DNA from: Escherichia coli | GTDB lineage: Bacteria; Pseudomonadota; Gammaproteobacteria; Enterobacterales; Enterobacteriaceae | Assembly (NCBI RefSeq): GCF_046105845.1 | Contig: NZ_CP151004.1 | Reading direction: 5' to 3' (one strand) | Length of the DNA: 64,000 bases | Part shown: in pieces, positions 1-64,000 of the stretch | Layout: every line of letters starts with the position of its first letter | Numbering within the stretch: position 1 is the first letter of the stretch | Notes under the pieces: model-generated | The model's input: the letters and a program-made list of their open reading frames with translations, nothing else | Database searches by the model: none | What the model was told of the DNA's origin: nothing | Translations under genes and position numbers: made by a program

Positions 1-874
1 TATCTATTTCCCTGACGATTTTAATAGTAAAAAAAAGTATCCTGCCATTATCAGCGCCCATCCAATTGGAAGCTGCAAAGAACAGACATCGGGTAGTGTG
101 TATGGTGCCGCCCTGGCAAAAGCTGGCTTTATCGTCATTGCTTTTGATGCCAGTTTTCAGGGAAGCAGCGGTGGGGAACCGCGTTATCTGGAAGATCCAA
201 CAATGCGAGTAAAAGACTTCAGCATTGTCGTTGATTACCTTACCAGCTTACCTTACGTTGATGCCGGGCGTATTGGTGTACTGGGTATTTGTGGTGGAGG
301 TGGATATGCCATTAATGCCGCAATGACAGAACGTCGAATTAAAGCTATTGGTACTGTCACGGGTGCAAACTACGGGCGTCTTATGCGTGAGGGATTTACA
401 GCGTTTAATCCTATCGGAGCACTCGAAGCAATGGCGCAACAAAGAACAGACGAAGCTAACGGCGCAAAACTTCGCGTAGATGATTTACTCCCCTCTTCTC
501 CAGATGCAGCTCTTGAAGCGGGATTAACAGAAATAGACCTTTTTGAAGCCACAGAATATTATCGTTCGCCACGAGGCTGTGCACCTAATGGGGTAAATCG
601 TTCGCTATTCTCACATCAGACTGTTGCCGTGGGTTGGGATGCATTTCATCTTGCAGAAGTCCTGTTAACTCAACCAATAATGGTTGTGGTGGGCGATAGA
701 GTGGGCGCATTTGGTGCCTACCGTGACGGCTGCGAAATTATTGGCCGCGCTGCCTCAAAACATAAAGAGCTGGTCGTGGTTGAAGGTTATTCACATTACG
801 ACCTGTATGATAAGCCAGAACCTGTGAAACAGGCGCTCGATAAATTAATTCCTTTTTATAAAACACATTTGTAA
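1..874 (+). CDS. alpha/beta-fold hydrolase (dienelactone-hydrolase-like), 5' end outside window
   Basis: Frame is open from position 2 with no stop until 872-874, so the N-terminus lies upstream of the window. Paralogous by eye to the 385-aa protein at 19629..20786 (shared GICGGGG/GICGWGG core and C-terminal KELVVV.G..H.DLYD). Confidence 0.75.
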   Translation, partial: IYFPDDFNSKKKYPAIISAHPIGSCKEQTSGSVYGAALAKAGFIVIAFDASFQGSSGGEPRYLEDPTMRVKDFSIVVDYLTSLPYVDAGRIGVLGICGGGGYAINAAMTERRIKAIGTVTGANYGRLMREGFTAFNPIGALEAMAQQRTDEANGAKLRVDDLLPSSPDAALEAGLTEIDLFEATEYYRSPRGCAPNGVNRSLFSHQTVAVGWDAFHLAEVLLTQPIMVVVGDRVGAFGAYRDGCEIIGRAASKHKELVVVEGYSHYDLYDKPEPVKQALDKLIPFYKTHL

Positions 875-1118
875 TAATCTTACAGGGAGATTCCTTATCT
901 CCCTGACATTTATCCTTTATTGACTACACAACAATAATGAAATTACTCAAAAAGAAATTTCATTAAAGAAACAAAAAAGCAGTAACTCAATCATTAAGAT
1001 TATTAGAAACCCTTTGAAGGGATTATAAATAAAGCCAGAAATCTTGGTTCCAAAGCTGGCAACAACTAACCAGTTAAAACATACGCATCAAAATCAGATA
1101 AACATTTGAGGTATTGTT

Positions 1119-2261
1119 ATGACAAATAAACACCCATCATTGTTTTCTCCTTTTATGCTGACAGAAAAAATAAAGCTACGTAATCGTATCGTTATGGCTC
1201 CTATGACGACCTGGTCAGCGAATCCTGATGGAACCATCTCTGAGCAAGAACTCGAATTTTATAAACGCCGCTCACAAAATGTTGGTTTAGTAATAACAGG
1301 ATGCACCTATGTCACGCCAAGCGGCATTGGGTTTACTCATGAATTTGCCGCGTATGACGACCGTTTCATTAACAGCCTTGAAAAGTTAGCAGCTGCAGCC
1401 AAAAGTGGCGGTGCTCCGGCTATTTTGCAGATTTTCCACGCCGGTAATAAAGCCATCCCGGAGCTTGTGCCAAATAACGATGTTATTAGTGCCAGCGCAT
1501 CAAGCGTAAAATCTGGTGATTTTATGAAGAGAGTGGTACAAAGCAGGGAAATGACTGAAAACGAAATTCAGGAAACCATTAGAGCATTCGGAGATGTCAC
1601 AAAAAGGGCGATTAAAGCAGGTTTTGATGGCGTTGAACTTCATGGTGCGCACGGATTCCTTCTGCAGAATTTCTTCTCCCCTCTATTTAACCAGCGTAAT
1701 GACCGATGGGGAGGAGATCTTGAAGGACGTATGCGCTTCCCGCTGGCCGTATTACAGGAAGTAAAAAATGTAGTCTATGAATATGCGACAAAGCCCTTTG
1801 CTATCGGTTACAGAATATCTCCTGAAGAATCTGTAACAGGGGGGCTGCGGATAGAGGATACTTATAAACTCCTTGATCGACTCATTTCATCCGGTATTTC
1901 GTATATACATACCTCGCTGGTCAGTATTAACGATAGCTACCCTGTTGAGTCGCCAAATGGCCCCCGAACTATTGAATTGATTTTAAATCATATTGCAGGC
2001 AGAGTGCCGGTAATCGCTGCAGGTAAAATACGCACACCGTCTCAGGCTCAAGAAGCAATTTCCGCTGGCCTGCCACTTGTTGCGATCGGTAAAGGGCTGG
2101 TGATAAATCCAGAATGGGTGACTTTAGCTGAATCAGGTAGAGGCCATGAAATTCAAACAACCCTTAATCCACAACTTGTTCCTGAATTAACCATTCCGGA
2201 TAAACTATGGGATCAAATTCAGGCATCGAAAGGAACTGGCTGGTTTCCGTTAATGGATTAA
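1119..2261 (+). CDS. NADH:flavin oxidoreductase, Old Yellow Enzyme-like TIM-barrel family
   Basis: 380-aa ORF with OYE-like motifs (RIVMAPMTT near N-terminus, HGAHGFLLQNFFSP, RNDRWGG). Family call from motif recognition only. Confidence 0.75.
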   Translation: MTNKHPSLFSPFMLTEKIKLRNRIVMAPMTTWSANPDGTISEQELEFYKRRSQNVGLVITGCTYVTPSGIGFTHEFAAYDDRFINSLEKLAAAAKSGGAPAILQIFHAGNKAIPELVPNNDVISASASSVKSGDFMKRVVQSREMTENEIQETIRAFGDVTKRAIKAGFDGVELHGAHGFLLQNFFSPLFNQRNDRWGGDLEGRMRFPLAVLQEVKNVVYEYATKPFAIGYRISPEESVTGGLRIEDTYKLLDRLISSGISYIHTSLVSINDSYPVESPNGPRTIELILNHIAGRVPVIAAGKIRTPSQAQEAISAGLPLVAIGKGLVINPEWVTLAESGRGHEIQTTLNPQLVPELTIPDKLWDQIQASKGTGWFPLMD

Positions 2262-2733
2262 ATATCTATTACTCTCCCGAGAGTAAAACTATCAAATCAA
2301 TGAGTAACCGATACAGCCTCACAAATTCTTTCAGATAATTAACCCGTCACTGCGGCACGTTCTCTCGTAAGGCGTGCCTGCAGTGTAATCCAGTATGTAT
2401 CTGGCATAGTTGACGGTTTAATAGAACTCAATTCCTCTCCCAGGTCACCAACAACGATATCTTGTATAACACCCCAGGAGATACGACATTATGATGAGAT
2501 GAGGTATGCTCCTCAGCGCCAATCAACGCCAGGGCTGGGCCAGTTTTGAGATCAGACTCATTCCCGGACTGACTTCAGGCGACATATATCAATGACGTTG
2601 GGGCAATAAAAGATAGCCGATGTAATACATCTATTCAAATTTGTGATACATGTCAAAAAATTGGTTGACCAAACTCGTTATTTATATAAGGGCACTTACG
2701 AAGTGCACTCTTTTTTAAAGCGAGGAAGTACCA

Positions 2734-2835
2734 ATGAAAGAGAATAAAGTACAGCAAATCAGTCATAAACTGATTAATATCGTTGTTTTTATCGCAATTG
2801 TAGAATACGCCTATTTATTTCTCCATTTCTATTAA
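2734..2835 (+). CDS. ykgR: small hydrophobic protein YkgR (33 aa)
   Basis: ATG at 2734 to TAA at 2833-2835 gives MKENKVQQISHKLINIVVFIAIVEYAYLFLHFY, below the ORF-track length cutoff. Matches my recollection of K-12 YkgR and sits next to ykgM as in K-12. Confidence 0.6.
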   Translation: MKENKVQQISHKLINIVVFIAIVEYAYLFLHFY

Positions 2836-3157
2836 TAACGGCAGTAAACTGTTCACTTCAGTGATATTTAAAATATGCATCCTCTCCCTTTTTGTAAGTA
2901 ATTATTATATCCGTGGGAGAGGAATACACGCTGTCAGGTAATCAATCATACTGCGATAAATCATCGGCCAGTAAAGTGGAGATAACCTCCATTCTCGAAA
3001 AAGCGAAACTATCATCAATCACTCATCCAGGCGTTTATGGGAGCGTCGCCAACGGCTGCTAACAATGCCAGACTTCCCCGTTGGGGAAATTCCACATACC
3101 ACAAATAGTCACAGGGATTGGGTGTTGAAATGATCCGGATGAGCATGTATCTTTATG

Positions 3158-3175
3158 GTTATGTTATAACATAAC
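3158..3175. promoter_or_regulatory. Zur box (palindrome GTTATGTTATAACATAAC) upstream of ykgM
   Basis: Perfect AT-rich palindrome about 10 bp upstream of the ykgM start; ykgM-ykgO is a known Zur-repressed operon. Confidence 0.7.
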
Positions 3176-3186
3176 AGGTAAAAATG

Positions 3187-3450
3187 ATGAAACCCAATAT
3201 CCATCCTGAGTATCGTACTGTGGTGTTCCATGACACCAGTGTTGATGAGTACTTTAAAATCGGCTCGACTATCAAAACAGACCGTGAGATTGAGCTGGAT
3301 GGCGTAACGTATCCGTACGTGACAATTGATGTCTCTTCGAAATCGCACCCGTTCTATACAGGGAAGCTGAGAACAGTAGCATCAGAAGGAAATGTTGCAC
3401 GGTTCACCCAACGTTTTGGTCGTTTTGTTAGCACGAAAAAGGGGGCGTGA
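3187..3450 (+). CDS. ykgM: 50S ribosomal protein L31 type B (zinc-independent paralog)
   Basis: Translation [62 protein letters not shown]... is an L31 sequence lacking the Zn-ribbon cysteines. Second ATG (3187) chosen; the ORF track starts at 3184. Confidence 0.9.
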
Positions 3451-3590
3451 TGAAAGTCCTTAACTCTCTGCGTACCGCAAAAGAACGCCATCCAGACTGT
3501 CAGATTGTGAAGCGAAAAGGACGGCTATATGTGATTTGTAAATCTAATCCACGTTTTAAGGCCGTTCAGGGTCGTAAGAAAAAACGTTGA
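3450..3590 (+). CDS. ykgO: 50S ribosomal protein L36 type B paralog
   Basis: 46-aa [49 protein letters not shown] whose ATG overlaps the ykgM stop (GTGATG); not in the ORF track. Confidence 0.85.
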
Positions 3591-3996
3591 TTCAAAATTC
3601 GACGGATTAATGATATTTGTCTGATTAATAATCAGACCTGATTAATGTTGGTGTATTTATTACACCAGCATTAATTTTCTTGGGGATGTATCTTCCTGTT
3701 CATTTAAGGTCAACTGCCTGACGTTTCTCTCCGAATATTCCATTATATTAATGTTGACTTGTTAACCAGGTGCGCCCTGTATGCTGGCATCAACTCTCTT
3801 TTAGACTGAACACGCCACTCAGTTTCCTCCCTTTGCGACGCAGCCTGCATTTACACTCAAACGGTTAAGATGATAAATGTGGTAAATCTGTTGGTACTGA
3901 CATAAAAACGTTTACGTCACAGGAACGGCCTGATCCACCGGTAACCCCATCGCCGACGTTCGAGTGCCAGTTAGAGTAACGCGCACAGATGACTGA

Positions 3997-4221
3997 ATGC
4001 AGTGCCCTGGCAAAGAGGCCATCGTTCCTGTGACAACTGGCAGTCTTCGTTTAACTTCACTTAATTTGGCTCTTAGGGGGCTTACCGGACAGATGACGTA
4101 CTTACACCTGTTTAATTTTTCATCACTTATTGGGATGAACACCCATAACCATTTTGTGCGGCATGTTAATCCATTAAAACACCTTACTGATTGGCAAATC
4201 ATCTTTAATTATGACTCATGA
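3997..4221 (+). CDS. small hypothetical protein (occupies the position of K-12 ykgL)
   Basis: 74-aa ORF between ykgO and ecpR, called by position and size only. An antisense ORF overlaps it; weak call. Confidence 0.25.
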   Translation: MQCPGKEAIVPVTTGSLRLTSLNLALRGLTGQMTYLHLFNFSSLIGMNTHNHFVRHVNPLKHLTDWQIIFNYDS

Positions 4222-4604
4222 TAGTTTTATATTCTATTTCTTATCATTTAAACTTGTTTTTTTACTAGTCCATCACACAACACATTAAGACTATTCCTAA
4301 CACCTCAGGGCAAAGTTCCTGGCTAATATAAAATGCAAGTAAGAATTGAACGTTATATTGCCAATAACCTTATGAAACTGAATGTCTTTTTCTTCTTATC
4401 AAAAAAGCAATATTTTCATTTTTTGTAAATATTGACTTAACCATGGAATTCCTTTTCTGTTCACATATTGACACTCATCAGGAAAAAAACATAAATTTAA
4501 ACCTAATCGAAATAATTAAAACTTAATCTCGTTTAACCTATATTGATATGTGCTACGTATCTTATTTACTTCCGATTTACTAAAGAAACTGAATGTACCT
4601 GTAA

Positions 4605-5216
<612 letters not shown>

Positions 5217-5290
5217 ACTCCAGGCAAGTTAGTTTTAAAAAATGACTCACAGGGACATCACGTCCTCAATTCAACTCGGGAAGAAAAGCA

Positions 5291-5878
5291 ATGAAAAAAA
5301 AGGTTCTGGCAATAGCTCTGGTAACGGTGTTTACCGGTACAGGTGTGGCGCAGGCTGCTGACGTAACAGCTCAGGCTGTAGCGACCTGGTCAGCAACAGC
5401 CAAAAAAGACACCACCAGTAAGCTGGTTGTGACGCCACTCGGTAGCCTGGCGTTCCAGTATGCCGAAGGCATTAAAGGTTTTAACTCACAGAAAGGTCTA
5501 TTTGACGTAGCTATCGAGGGTGACTCAACGGCTACCGCCTTTAAACTGACCTCACGTCTTATCACCAACACCTTAACCCAGTTGGATACCTCAGGTTCCA
5601 CACTGAATGTGGGCGTGGATTATAACGGCGCGGCAGTCGAAAAAACTGGCGATACCGTGATGATCGATACCGCCAACGGCGTACTGGGCGGCAACCTTAG
5701 CCCACTGGCTAACGGTTACAATGCCAGCAATCGTACCACCGCACAGGATGGTTTCACTTTCTCCATCATCAGCGGCACCACCAATGGTACCACCGCAGTA
5801 ACCGATTACAGCACTCTACCGGAAGGCATCTGGAGCGGCGACGTTAGCGTACAGTTCGACGCTACCTGGACCAGTTAA
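5291..5878 (+). CDS. ecpA: E. coli common pilus major pilin subunit
   Basis: 195 aa with signal peptide [22 protein letters not shown] and a Thr/Gly-rich pilin-like mature region; position after ecpR. Confidence 0.9.
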
Positions 5879-5933
5879 TCTCTCTGATGTACCAGCAGGG
5901 GTCCCCCCTGCTTTATTCCTGGACGGAATTGTT

Positions 5934-6602
5934 ATGAAAAAGCACCTTCTGCCTCTCACTCTGCTGTTTTCCGGAATATCTCCGGCCCAGGCGCTGGATG
6001 TCGGCGATATATCATCGTTTATGAACAGTGACAGCAGCACGCTGAGCAAAACGATCAAAAACAGTACCGACAGTGGTCGCCTCATCAATATCCGTCTCGA
6101 ACGGCTCTCTTCACCGCTTGACGACGGGCAGGTTATCGCAATGGACAAGCCGGATGAGTTGCTACTCACTCCCGCCAGCTTGCTGCTACCCGCCCAAGCC
6201 AGCGAAGTGATCCGCTTCTTCTATAAGGGACCCGCAGATGAAAAAGAGCGCTACTACCGCATTGTCTGGTTTGATCAGGCCCTCAGTGATGCGCAGCGCG
6301 ATAATGCCAACCGAAGCGCTGTAGCCACTGCTTCCGCCCGCATCGGCACCATTCTGGTCGTCGCCCCTCGCCAGGCGAACTACCACTTTCAGTACGCCAA
6401 CGGCTCCCTGACAAATACAGGAAATGCGACGCTGCGGATCCTCGCCTACGGCCCCTGCCTGAAAGCCGTCAATGGTAAGGAGTGTAAAGAGAATTACTAC
6501 CTGATGCCGGGCAAGTCGCGTCGTTTTACCCGCGTGGACACTGCGGATAACAAAGGACGGGTTGCACTTTGGCAGGGTGATAAGTTCATTCCCGTGAAAT
6601 AG
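5934..6602 (+). CDS. ecpB: ECP periplasmic chaperone
   Basis: 222 aa, signal peptide; shares the ...[19 protein letters not shown]... block with EcpE at 10755..11465; operon position. Confidence 0.88.
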
Positions 6603-6627
6603 ATAGCTGTGCAGATGGATAACGACA

Positions 6628-9153
6628 ATGCCTTTACGACGGTTCTCCCCAGGACTGAAAGCCCAGTTTGCCTTCGGCATGGTCTTTTTGTTCGTTCAGC
6701 CCGATGCCAGCGCTGCTGACATAAGTGCGCAGCAAATAGGTGGGGTGATTATTCCGCAGGCCTTCAGTCAGGCGCTTCAGGACGGCATGAGCGTCCCGCT
6801 CTATATTCATCTCGCCGGTAGCCAGGGTCGCCAGGACGATCAGCGAATCGGCAGCGCTTTTATCTGGCTGGATGATGGACAGCTACGCATCCGGAAAATA
6901 CAGCTTGAAGAGAGTGAAGATAACGCCAGTGTCAGCGAACAAACTCGACAACAGCTGATGGCTCTGGCGAACGCCCCGTTCAATGAGGCCCTTACCATCA
7001 CACTGACTGACAACGCGCAGCTGGATCTCAGCTTGCGCCAACTGCTGCTGCAGCTGGTGGTCAAGCGCGAAGCGCTTGGCACCGTACTACGCTCACGTAG
7101 CGAAGACATCGGGCAGTCCAGTGTTAACACCCTCAGCAGTAATCTGAGCTATAACTTCGGCATCTATAACAACCAGTTGCGTAACGGCGGGAGCAACACC
7201 TCCAGCTATCTGTCGCTGAATAACGTTACTGCGCTGCGCGAACATCACGTGGTGCTCGACGGCTCACTGTACGGGATTGGTAGCGGTCAACAGGACAGTG
7301 AATTATATAAAGCGATGTATGAACGCGATTTTGCCGGTCACCGATTTGCCGGTGGAATGCTCGACACCTGGAACTTGCAGTCCTTAGGGCCGATGACCGC
7401 CATTTCAGCAGGGAAGATTTACGGCCTTTCCTGGGGAAACCAGGCCAGCTCCACCATCTTCGACAGCAGCCAGTCGGCCACGCCAGTGATCGCCTTTTTA
7501 CCGGCGGCGGGCGAAGTACATCTCACCCGTGATGGCAGGCTACTAAGCGTTCAGAACTTCACCATGGGCAATCATGAAGTGGATACCCGGGGTCTACCGT
7601 ACGGTATTTACGATGTGGAAGTTGAGGTCATCGTTAACGGTCGCGTGATCAGCAAACGCACTCAACGGGTCAATAAGCTGTTTAGCCGGGGGCGCGGCGT
7701 CGGTGCACCACTGGCGTGGCAGATATGGGGCGGTAGCTTTCATATGGATCGCTGGTCGGAAAACGGGAAAAAGACGCGACCAGCCAAAGAGAGTTGGCTG
7801 GCAGGTGCCTCGACCTCCGGCTCACTGAGTACGCTTAGCTGGGCGGCAACGGGATATGGATACGATAATCAGGCCGTGGGTGAAACCCGTCTGACGCTGC
7901 CGCTTGGGGGGGCGATCAACGTTAACCTGCAAAATATGCTGGCCAGTGACAGCTCATGGAGCAGCATCGGCAGCATCAGCGCCACTCTACCGGGAGGCTT
8001 TAGTTCGCTGTGGGTTAATCAGGAAAAAACCCGCATTGGCAATCAATTGCGACGTAGCGATGCCGACAACCGTGCTATCGGCGGCACACTCAACCTGAAC
8101 TCACTGTGGTCGAAGCTGGGTACGTTCAGCATCAGCTACAATGATGACCGCCGCTACAACAGCCATTATTACACGGCAGATTACTATCAAAGTGTCTACA
8201 GCGGTACCTTTGGTTCGCTTGGCCTGCGGGCCGGTATTCAGCGCTATAACAACGGCGACAGCAGCGCCAATACAGGGAAATATATCGCTCTCGATCTCTC
8301 GCTACCACTGGGCAACTGGTTTAGCGCAGGGATGACCCATCAAAACGGCTACACCATGGCAAACCTGTCAGCACGCAAACAGTTTGATGAAGGAACCATT
8401 CGCACTGTTGGTGCCAATCTGTCACGAGCCATCTCCGGCGATACCGGTGATGACAAAACCCTCAGCGGTGGGGCGTATGCACAGTTCGACGCTCGTTACG
8501 CCAGCGGAACGCTGAACGTCAATAGCGCGGCGGACGGCTACATCAATACCAACTTGACCGCCAATGGCAGCGTCGGCTGGCAGGGTAAAAACATCGCTGC
8601 CAGCGGGCGGACTGATGGCAACGCTGGGGTGATATTCAACACCGGGCTGGAGGACGACGGTCAGATCAGCGCCAAAATCAACGGGCGGATTTTCCCGCTT
8701 AACGGCAAGCGTAACTATCTCCCGCTCTCTCCCTATGGAAGATATGAGGTGGAGTTACAGAACAGCAAAAACTCACTCGACAGCTACGATATCGTCAGCG
8801 GCCGCAAAAGCCATCTGACTCTCTATCCAGGCAATGTCGCTGTCATTGAGCCAGAGGTGAAGCAGATGGTTACCGTCTCCGGTCGTATCCGTGCGGAAGA
8901 CGGCACACTGCTGGCTAACGCACGGATTAACAACCATATCGACCGAACCCGAACCGATGAAAACGGCGAGTTTGTCATGGATGTGGACAAGAAATACCCC
9001 ACTATCGATTTTCGCTACAGTGGCAATAAAACCTGCGAAGTGGCACTGGAACTCAACCAGGCGCGCGGTGCCGTCTGGGTCGGTGATGTGGTCTGCAGCG
9101 GCCTCTCATCGTGGGCGGCGGTGACGCAGACAGGAGAAGAGAATGAGAGTTAA
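6628..9153 (+). CDS. ecpC: ECP outer-membrane usher
   Basis: 841-aa ORF with signal peptide, usher-like size and composition, operon position. Confidence 0.9.
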
Positions 9154-10786
9154 CCTACTGATAGCGATGATAATCTTTGCGCTAATCTGGCCTGCAACCG
9201 CGCTCAGAGCGGCAGTGAGCAAAACAACCTGGGCGGATGCTCCGGCACGCGAGTTTGTGTTTGTCGAAAACAACTCAGACGACAACTTTTTCGTCACGCC
9301 TGGCGGGGCGCTGGATCCGCGCCTGACCGGTGCCAACCGCTGGACCGGTTTAAAATACAATGGTTCAGGAACCATCTATCAGCAAAGTCTCGGCTACATT
9401 GATAACGGTTACAACACCGGCCTTTATACCAACTGGAAGTTTGATATGTGGCTGGAAAATTCACCAGTTTCATCTCCTTTAACTGGCTTGCGCTGCATCA
9501 ACTGGTACGCCGGGTGTAATATGACCACCAGTCTTATCCTGCCGCAAACCACCGACGCCAGTGGATTTTATGGCGCGACGGTGACCAGCGGCGGCGCGAA
9601 GTGGATGCACGGCATGTTGTCAGACGCGTTTTACCAGTATCTGCAACAAATGCCCGTCGGCAGCAGCTTTACAATGACCATCAATGCCTGCCAGACCTCT
9701 GTGAACTATGACGCCAGCAGCGGCGCACGCTGTAAGGATCAGGCCTCCGGCAACTGGTATGTTCGCAACGTCACCCATACGAAAGCAGCAAATCTACGGT
9801 TGATAAATACCCACTCGCTGGCGGAGGTGTTTATCAACAGCGACGGAGTACCGACTCTGGGCGAAGGGAACGCCGACTGCCGGACGCAAACCATCGGCAG
9901 CCGTTCAGGATTAAGTTGTAAGATGGTTAACTATACCCTGCAAACAAACGGACTCAGCAACACCTCAATCCATATCTTCCCGGCGATCGCCAACTCGTCG
10001 TTAGCCTCGGCCGTCGGGGCGTACGATATGCAGTTCAGTCTGAATGGCAGTTCATGGAAACCGGTGAGCAATACTGCCTATTACTACACCTTCAACGAGA
10101 TGAAGAGCGCAGACTCGATCTATGTTTTCTTCTCGAGCAACTTCTTTAAGCAGATGGTGAACCTCGGGATCAGCGATATCAACACCAAAGATCTATTCAA
10201 CTTTCGCTTTCAGAACACCACATCACCGGAGTCTGGCTGGTATGAATTTTCTACCTCCAACACGCTGATTATCAAACCCCGTGATTTCAGCATCAGTATT
10301 ATCTCCGATGAATATACTCAGACACCGTCGCGGGAGGGATATGTTGGCAGCGGCGAGTCGGCACTCGATTTCGGCTATATCGTAACCACCAGCGGTAAAA
10401 CAGCTGCCGACGAAGTGCTGATCAAGGTGACCGGACCCGCGCAGGTGATTGGCGGGCGCTCCTATTGTGTCTTCAGCTCCGATGATGGTAAGGCGAAAGT
10501 ACCGTTCCCGGCGACGCTTTCCTTTATTACCCGCAGCGGAGCTACAAAAACCTACGATGCCGGGTGCGATGATAGCTGGCGGGATATGACCGATGCGCTG
10601 TGGCTGACCACACCGTGGACTGATATCTCTGGCGAAGTGGGGCAGATGGATAAGACCACAGTCAAATTTTCGATTCCAATGGATAACGCCATTTCGCTGC
10701 GTACGGTAGATGATAACGGCTGGTTTGGCGAAGTCAGCGCTTCAGGAGAGATTCATGTTCAGGCGACGTGGCGTAACATTAACTAA
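9143..10786 (+). CDS. ecpD: ECP tip adhesin/polymerised subunit
   Basis: 547 aa, signal peptide, 11-bp overlap with the ecpC stop; operon position. Confidence 0.88.
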
Positions 10787-11465
10787 GGCCCTGCTGACAG
10801 TGGTCTGTATGCTGGCGGCACCTTTGACACAGGCGATTTCGGTCGGCAATCTGACTTTTTCACTGCCGTCCGAGACTGACTTTGTCAGCAAACGTGTAGT
10901 GAATAACAACAAAAGCGCACGGATATACCGTATTGCCATCAGTGCTATTGATAGCCCGGGCAGCAGTGAATTGCGCACCCGACTGGTGGATGGTGAACTG
11001 CTTTTCGCCCCCCGCCAGCTGGCGTTGCAGGCTGGTGAGAGCGAGTATTTTAAATTTTACTATCATGGTCCACGGGATAACCGCGAGCGCTACTACCGGG
11101 TCTCATTTCGCGAGGTCCCCACTCGCAACCAGACAAGACGCAGCCCAACCGGCGGCGAGGTCAGCACGGAGCCGGTGGTGGTGATGGATACCATTCTGGT
11201 AGTACGACCTCGTCAGGTTCAGTTTAAATGGTCCTTCGACCAGGTGACAGGAACGGTAAGTAACACTGGCAACACATGGTTTAAGCTACTGATTAAGCCA
11301 GGATGTGATTCGACCGAAGAGGAAGGCGATGCCTGGTATCTACGTCCGGGAGACGTGGTTCATCAGCCTGAGTTACGTCAGCCGGGGAATCATTATCTGG
11401 TCTATAACGACAAATTCATTAAGATTAGCGATTCCTGTCCGGCTAAGCCCCCTTCGGCGGACTAA
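10755..11465 (+). CDS. ecpE: ECP second periplasmic chaperone
   Basis: Start set at the internal Met ([14 protein letters not shown]...), giving 236 aa with a signal peptide; paralog of EcpB. The ORF track extends to 10710. Confidence 0.85.
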
Positions 11466-11777
11466 GACTTATCCATCGGTCGAGGGAAGAATTCCACCTC
11501 AGAGCCCCAAAAATCGTTTAAATGATGTGGAAGCGATCGTCAATGTCACCTGTAATGATGGGCTTTCTCATATGCACACCATAGTGTTCAGGAGACACGG
11601 AAAGGTACCAGGCAGCCTGCTAACGAGTGGTTTATTCACGAATTAGTACGTAAAATCGGTAAAGGCTGGAAATCATTCAATACTCACACTATCGAAAGTT
11701 CCCCAGCCAACCGCGGTACGTTCTTACATACGATGTACCGCTGTTCTCTTTACGATTTATAGCTGTACTGGTGAATT

Positions 11778-12107
11778 ATGAGCAATCTGAATCCATGCAT
11801 GACGTGTGGTGCCTGTTGTGCATTTTTCCGCGTCTCTTTTTACTGGGCCGAAGCCGACGATGCTGGCGGTACCATTCCCGCCAGGCTCACTGAACAAATA
11901 TCCCCTTTTCACCGATGCATGAGCGGTACCAATCAGAAAAACCCCCGATGTATTGCCCTTGCAGGAACACCGGGCAAAAATGCCTGCTGCACGATATATA
12001 AAAATCGATCGTCCACGTGCAGAGAATTCGCCATGTCTGGTGAGAACGGAGTCGTCAATGAGGCTTGCAATCGTGCAAGAGCTAAATACGGGCTGACACC
12101 GTTATAA
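11778..12107 (+). CDS. ykgJ: YkgJ family Cys-rich (putative Zn/Fe-chelating) protein
   Basis: 109 aa with CxxC-rich N-terminus ([11 protein letters not shown]); conserved K-12 neighbourhood between ecpE and yagU. Confidence 0.85.
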
Positions 12108-12130
12108 ATATGCAATAATTAATTGCACTG

Positions 12131-12163
12131 CCCCGCCAGCTATAATCGCGGGGCTTCGTTTTT
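12131..12163 (+). terminator. rho-independent terminator after ykgJ
   Basis: GC stem CCCCGC...GCGGGG followed by a T-run (CTTCGTTTTT). Confidence 0.5.
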
Positions 12164-12317
12164 CAGGGATAACAAAACCCGAAACTTCTTCCATCTGCCA
12201 GCAACAATGCCTCTTCCTCTATAGTGTTCTCCGGATCTACAGCATCCTGAAGTAGCGCGATGTACTCATTGGCTATCTGCGTCAGAAAGTTAAAAACAAT
12301 GTTTTTAACCTATAAAA

Positions 12318-12342
12318 ATGGCGCTGTATTTGCGCCATTTTT
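12318..12342. terminator. bidirectional hairpin terminator between ykgJ and yagU
   Basis: AAAAATGGCGC-TGTATTT-GCGCCATTTTT: perfect stem flanked by an A-run and a T-run, immediately 3' of yagU (minus strand). Confidence 0.55.
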
Positions 12343-12355
12343 ATCATTCAATGCA

Positions 12356-12970
12356 TTATCTGTTTGAGCCTAAAGGGATCTCAGGGTCTGGCTCATGAGT
12401 AATTCTGTTTCGTAAATCTCTGCGAATAATTTCAATGGACCAGAACCAGACTAAATGTCCAAAAATTTCAGAAACATTCTCATACCACGGGAGATCAAAC
12501 AGAGGTGGCGTCAGTCCCATGAGAGGGAATGAAATCATATGAACAAAAAGTTGGGCTAAAGCACCTGCCAGTAAGCCCTGCCAGAGTTTAATTTTTGGAA
12601 ATACTTCAGCGACCACACAGTAACCAACGGCAAACACTATCGAAAAGATAATGTGCGTAACGCCAACCCAGTTAAAGACATGCCCGGCAAAGGTATAAAC
12701 AGCCGCATTGGGATCTGTCAGCCCTAGCCAGTCTCGAAGAAAAATATACGGAGGATTGAGAAAATTACGGGAGCAATCAATTTGCCCAGCAGCCCTGATT
12801 AATGATTCCGGGCCACACGCTGCATTAAACATATCCACCGGGCTACGTGGCGGCAATGGAACTTCAGCCCCCCACTTCACAAATGCGGAAACAACGCCAG
12901 CAATCAGCCCAATGAATGCAGCAAGACCATAACGTCTGCGGTTCGGTGGAGTTTGTTCAAATATATTCAT
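12356..12970 (-). CDS. yagU: inner membrane protein YagU (DUF1440 family)
   Basis: 204 aa with several hydrophobic helices; K-12 neighbourhood. Confidence 0.85.
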
Positions 12971-13376
12971 ATCTACCCTGCTTGTACCATTATGTTATAC
13001 ACCTCTTCAGGAGTATTCATAAAACAAGACAAATGTAAAGAACTGTATTGTTTTGTATAACAAAATAGTTTCCTAATCGCCAATGAATATAAGCACCATC
13101 ATTTCTCCCTATTTTTATGTTAGAAGTGACAAAGATTTGTAGGGTGATGCAGAGCTGACAATCACAGGTTTCCTTATCGGTTTTTGCATCGCACAACTAA
13201 AGCAATAAACGAGCTCCCGTCATCGGCGAATATGAATTAATTAGCCGGGCTCATAGCTGCATTCGCGTTTTAAGAATAATCCTCCTGCTCTCACCGACTA
13301 TGCTTAACATTTAAAAAAGCATCAGCACTCTCGCAACGCTCTCTTATTTTCCCCTTTAGAATACCGGAGGCCTGGT

Positions 13377-14066
13377 ATGAGCAACCAAGGCGAATACCCC
13401 GAAGATAATCGGGTTGGGAAGCACGAGCCGCACGATTTTAGTTTGACCCGTCGCGATCTGATTAAAGTCAGCGCCGCAACGGCGGCGACCGCCGTGGTTT
13501 ATCCTCATTCTACGCTTGCAGCAAGCGTTCCGGCAGCTACACCCGCGCCCGAGATAATGCCCCTGACACTTAAGGTGAACGGCAAAACCGAGCAGTTGGA
13601 CGTTGATACCCGAACCACGCTACTGGACGCTTTGCGTGAAAATCTGCATCTGATCGGTACCAAGAAAGGTTGCGATCACGGGCAGTGCGGAGCCTGTACC
13701 GTGCTGGTCAATGGTCGCAGGCTTAATGCCTGCCTGACGCTTGCAGTCATGCATCAGGGGGCCGAGATCACCACCATTGAAGGCCTGGGTTCACCAGAGA
13801 ATCTTCACCCCATGCAGGCGGCCTTTATCAAGCATGATGGCTTCCAGTGCGGCTACTGCACCTCCGGGCAAATTTGCTCATCAGTAGCGGTGCTAAAAGA
13901 GATTCAGGACGGCATTCCCAGTCACGTCACGGTCGATTTGGTTTCCCCTCCAGAAAGAACTGCCGATGAGATCCGTGAACGTATGAGCGGCAACATCTGT
14001 CGCTGTGGTGCATACGCTAACATCCTTGCCGCCATTGAAGATGCTGCGGGGGAGATAAAATCATGA
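13377..14066 (+). CDS. paoA: periplasmic aldehyde oxidoreductase, [2Fe-2S] subunit with Tat signal
   Basis: 229 aa; twin-arginine motif TRRDLIK; ferredoxin-type cysteine clusters ([24 protein letters not shown]). Confidence 0.9.
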
Positions 14067-15019
14067 AGGCGTTTACCTATGAACGAGTGAACACCCCGGC
14101 CGAGGCGGCACTTAGCGCTCAGCGCGTACCCGGCGCAAAATTTATCGCTGGCGGGACCAATCTGCTGGACCTGATGAAGCTGGAAATTGAAACGCCCACC
14201 CACCTTATCGATGTGAACGGCCTCGGGCTCGATAAGATTGAAGTGACCGACGCGGGTGGGCTGCGCATCGGCGCACTGGTACGGAACACCGACCTGGCGG
14301 CTCACGAGCGCGTGCGTCGTGATTACGCGGTACTCTCCCGCGCCCTGCTCGCTGGCGCGTCTGGTCAGTTACGTAATCAGGCAACCACCGCAGGTAATCT
14401 GCTCCAGCGCACGCGCTGCCCCTATTTTTACGACACCAATCAGCCCTGCAATAAGCGCCTGCCCGGGAGCGGCTGCGCGGCACTTGAAGGCTTTAGCCGT
14501 CAGCACGCGGTGGTAGGCGTAAGCGAAGCCTGCATTGCCACCCATCCGAGCGATATGGCGGTCGCAATGCGGTTGCTGGATGCGGTAGTGGAAACCATCA
14601 CGCCGGAGGGAAAGACTCGCAGTATCACACTGGCTGATTTTTATCACCCACCGGGGAAAACGCCGCACATTGAAACCGCCCTGCTTCCCGGTGAGCTTAT
14701 CGTTGCGGTGACGTTACCTCCGCCGCTCGGCGGAAAACATATCTACCGCAAGGTGCGCGATCGCGCCTCCTACGCCTTTGCTCTGGTGTCGGTCGCGGCG
14801 ATTATCCAGCCAGACGGCAGCGGGCGCGTCGCACTGGGCGGAGTAGCTCATAAGCCCTGGCGCATTGAGGCTGCGGATGCTCAGCTATCCCAGGGGGCGC
14901 AGGCCGTGTATGACGCGCTGTTCGCCAGCGCCCATCCCACCGCTGAAAACACCTTTAAACTCCTGTTGGCGAAGCGAACGCTTGCCTCCGTACTGGCTGA
15001 AGCGAGGGCACAGGCATGA
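14063..15019 (+). CDS. paoB: aldehyde oxidoreductase FAD-binding subunit
   Basis: 318 aa; start overlaps the paoA stop (ATGA coupling); CO-dehydrogenase flavoprotein-like. Confidence 0.9.
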
Positions 15020-17214
15020 AATTTGATAAACCCGCAGGGGAAAACCCGATCGATCAGCTGAAGGTTGTCGGTCGTCCCCATGACCGCATCGACGGACCGC
15101 TGAAAACTACTGGCACGGCACGCTACGCCTACGAATGGTATGAAGAAGCTCCCAACGCCGCCTATGGTTATATCGTCGGTTCCGCCATTGCCAAAGGATC
15201 CCTCACCGCCCTCGATACGGACGCCGCGCAAAAAGCGCCGGGCGTACTGGCTGTCATTACCGCCAGTAACGCCGGGGCACTCGGCAAAGGCGACAAAAAC
15301 ACCGCCAGGCTGTTAGGCGGCCCCACTATTGAGCACTATCATCAGGCCATTGCGCTGGTAGTGGCTGAGACCTTCGAACAGGCGCGAGCGGCGGCCTCGC
15401 TGGTGCAGGCGCACTATCGCCGTAATAAAGGAGCTTACTCCCTGGCGGACGAGAAACAGGCCGTCAGTCAGCCGCCGGAAGACACGCCCGATAAAAATGT
15501 TGGTGACTTTGACGGGGCTTTCACCTCCGCTGCGGTGAAGATTGATGCTACCTACACGACCCCGGACCAGAGCCATATGGCGATGGAGCCGCATGCCTCG
15601 ATGGCCGTCTGGGATGGAAATAAGCTTACTCTCTGGACCTCAAATCAGATGATTGACTGGTGCCGCACCGATCTGGCAAAAACGCTGAAAGTGCCCGTGG
15701 AGAATGTGCGTATTATCTCCCCGTATATCGGCGGAGGGTTTGGCGGCAAGCTGTTCCTGAGAAGCGATGCGCTGCTGGCGGCCCTCGCCGCCCGTGCGGT
15801 GAAACGTCCGGTTAAAGTGATGCTCCCCCGCCCCACTATTCCCAATAACACCACGCACCGCCCCGCCACCCTTCAGCACTTGCGTATCGGTACTGACCAG
15901 AGCGGGAAAATCACCGCTATCTCACATGAAAGCTGGTCCGGAAACCTGCCCGGCGGCACGCCGGAAACGGCGGTACAGCAAAGCGAATTACTCTACGCCG
16001 GAGTGAGTCGTCATACCGGCCTGCGGCTCGCCACGCTTGATTTGCCGGAAGGGAACGCCATGCGTGCGCCCGGCGAAGCCCCCGGTCTGATGGCGCTCGA
16101 AATCGCGATCGATGAACTGGCGGAAAAAGCGGGCATCGATCCCGTCGAGTTTCGCATCCTGAATGACACTCAGGTTGACCCCGCCGACCCGACGCGCCGC
16201 TTCTCTCGCCGTCAGCTTATCGAGTGCTTGCGCACCGGAGCGGATAAATTTGGCTGGAAGCAGCGCAACGCCACACCCGGACAGGTGCGCGACGGGGAGT
16301 GGCTAGTCGGCCACGGCGTCGCAGCGGGCTTTCGCAATAATCTGCTGGAAAAATCGGGTGCGCGGGTTCATCTCGAACAAAACGGCACCGTTACCGTGGA
16401 AACGGACATGACCGATATTGGCACTGGCAGCTACACCATTCTGGCCCAGACGGCAGCGGAAATGCTTGGCGTACCGCTGGAGCAGGTTGCGGTTCACCTC
16501 GGCGATTCCAGTTTCCCGGTTTCTGCGGGGTCTGGTGGACAATGGGGCGCGAATACCTCCACCTCCGGCGTTTACGCCGCCTGTGTGAAGCTTCGCGAAA
16601 TGATTGCCTCGGCAGTCGGGTTTGATCCTGAGCAGTCGCAGTTTGCCGACGGCAAGATTACCAACGGTACCCGAAGCGCCATGCTACATGAGGCCACCGC
16701 AGGCGGCAGACTGACAGCGGAAGAAAGCATTGAATTCGGAACACTGAGCAAGGAGTACCAGCAGTCGACCTTTGCCGGGCATTTTGTGGAGGTCGGCGTG
16801 CATAGCGCGACGGGAGAAGTTCGGGTCCGGCGTATGCTCGCTGTGTGTGCTGCAGGACGCATCCTGAATCCGAAAACTGCACGCAGCCAGGTCATTGGCG
16901 CAATGACTATGGGCATGGGCGCGGCACTGATGGAGGAGCTGGCGGTGGATAACCGTTTGGGCTACTTCGTTAATCACGATATGGCGGGGTATGAGGTTCC
17001 GGTCCATGCGGATATCCCAAAACAGGAGGTGATTTTCCTGGATGATACCGACCCCATATCCTCCCCGATGAAGGCCAAAGGTGTCGGTGAGCTGGGCCTG
17101 TGCGGCGTGAGCGCGGCTATCGCCAACGCGGTGTATAACGCCACCGGTATTCGGGTACGGGATTATCCCATCACTCTGGATAAGCTGCTCGATAAGCTGC
17201 CGGATGTGGTTTAA
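15016..17214 (+). CDS. paoC: aldehyde oxidoreductase molybdopterin-binding catalytic subunit
   Basis: 732 aa; xanthine-dehydrogenase-family large subunit; start overlaps the paoB stop. Confidence 0.9.
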
Positions 17215-17223
17215 GGAGGAACA

Positions 17224-18180
17224 ATGTCATACCCACTTTTTGACAAAGACGAGCACTGGCATAAGCCAGAGCAGGCGTTTCTCACCGATGACCACCAGGC
17301 CATTCTGCGCTTCGCCGTAGAGGCGCTAATGTCCGGTAAAGGAGCGGTGCTGGTGACGCTGGTGGAAATACGCGGCGGCGCGGCGCGCCCGCTCGGGGCG
17401 CAGATGGTGGTGCGCGAAGATGGCCGTTACTGCGGTTTTGTCTCTGGCGGCTGCGTGGAGGCCGCTGCCGCTTTTGAAGCGCTGGAGGTGATGGGCTCAG
17501 GCCGCGATCGCGAAGTTCGCTATGGCGAAGGTTCACCGTGGTTTGACATCGTTCTGCCCTGCGGCGGTGGGATCACGCTGACGCTCCATAAACTACGCTC
17601 GGCACAGCCTCTGCTCGCCGTGCTGAACCGCCTGGAACAGAGAAAACCGGCGGGTCTGCGCTACGATCCGCAAGCTCAATCGCTGGTGTGCCTGCCCACG
17701 CAAACCCGGACGGGCTGGAATCTCAATGGCTTTGAGGTGGGGTTCAGGCCATGCGTCAGGCTGATGATTTACGGACGTTCTCTTGAGGCGCAGGCAACCG
17801 CGAGTCTTGCAGCAGCCACAGGCTATGACAGCCATATCTTCGATCTTTTTCCGGCCTCAGCCAGCGCTCAGATCGATACCGATACGGCGGTCATTTTGCT
17901 GTGCCATGATCTCAACCGGGAGCTGCCAGTGTTGCAGGCCGCGCGAGAAGCAAAACCCTTTTATCTCGGCGCATTGGGCAGCTATCGAACCCACACGTTA
18001 CGTCTGCAAAAGCTCCACGAGCTGGGATGGTCCAGGGAGGAAACAACGCAAATCCGGGCACCCGTCGGGATATTCCCCAAAGCCCGGGATGCGCATACTC
18101 TGGCACTCTCCGTGCTGGCAGAAGTCGCCTCTGTACGTCTCCATCAGGAGGAGGATTCATGCCTGCCCCCGTCGTCCTGA
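17224..18180 (+). CDS. paoD: molybdenum cofactor insertion chaperone (XdhC family)
   Basis: 318 aa immediately after paoC; XdhC/CoxI-like. Confidence 0.85.
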   Translation: MSYPLFDKDEHWHKPEQAFLTDDHQAILRFAVEALMSGKGAVLVTLVEIRGGAARPLGAQMVVREDGRYCGFVSGGCVEAAAAFEALEVMGSGRDREVRYGEGSPWFDIVLPCGGGITLTLHKLRSAQPLLAVLNRLEQRKPAGLRYDPQAQSLVCLPTQTRTGWNLNGFEVGFRPCVRLMIYGRSLEAQATASLAAATGYDSHIFDLFPASASAQIDTDTAVILLCHDLNRELPVLQAAREAKPFYLGALGSYRTHTLRLQKLHELGWSREETTQIRAPVGIFPKARDAHTLALSVLAEVASVRLHQEEDSCLPPSS

Positions 18181-18245
18181 TCCTTGCGGCCGGGCGTGGA
18201 GAGCGCTTTCTCGCCTCCGGGGGAAATACCCATAAATTAAGAGAA
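18159..18245 (+). pseudogene. 5' stub of a MobA/MocA-like molybdenum-cofactor nucleotidyltransferase gene
   Basis: RBS AGGAGGAGG then ATG at 18159 overlapping the paoD stop. First ~27 aa (MPAPVVLILAAGRGERFLASGGNTHKL) fit the N-terminal NTP-transferase motif; the frame then runs into the convergent MFS gene with no further family signal. 3' boundary approximate. Confidence 0.4.
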
Positions 18246-18359
18246 AAATCTGCAGTAGTCGTTTTAGAAAATCACCTAAATCGTTTAAAAGAGCGCCCAA
18301 CCCATAGTGGGCGCTCATCGCCTTGTGTGACTTATTCAGCAACGCGCACCCTCGCCGGA

Positions 18360-19553
18360 CTAAAGCGCACCGGCCTTCTGGCGTGCGGTAACAAAGGTCA
18401 GTACGCCAGCGCAAAGGAGCAGCACGCTACTCATAGCAAACGTGCTCTGCCAGCCAAGGCGGTCAAATACGATGCCTCCTGCTGTTGATCCAAGGGCGAT
18501 GGCGAGCTGAATCACCGCGACCATGAGCCCGCCTCCGGCTTCGGCGTTGTCAGGCAACGTACGCGCAATCCATGTCCACCATCCGGTTGGCGCGGCGGTG
18601 GCCAGCATGCCCCAGAGTCCTAACAGCAGCGAGACCGTCCAGACGTGATGCCCGGTCAGCATCAGACCGATAGCAATGACGGCCATCAGTCCGGGTATGG
18701 CCATCAGCGTGGGGTAGAATTTTCTGTTGAGAAATGCCGAAACAACCAGCGTGCCAATAAAACCGGCCACGCCGATAATCAGCAAAATCAACGACAAGCC
18801 TAAGGAATTAACCCGTGTCACCGACTCCAGAAACGGGCGCACATAGGTGAATAGTGCAAACTGCCCCATGAAAAACAGGCAGCAGGCTATCATGCCGACC
18901 ACAACCATGCGGCGGCTAAATAAGCGGAATACCGCGCCACATGAAGTGTGGCTTTTATTCGCATCCATGCTTGGCAGGCTGATGCACTGCCAGATAAAGG
19001 CGACAACCGCGATGGGCACCAGGCACAAGAAAGCGCCTCGCCATCCGACCGTAGCCCCCAGATAGCTTCCCAGCGGTGCGGCCACGACCGTCGCCAGCGC
19101 ATTACCGGCGTTGAAAATTGCCAGCGCACGCGTGACCTGATGCTGCGGCACCAGACGAATCGCCGTTGCCGCTGACATCGACCAGAATCCGCCAATAGCC
19201 ACACCAATCATCGCACGACCGACCATATACATCAGATAACTGGAAGCCAGCGCAATAATAAGCCCCGATACGGCCATCAGAACCGTCATCCCCAGCAGCA
19301 GGAACTTACGATTCATCTTTCCAGCTAGCGTTGAAAGCGTCAGGCTGGTCAGAACCGCCAGCGCGCCGGAGATAGCAATCCCCTGCCCTGCCAGCCCCTC
19401 CGTCACGCCTAAATCGCGGGTAATCGGCGTGAGCAGGCTGACGGGCATAAATTCAGAAGCAATCAGCACAAACACGCACAGGGTCATGGCAAAAATACCG
19501 CCCCAGTATGCGCGCTGATGATGAGGTGATAGTGTTTGGCTTAGTGTCGACAT
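18360..19553 (-). CDS. MFS transporter (12-TM, sugar/drug efflux-like)
   Basis: 397 aa, highly hydrophobic with repeated TM helices; hairpin GAGCGCCCA...TGGGCGCTC lies just 3' of it at about 18290-18316. Confidence 0.8.
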   Translation of the reverse strand: MSTLSQTLSPHHQRAYWGGIFAMTLCVFVLIASEFMPVSLLTPITRDLGVTEGLAGQGIAISGALAVLTSLTLSTLAGKMNRKFLLLGMTVLMAVSGLIIALASSYLMYMVGRAMIGVAIGGFWSMSAATAIRLVPQHQVTRALAIFNAGNALATVVAAPLGSYLGATVGWRGAFLCLVPIAVVAFIWQCISLPSMDANKSHTSCGAVFRLFSRRMVVVGMIACCLFFMGQFALFTYVRPFLESVTRVNSLGLSLILLIIGVAGFIGTLVVSAFLNRKFYPTLMAIPGLMAVIAIGLMLTGHHVWTVSLLLGLWGMLATAAPTGWWTWIARTLPDNAEAGGGLMVAVIQLAIALGSTAGGIVFDRLGWQSTFAMSSVLLLCAGVLTFVTARQKAGAL

Positions 19554-19628
19554 AGTGAAATTTCACAAAGATCAGGATAAAAGCCACCAGCCTATGGCCG
19601 GTGGCTTTGCATCAATTCAGGAGAGGTT

Positions 19629-20786
19629 TTATTTCAGTTTGGTCTGGAAAAATTGTTCGAACTTCGCGAAAGGTATTTTTCCGGCCACGTTATCGTACAG
19701 GTCCACGTGATTTGCCCCTGGTACCACCACCAACTCTTTGTCTTTACTGCCAACCGCCTTGTAAGCATCTTCAGCAAAATAGCGTGAATGTGCTTTCTCA
19801 CCGGTCACAATCAGCGTCGGAATGGTGATTTCACTGGCGTAGCTCAACAGCGGCATATTCATAAATGACAGCGGCATCGTTGCCGTCCACGCCCCGGTAG
19901 AGTTAACGGAACGTTCGTGGAAGCCGCGCGGCATGCGATAGTAGTCAAAGAACTCTTTCAGTACCGGATGAGGATTTGCCGGCAGCGTTTCTGGCAGAAT
20001 GCGCTCGCCAGCACTGACCTTGCCGTTGCTATCGACATTAATATCATGACCACCGTGAGCGAACGTTCCGCTCTGCGCATCCTGCCAGCGCTGTTCATTC
20101 AGATATTGCAGAACGGCACGACGGTCGGCGGTAGAATAACGGTCTTTGCCATCCCCCACACCATGACCCATCGCCCGGCTCATGTCATACATCACGCTGG
20201 TAGCTACCGCTTTAACGCGGGTATCCATCGCCACGTCGTTCAGCGCCATGCCGCCCCAGCCACAAATACCGAGCAGCCCGATACGGTTGCGATCTACCTC
20301 TTTTTGCAGCCCTAAGAAATCCACCGCCGCGCTGAAATCTTCAGTGTTGATATCCGGTGAGGCGACGTTTCGCGGATAGCCGCCGCTTTCCCCGGTGTAA
20401 GAAGGATCGAACGCCAGGGTAACAAACCCTCGTTCCGCCAGCGTCTGCGCATACAGGCCGCTGGATTGCTCTTTCACCGCGCCAAATGGCCCACTGACCG
20501 CAATCGCCGCCAGCTTGCGATCGCCACGGTCTTTAGGCAGGTAAAGATCGCCCACTAAGGTGATGCCATATCGGTTCGGGAACGAGACTTTACGGTGATC
20601 GACTTTCTGGCTCTCGGCGAACGTTTTATCCCATTTATCTGTCATGGACACAGGGGCATTAGGATTGGTTGAATCAGCATAACTCATTGTCGTGACCCCA
20701 CTTAATGATGCGAAAAGCAGCATGGTCGGCATCGCGGTTTTTAGCGTTCGGGTGAAGGCTTTCATAAAAATCCCCATAAAAAACAA
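19629..20786 (-). CDS. secreted alpha/beta-fold hydrolase (dienelactone-hydrolase-like)
   Basis: 385 aa; signal peptide (MKAFTRTLKTAMPTMLLFASLSGVTTMSYA, so the true start may be the internal Met); paralog of the partial ORF at 1..874. Confidence 0.8.
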   Translation of the reverse strand: MFFMGIFMKAFTRTLKTAMPTMLLFASLSGVTTMSYADSTNPNAPVSMTDKWDKTFAESQKVDHRKVSFPNRYGITLVGDLYLPKDRGDRKLAAIAVSGPFGAVKEQSSGLYAQTLAERGFVTLAFDPSYTGESGGYPRNVASPDINTEDFSAAVDFLGLQKEVDRNRIGLLGICGWGGMALNDVAMDTRVKAVATSVMYDMSRAMGHGVGDGKDRYSTADRRAVLQYLNEQRWQDAQSGTFAHGGHDINVDSNGKVSAGERILPETLPANPHPVLKEFFDYYRMPRGFHERSVNSTGAWTATMPLSFMNMPLLSYASEITIPTLIVTGEKAHSRYFAEDAYKAVGSKDKELVVVPGANHVDLYDNVAGKIPFAKFEQFFQTKLK

Positions 20787-20951
20787 CAGAGAGATACAGG
20801 TTTCCGACGGACAACGCTGCGGTGCTTTACTTTGATGGGGTCATTATAGTGAGCAGAATTAGTGCTGATTAGGGGGCGATTAATGCTAAGATTAATACCA
20901 TATTGTTATAAATTAATGCGGAGATTGCCGGCATGAAGGGGGGATGTTTCA

Positions 20952-21836
20952 ATGGCGAAAAGGGAGAACTACAACGAGCTGTACCTGTTTATGCAGGTGG
21001 TGCGGGAAGGCAGCTTTACCGCAGCGGCTCAGCGGCTGGGTCTTGCTCAGTCAGGAGTCAGCCGTTCTGTTCGCGAGCTTGAAGAAAGGCTCGGCGTCCA
21101 GCTGCTAGTGCGCACCACGCGTAAACTGTCGCTGACACAAGCAGGCGAGCAGCTCTACCAGAAGACGGCATCTGGATTTGAAATGTTAGATCTTGGGCTT
21201 GCCACGCTGGCGCACTATCGAGAGACGCCCTCCGGCACGGTGCGTATCAATGCCAGCCAGCACGCGATTGATAAATGCCTGCTGCCAAAGCTGGCGGTAT
21301 TTAAACAGCGATATCCTGATATCCGGCTTGAACTGATAAATGAGAGCCGGTTCGTCGATATCATCGAGGAAAGATTCGATGCAGGTGTCCGCCTGGGGCC
21401 TGAAGTCGGCCAGGGTATGGTCGCGGTACGCATCACGCCCGATATGGAGATGGCAATTGTGGGGACTCCGGAACATTTTCGTCGCTATGGTTTTCCGCAA
21501 ACCCCGGCGGATTTAAAGGCGCATCCCTGTATCGCCTATCAGTTTGCCGACGGCAGCGTATACCAGTGGGAACTCAATCAGGATGATAAAAAAATCACTC
21601 ATCGCCCTGAAGGGCAATGGGCCTTATCCGACAGCTATATGGAAGCAGAAGCCGCCCGGCTGGGCCTCGGATTGGCCTATGTTCCTGTTGAACTGGTCGC
21701 GGATGATTTAGAACACGGTAAGCTTATCAGGGTGTTGCAGCGTTACAGCCTGCGAATGGAGGGATTGTTTCTCTATTACCCTCATCGCAACGTCTCCCCC
21801 GCCCTGCGGATGGTCATTGATACATTGAAAATCTGA
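20952..21836 (+). CDS. LysR-family transcriptional regulator
   Basis: 294 aa; N-terminal HTH (FTAAAQRLGLAQSGVSRSVRELEERLGVQLL) typical of LysR; divergent from the hydrolase/MFS pair. Confidence 0.85.
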   Translation: MAKRENYNELYLFMQVVREGSFTAAAQRLGLAQSGVSRSVRELEERLGVQLLVRTTRKLSLTQAGEQLYQKTASGFEMLDLGLATLAHYRETPSGTVRINASQHAIDKCLLPKLAVFKQRYPDIRLELINESRFVDIIEERFDAGVRLGPEVGQGMVAVRITPDMEMAIVGTPEHFRRYGFPQTPADLKAHPCIAYQFADGSVYQWELNQDDKKITHRPEGQWALSDSYMEAEAARLGLGLAYVPVELVADDLEHGKLIRVLQRYSLRMEGLFLYYPHRNVSPALRMVIDTLKI

Positions 21837-22058
21837 ACGTTAATAACGACCGACTCTTCACTGTGCAACATTGTGTCAGGTAGTCCCTCTGCGTTCAATT
21901 CCAGGGTCTGCTTTGAGCGAGAAAGAGGGGACTATCCAGCAATGGAGATCACCCAAAAGAAAAAACCACCTGGCTCCCTCGACAACCTTCATCCAGGCAT
22001 TTAGCCTCAATCAACATTTTTATATCTGTCAGGTTACTTCATGATGAAAACTGATCAT

Positions 22059-22305
22059 TATCGTTGTTTTTGTTGCAATAGTAGAATACGCGTATTTATT
22101 CCTCCATCTCTATTAATAACGGCAATAAACTGTTCACTTCACTGATATTTAAAATATGTATCCTTTTCAAGCTGTTCAGCGGCGTAAGAAAAAGTATTAA
22201 TTATGAATTCGACGATTTAACCATATCTGTCTGATTGGTAATCATCCGTGATTAATGTTGGTCTATTGATTACGCCAGCATTAACCGCTTAGGGATGTAT
22301 TCTTC
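22059..22305. repeat. degenerate second copy of the ykgR/ykgO flanks with ykgM and most of ykgO missing
   Basis: 22059..22153 aligns by eye with 2775..2873 (ykgR 3' half and downstream) and 22156..22305 with 3558..3705 (ykgO 3' end and downstream), with scattered substitutions; the ~680 bp carrying ykgM/ykgO is absent between the two blocks. Confidence 0.7.
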
Positions 22306-22607
22306 CTGTTGATATCCCCCCCTCGAAAAAGAGAGAAAATAAAACTGTGTCCAATATTACTCTACCACTCCAGACCGAAGCATCGGTGGGATTAGCAGGA
22401 CGACTGGTACAGAAGGATGGTATAGCGTCATTTGTCGGGCATTCCATTGCCATAATAATGACAATTTTGAATCAATAGACATGCTTCTTGATCATGTCTT
22501 AAAAATTAGACCATGAGCCTTACGAAGCATCATTTTTACTGACTGGTATTAACTTTGCTATCATATAAACTCTGTTCTTAAAAACGCGCCCAGAATTTAT
22601 ATGATTT

Positions 22608-22748
22608 TCATTGTTTTTCTGCCTGTAAAGAAATTTCTTTTTCAGTGCTGTCGATGGTTGAACCGACGGCAGTAATCGTTTTGGCGACGCTACTGAAGGA
22701 TATTAAAGACAGTGTAACCACAACAATTAAAGAATAGATAATATTCAT
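22608..22748 (-). CDS. small hydrophobic/secreted protein (46 aa)
   Basis: ATG at 22748 preceded by AGGAGA RBS; MNIIYSLIVVVTLSLISFSSVAKTITAVGSTIDSTEKEISLQAEKQ, an N-terminal hydrophobic helix then a polar tail. The ORF track gives a longer version from 22796. Confidence 0.4.
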   Translation of the reverse strand: MNIIYSLIVVVTLSLISFSSVAKTITAVGSTIDSTEKEISLQAEKQ

Positions 22749-22963
22749 GCTAATTCTCCTGACAATTGAGAGGATGAGTTTTATATACAAAGGCATTAAA
22801 TATGAGTCATGTTTACTCCCTGTGAAAATAATCTTACTGTAATTAAACCTTCATCTCCTTCGGAGTGAGCAATGCATAATATAATGCATCTTGCTATTCA
22901 AAACAGTGGATATAAATTTTCCTCGCGACCTATTTAATAAAACGTGAATATAAAAGTTAGTCT

Positions 22964-23515
22964 TCAGTTTGCAGATGCAGTAGGTCTGATGGTAATTTCG
23001 GTTGTATCAACTGTTTCGGGAGATTCAATAATATGCCTTACAGCACGGGCAATATCCGCGGGTTGAAGTGCAACAGAACGGTAGGCGTCCATTGACTTCA
23101 TGGTTTCCACATGGGTAATGGTTGAAGCCAGTTCACTTTCTACAACCCCAGGATTTACGCAGGTCACACGGATTTTCGAGCTTTCCTGCCGTAAGCCATC
23201 CGAAATAGCCCGTACTGCAAATTTTGATGCACAATAGACTGCGCCTGTGGGCACAACAGAAAGGACACCAATAGAACCAAGATTGATTATCTGACCGGAA
23301 CCCTGTGCTTCCATCACCGGAAGTACAGCGCCAATTCCCCAAAGTACGCCTTTGATATTCACGTCAATAGTGAGTTCCCATTCATCTTGTTTTCCTGCTG
23401 CAAGCGGTGAAAGCGGCATAACGCCCGCATTATTGATAAGAACATCAACTCGCCCCCAGCTATCCAGCGCTGCTTGCACGAAATCGGCCATGGACTGCCG
23501 GTCTGTGACATCCAA
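22964..23515 (-). pseudogene. short-chain dehydrogenase/reductase (SDR), N-terminally truncated
   Basis: 183-aa ORF has the SDR core (NNAG, catalytic Y...K in VYCASKFAV) but lacks the N-terminal TGxxxGxG NAD-binding segment; its 5' end abuts the integrase remnant. Confidence 0.7.
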
Positions 23516-23519
23516 CTTG

Positions 23520-23686
23520 CATTTTCAGAAATGGGAGGCTGGGAGTCTATCGAAATGGTTCGTCGATATGCTCACCTCGCGCCTAATCACCTTACCGAAC
23601 ACGCACGGCAAATAGACTCAGTCCTGAACCCATCGGTCCCAAATTTGTCCCAGTCAAAAAATAAGAAAGGTACTAATGATGTGTAA
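23520..23686 (+). pseudogene. tyrosine-recombinase (phage integrase) C-terminal remnant
   Basis: ...[28 protein letters not shown]... matches the conserved C-terminal tyrosine-recombinase block (catalytic Y in RYAHL) and ends 14 bp from the tRNA 3' end; no upstream integrase body. 5' boundary approximate. Confidence 0.6.
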
Positions 23687-23700
23687 CTTATTGATTTAAA

Positions 23701-23776
23701 TGGTGCCGATAATAGGAGTCGAACCTACGACCTTCGCATTACGAATGCGCTGCTCTACCAACTGAGCTATATCGGC
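23701..23776 (-). tRNA. thrW: tRNA-Thr (anticodon CGU)
   Basis: The reverse complement reads GCCGATATAGCTCAGTTGGTAGAGCAGCGCATTCGTAATGCGAAGGTCGTAGGTTCGACTCCTATTATCGGCACCA: cloverleaf, CGT anticodon, CCA end; next to proA as in K-12. Confidence 0.9.
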
Positions 23777-23890
23777 CCTGAAAGGACATGTTCACGAACG
23801 TGAATCACGGTGGACAAGGTTAAAACTAACCGGGCGATGCGTCAATGGCCTTGTGAATCAAATGGCTACTTTTGCATCACCCGGTTTTAT

Positions 23891-25144
23891 TTACGCACGA
23901 ATGGTGTAATCACCAATGCCGATCCACTTGTAAGTGGTCAGTGCTTCCAGCCCCATTGGGCCACGCGCGTGGAGTTTTTGTGTGCTTACCGCCACTTCCG
24001 CACCCAGACCAAACTGGCCGCCGTCGGTAAAACGCGTAGAGGCGTTAACGTAAACAGCGGACGAATCCACTTCGTTAACAAAACGCTGGGCGTTGCGCAT
24101 ATCGCGGGTCAGGATCGCATCGGAGTGTTGTGTGCCGTGTTCACGAATATGGGTGATGGCATCGTCAAGATCGCTGACGATTTTGACGTTCAAATCTAAT
24201 GACAGAAACTCATCGTCATACTCTTCCGCTTTCACAGCCACCACCTTCGCGGGGCCTGTCTGCAACTGCGCCAGCGCAGCTGCATCTGCGTGTAATGTCA
24301 CGCCGCTTTCCGCCATTTGTTTGCTTAATGCGGGCAGGAAGCTGTCGGCGATGTTTTTATTCACCAGCAACGTTTCAACCGTATTACATGTGCTCGGACG
24401 CTGGGTTTTCGCGTTGACGATTACTTTCAGGGCTTCAGCGATCTCTGCACTTTCATCAACATAAATATGGCATACGCCTATACCACCTGTGATCACCGGG
24501 ATCGTCGACTGTTCGCGGCACAGTTTATGCAGGCCAGCGCCACCACGCGGGATCAGCATGTCGATGTATTTATCCATACGCAGCATTTCACTGACCAGCA
24601 CACGGTCAGGATTATCAATCGCCTGCACGGCACCCGCCGGTAAGCCGCAGGATTTCAGGGCGTCCTGAATCACCGCCACCGTTGCAGCGTTAGTGCGACA
24701 CGTTTCTTTGCCGCCGCGCAGGATCACCGCGTTACCTGTTTTCAGGCACAGCGAAGCGACATCTACCGTCACGTTCGGGCGCGCTTCATAAATCACGCCA
24801 ATCACCCCCAGCGGCACGCGACGGCGCTCCAGACGCAGACCACTGTCCAGTACGCCGCCATCGATTACCTGCCCCACCGGATCGGCGAGATTACACACCT
24901 GACGCACATCGTCGGCGATGTCTTTCAGCCGTGCGGGCGTCAGTGCCAGACGGTCAAGCATCGCTTCGCTAAGGCCATTGGCACGCGCGTCAGCAACATC
25001 CTGGGCGTTAGCGTTGAGGATGATTTCGCTTTGTGCTTCCAGTTCATCGGCGATTTTTTCCAGCACACGATTTTTTTCGCGGCTGGAGAGTTGCGCTAAT
25101 TTATACGAGGCTTGCTTTGCGGCAATGCCCATTTGTTCCAGCAT
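23891..25144 (-). CDS. proA: gamma-glutamyl phosphate reductase
   Basis: 417 aa, aldehyde-dehydrogenase-like; conserved proBA operon. Confidence 0.9.
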
Positions 25145-25155
25145 CGGCCAGCTCC

Positions 25156-26259
25156 TTAACGGGTAATCATGTCATCACGGTGAACGGCAACCGGGCCATA
25201 TTCATATCCCAGTATTGCATCAATTTCTTGCGAGTGGTGTCCGGCAATGCGGCGTAATGCATCGCTGTTGTAACGACTGACGCCGTGGGCGATATCGCGA
25301 CCTTCGAGGTTGCAAATGCGGATGACTTCACCACGCGAGAAATTGCCAGTCACGCTTTTAATACCTTTCGGCAACAGGGAGCTGCCGCGTTCAAGAATGG
25401 CGGCGGTTGCCCCTTCATCTACCGTGATTTCACCCGCAGGTGGTGCACCGAAAATCCAGCGTTTGCGGTTTTCAAGCGGAGTCGCCTGGGCATGGAACAA
25501 CGTACCGACGGAGATGCCTTCCATCACATCACCAATAACGCCCGGCTTGCTGCCCGCGGCAATAATGGTGTCGATACCCGCACGGCAAGCCACGTCTGCG
25601 GCCTGCAATTTGGTACTCATGCCGCCAGTTCCGAGGCCTGAAACGCTGTCGCCAGCAATCGCGCGCAGTGCGTCATCAATGCCGTAAACATCTTTAATCA
25701 GTTCTGCCTGCGGATTGCTGCGCGGGTCAGCGGTATACAAACCTTTTTGATCGGTCAGCAGCAACAGTTTATCGGCACCCGCCAGAATCGCCGCCAGCGC
25801 AGAAAGATTGTCGTTATCGCCGACCTTAATCTCTGCAGTAGCGACAGCATCGTTCTCATTGATTACCGGAACGATATTGTTATCGAGCAACGCACGCAGG
25901 GTGTCGCGGGCGTTCAGGAAGCGTTCACGGTCTTCCATATCAGCACGGGTCAGCAGCATTTGCCCGACGTGAATGCCATAAATAGAAAACAGCTGTTCCC
26001 ACAGTTGAATCAGTCGACTCTGCCCTACCGCCGCCAGCAGTTGTTTCGAGGCGATAGTCGCTGGCAGTTCCGGGTAACCCAGGTGCTCACGTCCGGCGGC
26101 GATCGCGCCCGACGTCACAATAACAATCCGATGCCCGGCGGCATGTAACTGCGCGCACTGGCGAACAAGTTCAACGATATGGGCACGGTTCAGACGGCGC
26201 GATCCGCCTGTTAGCACACTGGTGCCGAGTTTTACCACCAGCGTCTGGCTGTCACTCAT
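25156..26259 (-). CDS. proB: glutamate 5-kinase
   Basis: Start set at [16 protein letters not shown] (367 aa); amino-acid kinase plus PUA domain. The ORF track extends upstream to 26346. Confidence 0.9.
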
Positions 26260-26546
26260 GATTCTCTGCCATTCAATTTTAGGAAAAATGATATCAAACG
26301 AACGTTTTAGCAGGACTGTCGTCGGTTGCCAACCATCTGCGAGCAAAGCATGGTGTTTTGTTGCGCGGGATCAGCAAGCGTAGCGGCAGTTGTTTACGCT
26401 TTTATTACAGATTTAATAAATTACCACATTTTAAGAATATTATTAATCTGTAATATATCTTTAACAATCTCAGGTTAAAAACTTTCCTGTTTTCAACGGG
26501 ACTCTCCCGCTGAATATTCGCGCGTTAATTAAAATCAGGAATGAAA

Positions 26547-27602
26547 ATGAAAAAGAGCACTCTGGCATTAGTGGTGATGGGCATTGTGGCATCTGCATCC
26601 GTACAGGCCGCAGAAATATATAACAAAGACGGTAATAAACTGGATGTCTATGGCAAAGTTAAAGCCATGCATTATATGAGTGATAATGACAGTAAAGATG
26701 GCGACCAGAGTTATATCCGTTTTGGTTTTAAAGGCGAAACACAAATTAACGATCAATTGACCGGTTATGGCCGTTGGGAAGCAGAGTTTGCCGGTAATAA
26801 AGCGGAGAGTGATACTGCACAGCAAAAAACGCGTCTCGCTTTTGCCGGGTTGAAATATAAAGATTTGGGTTCTTTCGATTATGGTCGTAACCTGGGCGCG
26901 CTGTATGACGTGGAAGCCTGGACCGATATGTTCCCGGAATTTGGTGGCGACTCCTCGGCGCAGACCGACAACTTTATGACCAAACGCGCCAGCGGTCTGG
27001 CGACGTATCGGAACACCGACTTCTTCGGCGTTATCGATGGCCTGAACTTAACCCTGCAATATCAAGGGAAAAACGAAAACCGCGACGTTAAAAAGCAAAA
27101 CGGCGATGGCTTCGGCACGTCATTGACATATGACTTCGGCGGCAGCGATTTCGCCATCAGTGGGGCCTATACCAACTCCGATCGCACCAACGAGCAGAAC
27201 CTGCAAAGCCGTGGCACAGGCAAGCGTGCAGAAGCATGGGCAACAGGTCTGAAATACGATGCCAATAATATTTATCTGGCAACTTTCTATTCTGAAACAC
27301 GCAAAATGACGCCAATAACTGGCGGCTTTGCCAATAAGACACAGAACTTTGAAGCGGTCGCTCAATACCAGTTTGACTTTGGTCTGCGTCCATCCCTGGG
27401 TTATGTCTTATCGAAAGGGAAAGATATTGAAGGTATCGGTGATGAAGATCTGGTCAATTATATCGACGTCGGTGCTACATATTATTTCAACAAAAATATG
27501 TCAGCGTTTGTTGATTATAAAATCAACCAACTGGATAGCGATAATAAGCTGAACATCAATAATGATGATATTGTCGCGGTTGGCATGACCTATCAGTTTT
27601 AA
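26547..27602 (+). CDS. phoE: outer membrane phosphoporin
   Basis: Signal peptide [21 protein letters not shown], porin-like beta-strand composition, C-terminal F (...GMTYQF). Confidence 0.9.
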
Positions 27603-27610
27603 TGGATATT

Positions 27611-27631
27611 GCCGGATGTGATGCATCCGGC
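27611..27631. terminator. hairpin between convergent phoE and crl
   Basis: GCCGGATG-TGATGC-ATCCGGC inverted repeat immediately after the phoE stop. Confidence 0.5.
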
Positions 27632-27640
27632 ACATTTCAC

Positions 27641-28099
<459 letters not shown>

Positions 28100-29344
28100 T
28101 TAACACAAACGTTTTTCGATCCAGTCGGTGATTTCCTGAAGACCTTTGTCAAAATTCCGATACACCGGGTTAAATGGGATCTCTAATAATTTACCGTCAG
28201 CAGATGATGAGGTGATTAAGCGTGAGTCCTCTTCCGGGCTGAACGGATCGTTCTTCCAGTAGCCTGATAACATTGGCGTTGGGCAACGACGTCCCAGCAA
28301 TCCTTGCACTTTTAATGAATAACGATTCAGCTCCACGCGTAACGCTTCGTCGGAAGCATCATGCATCCCCAAACGACTCGCCAGAACGTCAAGATACATT
28401 TCCGGCACCTGTTGCTGGCACTTAAAATCACTCAACAGGGTATGAACTACCGGACCAAGACAGGCAACCGCTTTCAGACGCGGCGATTCAAGGTATGCCA
28501 GACGTACGGCAACGTTAGCGCCGAAACGGAAACCAAAGGCCGCGACGCGAGTGTGATCTACCCACGGTACGTTAGGCAGCGCCTTTAAGACGTGCTGATG
28601 CAACAGGCTGGAGTCCTGGGTGAGCTTCCATTTTGAAGAAAAGCCCACCGACGGCATATCAATAGTCAGCATCGCAATGCCGCGCGGCGCAAAATAACGT
28701 TCATACAGGCTGTAATAGTCCGTCTGCATCGCATCCAGACCACCACACATTAATACTGTCGGGAACGGGCCATCACCTTTCGGCATATGCAAAAAGCCGG
28801 TGATGGGCGCACCGCCGGGTACGGTAAACTCCATCTGCCGCATCGTGCCCGGCAGACGCTGAGCGGCCTCTTCATAGGCGCGGTTTGACAAAGCCTGCGC
28901 TTGCTCGGCCAGGTCATCTCCTTTCAGATGAGGATAGGCGGCAATGTTGTACAACGTAGCCGCATGCAGCCAGTGACGACCACTGAGTTGCGGATCTTCT
29001 TCCGCACAGGCTTTTTGTTGCCACACCATCGCCTGGGTGGCCCACTCATAAATCCAGTTGCCACCACGGTAGCCAATCACCGTATCGTATAAATCATCGT
29101 CGGTACGTTCGGCATCGCTCATCACAATACGCGCCTGGACGTCGAGGATTTCACGTGGGTCAATGCCGCGCCAGATCCACATCAAACGGTTAATCATGCG
29201 ATACCAGTGAGGGATGGTTTTACCATCAAGGGCCGACTGCACAGGCGGTTGTGCGCCGTGATTAAAGCGGCGAACTAGCGTCGAGGTTTCAGGATGTTTA
29301 AAGCGGGGTTTGAACAGGGTTTCGCTCAGGTTTGCCTGTGTCAT
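28100..29344 (-). CDS. frsA: fermentation/respiration switch protein (alpha/beta hydrolase esterase)
   Basis: 414 aa; hydrolase-fold motifs; neighbourhood. Confidence 0.9.
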
Positions 29345-29435
29345 GGATGCAGCCTCCAGAATACTTACTGGAAACTATTGTAACCTGCCTGAAGTTAAAA
29401 AGAACAACGCCCGGCAGTGCCAGGCGTTGAAAAGA

Positions 29436-29894
29436 TTAGCGACCGGAGATTGGCGGGACGAATACGACGCCCATATCCCACGGTTGTTCGATCCAGGTAT
29501 CTTGCGGGATATCAACAACATAATCATCAACCAGCGGACGACCAGCCGGTTTTGCGAAGATGGTGACAAAGTGCGCTTTTGGATACATTTCACGAATCGC
29601 AACCGCAGTGCCACCGGTATCCACCAGGTCATCAATAACGATGAAGCCTTCGCCATCGCCTTCTGCGCGTTTTAGCACTTTAAGCTCGCGCTGGTTGTCG
29701 TGATCATAGCTGGAAATACAAACGGTATCGACATGACGAATACCCAGTTCACGCGCCAGTAACGCACCCGGTACCAGACCGCCACGGCTTACGGCAATAA
29801 TGCCTTTCCATTGTTCAGAAGGCATCAGTCGGCTTGCGAGTTTACGTGCATGGATCTGCAACATGTCCCAGGTGACGATGTATTTTTCGCTCAT
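29436..29894 (-). CDS. gpt: xanthine-guanine phosphoribosyltransferase
   Basis: 152 aa; PRPP-binding motif ([12 protein letters not shown]). Confidence 0.9.
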
Positions 29895-30154
29895 GTGAAG
29901 TGTCCCAGCCTGTTTATCTACGGCTTAAAAAGTGTTCGAGGGGAAAATAGGTTGCGCGAGATTATAGAGATCTGGCGCACTAAAAACCAGTATTTCACAT
30001 GAGTCCGCGTCTTTTTACGCACTGCCTCTCCCTGACGCGGGATAAAGTGGTATTCTCAAACATATCTCGCAAGCCTGTCTTGTGTTGACAACATTTTCTG
30101 CTAACCCTGTGACCTGCAATACTGTTTTGCGGGTGATCGACAAGGAGACTTAAC

Positions 30155-31612
30155 GTGTCTGAACTGTCTCAATTATCTCCACAGCCGCTGTGGGATATTT
30201 TTGCCAAAATCTGTTCTATTCCTCACCCGTCCTATCATGAAGAGCAACTCGCTGAATACATTGTTGGTTGGGCAAAAGAGAAAGGTTTCCATGTCGAACG
30301 CGATCAGGTAGGTAATATCCTGATTCGTAAACCTGCTACCGCAGGTATGGAAAATCGTAAACCAGTCGTCTTGCAGGCCCACCTCGATATGGTGCCGCAG
30401 AAAAATAACGACACCGTGCATGACTTCACTAAAGATCCTATCCAGCCTTATATTGATGGCGAATGGGTTAAAGCGCGCGGCACCACGCTGGGTGCGGATA
30501 ACGGCATTGGTATGGCGTCTGCGCTGGCGGTTCTGGCTGACGAAAACGTGGTTCACGGCCCGCTGGAAGTGCTGCTGACCATGACCGAAGAAGCCGGTAT
30601 GGATGGTGCTTTTGGCTTACAGAGCAACTGGTTGCAGGCTGATATTCTGATTAACACCGACTCCGAAGAGGAAGGTGAAATCTACATGGGTTGCGCGGGG
30701 GGTATCGACTTCACCTCCAACCTGCATTTAGATCGTGAAGCGGTTCCCGCTGGTTTTGAAACCTTCAAGTTAACCTTAAAAGGTCTAAAAGGCGGTCACT
30801 CCGGCGGTGAAATCCACGTTGGCCTGGGTAATGCCAACAAACTGCTGGTGCGCTTCCTGGCGGGTCATGCGGAAGAGCTGGACCTGCGCCTTATCGATTT
30901 CAACGGTGGCACACTGCGTAACGCCATCCCGCGTGAAGCCTTTGCGACCATTGCTGTCGCAGCTGATAAAGTCGACGCCCTGAAATCTCTGGTGAATACC
31001 TATCAGGAGATCCTGAAAAACGAGCTGGCAGAGAAAGAGAAAAATCTGGCCTTGTTGCTGGACTCTGTAGCGAACGATAAAGCTGCTCTGATTGCGAAAT
31101 CTCGCGATACCTTTATTCGTCTGCTGAACGCCACCCCGAACGGTGTGATCCGCAACTCCGACGTGGCAAAAGGTGTGGTCGAAACCTCCCTGAACGTCGG
31201 TGTGGTGACCATGACTGACAATAACGTAGAAATTCACTGCCTGATCCGTTCTCTGATCGACAGCGGTAAAGACTACGTGGTGAGCATGCTGGATTCGCTG
31301 GGTAAACTGGCTGGCGCGAAAACCGAAGCGAAAGGCGCGTATCCAGGCTGGCAGCCGGACGCTAATTCTCCGGTGATGCATCTGGTACGTGAAACTTATC
31401 AGCGCCTGTTCAACAAGACGCCGAACATCCAGATTATCCACGCGGGCCTGGAATGTGGTCTGTTTAAAAAACCGTATCCGGAAATGGACATGGTTTCTAT
31501 CGGGCCAACCATCACCGGTCCGCACTCTCCGGATGAGCAGGTTCATATCGAAAGCGTTGGTCATTACTGGACACTGCTGACTGAACTGCTGAAAGAAATT
31601 CCGGCGAAGTAA
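30155..31612 (+). CDS. pepD: cytosol non-specific dipeptidase (aminoacyl-histidine dipeptidase, M20 family)
   Basis: 485 aa from a GTG start; M20 peptidase motifs (HLDMVPQ, MTEEAGMDGA). Confidence 0.9.
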   Translation: MSELSQLSPQPLWDIFAKICSIPHPSYHEEQLAEYIVGWAKEKGFHVERDQVGNILIRKPATAGMENRKPVVLQAHLDMVPQKNNDTVHDFTKDPIQPYIDGEWVKARGTTLGADNGIGMASALAVLADENVVHGPLEVLLTMTEEAGMDGAFGLQSNWLQADILINTDSEEEGEIYMGCAGGIDFTSNLHLDREAVPAGFETFKLTLKGLKGGHSGGEIHVGLGNANKLLVRFLAGHAEELDLRLIDFNGGTLRNAIPREAFATIAVAADKVDALKSLVNTYQEILKNELAEKEKNLALLLDSVANDKAALIAKSRDTFIRLLNATPNGVIRNSDVAKGVVETSLNVGVVTMTDNNVEIHCLIRSLIDSGKDYVVSMLDSLGKLAGAKTEAKGAYPGWQPDANSPVMHLVRETYQRLFNKTPNIQIIHAGLECGLFKKPYPEMDMVSIGPTITGPHSPDEQVHIESVGHYWTLLTELLKEIPAK

Positions 31613-31668
31613 TTATTTGATTTGCTGCCGGATGGCGTTTAATCGCCTTCCGGCAGTTTCATCCTTCA

Positions 31669-32223
31669 TTATCCTTCGATAAAAGCCATCCCTGTAAATG
31701 TCCGTCGCGGGTTGCCACGTTCAATTTGATGATGGAACATTCGCCACTGCGATTTCAGCGCCGCGCTATTTTCCTGTTGCTGTTGTTCCAGCTTCCAGGC
31801 AATCAGCAATCGCGCCAGCCGCTTGTTAGCATGCCCAGAAACCAGTTTTTGCGCCCATGATGAGGCCGATACGGACTCGGACAAATCCACTGAATAGTGC
31901 CGCACCAACTTTCGCTTAATGCCCATGCGTTATCGCCATCCAGAGAAATCAGCGCCGAACGCAGCGTGTCAGAGTAGCGGCCCGTTTCTGTTTCCAGCAC
32001 CGTTACCGCGACGTCTTGCCGGGTAAAAACGGCCTGCGGAGAAGAACGCTGCGCCAATCGGGTAGCCGCGTCCGGGGTGTAAATCTGGCATCCCTACTAC
32101 GCGCTGCATGTTGGGTAAATTTGCCGTGGTGTGTAATTGTTGGATCGCTAAACTCTCGATCCACAGGTCATCAGATGCGATGGTAAATACCGCATAGGAT
32201 AAGGGACGAATATATTTGCCCAT
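31669..32223 (-). pseudogene. prfH: rtcB-like/prfH (release-factor homolog) remnants, frameshifted
   Basis: Three overlapping minus-strand ORFs in different frames: 31969..32223 (RtcB-like N-terminus, ...[14 protein letters not shown]...), 31803..32057 and 31669..31926 (release-factor-like pieces). Needs at least one frameshift to join and lacks most of rtcB. Confidence 0.6.
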
Positions 32224-32467
32224 GTATCATTCCATTTATACTCGTCATACTTCAAGTTGCATGTACTGCGACTCGAATTATTTAGAGTATATAAATATAA
32301 AAATCAGGAAATGGCAGACGAATCCAGGGCAAGAAAAAAGAATTAATCCTGGAAAGGTCTGCAAAGAGTCATTGATAAAGGATTTGTCATGATTTACCTC
32401 CTTGCAGTTTGTGGAATAAGAAAACGCGCACATACCAGGCGGGTGTTATTTTCATTGCAAGCTGAAT

Positions 32468-32920
32468 TTAATGTTGCGGTTTATATCGCATAGAAAAATT
32501 AGTAAACCACGCTCCCCTGCATTCAACGCGCTGCTGCTTAACTGTCTGAAAACCATAACGTTCAAAAAAGGGTTTTGCGGTTATGCTGGCGTCCACCGTA
32601 AGTTCGGATTCAGACTTAATCAAAGGTTTTAACAAAGCGCTGGCAACCCCACAGCGGGTGTATTCAGGGTCAACAAATAACATATCGATATAGTGTTCAA
32701 TGCGGGAAATAAAACCAACCGATTGTGCATTAATGATCGCAACCCACACTTGTGATTTCGCGAATTTCTCCTTCCAGCGAGATTCGTCAATCTGCGCCCA
32801 GGCGGCAATTTGCTGCGGAGAATAGTGCTGACTGGCAGTCATCGTAACCGCTCGAAGGAAAATAGCGCATAGTTGCTGAAAATCGCCAGGCTGATAGTTT
32901 CTTATTTGTATGTTATTCAT
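32468..32920 (-). CDS. yafP: GNAT-family N-acetyltransferase
   Basis: 150 aa; last gene of the dinB-yafN-yafO-yafP cluster. Confidence 0.85.
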   Translation of the reverse strand: MNNIQIRNYQPGDFQQLCAIFLRAVTMTASQHYSPQQIAAWAQIDESRWKEKFAKSQVWVAIINAQSVGFISRIEHYIDMLFVDPEYTRCGVASALLKPLIKSESELTVDASITAKPFFERYGFQTVKQQRVECRGAWFTNFSMRYKPQH

Positions 32921-32929
32921 AATATAAAT

Positions 32930-33328
32930 TCAAAAACGCATGCGAAACGCTTCTGCCATTTTTCCAATTTTATGCATTTGGTTGTTATCTCGAGCCAGTT
33001 TATGAGGTTCAGGCTTCAGAATGGCAATGAGCAACCATGCTTGCTCATCAAACGCACCCTGACAATATACCAAATGCGCTTCGTCATTCGTTCTGCTGAA
33101 TTGGCGCAACTGTGGCGGAAATGGATTATTCACATTTGCCAGATGAATATGAGCAACTCGCTCAAATTTGATTAATGGCCAGGTAAACGAGTCGTCGTAG
33201 AGTGCATCGCGACCAAATATATCTGGCAAAACACCGTCACGCTTATAGGAAATAAAATCCGCCGTTAACGCATCAAGTTCCTCTGCTGTAAGTTGCAGGC
33301 GAATAAGTTTTGTTTTGAATACCCGCAT
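32930..33328 (-). CDS. yafO: ribosome-dependent mRNA interferase toxin YafO
   Basis: 132 aa immediately downstream of yafN; overlapping stop/start architecture. Confidence 0.85.
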   Translation of the reverse strand: MRVFKTKLIRLQLTAEELDALTADFISYKRDGVLPDIFGRDALYDDSFTWPLIKFERVAHIHLANVNNPFPPQLRQFSRTNDEAHLVYCQGAFDEQAWLLIAILKPEPHKLARDNNQMHKIGKMAEAFRMRF

Positions 33329-33330
33329 CC

Positions 33331-33624
33331 TTATTCCTTAAAGTCATTGAAATCATCATCCGTCATATCATTAAGATATTGTTCAGCGCGGCGTGTAATT
33401 TCCTCTAATCTTGCAGCACTTGGACGGAAGCGCGCCTTTATGGGCTTTTTCTCCTCTTGTTCAGCAAGCATGTCCATTAACGCTTCGAATGCGCTGGCAC
33501 TTAAGAGATATCCTGCGGGGCGATTATTAGAAAGAACCGCAACCGGTTGATCAATAAAGTATTTAGCTGGGTTTTTACGTAACTCAGTAATATTGACCGA
33601 TTTTTCAGCGAGAATTCGATGCAT
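33331..33624 (-). CDS. yafN: antitoxin YafN (Phd/YefM-like)
   Basis: 97 aa, acidic C-terminus; between dinB and yafO. Confidence 0.85.
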   Translation of the reverse strand: MHRILAEKSVNITELRKNPAKYFIDQPVAVLSNNRPAGYLLSASAFEALMDMLAEQEEKKPIKARFRPSAARLEEITRRAEQYLNDMTDDDFNDFKE

Positions 33625-33675
33625 ACAGTGATCCCCTCATAATAATGCACACCAGAATAGACATAATAGTATACA

Positions 33676-34731
33676 TCATAATCCCAGCACCAGTTGTCTT
33701 TCCATTTGCGGGTCAAGTAACGTCACATGCAGCCCCACCAGACGCACACCGCGCCCGCCACGGCGTTCATCCCAGGTTTTACGCGCAGTGGCGATCAAGT
33801 CAGCTTTATTCAGCCGTGGCCAGACGTGCTCCTGAGTAGTTTGCTGAAAATCATCAAACTTTAATTTCACCCCCTGGCGAGCAATCAGTAAATCAGGTTT
33901 AACCTTTGCCAGGCGGCGTTCAAGTTCCGGGTACAGCCGCTCGATAATCGCTTCACATTCAGACCAGTGATGAATATCTTCCGCCATCGTGCGTTCCACG
34001 CCGACGGATTTTCGCAACCGTTCGCTGTTAACGTCGCGCTCGTCAATCCCCTGACTACGCTCCCACAAAATGCGGCCAAATTTGCCAAAACGTTTGAGCA
34101 GAGTCACCAGATCACACTTTTGCACATCACCGCAGGTCCGCAGCCCCATCGCTTCCAGTTTTGCCGCCGAAACTTTGCCGACGCCGGGAATTTTTGCCAG
34201 CGGTAAGGTTTGCAGAAATGCCGGAACTTCTGCCGGAGTAATCACAAACTGACCGTTGGGTTTATTCATGTCGGAAGCAATTTTGGCGAGAAACTTTACC
34301 GGCGCAACGCCCGCAGATGCCGTCAGTTGCAGCTCGTTAAAGATCGTCTGACGGATTTCCTGGGCGATGAGGGTCGCGGAGCCGTGGCAATGCACACTAT
34401 CGGTGACGTCGAGATAGGCTTCATCCAGTGATAACGGTTCAATGCGCGAGGTGAAGCGCGAGAAAATTTCGCGGATATGATTTGAGGCTTCTTTGTAGGC
34501 GTCAAAGCGCCCTGGAAGCAGCGTGAGATGTGGGCATAATTTGAGTGCCATCCCTGTCGGCATAGCGCTACGTACGCCAAATTTACGCGCGGGATAATTG
34601 GCGGTGCTGATCACCCCCCGACGTTCGCGGCTGCCGCCAATAGCAATAGGGATATCGCGCAGGGCGGGATTGTCGCGCATCTCCACCGCTGCGAAAAAGC
34701 AGTCCATATCCACATGAATGATTTTACGCAT
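33676..34731 (-). CDS. dinB: DNA polymerase IV (Y-family translesion polymerase)
   Basis: 351 aa starting [33 protein letters not shown]...: canonical Y-family N-terminus. Confidence 0.9.
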
Positions 34732-34745
34732 TGCTCACCTCTCAA

Positions 34746-34765
34746 CACTGGTAAAGTATACAGTG
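34746..34765. promoter_or_regulatory. LexA (SOS) box upstream of dinB
   Basis: CACTGGTAAAGTATACAGTG contains CTG-N10-CAG with an AT-rich core, 15-30 bp upstream of the dinB start. Confidence 0.7.
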
Positions 34766-34801
34766 ATTTCAGGGTTTGAGAAATGCGTAAAGATTCAGCA
34801 T

Positions 34802-35500
34802 CTAGCGCGTTCGCTGCGAATGCACCTGCTGCTTATCCAGCTTTTGCACCAGCGGCTGCACCACTTTATCCCCATGCTGACCAAAGTATTGATACAGCGT
34901 ATCGGACGCACTTTTGGTCAGCACCATAATCTCAATGCGTCGGTTGCCCGCGCTTTGCGGATTTTTCGCGTCCAGCAGCATCTGGTCCGCCATCGCGCTC
35001 ACCTGCATCACTTTATCTTCCGGCATTCCGGCCTCTTCCAGCACCCGACGAGCCGAAAGCGCGCGATCGCCCGAAAGGTTCCAGTTGTTGTAGATATTGT
35101 TTTTGTAGGCCATCGCATCGGTATGCCCGGTAATAATAATTTTGTTATCGAGCGAGTCGAACACTGGCGCGAGCTCCACCAGCAAAGTTTTAAAGAACGG
35201 CATAATCTGTGCGCTGCCGCGTTCAAACATATTGCGGTTCTGGTCATCTTTAATCAGCACGCGCAGTCCCTGGGGAACAATCTCCATCTCCAGATTCGCT
35301 TCCATATGTGCATCACGGGCAATGGTGTTGATACTGGTCGCCAGCTCGCCAAGCTCAGTAGCGGATTTCTTCTTCAGCAGCGCCGTTTTCTCATTGACGT
35401 CACGCGCTTTTTTCTCCGTCTCTTCCGGCACCGCCACGGTGGCAGGTTTTGGCGGATGAGACGGGCTGATTTTATTTAACGGCGACAACCCGCCGCCATT
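34802..35500 (-). pseudogene. lafU: lateral-flagellar MotB-like protein remnant (Flag-2 scar)
   Basis: C-terminal OmpA/MotB-like region (...IITGHTDAMAYKNNIYNNWNLSGDRALSARRVLEEAGMPEDKV...NRRIEIMVL...) with no N-terminal TM anchor; the 5' part of the annotated ORF is merely antisense to the lfhA fragment. 5' boundary approximate. Confidence 0.6.
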
Positions 35501-35539
35501 GAAAATCGACTGCCCGTGCAGCGCGGCGATAATGCTTTC

Positions 35540-37271
35540 ACGCTCGGATTTACTGACGCTGTTGACAATCAACTTTATCGTCGTCACCAAAGGGGCCGAG
35601 CGTATTTCCGAGGTTTCTGCCCGCTTTACCTTAGACGCGATGCCCGGTAAACAGATGGCGATTGACGCCGATCTTAACGCTGGGTTGATCAACCAGGCGC
35701 AGGCGCAAACCCGGCGTAAAGATGTTGCCAGCGAGGCCGATTTCTACGGCGCGATGGACGGGGCATCGAAGTTTGTGCGCGGGGACGCCATCGCCGGGAT
35801 GATGATTCTGGCGATCAACCTGATCGGCGGCGTCTGTATCGGCATCTTCAAATACAACCTGAGCGCCGACGCCGCCTTCCAGCAGTATGTGCTGATGACC
35901 ATCGGCGACGGGCTGGTGGCGCAGATCCCGTCCCTGCTGCTCTCCACCGCGGCGGCAATTATCGTCACCCGCGTCAGCGACAATGGCGATATCGCCCATG
36001 ACGTGCGCCACCAGCTGCTGGCAAGCCCGTCGGTGCTCTACACCGCCACCGGGATCATGTTTGTGCTGGCGGTGGTGCCGGGGATGCCGCATCTGCCATT
36101 TTTGCTGTTCAGCGCCCTGCTGGGTTTTACCGGCTGGCGGATGAGCAAACGCCCGCAGGCGGCGGAGGCGGAGGAGAAAAGCCTCGAAACGCTGACCCGC
36201 ACCATCACCGAAACCAGCGAGCAACAGGTCAGTTGGGAGACTATTCCGCTGATCGAACCCATCAGTTTAAGCCTCGGTTACAAACTGGTGGCGCTGGTCG
36301 ATAAAGCGCAGGGTAACCCACTCACCCAGCGTATTCGCGGCGTGCGGCAAGTGATATCCGACGGCAACGGCGTGCTGCTGCCGGAGATCCGTATTCGGGA
36401 AAACTTCCGCCTCAAGCCCAACCAGTACGCCATATTCATCAACGGCATTAAGGCCGATGAAGCGGATATTCCGGCGGATAAACTGATGGCCCTGCCCTCC
36501 AGCGAAACCTACGGCGAGATTGACGGCGTGCTGGGGAACGACCCGGCGTACGGGATGCCGGTCACCTGGATTCAGCCTGCGCAGAAAGCGAAGGCGCTGA
36601 ATATGGGGTATCAGGTGATCGACAGCGCCAGCGTGATTGCCACCCATGTGAACAAGATTGTCCGCAGCTATATTCCTGATTTGTTTAACTATGACGATAT
36701 TACTCAGCTGCATAACCGTTTGTCGTCGATGGCACCGCGACTGGCGGAAGATTTGAGCGCGGCGCTCAATTACAGCCAGTTGCTGAAAGTGTACCGGGCG
36801 CTACTGACTGAAGGCGTTTCCCTACGCGATATCGTCACCATCGCCACCGTGCTGGTCGCCAGTAGCACAGTGACCAAAGATCATATTCTGCTGGCAGCTG
36901 ATGTGCGCCTGGCGCTACGGCGCAGCATTACCCATCCGCTCGTTCGCAAGCAGGAGCTGACGGTGTATACGCTGAATAATGAGCTGGAAAATCTGCTGAC
37001 CAACGTGGTGAATCAGGCGCAACAGGCCGGCAAAGTGATGCTCGACAGCGTGCCGGTGGACCCGAATATGCTTAACCAGTTCCAGAGTACGATGCCACAG
37101 GTGAAGGAGCAGATGAAAGCGGCGGGGAAAGACCCGGTGCTGCTGGTGCCGCCGCAACTGCGTCCATTGCTGGCGCGCTATGCAAGGTTGTTTGCGCCGG
37201 GGCTGCATGTGCTGTCGTATAACGAAGTGCCGGATGAGCTGGAGTTGAAGATTATGGGGGCGCTGAGTTGA
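35540..37271 (+). pseudogene. lfhA: FlhA-family export-gate protein, N-terminally truncated (Flag-2 scar)
   Basis: Reading frame carries FlhA motifs (VVTKGAERISEVSARFTLDAMPGKQMAIDADLNAG) but starts inside the membrane domain with no proper N-terminus or RBS; overlaps the lafU remnant. 5' boundary approximate. Confidence 0.65.
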
Positions 37272-37307
37272 TGCCTTTTAAGAAACACAATACGATGACA
37301 TCAATTT

Positions 37308-37703
37308 ATGACGTCAGGGATTGATAAGATGATGAAAACGCGTTTATTAATATCTCAAGCATCGAACATTATCACCATTAAAGGTCAACCAGCCGCAGTG
37401 ACATTTGAAGCCGATATCAACGCATTTCGCGGCAAATTTCTCAATGTAAATGGTTATTGCGACTTTGTAGCGACAAGCATTGAGGCGTTATACCGGGAAG
37501 GTGAAAGTGCGCTGGATGAGTGGATGGCGGATTGTGAAGAGGACGGCATTGCCCCTTTTCGTGAAGAAGAGCAAAAACGCCTGACGCTTCGTGTTCCTCA
37601 TCACATCGATTCACGACTGACCATTGTCGCCAGACAACATTCCATTTCAAAAAATCAGCTCATTGTTGATGTATTAGAACGTGAGTTTTCATCCCAGATG
37701 TAA
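37308..37703 (+). CDS. HicB-like antitoxin-fold protein with C-terminal ribbon-helix-helix
   Basis: 131 aa; the C-terminus (KRLTLRVPHHIDSRLTIVARQHSISKNQLIVDVLEREF) looks like a CopG/Arc-type RHH; the N-terminal half resembles the HicB fold only loosely. Followed by a clear terminator. Confidence 0.45.
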   Translation: MTSGIDKMMKTRLLISQASNIITIKGQPAAVTFEADINAFRGKFLNVNGYCDFVATSIEALYREGESALDEWMADCEEDGIAPFREEEQKRLTLRVPHHIDSRLTIVARQHSISKNQLIVDVLEREFSSQM

Positions 37704-37708
37704 ACAGG

Positions 37709-37737
37709 TCGGATGCCGTGTGGCATCCGATTTTTTT
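37709..37737 (+). terminator. rho-independent terminator
   Basis: TCGGATGCC-GTGT-GGCATCCGA followed by TTTTTTT, 6 bp after the stop of the 131-aa gene. Confidence 0.6.
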
Positions 37738-37759
37738 CCTGATCGTCAGTATTCTCCGT

Positions 37760-38518
37760 TTACAAAATCGTCTCTTCCGTCAAAATCCTGCGCGCGCCTA
37801 AAAAATGATCCTGCCAGAAAGGCTCAGCTAACCGACTTACCCGAATGGTTTCCCCCGTGCGCGGCGACTCGATAAACTGACCGTCTCCCAGATACACGCC
37901 CATATGATCGGCTATCTCGCGGCTGTGGATATGGAAAAACAGCAAATCTCCCCGGCGCAGGTCGTTGTTCGCCACAATCGTTGCCCGATGGTAGTGATAC
38001 ATCTCATTAGCCGTACGCGGGAGCTTCGCCTCGAGGATCTTGTTGTAGGCATAAAAAACCAACCCGCTACAGTCGAAGCCTTGATCAGGCCGCGTGCCGC
38101 CCCAGACGTAAGGTTTGCCAAGCTGCTGCTCCAGGCGGTGAATCGCCACTTCGGTGATGTTGTGTAGATGGTCGCTGCTTAAGAAATGGTTGTTCTCCGC
38201 CAGCGCCTGCCAGCGTCTGTCACTCGCCTTGAGCGGCGCAGGAAACCATTCTGGATGCTGTTTTATCTGTTCGCGGTTGTGCTGGCGCAGCGCCTTTCTG
38301 CTTTCGGCATTGCCTTCCACAATGTAGCTGGCCTGCTTTTTCAGATGGGTTTGGTACTGTTTTAATAAACGCGCCCGGTTTTGCATCCGCTGGCGGGCGG
38401 CGTAGCTGAAAGAGATATGTGATGTGGTGGCGCTGGCGAGTAAAGGGAGCAAAACGCATAACGAAAACACGCCTGGATGCAGAAATCTGCCGTGAAAGAA
38501 CGAAGACATGAAGGACAT
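37760..38518 (-). CDS. yafL: NlpC/P60 (C40) family peptidase lipoprotein
   Basis: C-terminal NlpC/P60 signature (FDCSGLVFYAY ... HMGVYLG); N-terminal signal/lipoprotein-like region; start may be the second Met. Confidence 0.85.
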   Translation of the reverse strand: MSFMSSFFHGRFLHPGVFSLCVLLPLLASATTSHISFSYAARQRMQNRARLLKQYQTHLKKQASYIVEGNAESRKALRQHNREQIKQHPEWFPAPLKASDRRWQALAENNHFLSSDHLHNITEVAIHRLEQQLGKPYVWGGTRPDQGFDCSGLVFYAYNKILEAKLPRTANEMYHYHRATIVANNDLRRGDLLFFHIHSREIADHMGVYLGDGQFIESPRTGETIRVSRLAEPFWQDHFLGARRILTEETIL

Positions 38519-38809
38519 AAACTAGCTGAATGAAGGAGAGAATTTTAAAAGGTTGGGGGAGTAAACGGGATTATTAATTGCTTATTTGCATATTAGTTAC
38601 GAGGTTTCATAATCTTAGGAAATAAGTGATACATGCGCTTTTCGGACTAATGAAAACTGCCCCTGTGCTAAATTTGTAAACCCTGCGCCGACAGGCTTGC
38701 GTAAAACTCTTTTGGTGATAATGTGAGCCTTCCAAATCCAGACTATTCCGATTTGGGATCCATTTTGCCGTCCTGGCGTGTGTAACCGTTTTATCAAGGA
38801 ATAAGCAGT

Positions 38810-39550
38810 ATGCGTAAAATCGCATTAATTCTTGCGATGTTGTTGATCCCGTGCGTTTCGTTTGCCGGTTTGCTGGGCAGCAGTAGCTCAACCACGCCAG
38901 TGAGCAAAGAGTATAAGCAGCAGTTGATGGGATCCCCTGTCTACATCCAGATCTTCAAGGAAGAACGTACGCTCGATCTCTACGTCAAAATGGGCGAGCA
39001 ATATCAGCTGCTCGACAGTTATAAAATCTGTAAATATTCCGGCGGCTTAGGGCCAAAACAGCGTCAGGGCGATTTCAAAAGCCCGGAAGGGTTTTATAGC
39101 GTCCAGCGTAATCAGTTAAAACCAGACAGCCGTTACTACAAAGCAATTAATATTGGATTCCCCAATGCCTATGACCGTGCGCATGGTTATGAAGGGAAAT
39201 ACCTGATGATCCACGGCGATTGTGTTTCCATCGGCTGCTACGCGATGACCAATCAGGGTATTGATGAGATCTTCCAGTTCGTTACTGGTGCGCTGGTGTT
39301 TGGTCAGCCGAGCGTGCAAGTGAGTATTTACCCGTTCCGCATGACCGACGCCAATATGAAGCGCCATAAGTATTCCAACTTTAAGGACTTCTGGGAGCAA
39401 CTGAAACCGGGCTACGACTACTTTGAGCAAACCCGTAAGCCACCGACCGTTTCTGTGGTCAATGGCCGTTACGTGGTCAGCAAGCCGTTAAGCCACGAAG
39501 TTGTGCAACCACAGCTGGCATCAAACTACACGCTCCCCGAGGCAAAATAA
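38810..39550 (+). CDS. yafK: L,D-transpeptidase-fold periplasmic protein YafK
   Basis: 246 aa; signal peptide [19 protein letters not shown]; YkuD-like catalytic region ([14 protein letters not shown]). Confidence 0.85.
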
Positions 39551-40288
39551 GCGCCATTCGCCTGGCATAATCTTTTGCCAGGTTTCATTGCCCGTCAGCG
39601 GCTGTGTCGCAATCACCGTGACCACATCATTCGGTGTGGTCTGCGAGCTGAAGTCGATTTCCACATCCTGATCCAGCAACGTTGCCACGCCAAACGGCGC
39701 GCGGCGGGTGATCCAGTGTAAATTAGTCGAGCAATACGCCATTACATAGCGCCCGTCAGAAAGCAGCATGTTGAAAACGCCCTTCTGCCGCAGTTCATCC
39801 GCCAGTGAGGCGATATATTTAAACACTGCCGCCATGTTGCCCGGTGTGCGCGGGTAACGCTGCGTTAATTTATGCAGGAGCCAGCAGAAGGCTTTTTCGC
39901 TGTCGGTTTCACCGACCGGGCGGAAGTTGCCGGTTTCCAGTGATTTATAGCCCGTCAGTTGCCCATTATGGGCATAAGTCCAGTTACGCCCCCATAACTC
40001 GCGGGTAAACGGGTGAGTATTTTCCAGCGCCACCTCGCCCCGATTCGCCTGGCGAATATGAGCCACCACCGAACAGGATTTTATCGGGTAGTCCTGGACA
40101 AGTTTGGCGATGGGAGAATTAAAGCTGGGTTGCGGATCTTTAAATGTGCGACAGCCTTTACCTTCGTAAAAGGTAATGCCCCAGCCATCTTTATGTGGCC
40201 CGGTTCCACCACCACGCTGTACAAGCCCGGTGAAACTAAAGCAGATATCGGTAGGGACGTTGGCGCTCATCCCGAGCAATTCGCACAT
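39521..40288 (-). CDS. yafJ: class II glutamine amidotransferase
   Basis: Start at MCELLGMS... (Cys2 nucleophile typical of class II amidotransferases), 255 aa. Confidence 0.85.
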
Positions 40289-40403
40289 GGGTAACCTCCA
40301 CAACAGCGGGAGCGCATGGCCCCCGGCGAAGATTGATTAAAAAGTACAAAGGTTCAGGCTGTTACCCTCACCCCGGCCCTCTCCCTGAAAGGGAGAAAAG
40401 ACC

Positions 40404-40982
40404 TTACTTAACCATCTCTTTTTCAATCAACTGGATCAGGATATGGATCACTTTAATGTGAATCTCCTGAATGCGGTCGGCATAACCAAAGTGCGGTACG
40501 CGAATTTCGATATCCGCTGTGCCAGCCATTTTACCGCCGTCTTTACCGGTCAGGGTGATCACTTTCATCCCCTTCTCACGCGCCGCCGCGATCGCTTTGA
40601 TCACGTTTGCAGAGTTACCGGAGGTGGAGATCCCCAGCAGTACATCGCCTTCGCGACCTACCGCTTCAACGTAACGGGAGAAAATATCATTGAAACCAAA
40701 ATCGTTACCGACGCAGGAAATATGACTAACGTCAGAAATGGCAATCGCCGGATAGCCCGGACGGTTTTCACGGTAGCGACCGGTCAACTCTTCGGCAAAG
40801 TGCATGGCGTCGCAATGGGAGCCGCCGTTGCCGCAGGAAAGCACTTTACCACCGGCTTTAAAGCTGTCTGCTAACAGGACCGCCGCGCGCTGAATGGCGT
40901 GAATATTGGCGTCATCTTTTAAAAAGTTAGCCAGCGTTTCCGCCGCTTCGTTCAGTTCATTACGAATAAGATCCTGGTACAT
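40404..40982 (-). CDS. gmhA: D-sedoheptulose 7-phosphate isomerase
   Basis: 192 aa from [20 protein letters not shown]...; SIS-domain motifs. Confidence 0.9.
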
Positions 40983-41221
40983 GAGGATATCCTTCAGCAT
41001 AAATGTAATAGACAAAATGCAGTGTACCGGATACCGCCAAAAGCGAGAAGTACGGGCAGGTGCTATGACCAAGACTTTTTGACCTGAAGTGCGGATAAAA
41101 ACAGCAACAATGTGAGCTTTGTTGTAATTATATTGTAAACGTATTGCTAAATGTTTTTACATCCACTACAACCATATCATCACAAGTGGTCAGACCTCCT
41201 ACAAGTAAGGGGCTTTTCGTT

Positions 41222-43666
41222 ATGATGATTTTGAGTATTCTCGCTACGGTTGTCCTGCTCGGCGCGTTGTTCTATCACCGCGTGAGCTTATTTATCAGCA
41301 GTCTGATTTTGCTCGCCTGGACAGCCGCCCTCGGCGTTGCTGGTCTGTGGTCGGCGTGGGTACTGGTGCCTCTGGCCATTATCCTCGTGCCATTTAACTT
41401 TGCGCCTATGCGTAAGTCGATGATTTCCGCGCCGGTATTTCGCGGTTTCCGTAAGGTAATGCCGCCGATGTCGCGCACTGAGAAAGAAGCGATTGATGCG
41501 GGCACCACCTGGTGGGAGGGCGACTTGTTCCAGGGCAAGCCGGACTGGAAAAAGCTGCATAACTATCCGCAGCCGCGCCTGACCGCAGAAGAGCAAGCGT
41601 TTCTCGACGGCCCGGTAGAAGAAGCCTGCCGGATGGCGAATGATTTCCAGATTACTCATGAGATGGCTGATTTGCCGCCGGAGTTGTGGGCGTACCTTAA
41701 AGAGCATCGTTTCTTCGCGATGATCATCAAAAAAGAGTACGGCGGGCTGGAGTTCTCGGCTTATGCCCAATCTCGTGTGCTGCAAAAACTCTCCGGCGTG
41801 AGCGGGATCCTGGCAATTACCGTCGGCGTGCCGAACTCATTAGGCCCGGGCGAGCTACTGCAACATTACGGCACTGATGAGCAGAAAGATCACTATCTGC
41901 CACGTCTGGCGCGTGGTCAGGAGATCCCTTGCTTTGCACTGACCAGCCCGGAAGCGGGTTCCGATGCGGGCGCGATTCCGGACACCGGGATTGTCTGCAT
42001 GGGCGAATGGCAGGGCCAGCAGGTGCTGGGGATGCGTCTGACCTGGAACAAGCGTTACATTACGCTGGCACCGATTGCGACTGTGCTTGGCCTGGCATTT
42101 AAACTCTCCGACCCGGAAAAACTGCTGGGTGGCGCAGAAGATTTAGGTATTACCTGTGCGCTGATCCCGACTACCACGCCGGGCGTGGAAATTGGTCGTC
42201 GCCACTTCCCGCTGAACGTACCGTTCCAGAACGGACCGACGCGAGGTAAAGATGTGTTCGTGCCGATCGATTACATCATCGGCGGGCCGAAAATGGCCGG
42301 GCAAGGCTGGCGGATGCTGGTGGAGTGCCTCTCGGTAGGCCGCGGCATCACCCTGCCTTCCAACTCAACCGGCGGCGTGAAATCGGTAGCGCTGGCAACG
42401 GGTGCGTATGCGCACATCCGCCGTCAGTTCAAAATCTCTATTGGTAAGATGGAAGGGATTGAAGAGCCGCTGGCGCGTATTGCCGGAAACGCTTATGTAA
42501 TGGATGCTGCGGCATCGCTGATTACCTACGGCATTATGCTCGGTGAAAAACCTGCCGTGCTGTCGGCTATCGTTAAGTATCACTGTACCCACCGTGGGCA
42601 GCAGTCGATTATTGATGCGATGGATATCACTGGTGGCAAAGGCATTATGCTCGGGCAGAGCAACTTCCTGGCCCGTGCTTACCAGGGCGCACCGATTGCC
42701 ATCACCGTTGAAGGGGCTAACATTCTGACCCGCAGCATGATGATCTTCGGACAAGGAGCGATTCGTTGCCATCCGTACGTGCTGGAAGAGATGGAAGCGG
42801 CGAAGAACAATGACGTCAACGCGTTCGATAAACTCCTGTTTAAACATATCGGTCACGTCGGTAGCAACAAAGTTCGCAGCTTCTGGCTGGGCCTGACGCG
42901 CGGTTTAACCAGCAGCACGCCAACCGGCGATGCCACTAAACGCTACTATCAGCACCTGAACCGCCTGAGCGCCAACCTCGCCCTGCTTTCTGATGTCTCG
43001 ATGGCTGTGCTGGGCGGCAGCCTGAAACGTCGTGAGCGTATCTCGGCACGTCTGGGGGATATTTTAAGCCAGCTTTACCTCGCCTCTGCCGTTCTGAAGC
43101 GTTATGACGACGAAGGCCGTAATGAAGCCGACCTGCCGCTGGTGCACTGGGGCGTACAGGATGCGCTGTATCAGGCTGAACAGGCGATGGATGATTTACT
43201 GCAAAACTTCCCGAACCGCGTGGTTGCCGGGCTGCTGAATGTGGTGATCTTCCCGACCGGACGTCATTATCTGGCACCTTCTGACAAGCTGGATCATAAG
43301 GTGGCGAAGATTTTACAAGTGCCGAACGCCACCCGTTCACGTATTGGTCGCGGTCAGTACCTGACGCCGAGCGAGCATAACCCGGTTGGTTTACTGGAAG
43401 AGGCGCTGGTGGATGTGATTGCCGCCGACCCAATTCATCAGCGGATCTGTAAAGAGCTGGGTAAAAACCTGCCGTTTACCCGTCTGGATGAACTGGCGCA
43501 CAACGCGCTGGCGAAGGGGCTGATTGATAAAGATGAAGCCGCTATGCTGGTGAAAGCTGAAGAAAGCCGTCTGCGCAGTATTAACGTTGATGACTTTGAT
43601 CCGGAAGAGCTGGCGACGAAGCCGGTAAAGTTGCCGGAGAAAGTGCGGAAAGTTGAAGCCGCGTAA
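41222..43666 (+). CDS. fadE: acyl-CoA dehydrogenase
   Basis: 814 aa from [18 protein letters not shown]...; N-terminal membrane segment then acyl-CoA dehydrogenase domains. Confidence 0.9.
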
Positions 43667-43673
43667 TTGAATA

Positions 43674-43699
43674 ACGGAGCCGAAAGGCTCCGTTTCTTT
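43674..43699. terminator. terminator hairpin between convergent fadE and ivy
   Basis: ACGGAGCC-GAAA-GGCTCCGT followed by TTCTTTAT. Confidence 0.6.
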
Positions 43700-43708
43700 A
43701 TCCGCTAA

Positions 43709-44182
43709 TTATTTAAAATTAAAGCCATCCGGATGGTTTTCCAGGCTGCCGGTCAACGCCGCGAACAGCACCGTTTTACCATCAATCGAAAGCGCATCGT
43801 TCACATTCAACCAGGTGAGTTTCTCTTGCGACGTTTTCTCATCAATGGTCGAGAACAGCCCCGTCATCTGATTAGATTTCTCGGACCACATCACAGCGAT
43901 ACGTTGCGAGCCACAGTCATGCGGTTTGCACGCGCTCATCACCTGATACGTCTCATCTCCCAATGTCACGGTTTGTGCAGGGGTATAAGTCCCGCCTTTC
44001 ATCACCCAAGCAGGCAGCTTATGCCCTTGCACCATCTGATTAAACGCAGCTTTGGTGGTTTCGCCCTTTGCAAGGCTGCTAATGGTTAAATCATCCTGCG
44101 CCATTGCACTGGTGGCGATGACCAGAGCGGCGACTGTCGTTATTGCCTTAAACATCATTCCTCCCGAGCTTATCCTGCCCAT
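43709..44182 (-). CDS. ivy: inhibitor of vertebrate C-type lysozyme
   Basis: 157 aa, signal peptide, conserved CKPHDC loop. Confidence 0.9.
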   Translation of the reverse strand: MGRISSGGMMFKAITTVAALVIATSAMAQDDLTISSLAKGETTKAAFNQMVQGHKLPAWVMKGGTYTPAQTVTLGDETYQVMSACKPHDCGSQRIAVMWSEKSNQMTGLFSTIDEKTSQEKLTWLNVNDALSIDGKTVLFAALTGSLENHPDGFNFK

Positions 44183-44335
44183 GTTATTAACCTCCTAAAG
44201 CCTGGCGATAACACGATAATTTGCAAATCAGATATTTCCAATATCAGCATTTGTTATCAATTTATTCTGCGCTAAGGCAACTGCCTGATAAGGTGTTAGA
44301 GTTATAAAACCCTTCGCATAAAGGAGTTGTACACC

Positions 44336-45106
44336 GTGCCTGGTTTGAAGATTACGCTTTTACAGCAACCACTGGTGTGGATGGATGGTCCTGCCAACCT
44401 GCGTCATTTTGATCGTCAACTGGAAGGCATTACCGGGCGCGATGTGATCGTTCTACCGGAGATGTTTACCAGCGGCTTTGCCATGGAAGCGGCAGCTGCG
44501 TCGCTAGCACAAGATGACGTAGTGAACTGGATGACAGCCAAAGCGCAGCAGTGCAATGCGCTGATTGCAGGCAGTGTTGCATTACAAACGGAGTCTGGTT
44601 CGGTTAACCGCTTTTTGCTGGTTGAGCCGGGCGGCACGGTACATTTTTATGATAAGCGTCATCTGTTCCGCATGGCAGATGAGCATCTGCATTATAAAGC
44701 GGGCAATGCGCGAGTGATTGTGGAATGGCGCGGCTGGCGTATTTTGCCGCTGGTGTGCTACGACTTACGTTTTCCGGTGTGGTCGCGCAATCTCAACGAT
44801 TACGACCTCGCCCTGTACGTCGCCAACTGGCCTGCTCCGCGCTCTCTGCACTGGCAGGCATTGCTGACGGCCCGCGCGATTGAGAATCAAGCGTATGTGG
44901 CGGGATGCAATCGCGTCGGCAGCGATGGCAACGGCTGCCATTATCGCGGTGACAGCCGGGTGATTAATCCACAGGGCGAGATTATCGCCACCGCCGACGC
45001 GCATCAGGCAACGCGCATTGATGCGGAGCTGTCGATGGTGGCGTTGCGGGAGTATAGAGAAAAGTTTCCGGCATGGCGGGATGCGGATGAGTTTAGGTTG
45101 TGGTGA
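44336..45106 (+). CDS. yafV: omega-amidase (nitrilase-superfamily C-N hydrolase)
   Basis: Start set at GTG giving MPGLKITLLQQ... (256 aa); nitrilase-family E-K-C triad context (VCYDLRFP). Confidence 0.85.
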   Translation: MPGLKITLLQQPLVWMDGPANLRHFDRQLEGITGRDVIVLPEMFTSGFAMEAAAASLAQDDVVNWMTAKAQQCNALIAGSVALQTESGSVNRFLLVEPGGTVHFYDKRHLFRMADEHLHYKAGNARVIVEWRGWRILPLVCYDLRFPVWSRNLNDYDLALYVANWPAPRSLHWQALLTARAIENQAYVAGCNRVGSDGNGCHYRGDSRVINPQGEIIATADAHQATRIDAELSMVALREYREKFPAWRDADEFRLW

Positions 45107-45219
45107 GTGGGTGTTGTGTTTAGGGCCGGGGAGAGTCGGGGTATGACTACGAAAGCCCCTAACTTAAACACGATATTACGCCAGAAGTCACCATTTCCAA
45201 AACACAACGCCGTTGTACC

Positions 45220-45390
45220 GTGGGATATCTGCCCAACAGCAGCGACACGCCGGTGATCAAAATCAGCGCCAAATGGCTGAGAGAAGCGGGATTTGAGATC
45301 GGCACGGGCGTTACCGTGAAGATCCCGGAAGGTTGCCTGATCCTGCTTGCGGATAACAACGAAGTACAGGAACTGAGGAAGGAACTTTAT
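45220..45390 (+). pseudogene. SymE-like (AbrB-fold type I toxin family) gene fragment
   Basis: From a GTG start, ...TPVIKISAKWLREAGFEIGTGVTVKIPEGCLILLA... closely resembles the SymE core (KGQWLEAAGF.TGT.V.VKV.EGCIVL). The frame then continues for ~100 codons antisense to the convergent MucR-like gene, which I regard as non-coding read-through. 3' boundary approximate. Confidence 0.4.
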
Positions 45391-45758
45391 AAGGTTAAAC
45401 AGGCTGTCTTCAATATAGAACCGGAGCGATTACGCCAGTCAGGATCTGACTTTAGTTGCCTTCTCTTTATTCTCATCATGGCTATTTGTTCTGCGGGATC
45501 AAGCTTTCCCTTTGCTATTCTCGCCTTCATATATTCAATTTGTTTCTCCAGATATGAAATCCCTGCCAGTGCGATGTGCTTCGGTATGTTCCATTTTTCA
45601 CGATATTCGTCAGCGCGTATTCCATGCACAAACCAGATATGGCGCGGTAAAAAAATGAGCAACTTGCCACACTCCAGACAGGGTATTTTTTCCCGCTTAT
45701 GATATGCCAGAACCTCTTCACGCGTTTCGAATGGCCTGTTCCTCTCTTTTTTGTACAC
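45387..45758 (-). CDS. Ros/MucR-family zinc-finger transcriptional regulator
   Basis: 123 aa with the Ros/MucR signature IPCLECGKLLIFLPRHIWFVHGIRADEYREKWNIP (C-x2-C ... H-x4-H followed by EYREKW.LP). Confidence 0.7.
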   Translation of the reverse strand: MYKKERNRPFETREEVLAYHKREKIPCLECGKLLIFLPRHIWFVHGIRADEYREKWNIPKHIALAGISYLEKQIEYMKARIAKGKLDPAEQIAMMRIKRRQLKSDPDWRNRSGSILKTACLTL

Positions 45759-45822
45759 AAAGACTCCTTTTAAAAAATGGCAAGGTCACATATCCCTTAT
45801 TGGTACATAAATCCCCCGACGT

Positions 45823-47199
45823 TTACTGACTTTGTTCCACCTTCGTATCCAGTAAAATTACATAGCGATTCAGCAACTGATTTAACCGGGTATCTATCTG
45901 CGTCAACAGCGTCGGCGAAACCTCTCCGGTCTGTTTTTGCTCTTCCAGTTGCCGAAGCAGTTCTTCCAGCGGCGGCTCCTTTAACGACTGCCGGATGCCG
46001 TACACCGCCGTTTTTAGTTCCGAGCCGGTCAGATATCTCCCCTTACGCTCATCCAGTGCATCCAGCTGCGCCGACAGGCGCTGTAGCTGGCTTTGCGCCT
46101 GTGCGTAGCCATTCAATGCCTCAGCAGACATGGCGCTCAGCTCCCGCTGCTTACGCCACTGCGCGTTCAGCGCCCTGACCTGAGGATTATCCGGCCACAG
46201 GGCATCAAGCTGGCGTAGCTGGCGATATCCCTGCTCCAGCGGCCAGCGGGCAGGCAATTTGTTTAACTGCTCCAGCTGCATCTGACTTGCCGCAATTGTT
46301 CTGTCCTGAGCCAGCAGCGCCTTATCCTTTACATCCAGCTTTGCCAGTTCGCCGCTCTCCAGCGACTGCGGCAACGGCATGACAGACAGTTGTATTCGCT
46401 GGATTAGCGCGTCCGGCTGATTAAGCTGCGACCAGCCCCATAATCCTGTTCCGCCGAGACAGGCCATCACAACCATTCCGGCCATAAATATCGGCCATGC
46501 CCGCTGCCGGGAGATTTCAGGGGATGGCACGGATGGACTGGCATCCTTATCGTTTTGCTGAGCGGGTCTGGTTGCAAAAACCGGCTGTGGACTTTCTTCT
46601 GACTTTTTCGGTTGCTTCATTTCCTTGCGGGGTAATTCAGGGGGAGTGATAGTGGTTTCCGCTCCCTGTGGTGCCAGCCGCTCCAGACGTAGCGCCGCAT
46701 TACGAAACTGCCCGGCCAGCACATCCAGTTTCGTCATATGCCACAGTTCACACTGTTGCAGCGTGGTTTCGATGGCGGAAAGATGCTGTACACAACGGTA
46801 AATCTGCGGCAGATCCTGATACTGAATATCCAGCGTTCTCAGTGCCTGCTGCATTTTTTCTGTGACCCAGCTGAGCAGTGATATTCTGGAATGTACCTGT
46901 ACCGGCCAGAAGTCGGCCCATCGCTGGAGCAGTATGTCCAGTGAACCGAGTCCGTCTGCCATCCCTGCCAGCCCCTGCCGTCTGGTTATCGCCAGTACGT
47001 AACAGACCAGCGTCTGTAATTCCACGCCATTTTGCCGGAACAGCGCGAGGCTGAGTTTTTCCACCTGACGCCAGTCCACATCCGGTCGGGCCGGGTGAGT
47101 CAGTTTACTCATTTCAGCCTGCAGTTCACCGGATTCCTTATAAGTACAGGGATCGCCGCCCATGACGAACTGGCTGATAAAATTCGCGTTACTTGCCAT
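45823..47199 (-). CDS. TssA-family (ImpA_N domain) membrane-anchored T6SS accessory protein, TagA/VasL-like
   Basis: 458 aa; N-terminal ImpA_N-like region (GGDPCTYKESGELQAEMSKL...), one central TM helix (AWPIFMAGMVVMACLGGTGLWGW), Q/L-rich coiled-coil C-terminus; last gene of the T6SS block. Confidence 0.6.
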   Translation of the reverse strand: MASNANFISQFVMGGDPCTYKESGELQAEMSKLTHPARPDVDWRQVEKLSLALFRQNGVELQTLVCYVLAITRRQGLAGMADGLGSLDILLQRWADFWPVQVHSRISLLSWVTEKMQQALRTLDIQYQDLPQIYRCVQHLSAIETTLQQCELWHMTKLDVLAGQFRNAALRLERLAPQGAETTITPPELPRKEMKQPKKSEESPQPVFATRPAQQNDKDASPSVPSPEISRQRAWPIFMAGMVVMACLGGTGLWGWSQLNQPDALIQRIQLSVMPLPQSLESGELAKLDVKDKALLAQDRTIAASQMQLEQLNKLPARWPLEQGYRQLRQLDALWPDNPQVRALNAQWRKQRELSAMSAEALNGYAQAQSQLQRLSAQLDALDERKGRYLTGSELKTAVYGIRQSLKEPPLEELLRQLEEQKQTGEVSPTLLTQIDTRLNQLLNRYVILLDTKVEQSQ

Positions 47200-47627
47200 C
47201 AGTACGCCCGCTCCTGCTGTTTGAGATGACGCAGAACAATTCGTCCTTCCGGAGAAAATACGCCATCAAAGCGTATCCAGCCGGTATCGGGAAGCTGCGC
47301 GTGGATCAGGTAATTAAGATGCCCCGGACGGGGCTGGGGGAGTAACTCCACCTGTATCTGACTCAGGCGTGGTTCATAACGCAGCAGCGTTTCTTCAATC
47401 TGACGCATCAGGCCATGAATACCCGCAGCCATCCCCTGATGGATCAGACTGAGATCCGGCAGACCGTAATCCGGCAAATGCGCCAGCGTGCCTGCCCGAC
47501 AGTTGATAATGCGTTGCATATTGTCCATCACGGAAAGGATAAGCTGATCCCGCTCGCTGACCTGTTCCAGTGGTAACTCGCCGCTGAAACTGAACGTCAG
47601 CATTTCATATAAGGAAGGTGTCGACAT
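47199..47627 (-). CDS. tssE: T6SS baseplate protein TssE (gp25-like)
   Basis: 142 aa, size and position between tssJ and the TagA-like gene with a 1-nt overlap; family call by context. Confidence 0.7.
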   Translation of the reverse strand: MSTPSLYEMLTFSFSGELPLEQVSERDQLILSVMDNMQRIINCRAGTLAHLPDYGLPDLSLIHQGMAAGIHGLMRQIEETLLRYEPRLSQIQVELLPQPRPGHLNYLIHAQLPDTGWIRFDGVFSPEGRIVLRHLKQQERAY

Positions 47628-47630
47628 CGG

Positions 47631-48167
47631 TTATTTATCCTTGAGAGGCAGCAGTCGCAGGTCGCTTCTCATCAGTTCAATCGAGCGCGGCTTGTCGGCC
47701 TCCAGTTCGTCCCTTTTGATCACCAGACGCCAGCTGTCGCTTTTTTCATCAGGGTGATAAAACTGCCCGATAATGGCGACAAACTGCGTCTCTTTATCCA
47801 GCGGCTCATTCAGGGATGCCGTGCCTTCCGGTTTTACCCAGACGGTGTGTTTTGCCAGTACGTCCTTCTCCAGCGTCTTCTCTTCCTGCATAAACAGGGT
47901 GTCATAATCCGCCTTGTCAAAATCTTCGCGGGTTTTCAGTTGCCAGACATGCACCATCGTGGAAAGCGGCGTATCTTCCGCATCCGTATTCAGGGCACTT
48001 CGGGAGAAGAAATCGAGATGCAGTATTTTGATTTGCTTGTAGAAAACGGCTGAGGCCACGCTTTTCGATTCATCCACCACTTTCTGAATCAGCCCGCAGC
48101 CACTCAGAACAACCGTCAGCATCGCCATACAGAGCAGCGCCGGACGTTTAAAACGAATAGGAAACAT
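47631..48167 (-). CDS. tssJ: T6SS outer-membrane lipoprotein TssJ
   Basis: 178 aa; lipoprotein signal with lipobox LSGC (MFPIRFKRPALLCMAMLTVVLSGC). Confidence 0.7.
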   Translation of the reverse strand: MFPIRFKRPALLCMAMLTVVLSGCGLIQKVVDESKSVASAVFYKQIKILHLDFFSRSALNTDAEDTPLSTMVHVWQLKTREDFDKADYDTLFMQEEKTLEKDVLAKHTVWVKPEGTASLNEPLDKETQFVAIIGQFYHPDEKSDSWRLVIKRDELEADKPRSIELMRSDLRLLPLKDK

Positions 48168-49236
48168 GAGTCATACACTCCCTGTTACGAATGGATAAAG
48201 CGGGTATTAATCCCTGATAACGCCCCAGACTGACCGTCACTGTTCCGGTCGCGGGCGCGGCAAAGGAGGCGCGAAGGATGCCGGTACGGCTAATCTGTAC
48301 GCGCTGTTTTCCCAGCCGGGCAGCAGGCAACAGGCTGACGGGCAGTGTCAGTTGCAGACGGGCCTGACAGCGCCAGCCCAGATAAACGCGCAGCAGTACC
48401 AGCAAATCGCTGTGCAGCTGTCCGCCAGGCAGCCAGCCACGCGCTTCTGCGGCATCTTCGGTATACAGTTTCAGCAGCAACTGGCTGTTGACGTCGGTGC
48501 CGGTACGCCCCAGCAGCGTTCGCGTTTTCAGGCTGATGCGTGAATTTTTTGACAGACCCGCAGGGGCCGGGAGAATAACAGGCTGCGGATCATGAGGCAC
48601 CACCGTCGCTTTCGTCAGCGGGGCAAGCAGTCCCACCAGTGCCGTAACGCCTTCCGCCGTGCGCGTCGGCAGGCGCATCACGCTGAGCAGGGCCAGAAAA
48701 CGGGATACCGGCGTGGCGATATGGTTCTCGCTGCCGGGAATACCCAGCCCGATGAGTCCCAGCAGACAACGGGAAATGTCATCCACAGCACCTGCTTCAA
48801 ACGACGCCGGGTAGTTATATTTGCGCCAGATGCGGTAATACTGGGTGATAAAGCGGTGGTTAAAAATATCGAGAAACGCCATCACTGCGTCATGTCCGTC
48901 ATGACGCTGGGTAATGTAGTCCAGATAGGCGGTTGGCAGCGGCGAATCCACGCCGTACAGGCCGAAAAAGGTGGTGCGCACCGTGGGTGGTGCGTCGGGA
49001 TTGTCCACGTCACGTTCAACGTTCTTTAACTCGCTGACCGGAAAGCCCATTCCGGGATGGGGACGAAAGCGCACCGCATCGGCGGCGGGGCTGTCGGTAC
49101 TGCCCAGCGGCGCTTTCTGTTGGCTCTGTTCCAGCAACTGGCAAAAACGGTAAAAATTGATCCGCGCAATATCCGGGGCCAGCCGGTCGGTCAGCCCGGT
49201 ACGCGCTGGCTGTGATGCTCTGTCCATTGCAGGCAC
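48148..49236 (-). CDS. tssG: T6SS baseplate protein TssG
   Basis: 362 aa; N-terminal F.F.Q.LE-type motif (INFYRFCQLLEQ); follows tssF with overlap. Confidence 0.75.
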   Translation of the reverse strand: MPAMDRASQPARTGLTDRLAPDIARINFYRFCQLLEQSQQKAPLGSTDSPAADAVRFRPHPGMGFPVSELKNVERDVDNPDAPPTVRTTFFGLYGVDSPLPTAYLDYITQRHDGHDAVMAFLDIFNHRFITQYYRIWRKYNYPASFEAGAVDDISRCLLGLIGLGIPGSENHIATPVSRFLALLSVMRLPTRTAEGVTALVGLLAPLTKATVVPHDPQPVILPAPAGLSKNSRISLKTRTLLGRTGTDVNSQLLLKLYTEDAAEARGWLPGGQLHSDLLVLLRVYLGWRCQARLQLTLPVSLLPAARLGKQRVQISRTGILRASFAAPATGTVTVSLGRYQGLIPALSIRNRECMTHVSYSF

Positions 49237-50951
49237 TTTCCTGTGGGTTGCAGAATTAAGGTCAGTTGAGTGAATAAGTGGATATCGGCATACAGTGCGA
49301 AGAAGCGGTGCAGCAGTTCACCAAACAGTGTGATATCACCTTCTCCGGCAAAGCCGTTACTGTCCAGCGTTACCTGAATATCCACGCCACGCAGCAGAAA
49401 GCCTCTTTCAAAACGCTGTATCAGGCTGTGCTGAACGTCGACAATCGCCTCCAGACGACGGCGGTTCATCTCGCTTTCGGTCCAGTCGTACAACGCCAGC
49501 GTGCCGCGCACAATTTCGGCGTTATCCATCATCGATAAAAAGTTAGAACCAAGGTGGCTGAGCACCCGCCAGTGGAAGCGGTCACGCGCCGGGGGATAGC
49601 AGGGCTGCGTCGGGGCGCACAGGTTGCGCACCCGCAGGACGTTCTGTGAGGCGTGGACTGGCGTATCGAGTAGCGTGCTCTGTAAAGCTTTACGGGGAAG
49701 CTGCCCGTTAGTGCCGGTCAGACTTAAGGACAGAGTTTCATCCTCCAGCATCCGGTCAGAATCAAACGCATCGCCGCCCAGAATCAGCCAGGTATCATGC
49801 AGGCCGGAAGGGCCGCGCTTAACCCGCGTATGGTAATAACGTTCCGGCGCATCGTGGCGCAGCATCCCGCCCCGGTGACGAAAGCTGGAGAATGGCACAT
49901 ACGCCTGACTGCCGGTATGGCGCGAAGAAATAATGTTGTCGACGGAATAAATCTCGGTATGCCCGTCCTGAATTCGCATCGGGCGCAGCAGAAATTCGTT
50001 TTCCAGTGGCGAAAGGTGTAACGGATCGGCTTCCAGCGGGAACAGGTTGATAACCGGCACGCAGTGCAGGCGGAGATTGTCGGTATTAAACGGCAAATCA
50101 TGAGGCCAGCTTTCCGCCAGCACCACGTCAATCTCAAAGCCGGTTATCCCTTCCGGCCAGATGACGTTCTCCAGCCCGTTGAGTGCCACAAACATAAACT
50201 TCTCGCGGAAGGTGAAATACTCCAGCAGCAACTGGTAGCCGCTGAACGCCGACTCGCCTTTTGGCCAGAGCCTGTCATTATCCTCAAAGCCCAACGGGGA
50301 AAAGTGTGCGTCAAGCGTCCGGCGATCCTGCCCCGGCAGACGCAACCAGAACTGCTGCGTACCAAGCGTTAAAGCCCGGTGCAGCGCACAGGCCACCGGA
50401 CTGTCGGCATTGAGATAGAGCGGCAGGCGGGATAAATCGATCTGTGACCAGTCACCGACCAGCGGGCCGCATTCAAAGCGCAGACGAATAACCGAACGTC
50501 CGTCCGGTTCATATTGCAATGACACGTCCGGCAACGCCAGCGGATGCAGCGTGATATCCCGCGTGGCGCTGTAGAAACAGCGGGTTCTGCGCTCGCCAAC
50601 AGGGCGCGACAATACCTGAAAATCGCTCAGCGTTTCGCTCTGCTTCATCTGCCGGTGATCTGTCGACAGTTCAACCACGGAAAGTGACGGGATAGTTCGC
50701 AGGTAGTGAGGCCACAGCAGGCTGACCAGCCCTTCAGTCAGCTCCGGCAGATCGTCGTCCAGCTTCTCGCGCAGGCGGCCCATTAAAAAAGCAAAGCCTT
50801 CGAACAGGCGTTCCACATAGGGATCGCGTGCGCCGGGTTTATCAAGATTGAGCATCGCGGCGCGGTCGGGGTAAGCCTGCGCAAATTCTTTCCCCGCTTC
50901 ACGCAGGTAGCGCATTTCGGCTTCGTAGTAGCGTTGGGTTAAGTCGTCCAT
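49191..50951 (-). CDS. tssF: T6SS baseplate protein TssF
   Basis: About 590 aa; start placed at the ATG of MDDLTQRYYEAEMRYL (the ORF track begins at an upstream TTG, 50990); tssF-tssG pairing. Confidence 0.75.
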   Translation of the reverse strand: MDDLTQRYYEAEMRYLREAGKEFAQAYPDRAAMLNLDKPGARDPYVERLFEGFAFLMGRLREKLDDDLPELTEGLVSLLWPHYLRTIPSLSVVELSTDHRQMKQSETLSDFQVLSRPVGERRTRCFYSATRDITLHPLALPDVSLQYEPDGRSVIRLRFECGPLVGDWSQIDLSRLPLYLNADSPVACALHRALTLGTQQFWLRLPGQDRRTLDAHFSPLGFEDNDRLWPKGESAFSGYQLLLEYFTFREKFMFVALNGLENVIWPEGITGFEIDVVLAESWPHDLPFNTDNLRLHCVPVINLFPLEADPLHLSPLENEFLLRPMRIQDGHTEIYSVDNIISSRHTGSQAYVPFSSFRHRGGMLRHDAPERYYHTRVKRGPSGLHDTWLILGGDAFDSDRMLEDETLSLSLTGTNGQLPRKALQSTLLDTPVHASQNVLRVRNLCAPTQPCYPPARDRFHWRVLSHLGSNFLSMMDNAEIVRGTLALYDWTESEMNRRRLEAIVDVQHSLIQRFERGFLLRGVDIQVTLDSNGFAGEGDITLFGELLHRFFALYADIHLFTQLTLILQPTGKCLQWTEHHSQRVPG

Positions 50952-51026
50952 CGGAGGATTTATCTTTCCTTTTATTGAAATTAATACCAACGAGTAGTGA
51001 GATTAGAATTTTTTATTTTCAGAATC

Positions 51027-51431
51027 CTAAGGACATATAGATGGATCATTTATTTCAAAAGAAAAATCGGACTCCATACTAGATGAGGATTTTTTCAATA
51101 AAGAGGAGATATGATATCCAGATAAAGTTTTAGAATTGTTACCATCAGATATCAAAATACTAAGTTCAGAAACAATATTTACAGGGTTTTTATTAAAAAC
51201 ATCTGACTCTCTACCTGTGTAAATAAAGTATACAATTGGCTTCCGCTCTCCGATATCAAGATGAAAATTATCTCTTACTTTACCATCATAATGTGTTGAA
51301 TTATTGACCGTCGAAATGTTAATAGATACTTTGCATGTATTTACCATGACAATGGAACAAGAATAGAATGGTTGAGATAAACATCCAGCACACAGCGTAC
51401 ATAATAAAAAAAAGAATATTAATCTAGTCAT
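51027..51431 (-). CDS. lipoprotein-like secreted protein; candidate immunity protein for the upstream PAAR toxin
   Basis: 134 aa; N-terminal signal peptide with Cys cluster (MTRLIFFFLLCTLCAGC...); start overlaps the stop of the PAAR-HExxH gene by 8 nt; AT-rich. Confidence 0.4.
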   Translation of the reverse strand: MTRLIFFFLLCTLCAGCLSQPFYSCSIVMVNTCKVSINISTVNNSTHYDGKVRDNFHLDIGERKPIVYFIYTGRESDVFNKNPVNIVSELSILISDGNNSKTLSGYHISSLLKKSSSSMESDFSFEINDPSICP

Positions 51432-52863
51432 GAAATTTCACCCGAGATAACCATATCATTGCACATACATCGTTTTCGACAGCAACCGACCTTGCATATA
51501 GATCACTGGTGTATATATGCCCATTATAATATTTCATTAAATCTATCTCGCCAGTTCCTGGATAAACTGAATGAGGCAGTGCATATTGAGGTGGTACAAG
51601 ATTAGAGGTCCCTTTATGCTCCCATGAATACGTATTCCCACCGTAACTTTTTAATATCATATGACCAGTCTCATGGGCTACATCAAGTTTAAATTCTAAT
51701 CCAGCCTTAAAAACAGGATCCGCGCCTTTCTGATACCCACGGCCATATTCATAATACCCCCTATTGAAATAAATGTTCATACGTCCCATAAAAGCACTAG
51801 ACCTGACGCTTTCTAGATCTTGCTCCTCAATTAAATCAAAAGAATCCATGGCTGGATCAATATTTATTGATACAGAGATATTTACATTATATTTACCGTG
51901 CGGAGTAGTAATATTATTGCCAATTCCGGGATTCCTCATTCCATTTCGTGCCCAATAATACTCTATTCCATCCTTGGCAAGTTGCTTTAATTTTTCAAAC
52001 CCTACAGGTGCAATACGATCATCTTTATGACTCACACCATCATCTTCAAATTCTACTCGCCAACTGACATCAACTATTTTTTGATTCTTGTCTACTTTTA
52101 CATCAATCCAATCTTCCTCATTCGCAGAAGTTTTCAATGGATAATCAACTTTTATCATCATATCACCACATAAAGCAATCAGTCTTACGAGTAGTGATTT
52201 GCTTTTTAGCTTAGTTGTATCCAGTATGTCTTGATTACTGTAGCCATCCCATTGCCAGGCATGCTCTCCCTTATCAAAATATTTACCGGTCTGCTGTTCA
52301 CTATAAATCACTTCATTACCATCAAGCACTTCCAGAGAAAGCGCTTCAGCCTCATCGCCTTTATTTGTGATGGTAAAATCTATTTTTTCTGTATTCTTCG
52401 TACTACCACCGCTAATCATTTCTTTATAATCAGGTATATTCAATGGCGTCAGTATCTTATTACCTGATAATTTAATTCTGTAATCCAGTTTTACATCATC
52501 TGAGGATGAATCAGAACCAGAAGTCAGATCCTTTTTCGCCGACTGCGCATGTTGTTCCGCTTCACTTCCCCCGTCATCCGTCTCATACACATCATCCATC
52601 ATTGACGCAATAAATCGCGCCTTACACGGGCAACTGCTCTGACTGTCCAGCGATCCCGCCATCAGCCTGCCGTGAATATCCGTTTCCGGCACGCCGCCGA
52701 CGATAATAAACATCCCCGAATGTTTACCGCAGGTCACTCTGTCCATATCCCGCGCCTGCGGGATACCCATGATCGTATGGTCGTCCGCCCCTTCAATAAT
52801 TTTGCCGCCGCAGGTGGTCTTATCGCCCCTGACCAGAAAATAGCCTCTTCCCATCGTCATCAC
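51424..52863 (-). CDS. PAAR-domain protein with C-terminal HExxH (putative zinc metallopeptidase-like) toxin domain
   Basis: 479 aa. The N-terminal ~90 aa fit the PAAR pattern (RGDKTTCGGKIIEGADDHTIMGIPQARDMDRVTCGKHSGMFIIVGG); then an acidic/Ser-rich linker; the C-terminal region contains HETGH. Start overlaps the tssA stop. Confidence 0.65.
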   Translation of the reverse strand: MMTMGRGYFLVRGDKTTCGGKIIEGADDHTIMGIPQARDMDRVTCGKHSGMFIIVGGVPETDIHGRLMAGSLDSQSSCPCKARFIASMMDDVYETDDGGSEAEQHAQSAKKDLTSGSDSSSDDVKLDYRIKLSGNKILTPLNIPDYKEMISGGSTKNTEKIDFTITNKGDEAEALSLEVLDGNEVIYSEQQTGKYFDKGEHAWQWDGYSNQDILDTTKLKSKSLLVRLIALCGDMMIKVDYPLKTSANEEDWIDVKVDKNQKIVDVSWRVEFEDDGVSHKDDRIAPVGFEKLKQLAKDGIEYYWARNGMRNPGIGNNITTPHGKYNVNISVSINIDPAMDSFDLIEEQDLESVRSSAFMGRMNIYFNRGYYEYGRGYQKGADPVFKAGLEFKLDVAHETGHMILKSYGGNTYSWEHKGTSNLVPPQYALPHSVYPGTGEIDLMKYYNGHIYTSDLYARSVAVENDVCAMIWLSRVKFHD

Positions 52864-54497
52864 TCCTTATGCTGCGTATCACACAGTACCGCTGCCCGTA
52901 CCGGATCGATTGTCACCAGCGTTCCCAGCAGGATTTCCATTTTTCGGTTCAGCAGGGCTTTATCCGCATAGCGGTGCGCCCGCAGGCGCAGCAGTTTCAG
53001 TTGCCGGGCTTTTACCTCAAACAGCAGTTCCGGCTCCCACTGCGTCAGCGTTATTCCCTGTGCGGCGGTATCCAGTTCTTCCAGCAGCAGGAGTGCCATC
53101 TCGTTTTTACCGTACTGTTCCGCCACCCGCGCCATCAGCAGCCGCAATAACAGGCGCTGTCGTGCCGTGGTGATGCCCGGACGGGTCTGTATCCAGCCCA
53201 GCGCCGCTTCCACGCCCTGACTGTCTGCCATCTCCAGTGCTTCCGGCTCCAGCGCCAGTACGTCATTTGTGGCGTCGTCTGTCGGTACAGCGGCTTTCCC
53301 CGCAAGCCATGCGCCGTCTTCCCGCATCATGACCTGCTGCGCTATCCAGTTGCGCGTCACCTCATCGGCGAACGGTGTGCCGTCGTTCCATGCCAGATTT
53401 TCCAGCCCCGGCAGGCGTTCCAGCAGTAACGCCAAGTCCTGACGGATAACGGCTGTCCACCTGTCCCACGGTACGCCCGCCTTAGTCAGCGCCTGATGCA
53501 GATACCACTGAATGTCCAGCCAGAAATGGCTGACGCCGGTGCTGAACATCAGGTCGGCCTGCTCCAGCAGTTCCGTCCAGTTCTGCTGGGCATACAGCCG
53601 CTTAAGCTGATTGCGTGACTCGGTGCGCGGCGGGGCCAGCCGGGTTTTGCCGTCCACATCCGGCGGCAGTTCATGCACCGTGTCCCAGCGCAGGGTTTTC
53701 ATCAGCCGGTGCGCCGAAAGCCAGCCCTGCGGCTGTTCATTCAGATAACGGGCCAGCACTTTCGCCTGGTCGAGCAGGTCACGCCCGGAGGTGATGGTCT
53801 GTACCTGTGGCGCATCCACCGGGGATGACGGTGCAGGAACGCTGCTGCTGTTTTGCGGCACCACTGCGTTCATCCCTCCCGACTGCGCCAGACGCGATTC
53901 CAGCGCGTTAATCAGCGGCATCAGGGAGGGGGAATGCTGGTCTTCGGGCCATGCAGTGAAGGAAACCGTCAACTGACTGAGGGCAGCAACAATGTTCGCA
54001 AAATCCTCTTTTGCCACTTCCGGGTAGCGGGCAAGGCTGTCGAGCATCTTTTCCCCCGCCAGCCACTCCAGCGCCATTTTCCGGCTGGCCGGTCGCGAGG
54101 GCAGCAGTTGCGTACCGAAGCGTTCCACCAGTCCGGTCAGCAGCGCCAGTCCTTCCGCCAGTCCGCGCTCACCGTCGCGGTGCAGTCGCGCCCAGATGTA
54201 GTAAGTGGCGATGCGCACGTCTTTTGCCTGCGTCAGCAGCAGGGATTCGGCAAGCTGGCAGATGAGGTCCGTATCCGCGCCGGAAAGTTTGTTCATCTCG
54301 TCGCGGATACGCAGAAAATCGTCGTGGTAGCCGGGGTCTTCCCCGACCGGCGTATCTGTCGTCACCGGCAGCAGCCATGTCTGCCACAGTGCCGCCTGTG
54401 CTCGCGCCACATCCAGTGCATCCCGGTCGGCAAAACAGCTACGGGTCAGCTTTTGCAACAGTTCACTCATCGGCGTCTTCCCCGTATTCTTCCGCAT
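52860..54497 (-). CDS. tssA: T6SS protein TssA
   Basis: 545 aa; ImpA_N signature (PVGEDPGYHDDFLRIRDEMNKL); immediately downstream of tssM with overlap. Confidence 0.75.
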   Translation of the reverse strand: MRKNTGKTPMSELLQKLTRSCFADRDALDVARAQAALWQTWLLPVTTDTPVGEDPGYHDDFLRIRDEMNKLSGADTDLICQLAESLLLTQAKDVRIATYYIWARLHRDGERGLAEGLALLTGLVERFGTQLLPSRPASRKMALEWLAGEKMLDSLARYPEVAKEDFANIVAALSQLTVSFTAWPEDQHSPSLMPLINALESRLAQSGGMNAVVPQNSSSVPAPSSPVDAPQVQTITSGRDLLDQAKVLARYLNEQPQGWLSAHRLMKTLRWDTVHELPPDVDGKTRLAPPRTESRNQLKRLYAQQNWTELLEQADLMFSTGVSHFWLDIQWYLHQALTKAGVPWDRWTAVIRQDLALLLERLPGLENLAWNDGTPFADEVTRNWIAQQVMMREDGAWLAGKAAVPTDDATNDVLALEPEALEMADSQGVEAALGWIQTRPGITTARQRLLLRLLMARVAEQYGKNEMALLLLEELDTAAQGITLTQWEPELLFEVKARQLKLLRLRAHRYADKALLNRKMEILLGTLVTIDPVRAAVLCDTQHKE

Positions 54498-57400
54498 CCT
54501 TCATACTCCTGCCGGTCAGAAATACCTGTCCCGGCAGGCGGAAATTTTTCAGCTCCAGCAGCGCCATCGGCCCTTTGCCCTGTTCAACCCGCAGCAGGTA
54601 ATTCAGCGGCAGGCCGTCCTGCGCTTTCCACACCACTTTAAAGGTACTGCTGTCCACCGGTGTCACCTGCGCCTGTTCCAGCAGACGAATTAGGCTCCAG
54701 CTTCCCCGGTAATCCGCCAGTATACGTTCCATCGCCTGCGTGCTGGTCCAGCTCAGCGATGCGCCGGGTTGCCACTGTTCATCCGGCCAGTTAAAACGCT
54801 GCCAGCGTTCTTTCTGGTTGAAATACTCCAGTTCCTGCCCGTCAATCACCAGATGTGTTTTCATCACGTCTCGGGCCGGTTTTGCCCGCAGTTCAAAATG
54901 TATTCCGGCATCGCCGCTGGCAAAGGCGGTGTCAGCCACGTCACGCAGGCGGTTCAGGGCGCGAATAAAGTCCGGGTTGACCGTCAGCCCCTGCGTGTTC
55001 ATGGCGTCCGCCACCCAGTAGCGGCCTTCACGTTTCAGAACGCCGGAAAGGTTGGCGGCAATAAACTGGTTGATGCGCCCGTCATCGCGCAGATACTGCG
55101 CCAGCAGGGGGAGGGAAGCATCGTTCTGTGAGGCTTTGAACGGGTAGCGACCAGCGAAGTCCTGATTCCAGTGGCTGACAATCGCCCGCTGCCACTGGCG
55201 GTTCAGGCTGTCCGCCGCAGGCGTCAGCACCTGCCGCCACGACTGCTCCACCGGGCGGACGAACAGCGCCTGACCGAAGCCACTCCATTCCTCGCCCAGA
55301 CTGGCGGCGATTAACCGTCCGTAGTCGCGGGTGTCGGTGAGGTCAACGGTTTTGCCCTGCAAGACTGTCTGCGCCAGTTGTTGGGTCATCTCCTGTGGGT
55401 CGGGGGCGTTGGTCACCTGTTGCAGTTTGAGGCGCACGCGGGTGACGCGGGTCAGATACGTTTGCAGGCTGAGTTGCGTATCGCCACCACCGCCTCCGGC
55501 CTTATCGCCCAGCAAACGCAGCAGCGGCGCGAAGGTTTTATCCAGTGGCCCGACAGGCACGTCGTCTTCACGGGATTGCTGCGGCGTTTTCTCCTTGCCG
55601 TTAAACAGTTCCTGTGCCGATTTCGCCAGCGAGTCCGACAGGCCACGGTTTTCCCTGCCAGCCGCCGCCTGCCAGGCGAGGGTGTCCGTCAGCGCAATCA
55701 GCGGCGACTGACGGGCATCGGCCATCAGCGTCAGCTGGTCGAGAATGCCGGAGAGTGAGTCTTCCTTTTTCCAGCGAATGCTGTTGAGAAACGCCAGCCA
55801 GCTTCCGGCAAAGTCGGTAAAGTAGCGTGAGGTGAGACGGTTACGCAGCGTATCCGGCGAGATATCCGCAGAGGTATCCTGCTGGCGGTCGCTGAGTACC
55901 CAGTCGATTTCCTCGCGCCGCGCCGTCACCACCTGCTCGATGGCTTCCCTGACCTGTCCTTCCCACGCCTGACGGGTGAACATCCCCGGCACCGTCTGTT
56001 CCGTACTGAAAAGAGATTCGGTGAGCGTATCCCCGGTCATGTCCGCCAGCGTCATATCGGCGTAGTTGCGGGACACCTGTTGCAGTACGTTCTGGTAGAG
56101 GGTGTTTTCGGCATTGCGCACACCAATCTGGCGCAGCAGGATTTTACGCACCGCGCCGGTCAGTTCCGGTGGCGGCGAGGTTTTCCACTGCGGGTGTTCC
56201 GGCAGGTTCGCCATCCAGAAGGTCAGCAGTGACGGCAACACGCTCTGACGCACACCTTCCGGGATATTTTCATAGCGCAGGCCGTCCGCCATCAGCGTGG
56301 TACTGAAAAAGGCAGCGTCGGCCTTTTCCGGGCGGGAAGTCATCAGCAATGCCTTAAGCTGCTTATAGCGTTGTTCACCAGTGGCGGTACGCTGAGGACT
56401 GTTGGGCGGCAGCGCGACAAAGGCGTTCAGTTGCTGTTGCAGATGGTCAACGGCCACGTCGCGCACCAGCCGGTTTGCCGCCTGTGCATAGCCAGGAAAG
56501 GCGGCGGCGAGCAGTTGCTGGTTACGTTCAAGGCCAAAACGCTGATACCACGGCGCACCTTCGCGGATACGATATTGCAGGCGCTCCAGTTCGCCCTGCA
56601 GGGTATGCAGCGCCACCAGTTGTTCAGACAGCGGCAGCCGGGTATCAAGCGCTCGTGCAGTCTGGATGCTGGTTTCCTGAACAAGCGCGCGGTTGGCGAA
56701 GAAAGAGGTCGTCATTCCGGCCCCCCATATCGCCAGCATGCAGATGCCGCTTATCAGCGCGGCGCGTAGCCACGGAAAGCCCACTGTACGCCCCCGTGCG
56801 TTATCGCCGGTCACGCCCGCCCAGACCGGTGACGGCAGCCACGCATGAGGTGCGGCCTCCGGTACGGCGGTAAGCGGCGGGCTGAACATCAGACCGCGCA
56901 GGCGCAGGGAAGAGAATGCGCCGCCTGCCAGCAGCGGTTTCAGGACGGTCTGCCAGTGAGCGATACCCCGCTCTGCAAGGGTATGAGCCAGACGCAGCAG
57001 GAAATCATGGCGGTTATCGGTCAGCAGTTGCGACATGCCCTGTTCCGTCAGCGGCAGGGTTTGTGCTTCCAGCATTACAGCCAGTTGTTCCGGGGGACAG
57101 CGTTCCGGCAGCAGGCAGCCGACGCTTTGCAGAGGGCGTCCGGTCTGATAATCACCGTTGTCACAGACCTGCCACAAATAGAGTGGGGCCTGAAAACCGA
57201 GTCGCTTACTGCCGTTTATCAGTTCGCGCCAGCCTTTGTCGAGTTGCGCTGTCTGGCGGCTCTGTTCTTCTGTCAGCGCCCAGATGATGCCATCCAGCGG
57301 ACGGCTGCGACGCAGTTTTTTTAAGGCGGTCAGCAGTGTGACATCAGGCTCCGCTGATGGCCTGCCGCCATATATCAGCACCGTGTGGTCGCCCTCCAGC

Positions 57401-57852
57401 CAGTGTTGCCCGGTCAGCCCCGGCGCGATGGCTTCTGCCTGTTCAGGCTCGCCGGTCACCTGCAGCAGGCGGACTTTACGCCGCCAGAACGGACCGTAGC
57501 GGTCGCGCAGGAAGGCGGCGAGTTCCACCATTGCCGGATGACGGCTGTCGGCTTTCTTTGTCGTCACCGCCCGATAGTCATCCCCGGCGGCAAGCTGTCT
57601 GCGGAGTTCAAAGTTCTGTACGGCAGCGTGGCGGTTCAGCAGATGATAAACCCCCATGATAATCAAAAAGACCACGCCTGCGGCAATCACGCCCGCCATC
57701 CAGTACATCTGCTGCGGGCTGCCCGGCTCGACGCCCAGCAATGCCGGTTTACGGTGAATGAGCGTACAAAGTGCAACCACGACAGCCACGGTCATGACGA
57801 TTACTGGCCCTGAGAGCGAACGGGGCCGGAGACGGCTTAATCCCGGAACCAC
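54463..57852 (-). CDS. tssM: T6SS membrane-complex protein TssM (IcmF family)
   Basis: About 1130 aa from a GTG start at 57852-57850, 8 nt after an AGGAGG RBS and overlapping the upstream stop by 1 nt (alternative ATG at 57798; the ORF track extends to 58113). Two N-terminal TM helices, a third TM around residue 430, large C-terminal domain. No Walker A seen by eye. Confidence 0.8.
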   Translation of the reverse strand: MVPGLSRLRPRSLSGPVIVMTVAVVVALCTLIHRKPALLGVEPGSPQQMYWMAGVIAAGVVFLIIMGVYHLLNRHAAVQNFELRRQLAAGDDYRAVTTKKADSRHPAMVELAAFLRDRYGPFWRRKVRLLQVTGEPEQAEAIAPGLTGQHWLEGDHTVLIYGGRPSAEPDVTLLTALKKLRRSRPLDGIIWALTEEQSRQTAQLDKGWRELINGSKRLGFQAPLYLWQVCDNGDYQTGRPLQSVGCLLPERCPPEQLAVMLEAQTLPLTEQGMSQLLTDNRHDFLLRLAHTLAERGIAHWQTVLKPLLAGGAFSSLRLRGLMFSPPLTAVPEAAPHAWLPSPVWAGVTGDNARGRTVGFPWLRAALISGICMLAIWGAGMTTSFFANRALVQETSIQTARALDTRLPLSEQLVALHTLQGELERLQYRIREGAPWYQRFGLERNQQLLAAAFPGYAQAANRLVRDVAVDHLQQQLNAFVALPPNSPQRTATGEQRYKQLKALLMTSRPEKADAAFFSTTLMADGLRYENIPEGVRQSVLPSLLTFWMANLPEHPQWKTSPPPELTGAVRKILLRQIGVRNAENTLYQNVLQQVSRNYADMTLADMTGDTLTESLFSTEQTVPGMFTRQAWEGQVREAIEQVVTARREEIDWVLSDRQQDTSADISPDTLRNRLTSRYFTDFAGSWLAFLNSIRWKKEDSLSGILDQLTLMADARQSPLIALTDTLAWQAAAGRENRGLSDSLAKSAQELFNGKEKTPQQSREDDVPVGPLDKTFAPLLRLLGDKAGGGGGDTQLSLQTYLTRVTRVRLKLQQVTNAPDPQEMTQQLAQTVLQGKTVDLTDTRDYGRLIAASLGEEWSGFGQALFVRPVEQSWRQVLTPAADSLNRQWQRAIVSHWNQDFAGRYPFKASQNDASLPLLAQYLRDDGRINQFIAANLSGVLKREGRYWVADAMNTQGLTVNPDFIRALNRLRDVADTAFASGDAGIHFELRAKPARDVMKTHLVIDGQELEYFNQKERWQRFNWPDEQWQPGASLSWTSTQAMERILADYRGSWSLIRLLEQAQVTPVDSSTFKVVWKAQDGLPLNYLLRVEQGKGPMALLELKNFRLPGQVFLTGRSMKDAEEYGEDADE

Positions 57853-59066
57853 TATGATGCCTCCTGCGGTAAAACGAACGGCGACACCACGGTCGCCCAT
57901 GAATAATGTCCACCCTGAACGCCGCTGAGCGTCAGTTGGGGTTGTTGTAAATGCACTGACGCCAGCGCCGCAGCGGCGACGGACAGCCACGGCGCAGCCG
58001 GGCCGGAGCGCCCCAGAAAGGCATCCAGCTCGTACATCAGGGCTTCCTGAGCAAACGGCTGGTTCAGGCTTAACAACGCGGCACGCTGTTCCCTGTCCAG
58101 TTCGGCAGTCCACATGCCGGATATTGCATCTGGCTGCACCGGCATCCAGTCCAGCGCCTGTGCAATGCCTGACACCATCATCTCTGTATCAGTGATACGT
58201 TCAGGACGATGCAGCAGGGCCAGCGGCGTCAGCGCGGTTTGCGTCAACCGGTTTGCCAGCAACAGCGCGGTGGCGGATTCTGCCGTCCGTTCCGGGTTCT
58301 TCGGTTCAAGTCGTACGGAAATCACCAGCAGTACGGCCTTTTCCTGAATAAAGTTGTCCAGCCAGTCGTCCACGGCGGCCAGCCCCGGCTCCGGGGCAGA
58401 AAACAGACGGGCTTCCGGGAGTCCGGCTTTTTGCCATTCGTCCTGCCAGATAGCCATAACCGTTGACTCAGAAAGCGACGTACTGGTTTCTAAAAGCACG
58501 TTGATATGAAAATCATCGGGTAGCAGCGTCAGTTGCAGCCTGATATCGCTGAACAGACGGGAAAAAACTTCGGATAGACGTCCGGTAACCGGTTTATTGG
58601 TTAATACAGGGATGACACTGCGACGCACAGTATCTTCTCCGCGCAAATCAGCGTAAGTATTCAACACCTGCTGACGCGCCAGAAATGCTGTTGTAGTTTC
58701 TGCAACGGAATCACCATTCAGCGCGGTTTGTACGGAAAAACTGAGTATCTGCAACGCCCGTCGTCCCCGTCGCGTTTCCTGCAAAATCACCTCTTCCCGG
58801 CGCTTATTCCAGGCATCAGCCCGAATGTACTGCGTGATAAAAAACAGCCAGCGAACTGAAGCAACCAGCGACCAGATAAAGGCAGGCACACCACAGGCCA
58901 GCCCCCAGAAATACGGGCCGTTTTTTGCCAGTTCATCGCTGGCAAATAATGAAGTCAGGGCCACACCTGTGGACAGCATCAGTAATAAGGCTGACAGCCA
59001 TTTAATGCGGGCTGGCGGTGTGGGATAGGGTTCTGCGTCGGGAATGGCATGGAGTCGAACAGGCAT
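57852..59066 (-). CDS. inner-membrane protein of unknown function, translationally coupled to tssM
   Basis: 404 aa; two N-terminal TM helices (WLSALLLMLSTGVALTSLF; FWGLACGVPAFIWSLVASVRWLFFI) then a ~300-aa soluble domain with no motif I recognise; GC-rich like the core tss genes. Confidence 0.4.
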   Translation of the reverse strand: MPVRLHAIPDAEPYPTPPARIKWLSALLLMLSTGVALTSLFASDELAKNGPYFWGLACGVPAFIWSLVASVRWLFFITQYIRADAWNKRREEVILQETRRGRRALQILSFSVQTALNGDSVAETTTAFLARQQVLNTYADLRGEDTVRRSVIPVLTNKPVTGRLSEVFSRLFSDIRLQLTLLPDDFHINVLLETSTSLSESTVMAIWQDEWQKAGLPEARLFSAPEPGLAAVDDWLDNFIQEKAVLLVISVRLEPKNPERTAESATALLLANRLTQTALTPLALLHRPERITDTEMMVSGIAQALDWMPVQPDAISGMWTAELDREQRAALLSLNQPFAQEALMYELDAFLGRSGPAAPWLSVAAAALASVHLQQPQLTLSGVQGGHYSWATVVSPFVLPQEAS

Positions 59067-59126
59067 AAAAATAATCCGCTATTAAATTAGGTATATGATG
59101 TGGTTATATCCCGCTTTTCGATTAAA

Positions 59127-59504
59127 TTACTCTGATACATTTATGGTATATATTTTGCCAAACCGTCCTCTGCCACCACCACCTATGGAGAATCCTCCGA
59201 TTTCAATGACTATCGCCCCTTTTACAACAGGGATACCCTGAACAATAAGGCAACTATTTTGGTCTGGCTCAAAAACATCAATAGTCAAACCCGAATTCTC
59301 AGGCCTGAAATCTTTCAATGGAAAAAAAGGTACAGGCCCAACTCCTCCTGAAATCTCGATTTTTGCATAGTAACTCTGACCTAATTTTGCATCAGGCAAG
59401 GAGTCTGGGGAAACAGTAGTTTTTGGGATGATTAGCATATGTAAACATCCAGTTAGTGATATTGATAATGAACATATGAGTAAAAATTGAATTGTCTTTT
59501 TCAT
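59127..59504 (-). CDS. small lipoprotein; candidate immunity protein
   Basis: 125 aa; lipoprotein signal MKKTIQFLLICSLSISLTGC; ATGA start/stop overlap with the upstream gene; Gly-rich C-terminus; AT-rich. Confidence 0.45.
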   Translation of the reverse strand: MKKTIQFLLICSLSISLTGCLHMLIIPKTTVSPDSLPDAKLGQSYYAKIEISGGVGPVPFFPLKDFRPENSGLTIDVFEPDQNSCLIVQGIPVVKGAIVIEIGGFSIGGGGRGRFGKIYTINVSE

Positions 59505-60361
59505 GACTTGTTAGTGTCAATGTCAATATAAACCTGATTGGATCTAATGTTAAATTTATCTTCAAGTTTTTCACCCGACATATCAAGATTTAGCAGTAAT
59601 TTTTTAATTCCATCGTCGTTATTATCACCTAAGCATGAATTATCTGGTTCGAGGTGGCTATTATCTTTATTAAAGAAGCATATGTATTTCTGGCTCAATA
59701 GATTAAACATTTTTTTATAGATGCGCTGCCGAACAAGCCATTGTTCATTGACAAACGGATATTCAAGAGTACCTACCTTGTAACGCCGTAAGCCCGGCGG
59801 AAAAGCATATAAAGATTTATTCAAATAAATACTGACAACATACTTTTCCCCGGATTTAATCTCGAACCAGTTTCCAGAATCAGGATCGTCATCATAGCCA
59901 TTACAAAATGAACCCAGAAAATCCAGTCTTGAGTTATCAGTAATAATAAGAAAGTCTTGTTTACATGATGAGGTATATGCCATGTCTTGTTTATTTTTTT
60001 TAAAAAAAGTCAGAAAAATATCAGGAAGATAGAATGAATGGTGGCTTTTATTTTCAAATTCTATAGTCATTACAACTTCTTTTTTAGATTTTTGCTCTGC
60101 AAATAAACGGATAAACATGTTGATTTCAGACTGTAGCTTTTTATTTTCTTTATCATCCAATAAGTATCCTGGTGAGAGGAAAACATACTTCTCATCATCA
60201 CGTAATGGATAAAAAAAAGGTGAGTCAGTTACTATTCTGCTTTCCCCATAACCATAACCATACTTCTTAAAAACCAGTAAGTCATCGGCAATTGAATTAA
60301 GTGAAAACAGCAATAAGAAACAAAAAATTGCATAATTAATAAATTTACTAAATGTATGCAA
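59501..60361 (-). CDS. secreted protein of unknown function; candidate immunity protein
   Basis: Start placed at the TTG 7 nt after GAAGGAGG, giving the signal peptide MHTFSKFINYAIFCFLLLFSLNSIA; the ORF track's longer version starts at 60397. Very AT-rich. Confidence 0.45.
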   Translation of the reverse strand: MHTFSKFINYAIFCFLLLFSLNSIADDLLVFKKYGYGYGESRIVTDSPFFYPLRDDEKYVFLSPGYLLDDKENKKLQSEINMFIRLFAEQKSKKEVVMTIEFENKSHHSFYLPDIFLTFFKKNKQDMAYTSSCKQDFLIITDNSRLDFLGSFCNGYDDDPDSGNWFEIKSGEKYVVSIYLNKSLYAFPPGLRRYKVGTLEYPFVNEQWLVRQRIYKKMFNLLSQKYICFFNKDNSHLEPDNSCLGDNNDDGIKKLLLNLDMSGEKLEDKFNIRSNQVYIDIDTNKS

Positions 60362-60448
60362 AATAACCTCCTTCAATAAAAAATCAAAAAAAAACACAAG
60401 TTACATTTTACTCTAAATATAACTTGATTGATTAACAATTAAAGAAGA

Positions 60449-61252
60449 TTACTCGGGTGGTGGTGGGGGATTATTATCAACTATAATTTTTAAATCCTTA
60501 CTCATGTCCTCTTCCACAGATTTTTTTATATCTATTAAAATCTCTTCATTCAGAGCTATCTGAAAATATTTCTCAACATTATAAGCACTTCTGAAAACGG
60601 CCTGATTGTGTTGACTAACCATTGTTTTTGCAGCAGCCAAATGAGCATCACCACTCATAAATGCCGGTTTCCCTTGCGCATTCATATCATGTGTGCTCAT
60701 TCCACCACCAATACCACCTTTGCCGGTCCTACAAAAATGAGACATTTCATGACACAGCGTTGAAACCTGAGAATCAACACCACATAATGGTTTGTCCTTA
60801 AACTTTCCAGCTATAAAAATATGATAATCTTTATCAATAAATTCATTAACTCTGGCAGTGAAATTCCCACATACCGTATTATTAATATAATAGCAAGTTA
60901 ACACTCCATCCTTATCATATCTGAACATTTGATTATGAATTGTTTTAATCCTCTTGATACCATCCTGCATTATTAACAATGCAGTCTGTTTAGTTTCATC
61001 ATCATCTCCTATCAATTCATCACCTTTGGTGCCAAATATTTTATAAAACTCGCTTATCTCTTTTTCCTTCCCCCCCTTATTCCAACCCTCAAGAGAATGT
61101 TCGCGAATCTCAAGAACTTTTTCTTGGGCTTTGTGTGCTCGTAATATCATCTCTTTAAATTTATTAGTAATAACAACTTCAGCGACACAAATCTCTACAG
61201 TAGCTGGAGCTGGAGCTGGCTTGCCGTTTGATATTTTATTTCCCATATACAT
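60449..61252 (-). CDS. VgrG-adjacent protein with HExxH motif; candidate T6SS effector (putative metallopeptidase-like)
   Basis: 267 aa starting 6 nt after the vgrG stop (alternative ATG at 61246 has better RBS spacing). No signal peptide; contains CHEMSH followed by a Gly-rich segment; Pro-rich termini (PAPAPA, PPPPPE); AT-rich. Confidence 0.5.
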   Translation of the reverse strand: MYMGNKISNGKPAPAPATVEICVAEVVITNKFKEMILRAHKAQEKVLEIREHSLEGWNKGGKEKEISEFYKIFGTKGDELIGDDDETKQTALLIMQDGIKRIKTIHNQMFRYDKDGVLTCYYINNTVCGNFTARVNEFIDKDYHIFIAGKFKDKPLCGVDSQVSTLCHEMSHFCRTGKGGIGGGMSTHDMNAQGKPAFMSGDAHLAAAKTMVSQHNQAVFRSAYNVEKYFQIALNEEILIDIKKSVEEDMSKDLKIIVDNNPPPPPE

Positions 61253-61258
61253 TCCCTG

Positions 61259-63760
61259 CTAGTCGATCAGAACTTCAGGAAGTATTAATTCAACCTTTAT
61301 TTCCTGATCATTGTCTCTATTAAAGTTTTCTGTGTTTCCGTTATCATCAGTTACTCCCTCCTTTTGCGTCCCTTCAGCAAAGTATGCAATATATTTTGTG
61401 TTCGCATAAGGTATGCCATAATCATCCACAAAGTGAAACTGAAGGTTATATTCCCCGCTCTCAATCAACGGAAATGCCATTAGTTCCGGCGTCAGCTTCG
61501 CCTTCGGCTTACGACCGTAATATCCCGCCTTAACGTTATATTCTCCCGGCGTTCCAGCTTCTATCCCGCAGGCATCCAGCCGGATATAGCTGCCACCGCC
61601 GTTTAGGGTGATTTTCTTCTTCGCGGTGATCTTGATCTCATCTTCCGTACTGGTGATCACTATCGATTTCTGAGCCAACAGTTCCATCAGATCGTTCTGT
61701 GCCTGTACCGAGATCGCCCCCTTGTTGGCAAACAGCTTGATACCCGCTTTGCGCACAAACACGCTCAACGCCTGACCCACACCGATAAACATATTCTTCA
61801 CAACACCGATATCAGCGTGATTTCCTGCGTTCGCGATCAGGTTTTTCGATGCCGCCAGTTGCAGGTGCTCTCCGCTGGCGATCGCCACGCCTTTGGGTGC
61901 GCTTAGCAGGATCGCAGCCTGCGTCAGATCTTTTACACTCTGCTGCAACAGCGCTATCTGTGATGACAGATCTGCCGGATCGGCATTCGCCGTCTGCGCA
62001 TCAGTGGACAGCGACTTCATCTGTGACTGTGCGCCATCCAGTATTGCCATCGCCGGAGCCATTTCGCGCACCTGACCCTGCGCCTTGTCCTGCGCGTCGG
62101 CGCTGATAAAGATGCCTTTCTTTGCCCGCACCGCGCCCCACAGATCGGTACGCAGTTCAAAGCCTTCCCCGCGCTGCTGTTTCCCGGCGTCCACCAGATG
62201 ACCGAGGTTTAGCTGGCTCTTGCCGCCGTACTCGGTACTGACCTTGATATGCTCTTTGCCGCGCTCGTCATCCAGCCGGATTTTGTTGTTTGCCGGGGTG
62301 CGCAGCACGTTACGCTTGTAGTTCTGGATGGTCACATGGTCGGTGTGCGCCGAGTCGTGCTTTACCCCGGCGATATACGGTCGGTCCGGGTTGCCTTCCT
62401 CAAAGGCGATACTGACTTCCGTTCCCGCCAGCAGCGGCAGGTGCAGGCCGTAGGTGTCTCCCGCATACGGGCGCGACTGGCGCACCCACAGGCTTTCATA
62501 ACCCGGTTTCCACGTCTCGCGGTCAAAGTCGAGGTTGACCCGGTAGCGCCCGTCCTTGTCGATATGGGCATAGATATCGTTCTTCACCGTGCTGGTGACC
62601 CGCGCCGGGAGCGTTCCGGCCATGACCGGGCGGGGGATAAACGCCGGGCGGTAGCCGTAGCGTTCTGAGTACGGGATAGCGGTAAACGTCAGTTCATAGC
62701 TGCGGTCACGCGCCGCGCTGGCCGTCACGCCGGTAATCAGTACGCCCTTGCGGAACACCGCTGGCGCGTCGTCGCCCTGAACCCTGATTTCCAGCCCCGG
62801 CATCAGCAATGAACTGGTGCTCTGGCCTTTGAGAATGGCCTGTTCATTCAGGTAGCGTTCGTGGCGGATACGGGCATAAAACGCGCCGCTTTCCGCTGAT
62901 TCCTGGTCGCCTTTTTGCAGGAAGTTGTCGGCGTAGTGATAGGCTTCGCCGTAGGTGGTGTTATCGCCCCCGGTGGCGTCATGCTGCTCTGTCATCATCT
63001 CTGCTGTGGCGGTGCGGTAGTTGTAGTCCCGCGTGGTGACGCTTTTCTCCACCACGCTGTATGCCGTGTTCAGCCCCCATACGGCTTCCGTTTCACCATC
63101 AAACAGCCCTGAAGTATGGCGAAGCGGCAGCGTCAGTCCGCGCTCGTAGCCGCTCTGGTCGTCGTAAAACTCGACAACCTCAATTTTCAGCCGGGCGTCG
63201 GTGGCAAAGCGGAACCAGATACCCACTTCCGACAGCAGGCGTGAAATAAACGTCAGGTCGTCCTCACCGTACTGCATCACCTGTTCACGGGACGGGTATT
63301 CGCTTTTGAGGTTAAACACGAAGTCCTGACCGCGCATCTGATGCCGCTCGCGCAGGATTTTTTCGACGATTTGCGGCACCGTCAGATTCTGGTAGATGGC
63401 GTTCTGGCGGCTGCGGGCCAGCAGTGCCATACGGGGTTCAAGGCGCACTTCGTAACGGGCTTCATCCTGTGACGAGGAGAGATGTTTAAAGCCAGTAATG
63501 ACCCCGTACAGGGTGCGCAGGGGGGCCTGCACCGGCATTCCCTGTACGGGCGGTGCCGTCAGGCTGAATGCGCCGTCCTGCATCAGCACCGACTCCGGCT
63601 CGATGGCTTTATCGGTACTGGTAAACTTAATGTCGTAGCGGAAGGGGGCGCTGAGTTGCTCACTACCCGTAAAGGTCAGCACGTCCACCGGGCTTTTCAG
63701 GCTGCGAATTTTGAGCTTGTGGTGCGCGTGGTTAAAGTTTAGGGCAGGAATATTCATCAT
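61259..63760 (-). CDS. vgrG: T6SS spike protein VgrG with C-terminal extension
   Basis: 833 aa; gp27/gp5-like VgrG body, beta-helical region, then an extra ~100-aa C-terminal segment (...ELMAFPLIESGEYNLQFHFVDDYGIPYANTKYIAYFAEG...). Confidence 0.85.
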   Translation of the reverse strand: MMNIPALNFNHAHHKLKIRSLKSPVDVLTFTGSEQLSAPFRYDIKFTSTDKAIEPESVLMQDGAFSLTAPPVQGMPVQAPLRTLYGVITGFKHLSSSQDEARYEVRLEPRMALLARSRQNAIYQNLTVPQIVEKILRERHQMRGQDFVFNLKSEYPSREQVMQYGEDDLTFISRLLSEVGIWFRFATDARLKIEVVEFYDDQSGYERGLTLPLRHTSGLFDGETEAVWGLNTAYSVVEKSVTTRDYNYRTATAEMMTEQHDATGGDNTTYGEAYHYADNFLQKGDQESAESGAFYARIRHERYLNEQAILKGQSTSSLLMPGLEIRVQGDDAPAVFRKGVLITGVTASAARDRSYELTFTAIPYSERYGYRPAFIPRPVMAGTLPARVTSTVKNDIYAHIDKDGRYRVNLDFDRETWKPGYESLWVRQSRPYAGDTYGLHLPLLAGTEVSIAFEEGNPDRPYIAGVKHDSAHTDHVTIQNYKRNVLRTPANNKIRLDDERGKEHIKVSTEYGGKSQLNLGHLVDAGKQQRGEGFELRTDLWGAVRAKKGIFISADAQDKAQGQVREMAPAMAILDGAQSQMKSLSTDAQTANADPADLSSQIALLQQSVKDLTQAAILLSAPKGVAIASGEHLQLAASKNLIANAGNHADIGVVKNMFIGVGQALSVFVRKAGIKLFANKGAISVQAQNDLMELLAQKSIVITSTEDEIKITAKKKITLNGGGSYIRLDACGIEAGTPGEYNVKAGYYGRKPKAKLTPELMAFPLIESGEYNLQFHFVDDYGIPYANTKYIAYFAEGTQKEGVTDDNGNTENFNRDNDQEIKVELILPEVLID

Positions 63761-63804
63761 TATTTTCCTGTATAGATAGAAATATTTTCGTCATTAAAAA
63801 TAAA

Positions 63805-64000
63805 TCAACAATGAAACTCAATGAACTCTCGCCATTGTGGTGTCGCATTATTTTTCACTAAGAAATCGTTTCTTTCATCAGGTGATAGACTGTGCCAGAA
63901 CGGAGACCAAATACTCTCCCACCAGAACTCAACTTCTCCTTGTAAGCTACCGAAAGTATCGGGTTCCAACTCAGGAAAAACATCCCATGGCACAGGTTCT
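63805..64000 (-). CDS. hypothetical Trp-rich protein, probably 5'-truncated by the window end
   Basis: Minus-strand frame is open to the window edge; C-terminal sequence ...FWWESIWSPFWHSLSPDERNDFLVKNNATPQWREFIEFHC; no recognisable family. Confidence 0.3.
   Translation of the reverse strand, partial: EPVPWDVFPELEPDTFGSLQGEVEFWWESIWSPFWHSLSPDERNDFLVKNNATPQWREFIEFHC

Follow-up and report, generated by a model that had tools for sequence, protein, structure and literature searches.

Related hydrolases at both ends of the ecp-pao block

The stretch of Escherichia coli DNA analysed here (the window, 64,000 nt) carries a family-related hydrolase gene with a divergent LysR gene at either end of the ecp-pao block, and a ykgR-type sequence lies 1.3–1.9 kb from each hydrolase (2734–2835 and ~22045–22117), the two in direct orientation and 19.3 kb apart. 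Does this symmetry record a single duplication, or did the two modules arrive separately? A sequence-only reading had favored the former, treating the paralogous hydrolases and their neighboring ykgR-type sequences as a larger duplicated unit.

The left-hand hydrolase, hyd1 (2..874, + strand), is represented in the window by the C-terminal 290 of its 306 residues, its start codon and its divergent LysR partner both lying beyond the window edge. That partner, whose presence the earlier reading had left as a point to check, could be read from a 99%-identical genome, where it is a divergently oriented protein of 308 aa (HTH_1, 69 bits; LysR_substrate, 103 bits). On its own strand, hyd1 is followed by a gene annotated as an OYE-family NADH-dependent flavin oxidoreductase (1119..2261, +; Pfam Oxidored_FMN, 262 bits); LysR, hyd1, and this reductase make up the module, which two aldo-keto reductase (AKR) genes adjoin, and hyd1 and the OYE gene occur together in 2115 of 5426 E. 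coli genomes. The best relatives of hyd1 outside E. coli are mostly from Burkholderiales, Pseudomonas, and Stenotrophomonas (76–82% amino acid identity), and divergent LysR–hyd1 pairs are also carried by Paraburkholderia and Pantoea. The protein has no N-terminal extension and is predicted to be a cytoplasmic alpha/beta hydrolase of the YcjY subfamily, matching the solved structures 5XB6 (YcjY) at E = 1.4e-66 and 2HDW (Pseudomonas aeruginosa PA2218) at E = 4.6e-44.

The right-hand hydrolase, hyd2, aligns with hyd1 end to end at 32% identity (104/323; E = 2e-43, 140 bits). The two have in common the GxCxG and HxDLYD motifs (GICGGGG and SHYDLYD in hyd1; GICGWGG and NHVDLYD in hyd2), and full-length similarity to solved members places both in the YcjY/PA2218 family by sequence; the paralogy, taken broadly, and the common core and C-terminal motifs that had been proposed are thus real. 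The same alignment speaks against a local duplication, for which low identity between the hydrolases had been named in advance as the contrary outcome. For each hydrolase, the database has thousands of proteins that are closer to it than the other one is; hyd1 aligns with YcjY at 41% over 295 residues (225 bits), and hyd2 does so at 34% (152 bits). Their LysR partners are 29% identical, GC content is ~44% for hyd1 and ~53% for hyd2, and the hydrolase similarity between the two ends is inverted while the ykgR repeats are direct. Gene order runs LysR(−), hyd1(+), OYE(+), ykgR(+) on the left and MFS(−), hyd2(−), LysR(+), truncated ykgR(+) on the right. At the nucleotide level, positions 1–4700 and 18181–23900 resemble each other nowhere except in ~270 nt of ykgR/ykgO/ykgL sequence.

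A single ancient segmental duplication, leaving two LysR–hydrolase–ykgR units around the ecp-pao block, would account for the family-related hydrolase, divergent LysR, and ykgR-type sequence at each end, but we regard it as highly improbable. Divergence within the supposed unit is discordant (hydrolases 32% and LysRs 29% at the amino acid level; ykgR and ykgL 91% and 79% at the nucleotide level), the supposed copies differ in order, orientation, and accessory genes (OYE versus MFS), and they are not mutual closest relatives, as hyd1 scores higher against YcjY than against hyd2. They also differ in taxonomic affinity and in frequency among E. coli genomes (2115 versus 912 of 5426), and the homology to other genera on the right stops at position 21921, 124 nt short of the ykgR relic. 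Low identity, different closest relatives, GC content, genome counts, divergent LysRs, and orientation together lead us to treat the hydrolases as separate acquisitions. We consider it probable that each module was acquired independently with its own LysR, that the second ykgR is a separate decayed remnant, and that the right-hand module works as proposed below. An ancient shared ancestry of the LysR–hydrolase pair as a unit is conceivable, given the like architecture and the nearby ykgR. On the favored reading, the symmetry is coincidental, produced by two accessory modules of independent acquisition and a small decayed repeat; it gives no evidence that the ecp-pao block arose through a large duplication or forms a bounded island, and the surroundings look like an ordinary accessory region.

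A decayed ykgR repeat beside the right-hand module

The intact ykgR (2734..2835, +; 33 codons, translated as MKENKVQQISHKLINIVVFIAIVEYAYLFLHFY and a stop) lies 1.86 kb past hyd1, with the OYE gene between. Two segments of this region recur on the right at levels far above chance. The first (2767..2883, +), consisting of the 3' two-thirds of ykgR and 48 nt downstream, is 90.6% identical to 22048–22164 (blastn E = 9e-39); the second (3554..3703, +), in which the final 37 nt of ykgO lead through a hairpin into the 3' end of ykgL (encoded on the opposite strand), is 78.8% identical to 22164–22313 (E = 3e-31). The repeats define a degenerate ykgR-ykgM-ykgO-ykgL relic at 22045..22314 (+), annotated by PGAP as a partial YkgR lacking its N-terminus, in which ykgR codons ~12–33 with their stop are followed by the 48 nt and then, across a deletion of ykgM and much the greater part of ykgO, by the final ~30 nt of ykgO, the hairpin, and the 3' end of ykgL. 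This second YkgR is incomplete: only KLIIIVVFVAIVEYAYLFLHLY and the stop are kept, with no in-frame start codon in ~22045–22117. It lies 1.28 kb from the start of hyd2, with the LysR gene between.

The relic is most likely an old small duplication that then suffered deletions, unconnected with the paralogy of the hydrolases. A foreign origin, in which recombination or a thrW-associated island introduced a scrap of the orthologous ykgR-ykgMO-ykgL region from a different enterobacterial species, is possible though clearly less favored. The relic sits in the highly variable paoD–thrW interval beside integrase and short-chain dehydrogenase (SDR) fragments, directly adjoins the junction of an AbiE/dpt island (~22280) in other strains, adjoins a horizontally mobile cassette, and has a nucleotide identity (79–91%) in the range of inter-genus orthologues. 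However, we found no foreign donor, and ykgR was absent beside the LysR gene in all 80-plus cassette loci that come from other genera. Moreover, divergence is 9% where the first copy is constrained coding sequence and 21% where both copies are unconstrained, a two-fold gap that would fit neutral decay of an in-genome copy.

A mobile LysR/hydrolase/MFS cassette

The divergent LysR / hydrolase / MFS exporter arrangement that the sequence-only reading had described on the right is present as stated. A LysR-family regulator of 294 aa (20952..21836, +; HTH_1, 83 bits; LysR_substrate, 121 bits) is divergent from hyd2 (−), and an MFS transporter gene follows hyd2 (18360..19553, −; a 397-aa frame, modeled by RefSeq as 375 aa at 18360–19487; MFS_1, 133 bits). 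The best profile matches of the transporter are efflux families—NepI, sugar efflux, Cmx/CmrA, and AraJ—although it is not itself NepI, its best NCBIfam match (NF007578) scoring 294.3 bits, below the cut-off of 584.

Nucleotide homology to other genera sets the limits of this three-gene cassette at 18239..21921 (−). The DNA is 91.5% identical to Kluyvera genomosp. 1 over 18343–21921 and 86.5% identical to Serratia-like contigs over 18343–21841, the latter also matching at 18239–18338. The cassette is found on plasmids of Klebsiella, Salmonella, Kosakonia, and Pantoea, and its gene order is kept in Buttiauxella, K. michiganensis, Serratia-like genomes, Kluyvera, Hafnia, E. cloacae, and Psychrobacter, in unrelated contexts. 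Beside hyd2, the LysR is 83–98% identical in other Enterobacterales at the amino acid level and was adjacent and divergent in every Enterobacterales locus examined; the MFS protein is 73–90% identical in Enterobacterales and 43–64% in other Proteobacteria. Queried jointly with the relic (18300–22320), the cassette occurs in 912 of 5426 E. coli genomes. These comparisons indicate that LysR/hyd2/MFS is a 3.7-kb unit moving horizontally among Enterobacterales chromosomes and plasmids.

In K-12, the yagP/CP4-6 locus occupies this interval between paoD and thrW. K-12-type genomes are identical to the window up to a short stub after paoD (~18159–18238) and again from thrW on; they lack the MFS gene, hyd2, the 294-aa LysR, the relic, and an SDR gene. 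The earlier statement that K-12 has only a LysR pseudogene (yagP) at this position holds insofar as a LysR fragment is all that is left, but the fragment belongs to a different LysR. At 29% identity, yagP is ruled out as a remnant of the 294-aa regulator; it is instead 96% identical to residues 188–299 of a separate 299-aa LysR, which O157:H7 has in intact form and divergent from an SDR gene. By this alignment, yagP is the C-terminal stump of that other LysR, left by a deletion of ~6 kb that took the cassette as well.

In the Serratia-like contigs, the hyd2 cassette adjoins AKR-AKR-LysR genes that are 90–94% identical to the E. coli hyd1 flank, a neighborhood that hints at some shared history of the two accessory modules.

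hyd2 as a predicted exported cysteine hydrolase

The open frame of hyd2 extends over 19629–20786 (−) and encodes 385 aa from a TTG. This frame is likely over-extended, the start being instead the ATG at 20765, preceded at 5 nt by a GGGGA ribosome-binding sequence and yielding a protein of 378 aa (19629..20765, −) with a signal peptide, MKAF...MSYA|DS. As the earlier reading had proposed, hyd2 appears to be secreted: its N-terminus resembles a signal peptide, and most of its orthologues have leaders (Sec, lipoprotein, or twin-arginine) at the same position across phyla. No leader was found in any sequence of the hyd1/YcjY group that we compared. RefSeq models hyd2 as 352 aa (19629–20687), beginning past the signal peptide, and PGAP places the start at MSYADS in several genomes; were this model right, the 26 upstream codons would be untranslated leader and the enzyme cytoplasmic. 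We consider this very unlikely, as the longer frame opens with a signal sequence of classic n/h/c layout, ending in SYA|DS, and has the ribosome-binding sequence ahead of its ATG, orthologues have leaders of all three types at the equivalent place, and protein database clusters of hyd2 are dominated by 378-aa forms.

Among solved structures, hyd2 is closest to PA2218 (2HDW, deposited as a hypothetical protein; phmmer E = 2.9e-124), followed by 5XB6 (E = 1.3e-43). An AlphaFold model (pLDDT 81.6, pTM 0.83) shows an alpha/beta-hydrolase fold with a lid, for which Foldseek returned the same two structures (E = 4e-41 and E = 1.7e-26); the structural alignment to 2HDW has 58–59% identity and a TM-score of 0.92 normalized to the target. 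PA2218 also resembles hyd2 in having an N-terminal extension ahead of the catalytic domain, and near it lie what we take to be a membrane protein (PA2219, opdE) and a LysR regulator (PA2220). Outside the YcjY/PA2218 family, the nearest structures are serine esterases, lipases, and thioesterases; among functionally characterized proteins, the closest are feruloyl/chlorogenate esterases, monoglyceride lipases, and polyester hydrolases.

In this family, the cysteine is expected in the GxCxG elbow, the histidine within HxDLYD, and the acid residue after strand beta-7. In hyd2 numbering, the corresponding positions are conserved across 96 sequences, with Cys168 in 92, His353 in 93, and Glu or Asp at 323 in 90; this last position varies (Glu in 75, Asp in 15, Ser in 2), and YcjY has Ser. 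From their positions, Cys168, His353, and Glu323 are the putative catalytic residues. Dienelactone hydrolases (ClcD type, PF01738) are likewise alpha/beta hydrolases with a cysteine nucleophile in a GxCxG elbow. Pfam DLH gave no match to hyd2 at E ≤ 0.001; it matched the N-terminal half of hyd1 at 25.3 bits (gathering cut-off 21), over profile positions 12–123 of 217 only. Both enzymes differ from the dienelactone hydrolase family in their larger size and lid insertion.

We also considered UilS-type quorum-quenching AHL lactonases. The corresponding profile (NF047920) matched hyd1 at 74.8 bits and hyd2 at 63.9 bits, in the N-terminal half only and far below its curated cut-off of 400 bits, and this assignment was rejected.

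YcjY (5XB6), a third paralogue, is among the closest known systems; ycjY is divergent from, and regulated by, the LysR protein PgrR/YcjZ (PMC5934670). The likeness to hyd1 and hyd2 extends to family, fold, GxCxG elbow, HxDLYD motif, and divergent LysR-type gene. Unlike them, ycjY has a distant chromosomal position, where it forms an operon with mpaA (peptidoglycan recycling regulon); hyd1 differs further in the OYE reductase gene that follows it, and hyd2 in its export and its identity of only 34%.

The divergent promoter region and a proposed function

LysR and hyd2 are separated by 186 nt. When nine Enterobacterales intergenic regions were aligned, invariant columns were concentrated in a core of ~80 nt (20835..20913, −), with divergent flanks. 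The core contains two AT-rich dyads, ATTTATAACAATATGrTATTAAT and AGCAC-N5-CTGCT, as well as a −10 element at 20848–20843 that reads TATAAT in eight of the nine and TACAAT in Buttiauxella; the −35 of the presumed hyd2 promoter is weak. This core is presumed to hold both the LysR-binding site and the hyd2 promoter.

The cassette is most likely a LysR-induced periplasmic cysteine esterase/lactonase with an MFS transporter. LysR would bind the conserved dyads and, on sensing a small-molecule inducer, activate the hyd2–MFS promoter with its weak −35 and TATAAT; the Sec signal peptide would export hyd2 to the periplasm, where Cys168-His353-Glu323 would cleave an ester, lactone, or thioester bond; and the MFS protein would transport either the substrate or the product through the inner membrane, in a direction that, like the inducer, is a guess.

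As the earlier reading had suggested, the arrangement is typical of an inducible detoxification or catabolic module. Among 83 hyd2-homologue loci, neighbors were LysR in 38, MFS in 21, AKR in 12, flavodoxin/FMN reductase in 10, cupin in 9, CMD in 8, and SDR in 6, and AraC regulators also recur beside genes of the PA2218-type subfamily. The neighbors in other phyla (AKR, cupin, CMD, flavodoxin, SDR) suggest that the compound detoxified is an electrophilic or aromatic ester or lactone. A catabolic role, with hyd2 acting in the periplasm on an extracellular ester to free a product that the cell can use and that the MFS protein imports, is a possible second choice: export of hyd2 means that hydrolysis precedes any cytoplasmic step, and its structural neighbors of known function release nutrients. 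Yet the transporter best matches efflux families, no downstream catabolic genes accompany the cassette in the loci compared, and the recurring neighbors elsewhere are of redox or detoxification type.

The best relatives of hyd2 outside E. coli are from Enterobacterales (88–98% amino acid identity). At 53–67%, the PA2218-type subfamily extends from Enterobacterales to Bacteroidota, Campylobacterota, Veillonellales, Elusimicrobia, Gastranaerophilales, and a Methanobacterium metagenome-assembled genome, and many distant members originate from gut samples. A widespread, strongly conserved, plasmid-borne subfamily of exported cysteine hydrolases with a solved structure (PA2218) gives the locus wider potential. 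We offer only as a tentative and rather doubtful proposal that the subfamily is functionally uniform, a periplasmic cysteine hydrolase for one widespread small-molecule ester or lactone; if so, the E. coli cassette would be a portable determinant of resistance to, or utilization of, that compound.

Organization of the region

Gene order was taken from open reading frames and from the annotation of a 99%-identical E. coli genome. Positions 1-22000 of the window were matched by 5310 of 5426 complete E. coli genomes, at identities of up to 99.0%, and the window runs in what we take to be the reverse of K-12 map order. At the left end lie the partial alpha/beta hydrolase gene hyd1 (2-874, + strand), a flavin oxidoreductase gene of the OYE family (1119-2261, +), ykgR (2734-2835, +), ykgM-ykgO (3187-3590, +) and the pseudogene ykgL (about 3626-3851, -), followed by ecpRABCDE (4626-11465, +), ykgJ and yagU, and paoABCD (13377-18180, +). 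Beyond paoD, a three-gene cassette—an MFS transporter (18360-19553, -), the second hydrolase, hyd2 (19629-20765, -), and a 294-aa LysR regulator (20952-21836, +)—precedes a ykgR-like relic (22045-22314, +), a small ORF (22520-22798), a truncated SDR gene (22964-23515, -), an integrase fragment (23474-23686, +), thrW, encoding tRNA-Thr(CGT) (23701-23776, -), and, from 23891, proA, proB and phoE. Upstream of hyd1, outside the window, the reference genome has fdeC, two aldo-keto reductases (AKR), a 297-aa LysR and a second LysR of 308 aa. Composition is strongly mosaic: GC content is 41-44% across positions 1-3000 (hyd1-OYE-ykgR), 59-61% across paoBCD (14001-18000), 52-56% in the cassette and 35% across the relic and small ORF (22001-23000).

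Relationship between the two hydrolase modules

The sequence-only reading had taken the two ends of the ecp-pao block for parts of a larger duplicated unit, and the observations behind it held. The hydrolases are paralogous (32% identity in a full-length alignment, 104/323, E = 2e-43), with a nucleophile-elbow cysteine in both (GICGGGG and GICGWGG) and a common C-terminal HxDLYD motif; ykgR-type sequence lies near each; and hyd1 does have a divergent LysR partner, the 308-aa regulator of the reference genome. The duplication inference itself is wrong. So low a hydrolase identity had been set beforehand as refuting it, and divergence is discordant among the supposed parts, the LysR partners being 29% identical and the ykgR piece 91% identical at the nucleotide level. 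When 1-4700 was compared with 18181-23900 by sensitive blastn and tblastx, the ykgR, ykgO and ykgL pieces matched, as did the hydrolases at the protein level, and no other similarity emerged; a 33-nt match in inverted orientation (945-977 / 22614-22646, E = 0.001) was not considered significant. The hydrolase genes match in inverted orientation and the ykgR repeats in direct orientation, the order being LysR(-), hyd1(+), OYE(+), ykgR(+) on the left and MFS(-), hyd2(-), LysR(+), ykgR'(+) on the right.

YcjY, a family member encoded elsewhere in E. coli, is nearer to hyd1 (41%, 225 bits) than hyd2 is (140 bits), and hyd2 is roughly as distant from YcjY (34%, 152 bits) as from hyd1. The closest solved structure is Pseudomonas aeruginosa PA2218 (PDB 2HDW) for hyd2 (E = 2.9e-124) and YcjY (PDB 5XB6) for hyd1 (E = 1.4e-66). 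Outside E. coli, the nearest relatives of hyd2 are in Enterobacterales (Kluyvera, Serratia, Buttiauxella, Citrobacter, Leclercia, Klebsiella and Enterobacter; 88-98% amino acid identity), and those of hyd1 mostly in Cupriavidus, Burkholderia, Paraburkholderia, Pseudomonas and Stenotrophomonas (76-82%). GC content is about 44% across hyd1-OYE vs about 53% across hyd2, and distributions differ: hyd1 with OYE occurs in 2115 of 5426 E. coli genomes and the cassette with the relic in 912, the B2 strains CFT073 and IHE3034 having the former and lacking the latter. Divergent LysR genes also lie beside hyd1 orthologues in Paraburkholderia and Pantoea, and ycjY, the third E. coli paralogue, is transcribed divergently from the gene of its LysR-type regulator, PgrR/YcjZ (PMC5934670). 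A divergent LysR beside a hydrolase of this family is thus a recurrent architecture, which explains the likeness of the two ends without local duplication. The region is variable, and its accessory modules form an ordinary mosaic. The sole element of wider interest here is the subfamily of putatively exported cysteine hydrolases.

Origin of the ykgR-like relic

The ykgR/ykgL repeat is not a chance match: positions 2767-2883 align with 22048-22164 at 90.6% identity (E = 9e-39), and 3554-3703 with 22164-22313 at 78.8% (E = 3e-31). Compared side by side with the first copy, the relic—labelled partial YkgR by PGAP—comprises ykgR from about codon 12 to the stop (translation KLIIIVVFVAIVEYAYLFLHLY* vs KLINIVVFIAIVEYAYLFLHFY* in intact ykgR), 48 nt of the sequence downstream of ykgR, the last 30 nt or so of ykgO, directly joined (AVQRRKKKY* vs AVQGRKKKR*), the hairpin from between ykgO and ykgL, and about 80 nt of the ykgL 3' end. 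Since the promoter, ykgM and most of ykgO (2884-3553 of the first copy) are absent, it is the decayed remnant of a second ykgR-ykgMO-ykgL locus that has lost both ends and an internal segment. Within the deleted part falls the palindrome ATGTTATAACATAAC (3150-3176), just upstream of ykgM, presumably serving the zinc-regulated ykgM-ykgO operon as its Zur box.

On its right-hand side, cassette homology ends 124 nt short of the relic. Across about 90 cassette loci in other taxa, neither ykgR, ykgM nor ykgO adjoins the cassette, and the sole YkgM-like match (47% identical) lies some 2 kb from hyd2. The relic therefore lies outside the cassette, and we rejected its carriage as a passenger. One possible origin is an old in-lineage duplication that later decayed, which fits the two-fold higher divergence where neither copy is constrained; another is a foreign scrap.

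Mobility of the cassette

Nucleotide homology to other genera delimits the cassette as a 3.7-kb unit (18239-21921), 91.5% identical to its counterpart in Kluyvera genomosp. 1, 86.5% in Serratia-like contigs, 81% in Buttiauxella and 74-79% in Klebsiella, Enterobacter and Hafnia. LysR is divergent from hydrolase-MFS in all of these genera, and the surrounding genes are unrelated. The same unit occurs on plasmids of K. pneumoniae, Salmonella enterica, Kosakonia and Pantoea (73-78% identity). Within the plasmid collection, two E. coli records of 4.9 Mb (H117 and H118) are evidently misfiled chromosomes, and 30-kb and 64-kb E. coli 'plasmids' carrying the cassette at 99% identity may be chromosomal fragments.

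In the Serratia-like contigs (L008/L009, 3151-10313), the cassette adjoins genes for a NUDIX protein, AKRs of 283 and 329 aa, and a LysR. The two AKR genes (94% identity each) and the LysR gene (90%) match genes flanking the hyd1 module in E. coli, so modules that flank the E. coli ecp-pao block on either side are neighbours elsewhere. This suggests that the hyd1-side and hyd2-side accessory modules have travelled together in other genomes.

Variation between paoD and thrW

The fullest form of this interval is found in O157:H7, where paoD is followed by the cassette, the relic, the small ORF and then, between relic and thrW, an SDR gene and a 299-aa LysR gene, both intact and divergently oriented (L090, 7684-9404). 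K-12-type genomes share sequence until a short stub after paoD and then jump into codon 188 of the 299-aa LysR; yagP of K-12, which corresponds to residues 188-299 of that protein at 96% identity, is therefore the deletion stump of a different regulator. As a remnant of the cassette LysR it was rejected, at only 29% identity. The window strain bears a separate deletion, from mid-SDR (183 of 240 aa retained) to the integrase fragment beside thrW, and the 299-aa LysR is gone. The integrase fragment, a tyrosine integrase C-terminus abutting the tRNA 3' end, is the scar of a former thrW-integrated element. In the closest-matching genome (L001, 30271-38001) and other strains, an island begins directly after the relic, from about 22280. 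Besides HTH genes it carries the toxin-antitoxin genes AbiEi/AbiEii and, for phosphorothioation-dependent restriction, dptFGH; the window strain is without this island.

A short frame beginning MPAPVVLILAAGRGERFLASGGNTH... (about 18159-18238) starts 22 nt ahead of the paoD stop. K-12-type genomes are identical up to the same point, after which the haplotypes diverge completely, and the frame looks to be what is left, at the N-terminal end, of a MobA/MocA-type nucleotidyltransferase gene formerly downstream of paoD. Pfam gave no match for this 27-codon stub or for the small ORF.

The hyd2 protein

The 378-aa hyd2 frame begins MKAFTRTLKTAMPTMLLFASLSGVTTMSYA|DS, with a ribosome-binding sequence, GGGGA, 5 nt upstream. 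In a 96-member alignment, a Sec, lipoprotein or twin-arginine leader precedes the conserved WDKTF start in most sequences of the hyd2 type, and hyd1/YcjY-type sequences have no N-terminal extension. The earlier call of a secreted second hydrolase thus agrees with these leaders: hyd2 is predicted to be exported and hyd1 is not. Cys168 is present in 92 of the 96 members, His353 in 93 and Glu/Asp323 in 90; four hyd2 homologues (L022, L058, L061 and L078) apparently read Asp rather than Cys at the nucleophile position as aligned.

AlphaFold models hyd2 as a lidded alpha/beta hydrolase (pLDDT 81.6). Ranked behind 2HDW and 5XB6 among its structural neighbours are serine esterases, thioesterases and lipases, including DcsB, GrgF, PET46, monoglyceride lipases and feruloyl esterases; at 15-22% identity these are too distant to name a substrate by structural homology, the check that the earlier reading had proposed. 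We found no functional characterisation in literature on YcjY, PA2218, PA2219/PA2220 or their PDB codes; one review counts ycjY among the GxCxG proteins that had at one time been suggested as possible PHB polymerases (PMC3709699). Very distant lineages, many of them sampled in gut metagenomes, also have hyd2 homologues, at 53-61% identity (for example L085, 10001-10960); they include a Methanobacterium MAG, Elusimicrobia, Gastranaerophilales, Bacteroidota, Veillonella and Campylobacter, and two family copies stand side by side in five loci.

Function and regulation of the cassette

The MFS protein matches efflux families best, in every case below equivalog level (NepI: 294 bits vs a cut-off of 584). 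Within 2.5 kb of hyd2 homologues at 83 loci from many phyla, the recurrent neighbours were LysR (38 loci), MFS (21), cyclophilin-like and hexapeptide acetyltransferase proteins (15 each), AKR (12), flavodoxin/FMN reductase (10), cupin (9), CMD (8) and SDR (6). Together, the MFS matches and these neighbours support a role in handling a small electrophilic or aromatic ester or lactone compound. A catabolic cassette, with an import role, is a live alternative; we prefer a LysR-induced periplasmic cysteine esterase/lactonase that would act with the MFS transporter.

The earlier view of the LysR/hydrolase/MFS arrangement as a regulatory module is reasonable. Within the 186-nt divergent region, a core of about 80 nt (20835-20913) is nearly invariant in nine Enterobacterales while its flanks diverge. 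It contains AT-rich dyads, a near-invariant TATAAT, which reads TACAAT in Buttiauxella, and a weak -35 overlain by the dyad AGCAC-N5-CTGCT. Such a pattern is expected of an activator-dependent promoter under LysR control, with the regulator presumably binding there. A consensus promoter scan missed the hyd2 promoter, and the phylogenetic footprint was more informative.

The window has a putative third alpha/beta hydrolase gene at 28100-29344 (-), between crl-side genes and gpt; this 414-aa ORF is a candidate for FrsA, which it fits by size and position. The hyd1 protein itself matches the FrsA model marginally (E = 9e-4).

Follow-up and report, generated by a model that had tools for sequence, protein, structure and literature searches.

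The stretch from 2734 to 3590 of this Escherichia coli DNA raises two questions, namely whether the palindrome that it contains is an operator for the zinc-responsive repressor Zur, and whether all three of its genes belong to one zinc-regulated unit. The window, that is, the whole stretch of DNA that was analysed, is 64,000 nucleotides (64 kb) long. The ORF list gives three plus-strand ORFs within or at the edges of 2734-3590 (33 aa, 88 aa and 47 aa). An earlier note read them as ykgR, ykgM and ykgO with a perfect Zur palindrome in front of ykgM, and all three genes, the palindrome and the overlap between ykgM and ykgO do lie where it placed them. The locus is most probably the well-studied ykgMO operon of E. 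coli, which Zur directly represses; we put the probability of this reading at about 95%. The observation is already known, and the locus is an ordinary one that is explained by published work. The best explanation draws on the gene identities, the loss of cysteines, the match and conservation of the operator and the geometry of the promoter, all of which were computed here. Zur binding and zinc-dependent repression are taken from the literature on the near-identical K-12 sequence and would hold for this locus by analogy.

A megablast search with 2400-4000 against 5426 complete E. coli genomes finds the stretch in 5090. The annotation of the matching genomes is everywhere ykgR, ykgM (type B L31) and ykgO (type B L36), and the DNA of strain PCN033 is 100% identical to the locus. 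K-12 MG1655 carries ykgR, ykgM and ykgO at 312374-313242 on the minus strand, with 97% DNA identity to the window, and shares with it the gene set, the order, the common strand and the 1-nt overlap. The operon genes of K-12 are b0296 (ykgM) and b4506 (ykgO), which are part of the Zur regulon, and ykgR (b4671) lies upstream. K-12 is identical to the window across 3124-3192, a segment that holds the promoter, the operator and both ATGs at the start of ykgM. The accessions WP_000803998.1 (YkgM) and WP_000866436.1 (YkgO) are common to PCN033 and K-12 BW25113, while YkgR is one residue apart (I in the window, V in K-12).

The surroundings of the locus differ between the window and K-12. Upstream of ykgR the window has an intact gene (1119-2261, plus strand) for a 380-aa NADH-dependent flavin oxidoreductase of the old yellow enzyme family, whereas in K-12 the last ~30 codons are all that remains, as the pseudogene ykgP, with IS3 and eaeH remnants beyond. 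Downstream, ykgL (3660-3850, minus strand) converges on ykgO. Unlike its K-12 counterpart, ykgL of the window is a frameshifted pseudogene with two 1-nt deletions relative to K-12.

The gene ykgM (3187-3450, plus strand) encodes a type B (zinc-free) L31 of 87 aa. The ORF opens at 3184 with ATGATG and has 88 aa when counted from there; the annotated start, which is conserved across species, is the second ATG at 3187, and the TGA stop is at 3448-3450. E. albertii and locus L009, from a second Escherichia genome, have a single ATG only, which aligns with 3187. YkgM scores 122.9 bits against NCBIfam NF002462 (type B L31, cut-off 86) and 87.1 bits against Pfam PF01197 (Ribosomal_L31, cut-off 27). 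Residues 1-68 are identical to chain D7 of PDB 6i7v, an E. coli ribosome entry; since an identical sequence is a chain of this structure, YkgM of this strain would be built into the ribosome. The description of YkgM as an L31 paralog that lacks the Zn-ribbon cysteines is borne out by an alignment with K-12 RpmE, in which YkgM has S, V, S and S at the positions of C16, C18, C37 and C40, carries a 12-residue insertion and contains zero cysteines anywhere. A YkgM scan of 100,044 species genomes gave 80 loci, which belong to Enterobacterales, Vibrio and Pseudoalteromonas. In these other species, 78 of the 80 YkgM homologs are also without cysteine and two have a single one.

The gene ykgO (3450-3590, plus strand) encodes a type B L36 of 46 aa. 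YkgO scores 91 bits against NCBIfam NF002021 (type B L36, cut-off 70) and 68.6 bits against Pfam PF00444 (Ribosomal_L36, cut-off 26.1), and its residues 1-45 are identical to chain C5 of PDB 6i7v. The identification of the two proteins as L31 and L36 paralogs is thus upheld by the NCBIfam type B models, both above cut-off, by the identity to PDB 6i7v and by the RefSeq annotation. Compared with RpmJ, YkgO keeps C14 and C27 (as C17 and C30), while C11 is replaced by H14 and H33 by F36. YkgO, which is called zinc-free, still has Cys at two of the four L36 ligand positions and His at one more; its C-C-C-H zinc ligand set appears to be lost in part only. The earlier note spoke of cysteine loss for YkgM alone.

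A 47-aa ORF (3447-3590) that opens with GTGATG includes ykgO, and a start at the GTG at 3447 would make the overlap with ykgM 4 nt. The ATG at 3450-3452 shares its A with the TGA at 3448-3450 (junction GCG TGA TGA AAG), so the start of ykgO overlaps the stop of ykgM by 1 nt, in agreement with what had been claimed. The sequence AAGGGGG lies 4 nt upstream of the ykgO ATG (7 nt when counted from the GG of its AGG). A ykgO homolog follows ykgM in 80 of the 80 species loci. The exact overlap is not conserved among them; a gap of 2-12 nt is often found instead, and in one locus the two genes are about 200 nt apart.

The operon probably ends at a hairpin on the plus strand, which was found as an inverted repeat with 15-bp arms (3641-3655 and 3661-3675) followed by TTTTCTT (3641-3682 in all). 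The RNA of 3588-3690 folds at -31.8 kcal/mol (z = -5.4), and the strict terminator scan gave no report of the 3641-3682 hairpin. We infer the role of the hairpin at 3641-3675 and its TTTTCTT as the operon terminator, which makes this assignment a probable one. The hairpin also overlaps the 3' end of the convergent ykgL.

The core of the putative Zur operator is an 18-bp perfect palindrome, GTTATGTTATAACATAAC, at 3158-3175 (no strand), to which a palindrome search, a Zur matrix and conservation all point. It is the longest perfect palindrome in the 64-kb window and sits 11 nt upstream of the ykgM ATG. A symmetric 23-bp Zur matrix was built from the K-12 znuA/znuC, zinT and pliG operators with ykgM left out. 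With this leave-one-out matrix, 3158-3180 ranks first in the window at 20.5 bits and the overlapping register 3153-3175 ranks second at 18.5 bits, while the best unrelated site reaches 9.7 bits; the top score is reached in 1 of 200 shuffles, so that a match this good is rare by chance. The palindrome had been put forward as a Zur box from inspection, and the matrix scan agrees with this assignment. The two 23-bp registers together span 3153-3180 and are 5 bp apart, and they fit the published model of two overlapping dimer sites (PMC4219657). An 18-bp repeat, RxxxYRxxR*YxxYRxxxY, was proposed in the same study from a Zur-DNA crystal structure. The site, written as GTTATGTTA*TAACATAAC and read directly from the sequence, matches all R and Y positions of this repeat. 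The symmetry of the operator is even (9+9) and not 11-1-11. When the half-sites of this very site are searched in degenerate form, the expected number per window is 0.06, a figure that is not an independent test.

The palindrome could instead be an AT-rich palindrome that arose by chance, or the site of another regulator (Fur or H-NS). Arbitrary perfect 18-bp palindromes are not rare, since at least one occurs in 6 of 30 mononucleotide shuffles of the window. An RpoD genomic SELEX table flags H-NS in the ykgMO intergenic region (PMC3946193). The site also has 6 mismatches in the 22 specified positions of the classical 23-bp Zur consensus, GAAATGTTATA-N-TATAACATTTC, for which a strict search at up to 3 mismatches finds zero matches in the window; it is still the single best match to this consensus in the window. 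However, the site tops the scan by a matrix that was built without it, and a search of the whole window for the Fur consensus, with up to 3 mismatches allowed, finds no site. All 80 species have the core TGTTATGTTATAACA in the same position, although the flanks are unalignable. Zur binding and 560-fold repression in vivo have moreover been published for the K-12 operator, which is identical to the one in the window; Zur protects ~30 bp at this L31p operator, the most palindromic and the tightest-binding of four Zur operators (PMC4219657). The probability that the palindrome is due to chance or to another regulator is therefore close to nil. The palindrome at 3158-3175 is a predicted Zur operator, and zinc-dependent repression as in K-12 would be expected from it.

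A consensus scan places the sigma-70 promoter of ykgMO at 3125-3153 (plus strand), with the -35 hexamer TTGAAA at 3125-3130, a 17-nt spacer and the -10 hexamer TATCTT at 3148-3153. The RpoD SELEX table lists the same hexamers and spacing for ykgMO (PMC3946193). Starting 4 nt past the -10 TATCTT, the operator includes the predicted +1. The exact transcription start is a prediction from this promoter, and an operator that covers it would be the classical arrangement for repression by occlusion. The predicted leader is about 26 nt, and AGG lies 8 nt before the ATG at 3187.

The control region is conserved across species. When the whole ~3.2-kb locus is scanned with the Zur matrix, the best hit falls 7-30 bp before the ykgM start in all 80 loci, and the scores of these hits range from 10.7 to 28.4 bits. 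In an upstream alignment of 25 species, every sequence has the -35 TTG and nearly every one has the A at position 2 of the -10. The 25 regions are unalignable except for these two elements and the block TTGTTATGTTATAACAT; the three make up a clean phylogenetic footprint. Among E. coli genomes, 5,057 carry the 71-bp promoter-operator stretch, and in 2,983 of these it is identical; the sampled variants keep the promoter and change at most one base of the right arm. An Rfam search of 2200-4400 at a permissive threshold gave a chance snoRNA match only (E = 0.94), and no known RNA element was found by it in the spacer or the leaders.

These features suggest a mechanism in which, when zinc is present, zinc-loaded Zur would sit on the inverted repeat at 3158-3175. 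Since the repeat covers the predicted start, RNA polymerase would be blocked. When zinc is depleted, Zur would come off the operator and the promoter (TTGAAA-17-TATCTT) would fire, which would give an mRNA with a short leader. This mRNA would be translated into YkgM (L31B, without zinc-binding cysteines), and YkgO (L36B) would presumably be made by translational coupling via the TGATG overlap. YkgM and YkgO would then substitute for the zinc-binding L31 and L36 in ribosomes. The published description of the ykgMO operon includes repression of rpmE by L31p, where L31B acts by way of a hairpin in the rpmE leader to repress its translation (PMC9825181). No feature of the present sequence departs from the published picture or contradicts the explanation.

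The gene ykgR (2734-2835, plus strand) encodes a small membrane protein of 33 aa and is found in the ORF list, by NCBIfam NF041474 and in RefSeq. YkgR scores 76.8 bits against the equivalog NF041474 (cut-off 40). Its hydropathy in a 19-residue window peaks at 2.0 over residues 13-31, which form a single hydrophobic span. The literature describes YkgR as a small membrane protein of stationary phase, which SRP inserts post-translationally and RseP cleaves. In a tblastn search of the 80 loci, 1.5 kb on each side of ykgM, ykgR adjoins ykgM in two loci, both from Escherichia (L008 and L009, that is, E. albertii and the second Escherichia genome). From this distribution, ykgR appears to be an Escherichia-restricted small membrane protein gene. 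The earlier note set ykgR beside the ribosomal protein genes, and its range and its mention of a complete module could be taken to place ykgR in the zinc unit. The adjacency holds; membership of the zinc module does not, since ykgR is upstream of the operator and accompanies ykgM in 2 of 80 loci only. The gene is a neighbour with its own upstream region, outside the Zur unit. Because ykgR is a neighbour only and lies upstream of the operator, the range 2734-3590 joins two separate units. The module itself extends from the promoter at 3125 to the end of the hairpin at ~3682, with ykgR left out.

One could still regard ykgR, ykgM and ykgO as a single three-gene, zinc-regulated unit, as the genes are adjacent and on the same strand. 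The terminator scan detects no intrinsic terminator in the spacer between ykgR and ykgM (2836-3186), so some read-through is possible. However, the Zur box is downstream of ykgR and therefore cannot occlude a ykgR promoter, and ykgMO has its own promoter, which is both conserved and published. All 80 loci have the Zur box, ykgM and ykgO, but ykgR is within 1.5 kb upstream in two of them. The spacer varies in length and contains indels; it is 351 bp in the window, 363 bp in K-12 and ~465 bp in E. albertii and L009. The accessible literature on YkgR as an SRP and RseP substrate of stationary phase also holds no link to zinc. A three-gene zinc unit is thus very unlikely, and the two-gene ykgMO operon behind its own promoter and operator is the reading that we retain. 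The absence of a detected terminator between ykgR and ykgM is likewise the basis for a different idea, that a stationary-phase ykgR promoter may read through the 351-bp spacer into ykgMO, which we consider very unlikely.

The spacer (2836-3186), within which the operator lies, has further features. The part at 2836-3124 (plus strand) folds better than shuffles (z = -2.8) and includes a GC-rich stem of 8 bp, CCTCTCCC/GGGAGAGG, which closes a loop of 26 nt (2882-2923). Compared with the window, K-12 has a few substitutions and a 12-bp indel in the spacer, with the 12 extra bp at ~3005. E. albertii and L009 have ~110 extra bp right after the stem, a block without counterpart in E. coli. A conserved RNA in the spacer was considered and rejected in view of the indels within E. 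coli and the ~110-bp block of E. albertii and L009. A suppressor mutation of a ydgH deletion has been reported between ykgM and ykgR (PMC11705850). Conversion from BW25113 coordinates places it 199 bp upstream of the ykgM ATG, at ~2999, which is outside the promoter and the Zur box.

Four Escherichia sequences hardly differ in the region upstream of ykgR (2640-2733, plus strand). Within this region is a CRP-like sequence, TGTGA-N6-TCAAA, at 2642-2657; this is the only such match in the window, where 1.66 are expected by chance, and the putative site is a lead only. A terminator-like hairpin, GCACTTACGAAGTGC, with a T-run (2692-2716) stands right before the Shine-Dalgarno sequence of ykgR and shows one compensatory change, A-T to G-C, in E. 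albertii. The stability of this leader hairpin (2692-2706) is no better than that of shuffles (z = -0.6). It may serve to terminate transcription that comes from upstream, or may be an element of the leader.

At 22048-22310 (plus strand) the window also has a second copy of the locus, which is decayed and carries an internal deletion. The 5' part of the relic consists of the last 22 codons of ykgR (12-33) and 48 bp downstream and is 91% identical to 2767-2883. The 3' part directly abuts it and consists of the last dozen codons of ykgO and the hairpin region, with 79% identity to 3554-3700. From this direct junction, the equivalent of 2884-3553 has been deleted, which comprises the spacer, the promoter, the Zur box, ykgM and most of ykgO. 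RefSeq annotates the relic only as 'YkgR, incomplete' and leaves the ykgO remnant unannotated. Among 5,426 E. coli genomes, 612 cover at least 80% of the relic, and the three genomes examined all show the same truncation. The relic resembles the E. coli copy more than the copies of other Escherichia; it is flanked by a LysR gene and by island remnants next to tRNA-Thr. Another feature of the window, by the annotation of PCN033, is a lateral flagellar (Flag-2) cluster at ~34800-50000 (minus strand), which runs from flgG to flgL and includes lafA, fliD, fliS, motA and lafU. Its coordinates are approximate, as they come from those of PCN033, which are offset by ~11 bp at 22 kb. The Flag-2 cluster is largely deleted in K-12.

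Comparable zinc-responsive systems exist in other bacteria. In Bacillus subtilis, Zur represses the C-minus paralogs ytiA/rpmEB (L31) and yhzA (S14). Compared by description, the likeness is that Zur represses a cysteine-free paralog which replaces a zinc-ribbon protein when zinc is scarce, whereas the operator and the gene set are different and an L36 paralog is missing. The mycobacterial altRP operon, also under Zur, encodes C-minus S14, S18, L28 and L33. By description again, it resembles ykgMO in its zinc-responsive switch to zinc-free ribosomal protein paralogs but differs in the ribosomal proteins concerned and in having at least four genes. The operator type of B. subtilis, the 9-1-9 Zur box, is mentioned in PMC4219657, and a study on altRP of Mycobacterium smegmatis is cited in PMC9825181.

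The operon, its operator, the structure of the repressor, ribosome structures with both paralogs and the downstream L31 switch have all been published already. The value of the present analysis is one of quality control: the first reading from the raw sequence was accurate and withstood both of the refuting checks that it had named, and the limits of the module are now well defined. If read-through from ykgR into ykgMO were true, it would provide a second input to L31B and L36B, which Zur either would not affect or would limit as a roadblock. The published rise of L31B and L36B in stationary-phase ribosomes could then be explained, and the Escherichia-specific ykgR would then be a functional add-on to the conserved module.

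Follow-up and report, generated by a model that had tools for sequence, protein, structure and literature searches.

PaoC binds MCD (PMC2997495), and in the paoABCD operon, whose last gene is described as paoD, the MCD cofactor passes to PaoD from MocA (PMC3909100). Pairs of xdhC and mocA genes are known elsewhere: pucA-pucB in B. subtilis, xdhC-mocA on pAO1 of Arthrobacter nicotinovorans, and a pair in Oligotropha carboxidovorans (PMC2997495). MocA (YgfJ; TIGR03310, PF12804) is the CTP:molybdopterin cytidylyltransferase of E. coli; MobA, the GTP:molybdopterin guanylyltransferase (TIGR02665), shares with the gene described here the fold family and the N-terminal glycine-rich signature. Neumann et al. 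(JBC, 2011) reportedly distinguished a cytosine-type motif, TAAG, in MocA from LAGG in MobA.

We analyzed a 64,000-nucleotide (64-kb) stretch of E. coli DNA, hereafter the window, in which the second member of an xdhC-mocA-like pair is reduced to a stub directly behind paoD. We put the probability of the following reading, taken as a whole, at roughly 90%: the stub is the dead 5′ end of a fifth pao gene, most of which was removed by a deletion of ~7 kb; the stub later drifted and was fused to other coding sequence in K-12, giving yagP; and the unlinked MocA supplies the cofactor cytidylylation.

Full-length fifth genes behind paoD

The original prediction looked to other Enterobacteriaceae for a full-length gene behind paoD, and it is there: in 26 enterobacterial loci, paoD is followed on the same strand by a gene of 180 to 199 amino acids (aa) that starts inside the 3′ end of paoD and whose product begins with PVV(I/L)ILAAG(R/K)GERFLASG..THKL. 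Nine Rhizobiales loci also have paoD and the fifth gene, so that both sets repeat the order of the known xdhC-mocA pairs, an XdhC-family chaperone gene and then a MocA homologue. Most other Enterobacteriaceae that have the operon keep the fifth gene intact, in translational overlap with paoD, and the four-gene paoABCD of E. coli derives from an operon of five genes. None of the loci that our genome-contig scan returned came from E. coli, E. albertii, E. fergusonii, or a cryptic clade; the only Escherichia-labelled match, Escherichia sp. ESNIH1, carries the intact gene.

The intact protein belongs to the MobA/MocA-like nucleotidyltransferases. Residues 7 to 146 of one orthologue (L005) match PF12804 with an E value of 5e-23, the domain that the orthologues have in common with MocA, and the best NCBIfam matches are MocA/YgfJ (TIGR03310, the best or near-best curated family), the DVU_1551 NTP transferase, and PucB. 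Source annotations call it either "nucleotidyltransferase family protein" or "CTP:molybdopterin cytidylyltransferase." Two orthologues (L003 and L005) score 83 to 85 bits against TIGR03310, below its equivalog cutoff of 186 bits, so the intact proteins form a separate subfamily and are not MocA equivalogs. They reach about 20 bits against TIGR02665, too weak a match for MobA orthologues. Because PaoC binds MCD, and given the family match, the intact protein is probably a cytidylyltransferase; its gene lies next to that of an XdhC-type chaperone for an MCD-containing enzyme, a context that suits the MocA reaction. The AAG of the TAAG motif of MocA also occurs in the LAAG signature of the E. coli stub.

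With the last gene of the operon truncated, E. coli's reliance on an unlinked MocA for PaoABC maturation is a derived state as well. It is about as likely as not that the intact genes of other enterics encode a cytidylyltransferase subfamily of their own, separate from MocA and dedicated to working with PaoD, in which case the well-studied MocA-to-PaoD hand-over of E. coli would be a derived substitute. An intact fifth gene could also help heterologous production of MCD-containing PaoABC-type enzymes.

The stub in the window

The features of the region are as follows (coordinates in the window, strand, description, and source).

17224-18180, +, paoD, XdhC-family Moco insertion chaperone (ORF list; PGAP annotation of near-identical E. 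coli loci)
18146-18154, +, AGGAGGAGG, Shine-Dalgarno site of the former fifth gene, inside the coding end of paoD (sequence)
18159-18239, +, first 27 codons, all that is left of a MocA-like (PF12804) nucleotidyltransferase gene, MPAPVVLILAAGRGERFLASGGNTHKL (tblastn, HMM, DNA alignment)
18239/18240, no strand, breakpoint, end of homology to the intact gene (alignments)
18240-18488, +, nonhomologous read-through tail, codons 28 to 109 plus stop, antisense to the 3′ flank and coding end of the MFS gene (translation; no Pfam or NCBIfam match)
18240-18359, no strand, AT-rich 120-nt spacer from the breakpoint to the MFS stop (sequence comparison)
18291-18316, −, 9-bp GC-rich hairpin followed by UUUUAAA (fold of −20.9 kcal/mol, z = −3.1)
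18360-19487, −, gene of an MFS transporter, converging on pao (strain 1190 PGAP annotation, mapped across by coordinate; 82% aa identity to the L096 MFS protein)
19629-20687, −, alpha/beta hydrolase gene (strain 1190 PGAP transfer; 95% aa identity to the L096 hydrolase)
20952-21836, +, LysR-family regulator gene, transcribed away from the hydrolase and MFS genes (ORF list; strain 1190 PGAP transfer)
23701-23776, thrW

The frame that opens at 18159 has 109 codons and stops at 18486-18488. It had been described as a gene stub at 18159-18360 with a ribosome-binding site and an ATG overlapping the paoD stop. The start, the ribosome-binding site, and the ATG hold; the end at 18360 is arbitrary, since the true remnant is 81 nt long, and what the stub overlaps is the last 22 nt of paoD and not, by its ATG, the stop codon itself. 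The ATG (18159-18161) lies 19 nt upstream of the paoD stop, TGA at 18178-18180. Among intact orthologues, the overlap is likewise 22 nt (in L094, for example, paoD spans 8063-9022 and the next gene 9001-9555), and those in our alignment also have a related purine-rich site at the Shine-Dalgarno position. The stub's LAAGRGERF...GGNTHK fits the nucleotide-binding signature of PF12804, (L/T)A(A/G)GxxxR(M/F)G plus a conserved Lys.

Homology extends over codons 1 to 27 (18159-18239) and then ceases, as had been claimed from the first ~27 residues; beyond 18239, the frame runs opposite the MFS 3′ flank and coding end, again as described. When 26 full-length enterobacterial proteins were searched against the window with tblastn, they matched the stub with 57 to 92% identity (E values of 7e-6 to 7e-11), and the alignments ended at 18239 in all but four weaker, lower-identity cases. 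A profile HMM of the orthologues, run against the six-frame translation of the window, gave a single significant match (E = 4.6e-10, profile positions 2 to 31). At the DNA level, window positions 17381-18239 are 92.4% identical to L096, where the match ends exactly at 18239; 24 of the 27 residues are identical to the intact L096 protein, and across intact genes the stub shows 87 to 92% nucleotide identity in an identical position and frame relative to paoD.

The 109-aa ORF by itself matched nothing in NCBIfam and nothing in Pfam, even at E ≤ 10, so the expected similarity to NTP-transferase profiles appears with an orthologue-specific profile and not with generic ones. The generic profiles are silent because the ORF is too short, which is why we used the orthologue profile; the identification therefore draws on that profile, nucleotide identity, and synteny. 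The generic silence and a match of just 27 residues are what one would expect if this were a spurious ORF with a glycine-rich motif that resembles a transferase by chance. Such a coincidence is wildly improbable given the E value obtained against all six frames of the window and the nucleotide identity in the same position and frame relative to paoD; synteny and nucleotide-level homology already refute it. The original prediction of a MobA/MocA-like nucleotidyltransferase gene of which the 5′ end is left is thus supported by the orthologue profile, the DNA identity, and the synteny.

The complete ~160-residue alpha/beta PF12804 domain was not detected in the E. coli ORF, which corresponds to 27 of the ~184 codons of the intact gene. 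With ~85% of the fold missing, the stub cannot be an enzyme. We found no second MocA-like gene in the 64-kb window with the orthologue HMM in six frames. This is in keeping with the proposal that an unlinked mocA provides the function, as is the transfer of MCD from MocA to PaoD (PMC3909100); in our reading, unlinked MocA carries out the cytidylylation of the PaoABC cofactor in E. coli.

Loss of the 3′ part and the neighboring MFS-hydrolase-LysR module

The stub had been attributed to truncation by insertion of the MFS-hydrolase-LysR module, an explanation that the data do not support. In L096 and L097, two assemblies of apparently the same Salmonella-labelled isolate, an intact 184-aa gene is followed by 6.7 kb of other genes and then by the MFS and hydrolase orthologues, arranged and oriented as in the window. 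L096 matches the window at 17381-18239 (92.4%) and 18372-20654 (82.6%), and the 7.2 kb between these matches in L096 hold the intact gene and six other genes. The block adjoins mobile-element genes (TraI and integrase) in L096/L097, and paoD there is 5′ truncated.

An insertion ought to have left the rest of the fifth gene beyond the inserted block, but the orthologue HMM found no 3′ part of it in any of the six frames of the 64-kb window (next best E = 1.4). Two candidate 3′ remnants, 22293-22475 and 4050-3868 (E = 1.4 each), were also weak and nonsignificant in tblastn, and we regard them as chance matches.

Since no 3′ remnant exists in the window and L096 has an intact gene upstream of the same module, a deletion of ~7.2 kb better explains the E. 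coli state; most likely, ~7 kb was lost by deletion in E. coli, and the gene was not cut by an insertion. In an ancestor of E. coli, such a deletion would have taken codon 28 to the end of the gene together with several downstream genes, so that codon 27 came to abut the 3′ flank of the convergent MFS-hydrolase(-LysR) module, which had lain downstream beforehand. The remnant retains its ribosome-binding site, start codon, and nucleotide-binding signature (LAAGxGxRF...K).

Insertion of the module into an intact fifth gene, splitting or truncating it, is unlikely in our estimation, yet several observations speak for it. The module abuts the breakpoint, the pao-thrW interval varies among relatives as a hot spot of integration, and, among the fetched loci, other relatives of the module adjoin paoD in Frateuria and Pseudoxanthomonas, which suggests that it moves as a unit. 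The 120-nt junction spacer, moreover, has no match outside E. coli. Against these stand the absence of the gene's 3′ part from the whole 64-kb window, the lack of a target duplication or mobile-element end at 18239/18240, and the presence in L096 of the same module in the same orientation, already downstream of an intact gene. Insertion also takes one step more, because it needs an additional deletion of ~470 bp.

For the deletion, the preferred explanation, we sought other relatives in which the MFS module accompanies an intact gene. The P0004, P0005, and P0008 contexts provided none, the downstream DNA being unrelated and variable; the same is true of the DNA downstream of the intact gene in the close relatives L003, L094, L098, and L099. 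The deletion model consequently draws on a single arrangement, that of L096/L097. The spacer (18240-18359) showed no similarity to any non-E. coli locus fetched and could not be aligned to the MFS 3′ flank of L096. These comparisons thus set no right-hand endpoint for the deletion, and the junction could also stem from a replacement of a more complex kind.

Within the spacer, the minus-strand hairpin at 18291-18316 is likely the terminator of the MFS gene, judging from its predicted fold, and probably also forms a 3′ boundary for pao transcripts. A consensus terminator scan of 17900-18600 made no call; it missed the hairpin because the T run is too short.

Decay of the stub in E. coli and origin of yagP

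The stub is present in 3,598 of 5,426 complete E. coli genomes, that is, in all genomes with the paoD 3′ end. The MFS-type junction occurs in 912 complete genomes and the yagP-type junction in 2,679. None of the 5,426 covered ≥80% of a query that took in the whole intact gene; among the matches listed, those adjacent to paoD were confined to the first 87 nt of the intact-gene query. The stub is an ordinary gene remnant, truncated and with no intact copy in complete E. coli genomes.

Since its truncation, the remnant has drifted through frameshifts, motif substitutions, and differing read-through tails. A 1-bp deletion leaves a 26-codon ORF in 2 of 13 sampled alleles, those of O157 strain 140 (O157:H7) and E500002; the substitutions E15K, R16C, A19T, and G21E occur in different E. 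coli strains; and one deep lineage lacks a GAG of the Shine-Dalgarno site. The ORF that begins with the stub is 26, 109, or 136 aa long, with tails that are unrelated between lineages. Tree-wide, we counted four synonymous and four nonsynonymous changes and one frameshift in the stub, a small sample, and its nucleotide conservation is no greater than that of the adjacent noncoding spacer. The stub thus carries no sign of constraint in this small sample, as seen from the frameshift, the signature substitutions, and the lineage-specific tails, and it is presumably nonfunctional.

Two deep E. coli lineages differ in the nonoverlapping part of the stub by four synonymous changes and one nonsynonymous change, a ratio that by itself looks like purifying selection, although the numbers are tiny.

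It is very doubtful that the ORF, 109 aa here and 136 aa as YagP of K-12, encodes a small protein with a function, such as a PaoD-interacting peptide or a regulator. The strong Shine-Dalgarno site and ATG, the occurrence of the stub in every E. coli genome that has the paoD 3′ end, the 4:1 ratio between the two lineages, and the calling of the ORF as a protein in some annotations might be taken that way. The tails, however, have nothing in common (a 109-aa ORF running opposite MFS, the 136-aa chimera with LysR, or 26 aa where the frameshift occurs) and no family match; the signature residues R16 and G21 are substituted; and, at the nucleotide level, the stub is no better conserved than the noncoding spacer beside it. 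The Shine-Dalgarno site lies within the paoD coding sequence, and its retention thus needs no separate explanation. Nor is the short ORF a small gene conserved as such among orthologous loci, given products of 180 to 199 aa in other genera and of 26, 109, or 136 aa in E. coli. There is likewise only a slim chance that the stub is still translated, coupled to paoD, as a 26- to 27-residue peptide that keeps a role, for instance, in contacts with PaoD like those presumably made by the full-length transferase; such a role would explain why four of the five lineage differences are synonymous.

The remnant also accounts for yagP (b0282) of E. coli K-12, which has the same start codon as the stub and whose first 26 codons are those of the stub with R16C. 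Whereas the window retains the MFS-hydrolase-LysR1 block, so that its stub reads into antisense MFS sequence, the K-12 stub continues in frame into a second LysR gene, of which the last 110 residues remain, and the 136-aa product is named YagP. The K-12-type junction falls at 18235/18236, 4 nt to the left of the window breakpoint; a megablast match ending at 18235 had suggested that the two breakpoints were the same, but the outgroup alignment separates them. A 5-bp microhomology, CATAA, is found at the 6.1-kb deletion in K-12. In K-12-type strains, a second, CATAA-mediated deletion of 6.1 kb fused the stub to the LysR fragment and created the pseudogene. Among the papers listed by our literature search on yagP, none described its origin; a MocA-like start joined to a LysR tail by a microhomology deletion supplies an explanation. 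It also explains the stray "LysR-type regulator" labels on the 109-aa ORF. Apart from its bearing on these labels, the history of the operon, and the origin of yagP, the stub is an ordinary decaying gene remnant.

The stub after paoD and its orthologs

Behind paoD, at 18159-18239 (+), a 27-codon stub begins within the following setting:

13377-18180, +, paoABCD (ORF list and annotation of E. coli loci)
18146-18154, +, sequence in Shine-Dalgarno position, AGGAGGAGG, within the last codons of paoD
18159, +, ATG of the stub frame, 4 nt after AGGAGGAGG
18178-18180, +, paoD stop codon, TGA (from the sequence)
18291-18316, hairpin, −20.9 kcal/mol, z = −3.1 (from folding)
18360-19487, −, convergent MFS gene

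The stub frame (translation, MPAPVVLILAAGRGERFLASGGNTHKL) overlaps paoD by 22 nt; after the stub residues, it runs for 82 further codons to a stop at 18486-18488, making a 109-amino-acid (aa) ORF whose tail is antisense to an AT-rich spacer, the hairpin, and the 3' end of the MFS gene. The original prediction described the site, including this antisense tail, accurately apart from two details: the start is well placed behind AGGAGGAGG, but its ATG overlaps the 3' end of paoD and not the stop codon, and the proposed end at 18360 corresponds neither to the frame stop nor to the end of homology at 18239. G+C content of the pao operon (13300-18200) is 55 to 64%, versus 39 to 48% just upstream and 34 to 45% at 21700-23300, which is compatible with horizontal acquisition.

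Pfam and NCBIfam profiles gave no match to the 109-aa ORF; because such generic profiles are blind to it, we examined orthologous loci, scanning PaoD relatives in one genome per species (80 loci). Twenty-six enterobacterial loci have a fifth gene, co-directional, 180 to 199 aa long, and starting within the paoD 3' end, whose products share the N terminus PVV(I/L)ILAAG(R/K)GERFLASG..THKLDALL. The genera include Pluralibacter, Leclercia, Enterobacter, Franconibacter, Silvania, Siccibacter, Citrobacter, Cedecea, Dryocola, Atlantibacter, Kosakonia, and Pseudocitrobacter; the same arrangement occurs in 9 Rhizobiales loci. The intact protein contains PF12804 (MobA-like NTP transferase; residues 7 to 146, E = 5e-23). 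Its top curated families are MocA/YgfJ (TIGR03310), DVU_1551 NTP transferase, and PucB, all with scores under the equivalog cutoff (for MocA, 84 bits versus 186), and in public records it goes by "nucleotidyltransferase family protein" or, on occasion, "CTP:molybdopterin cytidylyltransferase."

In tblastn searches, all 26 enterobacterial proteins match at, or slightly offset from, window 18159-18239 (57 to 92% identity; E values down to 7e-11), and the alignments end at 18239 except for four weaker, lower-identity ones. An ortholog HMM run against six frames of the 64-kb window found the stub as its sole site (E = 4.6e-10, profile positions 2 to 31); the next-best matches had E values of at least 1.4. 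The closest relatives (L003, L094, and L096, the last on a Salmonella-labeled contig) are 90 to 92% identical in nucleotide sequence through the pao genes into the stub, where the match breaks off at 18236-18239. Chance resemblance is excluded by the HMM score, tblastn, and this nucleotide identity. The stub is the orthologous 5' end of the fifth gene, retaining 27 of ~184 codons, and the pao operon ancestrally had five genes. The predicted MobA/MocA-like remnant, with similarity over some 27 N-terminal residues and then lost, is thus borne out through its orthologs, and comparison with other Enterobacteriaceae pao operons supplied the full-length gene.

Truncation and the downstream neighborhood

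The original prediction had the gene cut by an MFS-hydrolase-LysR insertion. In L096/L097 (labeled Salmonella enterica, apparently one isolate), the paoD 3' part and an intact 184-aa gene match window 17381-18239 at 92.4% nucleotide identity, and the stub shares 24 of its 27 residues with the intact protein. Beyond the intact gene lie 6.7 kb with a hydrolase, a two-component system, a cupin, a CMD protein, a flavodoxin, and an abhydrolase, and then, on the opposite strand, orthologs of the E. coli MFS (82% aa identity) and hydrolase (95%), which match window 18372-20654 at 82.6% nucleotide identity. Gene order and orientation equal those of E. coli save for 7.2 kb between the matches. Since a stub cannot regenerate an intact gene, the E. 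coli state is derived, and one deletion in a layout like that of L096 would yield its stub-MFS junction. We give truncation by deletion a probability of about 0.7, for a model drawn from one arrangement in one isolate, beside mobile-element genes. Insertion of the MFS-hydrolase-LysR block, or replacement, is rather unlikely, and the earlier proposal is probably wrong: the ortholog HMM found no 3' fragment of the fifth gene in the 64-kb window, and in L096/L097 the intact gene already lies upstream of the MFS and hydrolase genes, in the same orientation.

In other close relatives, the DNA downstream of the intact gene is variable and unrelated, as expected because the thrW integration site is near (tRNA-Thr, 23701-23776, −); pao-thrW synteny is shared with Enterobacter oligotrophicus. 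The 120-nt spacer at 18240-18359 has no match outside E. coli, so the right-hand endpoint of the putative deletion is undefined. At L096/L097 1-5600, paoD is 5' truncated and preceded by an integrase, umuD/umuC fragments, a UvrD-like helicase, and a TraI_2 relaxase gene; these mobile-gene neighbors place the pao 3' block and intact fifth gene at the edge of an integrative/conjugative element.

After the L096 orthologs, the best relatives of the MFS-hydrolase-LysR triad (18360-21836) among the fetched loci adjoin paoD homologs in Xanthomonadales (L031, L039, and L056; Frateuria defendens and two Pseudoxanthomonas), with aa identities of 62 to 71% (MFS), ~41% (hydrolase), and ~42% (LysR). This recurrent linkage suggests a functional connection to pao, for example, ester uptake and hydrolysis yielding an aldehyde substrate. 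Farther on, colinearity with O157 stops at 23517, within an SDR oxidoreductase gene:

22964-23515, −, SDR oxidoreductase gene, 5' truncated (profile matches begin at about position 55 to 60)
23519-23683, +, 55-codon fragment directly beside thrW

By eye, the fragment looks like a tyrosine recombinase C terminus; NCBIfam gave no match to it. The 22964-23683 stretch is probably a trace left by island integration at thrW.

Distribution in E. coli and the origin of yagP

Window 17800-18700 matches 3,598 of 5,426 complete E. coli genomes at 95 to 100% identity. When 771 nt of L003 (intact gene plus downstream flank) were searched against these genomes by sensitive blastn, none covered 80% of the query; the paoD-adjacent matches listed were each confined to its first 87 nt, and nine records matched only its flavodoxin part, elsewhere in the genome. 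Nearly all stub-bearing genomes have either the window-type junction (stub then MFS; 912 genomes) or the K-12 type (stub then LysR fragment, yagP; 2,679 genomes). E. coli MARGA_4 (L087) carries ISEc52 (IS3 family) in the paoD 3' part, at about window 18078, splitting paoD upstream of the stub.

Similarity of K-12 to the window stops at 18235. O157:H7 strain 140 shows the window-type arrangement and, farther downstream, a second LysR gene of full length (L083 14004-14903); K-12 equals the O157 sequence minus 6.1 kb. The deletion ends, ACC-CATAA-ATT in the stub and AAT-CATAA-GTG in the second LysR gene, share 5 bp of microhomology. The K-12 fusion is in frame: a 136-aa ORF (L002 5360-5770), named YagP in databases, joins 26 stub residues (window 18159-18235) to a LysR substrate-binding C terminus (~110 residues) encoded by DNA absent from the window. 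The yagP pseudogene is thus a MocA-like-stub/LysR chimera formed by the 6.1-kb CATAA deletion, which explains its origin. In the outgroup alignment, the junctions are 4 nt apart (window after TTA, 18239; K-12 after CATAA, 18235); they are two separate events. The 109-aa ORF (window 18159-18485) is deposited as "hypothetical protein" in some E. coli records and as "transcriptional regulator LYSR-type" in others. It lacks LysR sequence, and the LysR name is probably an error carried over from YagP by way of the 26 stub residues that both contain.

Decay of the stub and cofactor supply

We compared the non-overlapping part of the stub among 13 E. coli alleles. A 1-bp deletion (CCC to CC) shortens the ORF to 26 codons in O157 strain 140 and strain E500002; substitutions include E15K, G21E, an A19T polymorphism, and, in K-12, R16C, a change of the signature Arg. 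One deep lineage (E30, SB0258h1, and 98205) has four synonymous changes, and the synonymous:nonsynonymous ratio is 4:1 in one lineage comparison, on five sites only. The two deepest lineages differ at 5 of 59 nt, not below the adjacent noncoding spacer, and read-through tails are unrelated from lineage to lineage. This pattern marks the stub as a decaying remnant.

The stub has no transferase activity, because 27 residues cannot make the ~160-residue alpha/beta domain. PaoC carries the cytosine dinucleotide cofactor MCD, whose insertion needs paoD (PMC2997495), and PaoD reportedly interacts with the unlinked MocA, taking MCD from it (PMC3909100). The ortholog HMM found no further MocA-like gene in the 64-kb window; the prediction that an unlinked mocA supplies the missing function agrees with the literature. 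Both papers place paoD last in the operon; the xdhC-mocA pairs they report come from Bacillus (pucA-pucB), Arthrobacter, and Oligotropha, with none for E. coli (PMC2997495, PMC3909100). We found no mention of the remnant in these two pao papers. As a pseudogene fragment the stub is ordinary, its family and its type of gene pair both being known; the by-products are the five-gene ancestry of pao, an explanation for the origin of yagP, and the apparently wrong LysR-type labels given to the 109-aa ORF in some records.

The fifth gene has decayed independently elsewhere: Rhizobium sp. Root708 retains only a stub after its paoD homolog (L070 5950-6054; profile positions 5 to 41), and in Rhizobium sp. 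Root1203 the gene is reduced to scrambled fragments (L077 6133-6518). Loss of the operon-linked transferase thus seems recurrent. Two Pantoea loci (L022 and L023) and L028 (labeled Enterobacter ludwigii) have the NTP-transferase gene convergent to paoD, not co-directional, and in L022 it is in two pieces; two Erwinia loci (L012 and L019) have a convergent LysR gene after paoD and lack the NTP-transferase gene.

Follow-up and report, generated by a model that had tools for sequence, protein, structure and literature searches.

The window analysed here, a stretch of 64,000 nucleotides of Escherichia coli DNA, contains the ykgR-ykgM-ykgO locus and, about 19 kb away, a second and degenerate copy of the sequences that flank ykgM and ykgO, which raises the question of how the flanks came to be present twice and the genes between them only once. 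The ykgM and ykgO genes form a Zur-repressed operon that encodes zinc-independent paralogs of ribosomal proteins L31 and L36, and ykgR, which lies upstream, encodes a small membrane protein. A preliminary description of the window had proposed two histories for the second copy: an ancient segmental duplication followed by deletion, or the acquisition of ykgM and ykgO as a cassette between pre-existing repeats. The anatomy given there (the homology itself, a start-less ykgR, eight codons of ykgO and the bracketing of the intervening genes) holds, but neither history does. Instead, the second copy is probably a non-functional fossil, namely the 5′-truncated remnant of a short allele of the ykgR locus.

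Anatomy of the second copy

When positions 21700–22700 were compared by BLASTN with the whole 64-kb window, the reported similarity proved real and resolved into two collinear blocks on the same strand. The first block (B1; B1a in copy 1, the intact locus, and B1b in copy 2) aligns 22048–22164 with 2767–2883 over 117 bp at 90.6% identity, without gaps (E = 1e-41), and the second (B2 in copy 1 and B2′ in copy 2) aligns 22164–22313 with 3554–3703 over 151 bp at 78.8% identity, with two gaps (E = 1e-29). These boundaries are slightly wider than the limits of 22059–22153 and 22156–22305 proposed earlier. No other match to the copy-2 region in the 64 kb was better than E = 0.004, which is chance level, and neither permissive +1/−1 scoring nor tblastx added homology in the flanks beyond B1 and B2. 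The copies have the same orientation and are offset by 19,281 bp; the longest uninterrupted identity between B1a and B1b, read from the sequence, is ~16 bp. The relevant features of the window are these:

2734–2835, + strand: intact ykgR of copy 1, 33 codons plus stop (ORF list, K-12 annotation)
2767–2883, + strand: B1a, comprising ykgR codons 12–33, the stop and 48 bp downstream (BLASTN)
2884–3553, + strand: 670 bp present only in copy 1, comprising the ykgR-ykgM spacer, a palindrome, ykgM and most of ykgO
3158–3175: 18-bp perfect palindrome ahead of ykgM
3187–3450, + strand: ykgM (ORF list)
3450–3590, + strand: ykgO, type B ribosomal protein L36 (ORF)
3554–3703, + strand: B2 of copy 1, comprising the last ykgO codons, the 3′ UTR and two hairpins (BLASTN, RNA fold)
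20952–21836, + strand: LysR-family regulator, the last gene between the copies (ORF, RefSeq annotation)
21837–22047, + strand: 211-bp spacer from the LysR stop to copy 2
22048–22164, + strand: B1b, a start-less ykgR fragment and 48 bp downstream (sequence, BLASTN, PGAP)
22164–22313, + strand: B2′ of copy 2, comprising the ykgO relic (22174–22200) and a decayed 3′ UTR (sequence, BLASTN, fold)
22518–22796, − strand: small Escherichia-specific secreted-protein gene, truncated here, adjoining copy 2
22964–23515, − strand: SDR oxidoreductase without its N-terminus, in the right flank common to copy 2 and the short allele
23701–23776, − strand: tRNA-Thr (CGT), thrW, an island-integration site

B1 starts exactly at codon 12 of ykgR and extends 48 bp beyond the ykgR stop, and B2 starts 12 codons ahead of the ykgO stop. 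As the preliminary description had stated, copy 2 lacks ykgM and all but the end of ykgO; the gap, put there at ~680 bp, measures 670 bp (2884–3553) and takes in the 18-bp palindrome as well, and in this window a further 9 bp have been lost at the junction relative to other alleles. Copy 2 is thus homologous to the intact ykgR-ykgM-ykgO locus in the same order and orientation, and differs from it in lacking the ykgR start and first 11 codons, the palindrome, ykgM and 38 of the 46 codons of ykgO.

The ykgR-like frame of copy 2 (22048–22116) consists of codons 12–33 followed by TAA. Translation of 22048–22113 gives KLIIIVVFVAIVEYAYLFLHLY, which is homologous to YkgR (Pfam PF28062, a family that is also called on the orthologous 33-aa genes of other loci) and has the same residue as the YkgR of the window at 19 of the 22 positions from 12 to 33. 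The frame contains no ATG, GTG or TTG and is preceded directly by an in-frame TGA (22045–22047); copy 2 therefore holds no complete ~33-codon YkgR ORF with a start, and the earlier term start-less was apt. The ykgO relic, GTT CAG CGG CGT AAG AAA AAG TAT TAA (22174–22200), aligns with V Q G R K K K R and the stop, and its stop occupies the same position as that of ykgO in copy 1, so that the eight codons originally noted are indeed retained, together with the stop. A complete ~46-codon ORF for type B L36 (ykgO/rpmJ2, PF00444) is not found in copy 2, the upstream codons being deleted in every genome examined. A protein identical to YkgO occurred in the arrangement ykgR-ykgM-ykgO-ecpR in every context returned.

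The ykgR half of copy 2 has been annotated before. In other strains PGAP labels the 69-bp fragment 'small membrane protein YkgR; incomplete; missing N-terminus', as for XF37_RS28510 of O157:H7 Rafaela_II, in which the same 69 bp lie at the same site downstream of LysR, and in some RefSeq records the same fragment is only a partial 'hypothetical protein'. The PGAP pseudogene covers the ykgR fragment only. What remains is an annotation gap: the ykgR fragment is inconsistently named, and the ykgO relic and decayed 3′ UTR are unannotated in the records inspected. The literature searched on ykgR, and on ecp in the cryptic clades, gives no account of a second copy or of a tie to a short allele. Copy 2 is in this sense partly known already; as gene relics go it is ordinary, and its history is of modest interest.

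That the two copies bracket the ecp-pao region is borne out by collinearity with K-12, in which 297715–313807 (ykgP to paoD) is collinear with 2170–18235 of the window at 97.5% identity. Between the copies lie ykgM, ykgO, ykgL, ecpRABCDE, ykgJ, yagU, paoABCD and genes for an MFS transporter, an alpha/beta hydrolase and the LysR regulator.

Distribution of copy 2 and of a single-copy short allele

Of 5,426 complete E. coli genomes, 909 carry copy 2 together with its left spacer, among them those of E. coli C, O157:H7, O145:H28 and PCN033, and 83% lack it. The LysR spacer accompanies LysR and copy 2 in each of the 21 long-type metagenome contigs that reach that far upstream, and has no counterpart in the short-allele loci compared. 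The preliminary description had asked whether the second copy ever retains ykgM or ykgO, and the answer is negative. When a chimeric query that restored ykgMO between B1b and B2′ was searched in sensitive mode, with coverage of at least 80% of the query taken as the threshold, none of the 5,426 E. coli genomes matched. Moreover, a metagenome scan for a B2′-specific motif yielded 25 matches (22 long loci with copy 2, two short loci and one chance match), and none of the 24 true matches was a pre-deletion intermediate with ykgMO between B1 and B2′. The ykgM-ykgO segment of the window itself (2884–3553) is 100% identical to that of PCN033 and at least 99% identical to the sequence in only 42 records, most genomes being ~95–96% identical to the window over this segment; deeply diverged ykgM-ykgO alleles coexist in E. 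coli.

A crossover query, in which copy-1 upstream DNA and the 5′ end of ykgR were fused to B1b, B2′ and the copy-2 right flank, was matched in one piece, from window position 2606 onward, by three of the 5,426 genomes (6EVA, wlxctx60 and GF4-3). All three matches are short alleles, and no crossover hybrid (copy-1-like 5′ part, copy-2-like 3′ part) was found in the 5,426 genomes. The three loci contain fdeC, an oxidoreductase remnant, intact ykgR, a small hypothetical gene, SDR and LysR and, further on, an integrase remnant, thrW and proA, and they lack at this locus ykgM, ykgO, ecp, pao, the MFS and hydrolase genes and the first LysR gene. In other words, the short allele is without all of the 19,281 bp between the window copies, and its SDR gene is followed by the second LysR gene and then by thrW. 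In the alignment the intact ykgR of the short allele runs directly into the copy-2 deletion junction and the ykgO relic, and the junction (...ATCC(T/C)...CTGCTTTTCAAGCTGTTCAG...) is identical in copy 2 and in the single-copy loci with an intact ykgR. Collinearity of copy 2 with the short allele begins at ykgR codon 12 and extends through SDR (92.5% identity over 1.48 kb), and all of the DNA to the right of copy 2 is collinear with that allele as well. Two of the E. coli short alleles are ~4% apart (96.4% identity over 18.7 kb; 95.3% over 2.85 kb), and the short arrangement is therefore old; introgression, as opposed to retention of ancestral alleles, could account for the three short E. coli genomes.

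In GF4-3 (locus L016, ~9280–9310) the 9-bp unit GTTCAAGCT is present three times in tandem at the deletion junction, as against one copy in all other alleles, which looks like slippage at the junction. A terminator-like hairpin at 2692–2716 of the window (GCACTTACGAAGTGC, then ACTCTTTTTT) precedes the ykgR start codon by 18 bp, and its conservation extends to the short alleles and the non-coli lineages.

Short loci outside E. coli were reached through more distant homologs of the Escherichia-specific small secreted-protein gene. In these loci, LysR and SDR are accompanied by the small gene and, ~400 bp from it, a complete 33-codon ykgR that matches PF28062. In one group (L017–L020) the small protein is also found in Escherichia sp. 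KTE114 and the rcl genes are 89% identical to those of K-12, and a second group (L023–L025) is 85–86% identical to the window. Further short loci come from an assembly labeled E. fergusonii (L021) and from two metagenome contigs (L052 and L063). The label of L021 is doubtful, because its contig is 95.7% identical to the window over the gpt-proA housekeeping genes. Taken together, the short-allele set comprises two non-coli Escherichia lineages, the E. fergusonii-labeled assembly, three of 5,426 E. coli genomes and two metagenome contigs, in a survey whose non-coli part left out E. albertii, the E. fergusonii type strain and named E. marmotae, E. ruysiae and E. whittamii. In a separate scan of species-representative genomes, the first exact B1 motif was broken by a GGC/GGA polymorphism present in K-12, and the only matches to a second B1 motif were a contaminant contig resembling E. 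coli and an unrelated contig from a MAG. A 403-bp contig of the Sulfoacidibacillus thermotolerans Y002 assembly (L008; NZ_MPDK01000122.1), which carries a K-12-type ykgR with E. coli flanks, is almost certainly E. coli contamination of that assembly.

Divergence of the blocks and the order of events

In B2, copy 1 is 21–29% from every B2′; the B2′ of copy 2, by comparison, is 3–8% from those of the E. coli short alleles, and both are 11–13% from other lineages. Because copy-1 B2 stands at 21–29% as compared with 11–13% among the B2′ sequences of the different species, the split between B2 and B2′ would, on these distances, predate the split between the species. In B1 and the DNA upstream of it, copy 1 and copy 2 form a cluster with the E. 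coli short alleles, at distances of 1–11% as against 7–18% to other lineages. In particular, B1a and B1b are 8–11% apart and either is 12–18% from other lineages, copy-1 upstream DNA together with B1a is only 1–5% from the E. coli short alleles, and the upstream 160 bp, which have no second copy, are E. coli-like (1.3–3.2%). Copy 1 differs from 6EVA at 8 of 277 positions in the upstream DNA plus B1 and at 36 of 140 in B2 (p = 4e-12), and on account of this jump in divergence we regard copy 1 as a mosaic, with a left part that is E. coli-like and a right part that is deeply diverged. The orthologous comparison, between the KTE114-type lineage and 6EVA, gave no such jump from B1 to B2 (p = 0.85). 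Part of the 21–29% B2 distance could stem from a faster rate and not from greater age: copy-1 B2, which spans the ykgO 3′ UTR and terminator, differs by 10–12% between the window allele and those of K-12 (L003) and 24A16 (L007), and the 160 bp that precede ykgR codon 12 are 0–1.2% divergent among the window, K-12 and 24A16.

Individual sites in B1 tie copy 2 to the short allele. At columns 9 and 33, every copy-2 sequence and every E. coli short allele has a derived state that no copy 1 shares. The monophyly of copy 2 is recovered in 70% of bootstraps; the grouping of short alleles with copy 2 has no node at or above 50%, in a block of only 117 bp with one conflicting site, column 54, which joins copy 1 with the short alleles. 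The collinearity through SDR, together with the derived states at columns 9 and 33, leads us to read copy 2 as a decapitated short allele.

The deletion junction also bears on the order of events. It is found in lineages that are 11–15% diverged from E. coli, and the two B1 copies are only 8–11% apart, for which reasons the deletion of ykgMO appears to predate the event that gave rise to two copies of B1. Duplication followed by deletion, the first of the two histories proposed earlier, thus has the events in the wrong order, since the same junction occurs in single-copy loci with an intact ykgR; likewise, an intragenomic duplication followed by decay of one copy fails because this junction is present in single-copy loci of other Escherichia and of three E. 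coli genomes. The second proposed history was right in that the ykgMO DNA is extra relative to the short allele, and wrong in detail. The repeats were not pre-existing, because the short allele has a single ykgR block; the extra DNA amounts to 19.3 kb, not the ~680 bp of the supposed cassette; and the ykgO relic indicates that an earlier ykgMO was present at this place and was then lost.

A version of the duplication hypothesis confined to E. coli would have ykgR-ykgM-ykgO duplicated in an ancestor of E. coli, copy 2 losing ykgMO thereafter and the short loci arising later by recombination between the repeats. The presence of two copies in the same orientation 19.3 kb apart, the microhomology at the deletion junction, the rarity of short alleles in E. 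coli (three of 5,426) and the fact that short-allele B1 is about equidistant from copy 1 and copy 2 are all in its favor. We nevertheless consider this sequence of events improbable. It does not explain the same junction in single copy in the lineages 11–15% diverged from E. coli, and the distance between the B1 copies (8–11%, versus 12–18% to those lineages) makes the duplication younger than the deletion. In addition, short-allele B1 is copy-2-like at its 5′ sites and copy-1-like at its 3′ sites; a deletion between B1a and B1b would leave the opposite pattern, and the short alleles are therefore not crossover products. Finally, the longest identity between B1a and B1b, ~16 bp, is too short to be an efficient substrate for RecA-dependent recombination in E. 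coli.

Just as improbable, in our judgment, is that the long two-copy arrangement is ancestral to the genus, with gene conversion of B1 within species and independent loss of the 19 kb elsewhere. Copy 1 and copy 2 do share polymorphisms at B1 columns 46, 54 and 60, and states resembling those of copy 2 are present in the divergent copy-1 allele of strain 24A16. However, several independent and precise losses would have had to leave one and the same structure, and conversion would have had to be confined to B1, yet the upstream 160 bp are equally E. coli-like (1.3–3.2%). Moreover, no long locus from outside E. coli was among the loci recovered.

The fossil reading of copy 2 can be set out as four steps. 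An ancestral Escherichia locus would have contained ykgR-ykgM-ykgO. A deletion of 670 bp between short TTTT-n-AAG repeats, which are seen on both sides of the 670 bp in copy 1, would then have taken out ykgM and the greater part of ykgO before E. coli diverged from the other lineages that carry the short allele. As such a deletion is irreversible, the ykgMO of copy 1 must descend from an allele that had separated before it. Within the lineage of E. coli, a ykgR-ykgMO locus that had escaped the deletion and had ~18 kb on its right (ykgL, ecp, ykgJ, yagU, pao and the MFS, hydrolase and LysR genes) may next have been joined illegitimately to a short allele, whose ykgR was met at codon 12 by the end of the LysR spacer; this would have left an intact ykgR on the left (copy 1) and a decapitated ykgR on the right (copy 2). 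Either the 19-kb block would have entered a chromosome with the short allele, or a chromosome that already bore the block would have captured a short-allele fragment. Copy 2 would thereafter have drifted, with the additional loss of 9 bp at the junction in this window.

Neither B1 copy has a deeply diverged part, which speaks against a single crossover of Campbell type, with a deeply diverged donor, as the joining event. Homology-facilitated illegitimate recombination, which operates in naturally transformable bacteria, leaves gene fragments at the borders of large insertions, and copy 2 resembles such borders in having one intragenic junction, microhomology of a few bases at most and a duplicated fragment that flanks a large block; the resemblance is one of anatomy, from which a mechanism of this kind is inferred. 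As to the source of the block, we suggest only tentatively, and with rather less confidence than we have in the fossil reading, that the 19.3 kb from ykgM to LysR were a lineage-specific re-acquisition, from a donor lying outside the divergence of E. coli and its sister lineages, into a locus from which ykgMO had been deleted.

Copy 2 at the edge of the thrW region

Copy 2 contains no start codon, Zur box, terminator, predicted promoter or match to an RNA family, and we therefore assign it no present function. The 18-bp palindrome GTTATGTTATAACATAAC, which we regard, from the known Zur-regulated ykgM promoter, as the Zur box of ykgM, is found only once in the window (3158–3175, in copy 1) even when two mismatches are allowed, and not in copy 2. 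On the + strand no promoter-like site was found upstream of copy 2, and searches of Rfam 15 at E ≤ 1 returned no match in 2000–5000 and, in 21000–24500, only thrW as a real match. B2 of copy 1 folds into an 8-bp hairpin (3619–3637) and a 16-bp hairpin (3640–3676) followed by TTTTCTT, the latter looking like the terminator of the operon (fold of −33 kcal/mol, z = −4.9). In the corresponding hairpin of copy 2 (22252–22284) the stem is interrupted and weakened and is followed by CCGCTTAGGG, without a T-run, and a terminator scan reported no intrinsic terminator in copy 2.

That copy 2 is nonetheless functional, as a 34-codon ORF, a small RNA or terminator, or a recombination site at the edge of the thrW islands, is very unlikely: an ATG-started ORF (22041–22145) that reads B1 in another frame is open in all aligned copy-2 alleles, the hairpin still folds (z = −3.2) and the homology of AbiE-island strains to the window ends within it (~22278–22280), but that frame is closed by a stop in copy 1 and by a TAA just before the block in the short allele, so that the ORF was absent before the junction formed, the hairpin has no T-run, neither promoter-like site nor Rfam match is present, and copy 2 is missing from most E. 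coli genomes and, where present, is 7–8% diverged between strains, with small indels.

The DNA to the right of copy 2 is the thrW integration hot spot, which holds strain-specific AbiE islands, islands with retrons or other reverse transcriptases, or prophage DNA, and this flank is hypervariable because thrW is a site of island integration. The copy-2 relic sits exactly at the edge of this hypervariable defence-island region. In strains with an AbiEi/AbiEii island (L004 and L005, ~4420–4460), homology to the window stops at ~22278–22285, in the 3′ arm of the copy-2 hairpin, and in other strains the break is at ~22398, with a retron island beyond. K-12 is without copy 2; in place of window 18236–23682 it has a yagP fragment and the CP4-6 prophage (K-12 297203–297714). 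The end of the K-12 prophage carries a 70-bp partial copy of thrW. The K-12 yagP is annotated as a LysR substrate-binding fragment; the notion that the LysR gene of the window (20952–21836) is its ortholog was dropped, as BLASTN shows no DNA homology between the two.

The genes on either side of copy 2 may belong to horizontally mobile modules. On the left, homology to the LysR module of other genera stops at the LysR stop codon; a module of MFS, hydrolase and LysR genes is found in Kluyvera, Citrobacter and an unknown organism (L010–L012 and L014) at 82–90% identity and in unrelated contexts. On the right, homologs of the SDR protein are spread over Pantoea, Enterobacter, Klebsiella and others. 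The loci with LysR or SDR homologs in Kluyvera, Citrobacter, Pantoea, Klebsiella and others contained no remnant of ykgR or ykgO. The small secreted-protein gene next to copy 2, whose named homologs are all from Escherichia or Shigella, encodes 76 or 92 aa where it is intact in other strains; in this window a premature stop leaves an ORF of 62 aa (22608–22796), and the gene is a pseudogene here. No relation of ykgL to this gene was found.

Neither the K-12 annotation from ykgR to paoD nor that of strain 19KM1831 from paoD to copy 2 includes an integrase or transposase; in 19KM1831 the nearest integrase remnant lies beyond copy 2, at thrW. We accordingly rejected the possibility that the two copies are terminal repeats or att sites of a mobile element, there being no integrase or transposase inside and the repeats being gene fragments of 117 and 150 bp.

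The value of the relic lies in the order that it gives to events in the thrW-proximal region, which is among the most rearranged parts of the E. coli chromosome, and not in any new mechanism. It indicates that the genus once lost ykgMO at this locus, and it provides a simple sequence marker with which to tell the long haplotype from the short one. In E. coli, ykgMO, ecp and pao lie on 19 kb that have no counterpart here in several sister lineages and in a few E. coli strains, which bears on how "core" these genes should be considered, ykgMO being a model for responses to zinc limitation and ECP being the common pilus of E. coli. If the block was indeed re-acquired, then the zinc-sparing paralogs of L31 and L36, the common pilus and the periplasmic aldehyde oxidoreductase would have arrived together, and copy 2 would be the scar of their arrival.

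Follow-up and report, generated by a model that had tools for sequence, protein, structure and literature searches.

A 46-codon reading frame near thrW of Escherichia coli: very probably the remnant of an accessory DUF1471-type gene

What does a 46-codon reading frame with a strong Shine-Dalgarno sequence represent when it lies in AT-rich accessory DNA close to thrW of Escherichia coli: a small protein in its own right, a toxin, or the remains of a longer gene? We take up this question for a stretch of 64,000 nucleotides (hereafter the window; contig NZ_CP151004.1 of assembly GCF_046105845.1), for which the original prediction had proposed a native 46-aa protein with the architecture of a small membrane toxin or exported peptide. 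We conclude that the frame is very probably part of a pseudogene derived from an accessory Escherichia gene, whose intact product is a divergent and minimal member of the DUF1471 family. The coordinates of all features are collected in Table 1.

The reading frame and its AGGAGA at good spacing are present as claimed, with the clarification that both lie on the minus strand, the ATG occupying 22746-22748 and being read from 22748 downward. Translation gives 46 residues, MNIIYSLIVVVTLSLISFSSVAKTITAVGSTIDSTEKEISLQAEKQ. The core of the Shine-Dalgarno sequence is kept among alleles: those of E. coli have AGGAGA, those of the cryptic clades AGGATA. The predicted combination of a hydrophobic N-terminus and a polar tail is borne out by mean Kyte-Doolittle values of +1.96 for residues 1-22 and -0.55 for residues 23-46. 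The setting is indeed AT-rich, with a GC content of 36% in the reading frame and 37% across 21840-22960 versus 51% for the entire window, and the neighbors named earlier (a ykgR repeat and an integrase fragment beside thrW) are real. We estimated chance expectation from 5000 first-order Markov simulations of the same composition: two ATG-initiated frames of at least 46 codons per 1.1 kb are observed versus 1.7 expected, whereas such a frame with a correctly spaced AGGAG/GGAGG Shine-Dalgarno sequence is expected only 0.02 times per region (2% of simulations). Taken alone, the 46-aa peptide has no family match in Pfam (the best hit, PsbT at E 0.4, is meaningless).

Table 1. Features of the pseudogene and its surroundings in window coordinates.
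Feature	Position	Strand	Basis or remark
Whole pseudogene, remnant of a 76-codon gene	22520..22748	minus	Alignment to intact alleles; 229 nt vs 231 nt intact
Residual 46-codon ORF including TGA	22608..22748	minus	Product is P0085
Codons 1-22, Sec-type signal peptide MNIIYSLIVVVTLSLISFSSVA, followed by KT	22683..22748	minus	Putative cleavage site, by inspection
Shine-Dalgarno AGGAGA	22755..22760	minus	6-nt spacer to ATG
Lesion 1, nonsense TGA at codon 47	22608..22610	minus	GGA/GGG Gly in 7/7 intact alleles
Lesion 2, 1-bp deletion in A-run	22596..22598	minus	AAA here vs four bases in intact alleles
Lesion 3, 1-bp deletion at T-run	22580..22584	minus	T5 here; intact alleles one base longer
Ancestral stop TAA of the 76-codon gene	22520..22522	minus	Alignment and three-frame translation
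ykgR 3' fragment and downstream DNA	22048..22164	plus	117-nt direct repeat of 2767-2883, 90.6% identity
5'-truncated SDR oxidoreductase, upstream neighbor	22967..23518	minus	Residues 57-240 of 240; tblastn 97% to L012 SDR
Integrase C-terminal fragment, abuts thrW	23474..23686	plus	ORF translation; PGAP 'integrase, incomplete' in L001
tRNA-Thr (CGT) thrW	23701..23776	minus	ARAGORN; Rfam tRNA 71.8 bits

In other E. coli and in cryptic-clade Escherichia, the same locus carries an intact gene of 76 codons. The coding nature of the frame is thus upheld, since it is conserved in relatives and has a genuine start and ribosome-binding site. On the conservation check proposed beforehand, the frame is indeed conserved in related genomes but runs 30 codons past the stop in the window. 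At the syntenic position, PGAP calls a 92-aa 'hypothetical protein' (L001:4321-4599 and L002:4318-4596; WP_024177850 and WP_024221765). We rejected its start (ATG 22796), as four divergent alleles (the cryptic-clade ones and one E. coli allele) carry in-frame stops in the extension. The 16 additional N-terminal codons are unconserved, and distant homologs align to the ATG next to the ribosome-binding site. Judging from these alignments, the latter ATG is the true start and the PGAP model begins 16 codons early.

Among the related proteins, we count 84 clusters, essentially all from Escherichia and Shigella and most of them full-length. Ten intact proteins with 78-97% identity have an almost invariant mature domain (including residues 47-72, which are missing from the window product) and a more variable signal peptide. 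Comparison of E. coli-type with cryptic-clade-type intact alleles by the Nei-Gojobori method (NG86) gives a dN/dS of 0.14-0.21 for the mature domain, at a dS of 0.25-0.40, and of 0.17-0.34 for the whole gene; shallow within-species pairs have very few substitutions, and their ratios are higher and noisier. The intact alleles are under purifying selection.

The precursor consists of a predicted 22-residue Sec signal peptide and a beta-alpha-beta-beta domain of about 54 residues. By inspection, the signal segment has a hydrophobic core spanning residues 3-18 (about 16 residues) and small residues at positions -3 and -1 (S-V-A before K), with an n-region that contains neither Lys nor Arg. The MK.. 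signal peptides of relatives, which end in A before Q or K, align with it. Cleavage would fall between A22 and K23, placing the product in the periplasm. Of the two options that had been offered, an exported peptide and a small membrane toxin, the former fits this signal peptide, and the latter is contradicted by the DUF1471 homology and the native length of 76 aa.

How the gene was interrupted can be read directly from an alignment of the window with the intact E. coli alleles L001 and L002 and five more intact alleles (the sample compared comprised seven intact and seven broken copies). The nonsense codon is a G-to-T change, GGA to TGA, the altered base being 22610. At the second lesion, the intact alleles are identical in length, with AAAA in five E. 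coli-type alleles and one clade allele and GAAA in two clade alleles. At the third lesion, they read T6 in five cases, C followed by T5 in L009, and G followed by T5 in L014. The lost C-terminus is still legible when the two other frames are read: first KSYK, next ILGAF, and finally KNRVYMIAKLIPVSKNDAS with the stop that ends at 22520. With homologs of 76 codons and a window copy interrupted by these lesions, the 46-codon frame is what is left of the 5' part of a longer gene. The small native protein of 46 aa that had originally been predicted is not what this locus encodes, given homologs of up to 76 codons and a nonsense codon plus two frameshifts in the window copy. The two extra frameshifts, which lie within 90 nt downstream of the stop, are a sign of relaxed constraint.

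Assigning the intact protein to a family required intermediate sequences. By itself, the 76-aa protein scores below the curated Pfam threshold for PF07338 (E 0.041, 14.4 bits, cutoff 27), where it covers only positions 8-40 of the 55 in the model, and below that of the NCBIfam BhsA model (E 8.5e-4, 19.8 bits, cutoff 90). Searching 1.84 billion representatives with a profile of the mature domain, we obtained 32 proteins at E<=1e-3, mostly of 68-73 aa and with the same layout of signal peptide and domain. We then aligned 30 sequences, 28 of these relatives together with two family members (alignment A4). PF07338 is matched by 25 of the 30 (best 3.2e-11) and NCBIfam BhsA by 24, whereas NCBIfam YbiJ, YhcN, McbA, and RclB are matched by fewer. 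The source databases name these relatives, from Enterobacter, Klebsiella aerogenes, and Pectobacterium, as 'DUF1471 / YdgH/BhsA/McbA-like domain-containing protein'. Direct tblastn searches against plasmids agree, with 56-61% identity over 91-95% of the protein and E values down to 7e-21, the targets being PGAP-named DUF1471 genes on Klebsiella, Enterobacter, Citrobacter, and E. coli plasmids. Through this chain of sequence homology, the intact protein is identifiable as a divergent, minimal DUF1471 member. BLASTP of the intact protein against K-12 RclB produced no alignment, and a search of the K-12 ykgR-rcl region revealed no trace of the gene. Against PDB sequence profiles, the close family alone found no match, and the broad alignment found only the marginal 2ma4 and 2noc ('putative periplasmic protein') at E of about 0.4.

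Within the family, the closest counterparts are DUF1471 proteins of 69-73 aa from Enterobacter, Klebsiella, Pectobacterium, Leclercia, and Citrobacter, many of them plasmid-borne, which fall in the same length class and align end to end at 37-61% identity. On these alignments, the intact E. coli gene belongs to this short subfamily. The Escherichia chromosomal version differs from these proteins in its MN.. n-region without Lys and in a longer C-terminal tail (PVSKNDAS). The plasmid relatives (H43-H55) sit on large plasmids of Klebsiella, Enterobacter, Citrobacter, Leclercia, and Pantoea (225 records, mostly non-mobilizable), and a 73-aa version (the P0104/P0134 cluster) is labeled 'MULTISPECIES [Enterobacterales]', with occurrences in E. 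coli, Atlantibacter, and Klebsiella. The minimal subfamily appears to move horizontally. Distant relatives occur in Enterobacter, Klebsiella, Pectobacterium, Atlantibacter, Pantoea, Leclercia, and Citrobacter, a range within Enterobacterales, to which the DUF1471 family as a whole is likewise restricted.

The single-domain DUF1471 proteins BhsA (YcfR), YhcN, YbiJ, McbA, YahO, and RclB of E. coli and SrfN of Salmonella are built in the same way, as a small precursor with an N-terminal signal peptide (a predicted one in the present case) and one compact alpha/beta domain; the domain studied here lacks the short extra N-terminal strand and helix of SrfN and YahO. DUF1471 proteins are periplasmic and carry cleaved signals (PMC4092069). 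They have been described as small periplasmic or outer-membrane-associated proteins of Enterobacterales with stress, biofilm, and envelope phenotypes: BhsA has been linked to copper permeability and multiple stresses, YhcN to peroxide and acid, McbA to biofilm, RclB to HOCl and HOSCN, and YdgH to beta-lactam susceptibility, whereas no member has a defined molecular mechanism (PMC4092069; PMC12096828). By analogy with these proteins, the intact product is most likely an exported accessory envelope-stress protein.

The predicted structure agrees with this assignment. AF2 with the 30-sequence alignment returned a model with a pLDDT of 84 overall and 91-97 in the core, comprising a helix at 3-19 (the signal peptide), a strand at 24-29, a helix at 32-45, and strands at 48-57 and 61-69. 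This is the family fold, an antiparallel sheet packed on a helix, and the model retrieves solved DUF1471 domains: Foldseek ranked the DUF1471 domain 4evu fifth (probability 0.97, TM 0.58), nothing in the PDB reaching E<=0.001. RcsF (an outer-membrane lipoprotein sensor), UPF0145/YbjQ, and DUF74 share a resemblance of fold only, at 10-14% identity, which does not amount to membership; the intact protein has neither a lipobox nor cysteines. A first AlphaFold model, built from a shallow alignment of 10 Escherichia-only sequences, was a single long helix with a pLDDT of 63 and was discarded.

Projected onto the predicted fold, the truncated product keeps the signal peptide, the first strand, and the helix, its stop falling one residue past the helix, and is deprived of strands 48-57 and 61-69, two of the three. 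Most of the invariant residues (G47, K48, S49, Y50, I52, L53, G54, F57, K58, R60, V61, Y62, I64, K66, and L67) are lost with them. With TGA at codon 47 and two frameshifts, the window copy encodes no complete DUF1471 domain, and according to the model, the truncated fragment would be incapable of forming the family sheet.

The order of genes at the locus is MFS, alpha/beta hydrolase, LysR, ykgR fragment, the gene itself, SDR oxidoreductase, thrW, proA, and proB; the ProA encoded in the window is identical to E. coli ProA entries. In intact versions (L009, L012, and L013), a LysR gene is followed divergently by the SDR gene and the DUF1471 gene, which share a strand and are separated by about 215 nt, and then by a convergent ykgR. 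This same-strand gap after the SDR gene suggests that the DUF1471 gene has its own promoter there. Other genomes have an intact SDR gene, with a divergent LysR regulator between it and thrW; in the window, the 5' end of the SDR gene is replaced by the integrase fragment, a scar of island integration or excision. PGAP marks the SDR oxidoreductase as a pseudogene in L001.

The ykgR fragment is labeled 'YkgR, incomplete' by PGAP in L001 and L002, and the 117-nt repeat covers the 3' two-thirds of ykgR. The window also holds an intact ykgR at 2734-2832 on the plus strand (33 aa, 97% identical to K-12 YkgR), and an adjoining 150-nt repeat relates 22164-22313 to 3554-3703 at 78.8%. The ykgR repeats appear to be the trace of an old rearrangement by which the SDR/DUF1471 block was separated from ykgR. 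Further out, the reading frames at 4626-11465 match K-12 matA(ecpR)-ecpABCDE in length and order only (196, 195, 222, 841, 547, and 251 aa, the last versus 236 in K-12), and those at 13377-18180 match K-12 paoABCD in length and order only (229, 318, 732, and 318 aa). Both blocks have the opposite orientation relative to thrW compared with K-12, and no CP4-6 prophage lies between them and thrW. A search of the literature on ykgR and thrW returned nothing on a DUF1471-type gene at this locus.

The broken allele is not confined to the window. An exact protein look-up, which covers draft and metagenome contigs, gives at least 24 contigs that carry P0085. In six of them, which come from different samples, a stretch of about 350 nt matches the window at 100% identity, with each of the three lesions present; this identifies a real allele, fixed in a lineage, and no sequencing error. 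Among 5426 complete RefSeq E. coli genomes, the exact allele occurs in none (best match 97.9% over 141 nt), the 1-kb region is present in 765, and the gene segment in about 434. The identical 46-aa allele (L003-L008) is found in three structural versions of the thrW locus: one with a truncated SDR gene beside proA, as in the window, one with a truncated SDR gene beside a phage primase (D5/Toprim) gene, and one with LysR and an intact SDR gene. Inactivation of the gene therefore preceded the island traffic at thrW or was independent of it; the pseudogene is either older than the island turnover or was recombined across it.

Other E. coli alleles are broken elsewhere: short A- or T-runs carry frameshifts at five or more different positions, and there are also an internal deletion and rearrangement junctions. 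Most of the broken alleles P0061, P0064, P0067, P0071-P0075, and P0078-P0082 carry -1 frameshifts in A- or T-runs of 4-6 nt. In P0061 and P0064, NFFT[DG]R replaces EISLQAE, which looks like a compensated double frameshift with the C-terminal half in frame. Intact copies account for more than 1000 contigs and broken ones for tens. Such frequent independent breakage fits a dispensable accessory gene.

The sequence of events that we propose for the lineage of the window starts from the G-to-T change that would have turned Gly47 into a stop, the two 1-bp deletions in homopolymer runs downstream having presumably come later. What remains is a start, a ribosome-binding site, a predicted signal peptide, one strand, and one helix. 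If still translated and exported, the product would be a 24-residue periplasmic peptide that could not adopt the family fold and would most likely be degraded. We infer both the stress-related role of the intact protein and the loss of function of the truncated one.

Could the truncated frame nonetheless be expressed with a new function of its own, as an exported or membrane-associated peptide made of the signal peptide and a 24-residue amphipathic tail? From the upstream region to the ribosome-binding site and ATG, it has the same sequence as intact alleles, and with its fixation on at least 24 contigs and its occurrence in three versions of the thrW locus, the allele must have been in existence for a while. 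However, only one of the three strands is left in the mature part, the frameshifts close behind the stop speak of relaxed constraint, and other lineages break the gene at different places, a pattern of loss and not of a selected new product; as all copies of the allele are identical, they are uninformative on selection at codons 1-46. We consider such a functional peptide quite unlikely. A broader version of the idea holds that the intact protein represents an unrecognized minimal and partly plasmid-borne DUF1471 subfamily, that the E. coli accessory paralog has repeatedly been switched off at homopolymer runs, and that the remnant may act as an exported 24-residue peptide with residual or new envelope activity; taken as a whole, we regard it as quite unlikely. 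A chance frame in AT-rich noncoding DNA that was never a gene is barely conceivable: frames of this length do arise at the expected rate and the peptide alone has no Pfam match, but a frame combined with a Shine-Dalgarno sequence is rare in the simulations, seven intact alleles exist at the DNA level, most of the 84 clusters are full-length, dN/dS is well below 1, distant homologs occur in other genera, and the fold prediction is confident.

A type I-like system, in which a small hydrophobic membrane toxin is held in check by an antisense RNA or an adjacent antitoxin, would account for the small size, hydrophobic N-terminus, strong ribosome-binding site, and AT-rich accessory setting. Hok, Ldr, Ibs, TisB, and YkgR are likewise short frames with a hydrophobic segment in accessory DNA. 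They have no sequence relation to the product discussed here, which in its DUF1471-type native form has 76 aa, a soluble folded domain, and a probable cleavable signal peptide. On the plus strand, 22535-22564, which has an extended -10 TG, and 22578-22605 are sigma-70-like sites directed into the 3' end of the gene that could in principle drive an antisense transcript, but neither is above chance: promoter-like sites number six versus 3.5 +/- 2.3 in shuffled sequence, no enrichment, and no terminator was found. The antisense partner that had been suggested did not turn up either, as Rfam detects no known sRNA family on either strand of 21800-24000; only the tRNA reaches the gathering score, and two sub-threshold chance hits lie outside the reading frame. 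An antisense 30-aa GTG-initiated frame at 22645-22737 on the plus strand is unsupported. A hydrophobic stretch of about 16 residues followed by S-V-A and then K is what one would expect of a cleavable signal peptide rather than of a transmembrane helix in a toxin, both homology and fold point to the periplasmic DUF1471 family, and the homologs have 68-76 aa with a soluble domain, so that the small frame itself is not the unit of conservation. We thus hold the toxin reading to be very unlikely and retain the pseudogene of a DUF1471-type gene as the best explanation.

The meaning of this finding lies mainly in annotation, with a minor addition to the DUF1471 family. In the lineage of the window, 'pseudogene' is the appropriate annotation for the 46-codon frame, in place of a small protein or a toxin. 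The 'hypothetical protein' of E. coli that is represented by the WP_024177850 and WP_024221765 types can be placed in DUF1471, with its start moved 16 codons downstream. E. coli K-12 has ten DUF1471 copies; beyond these, strains of the species can possess a further, accessory paralog, whose relatives reside on plasmids of Klebsiella, Enterobacter, and Pantoea.
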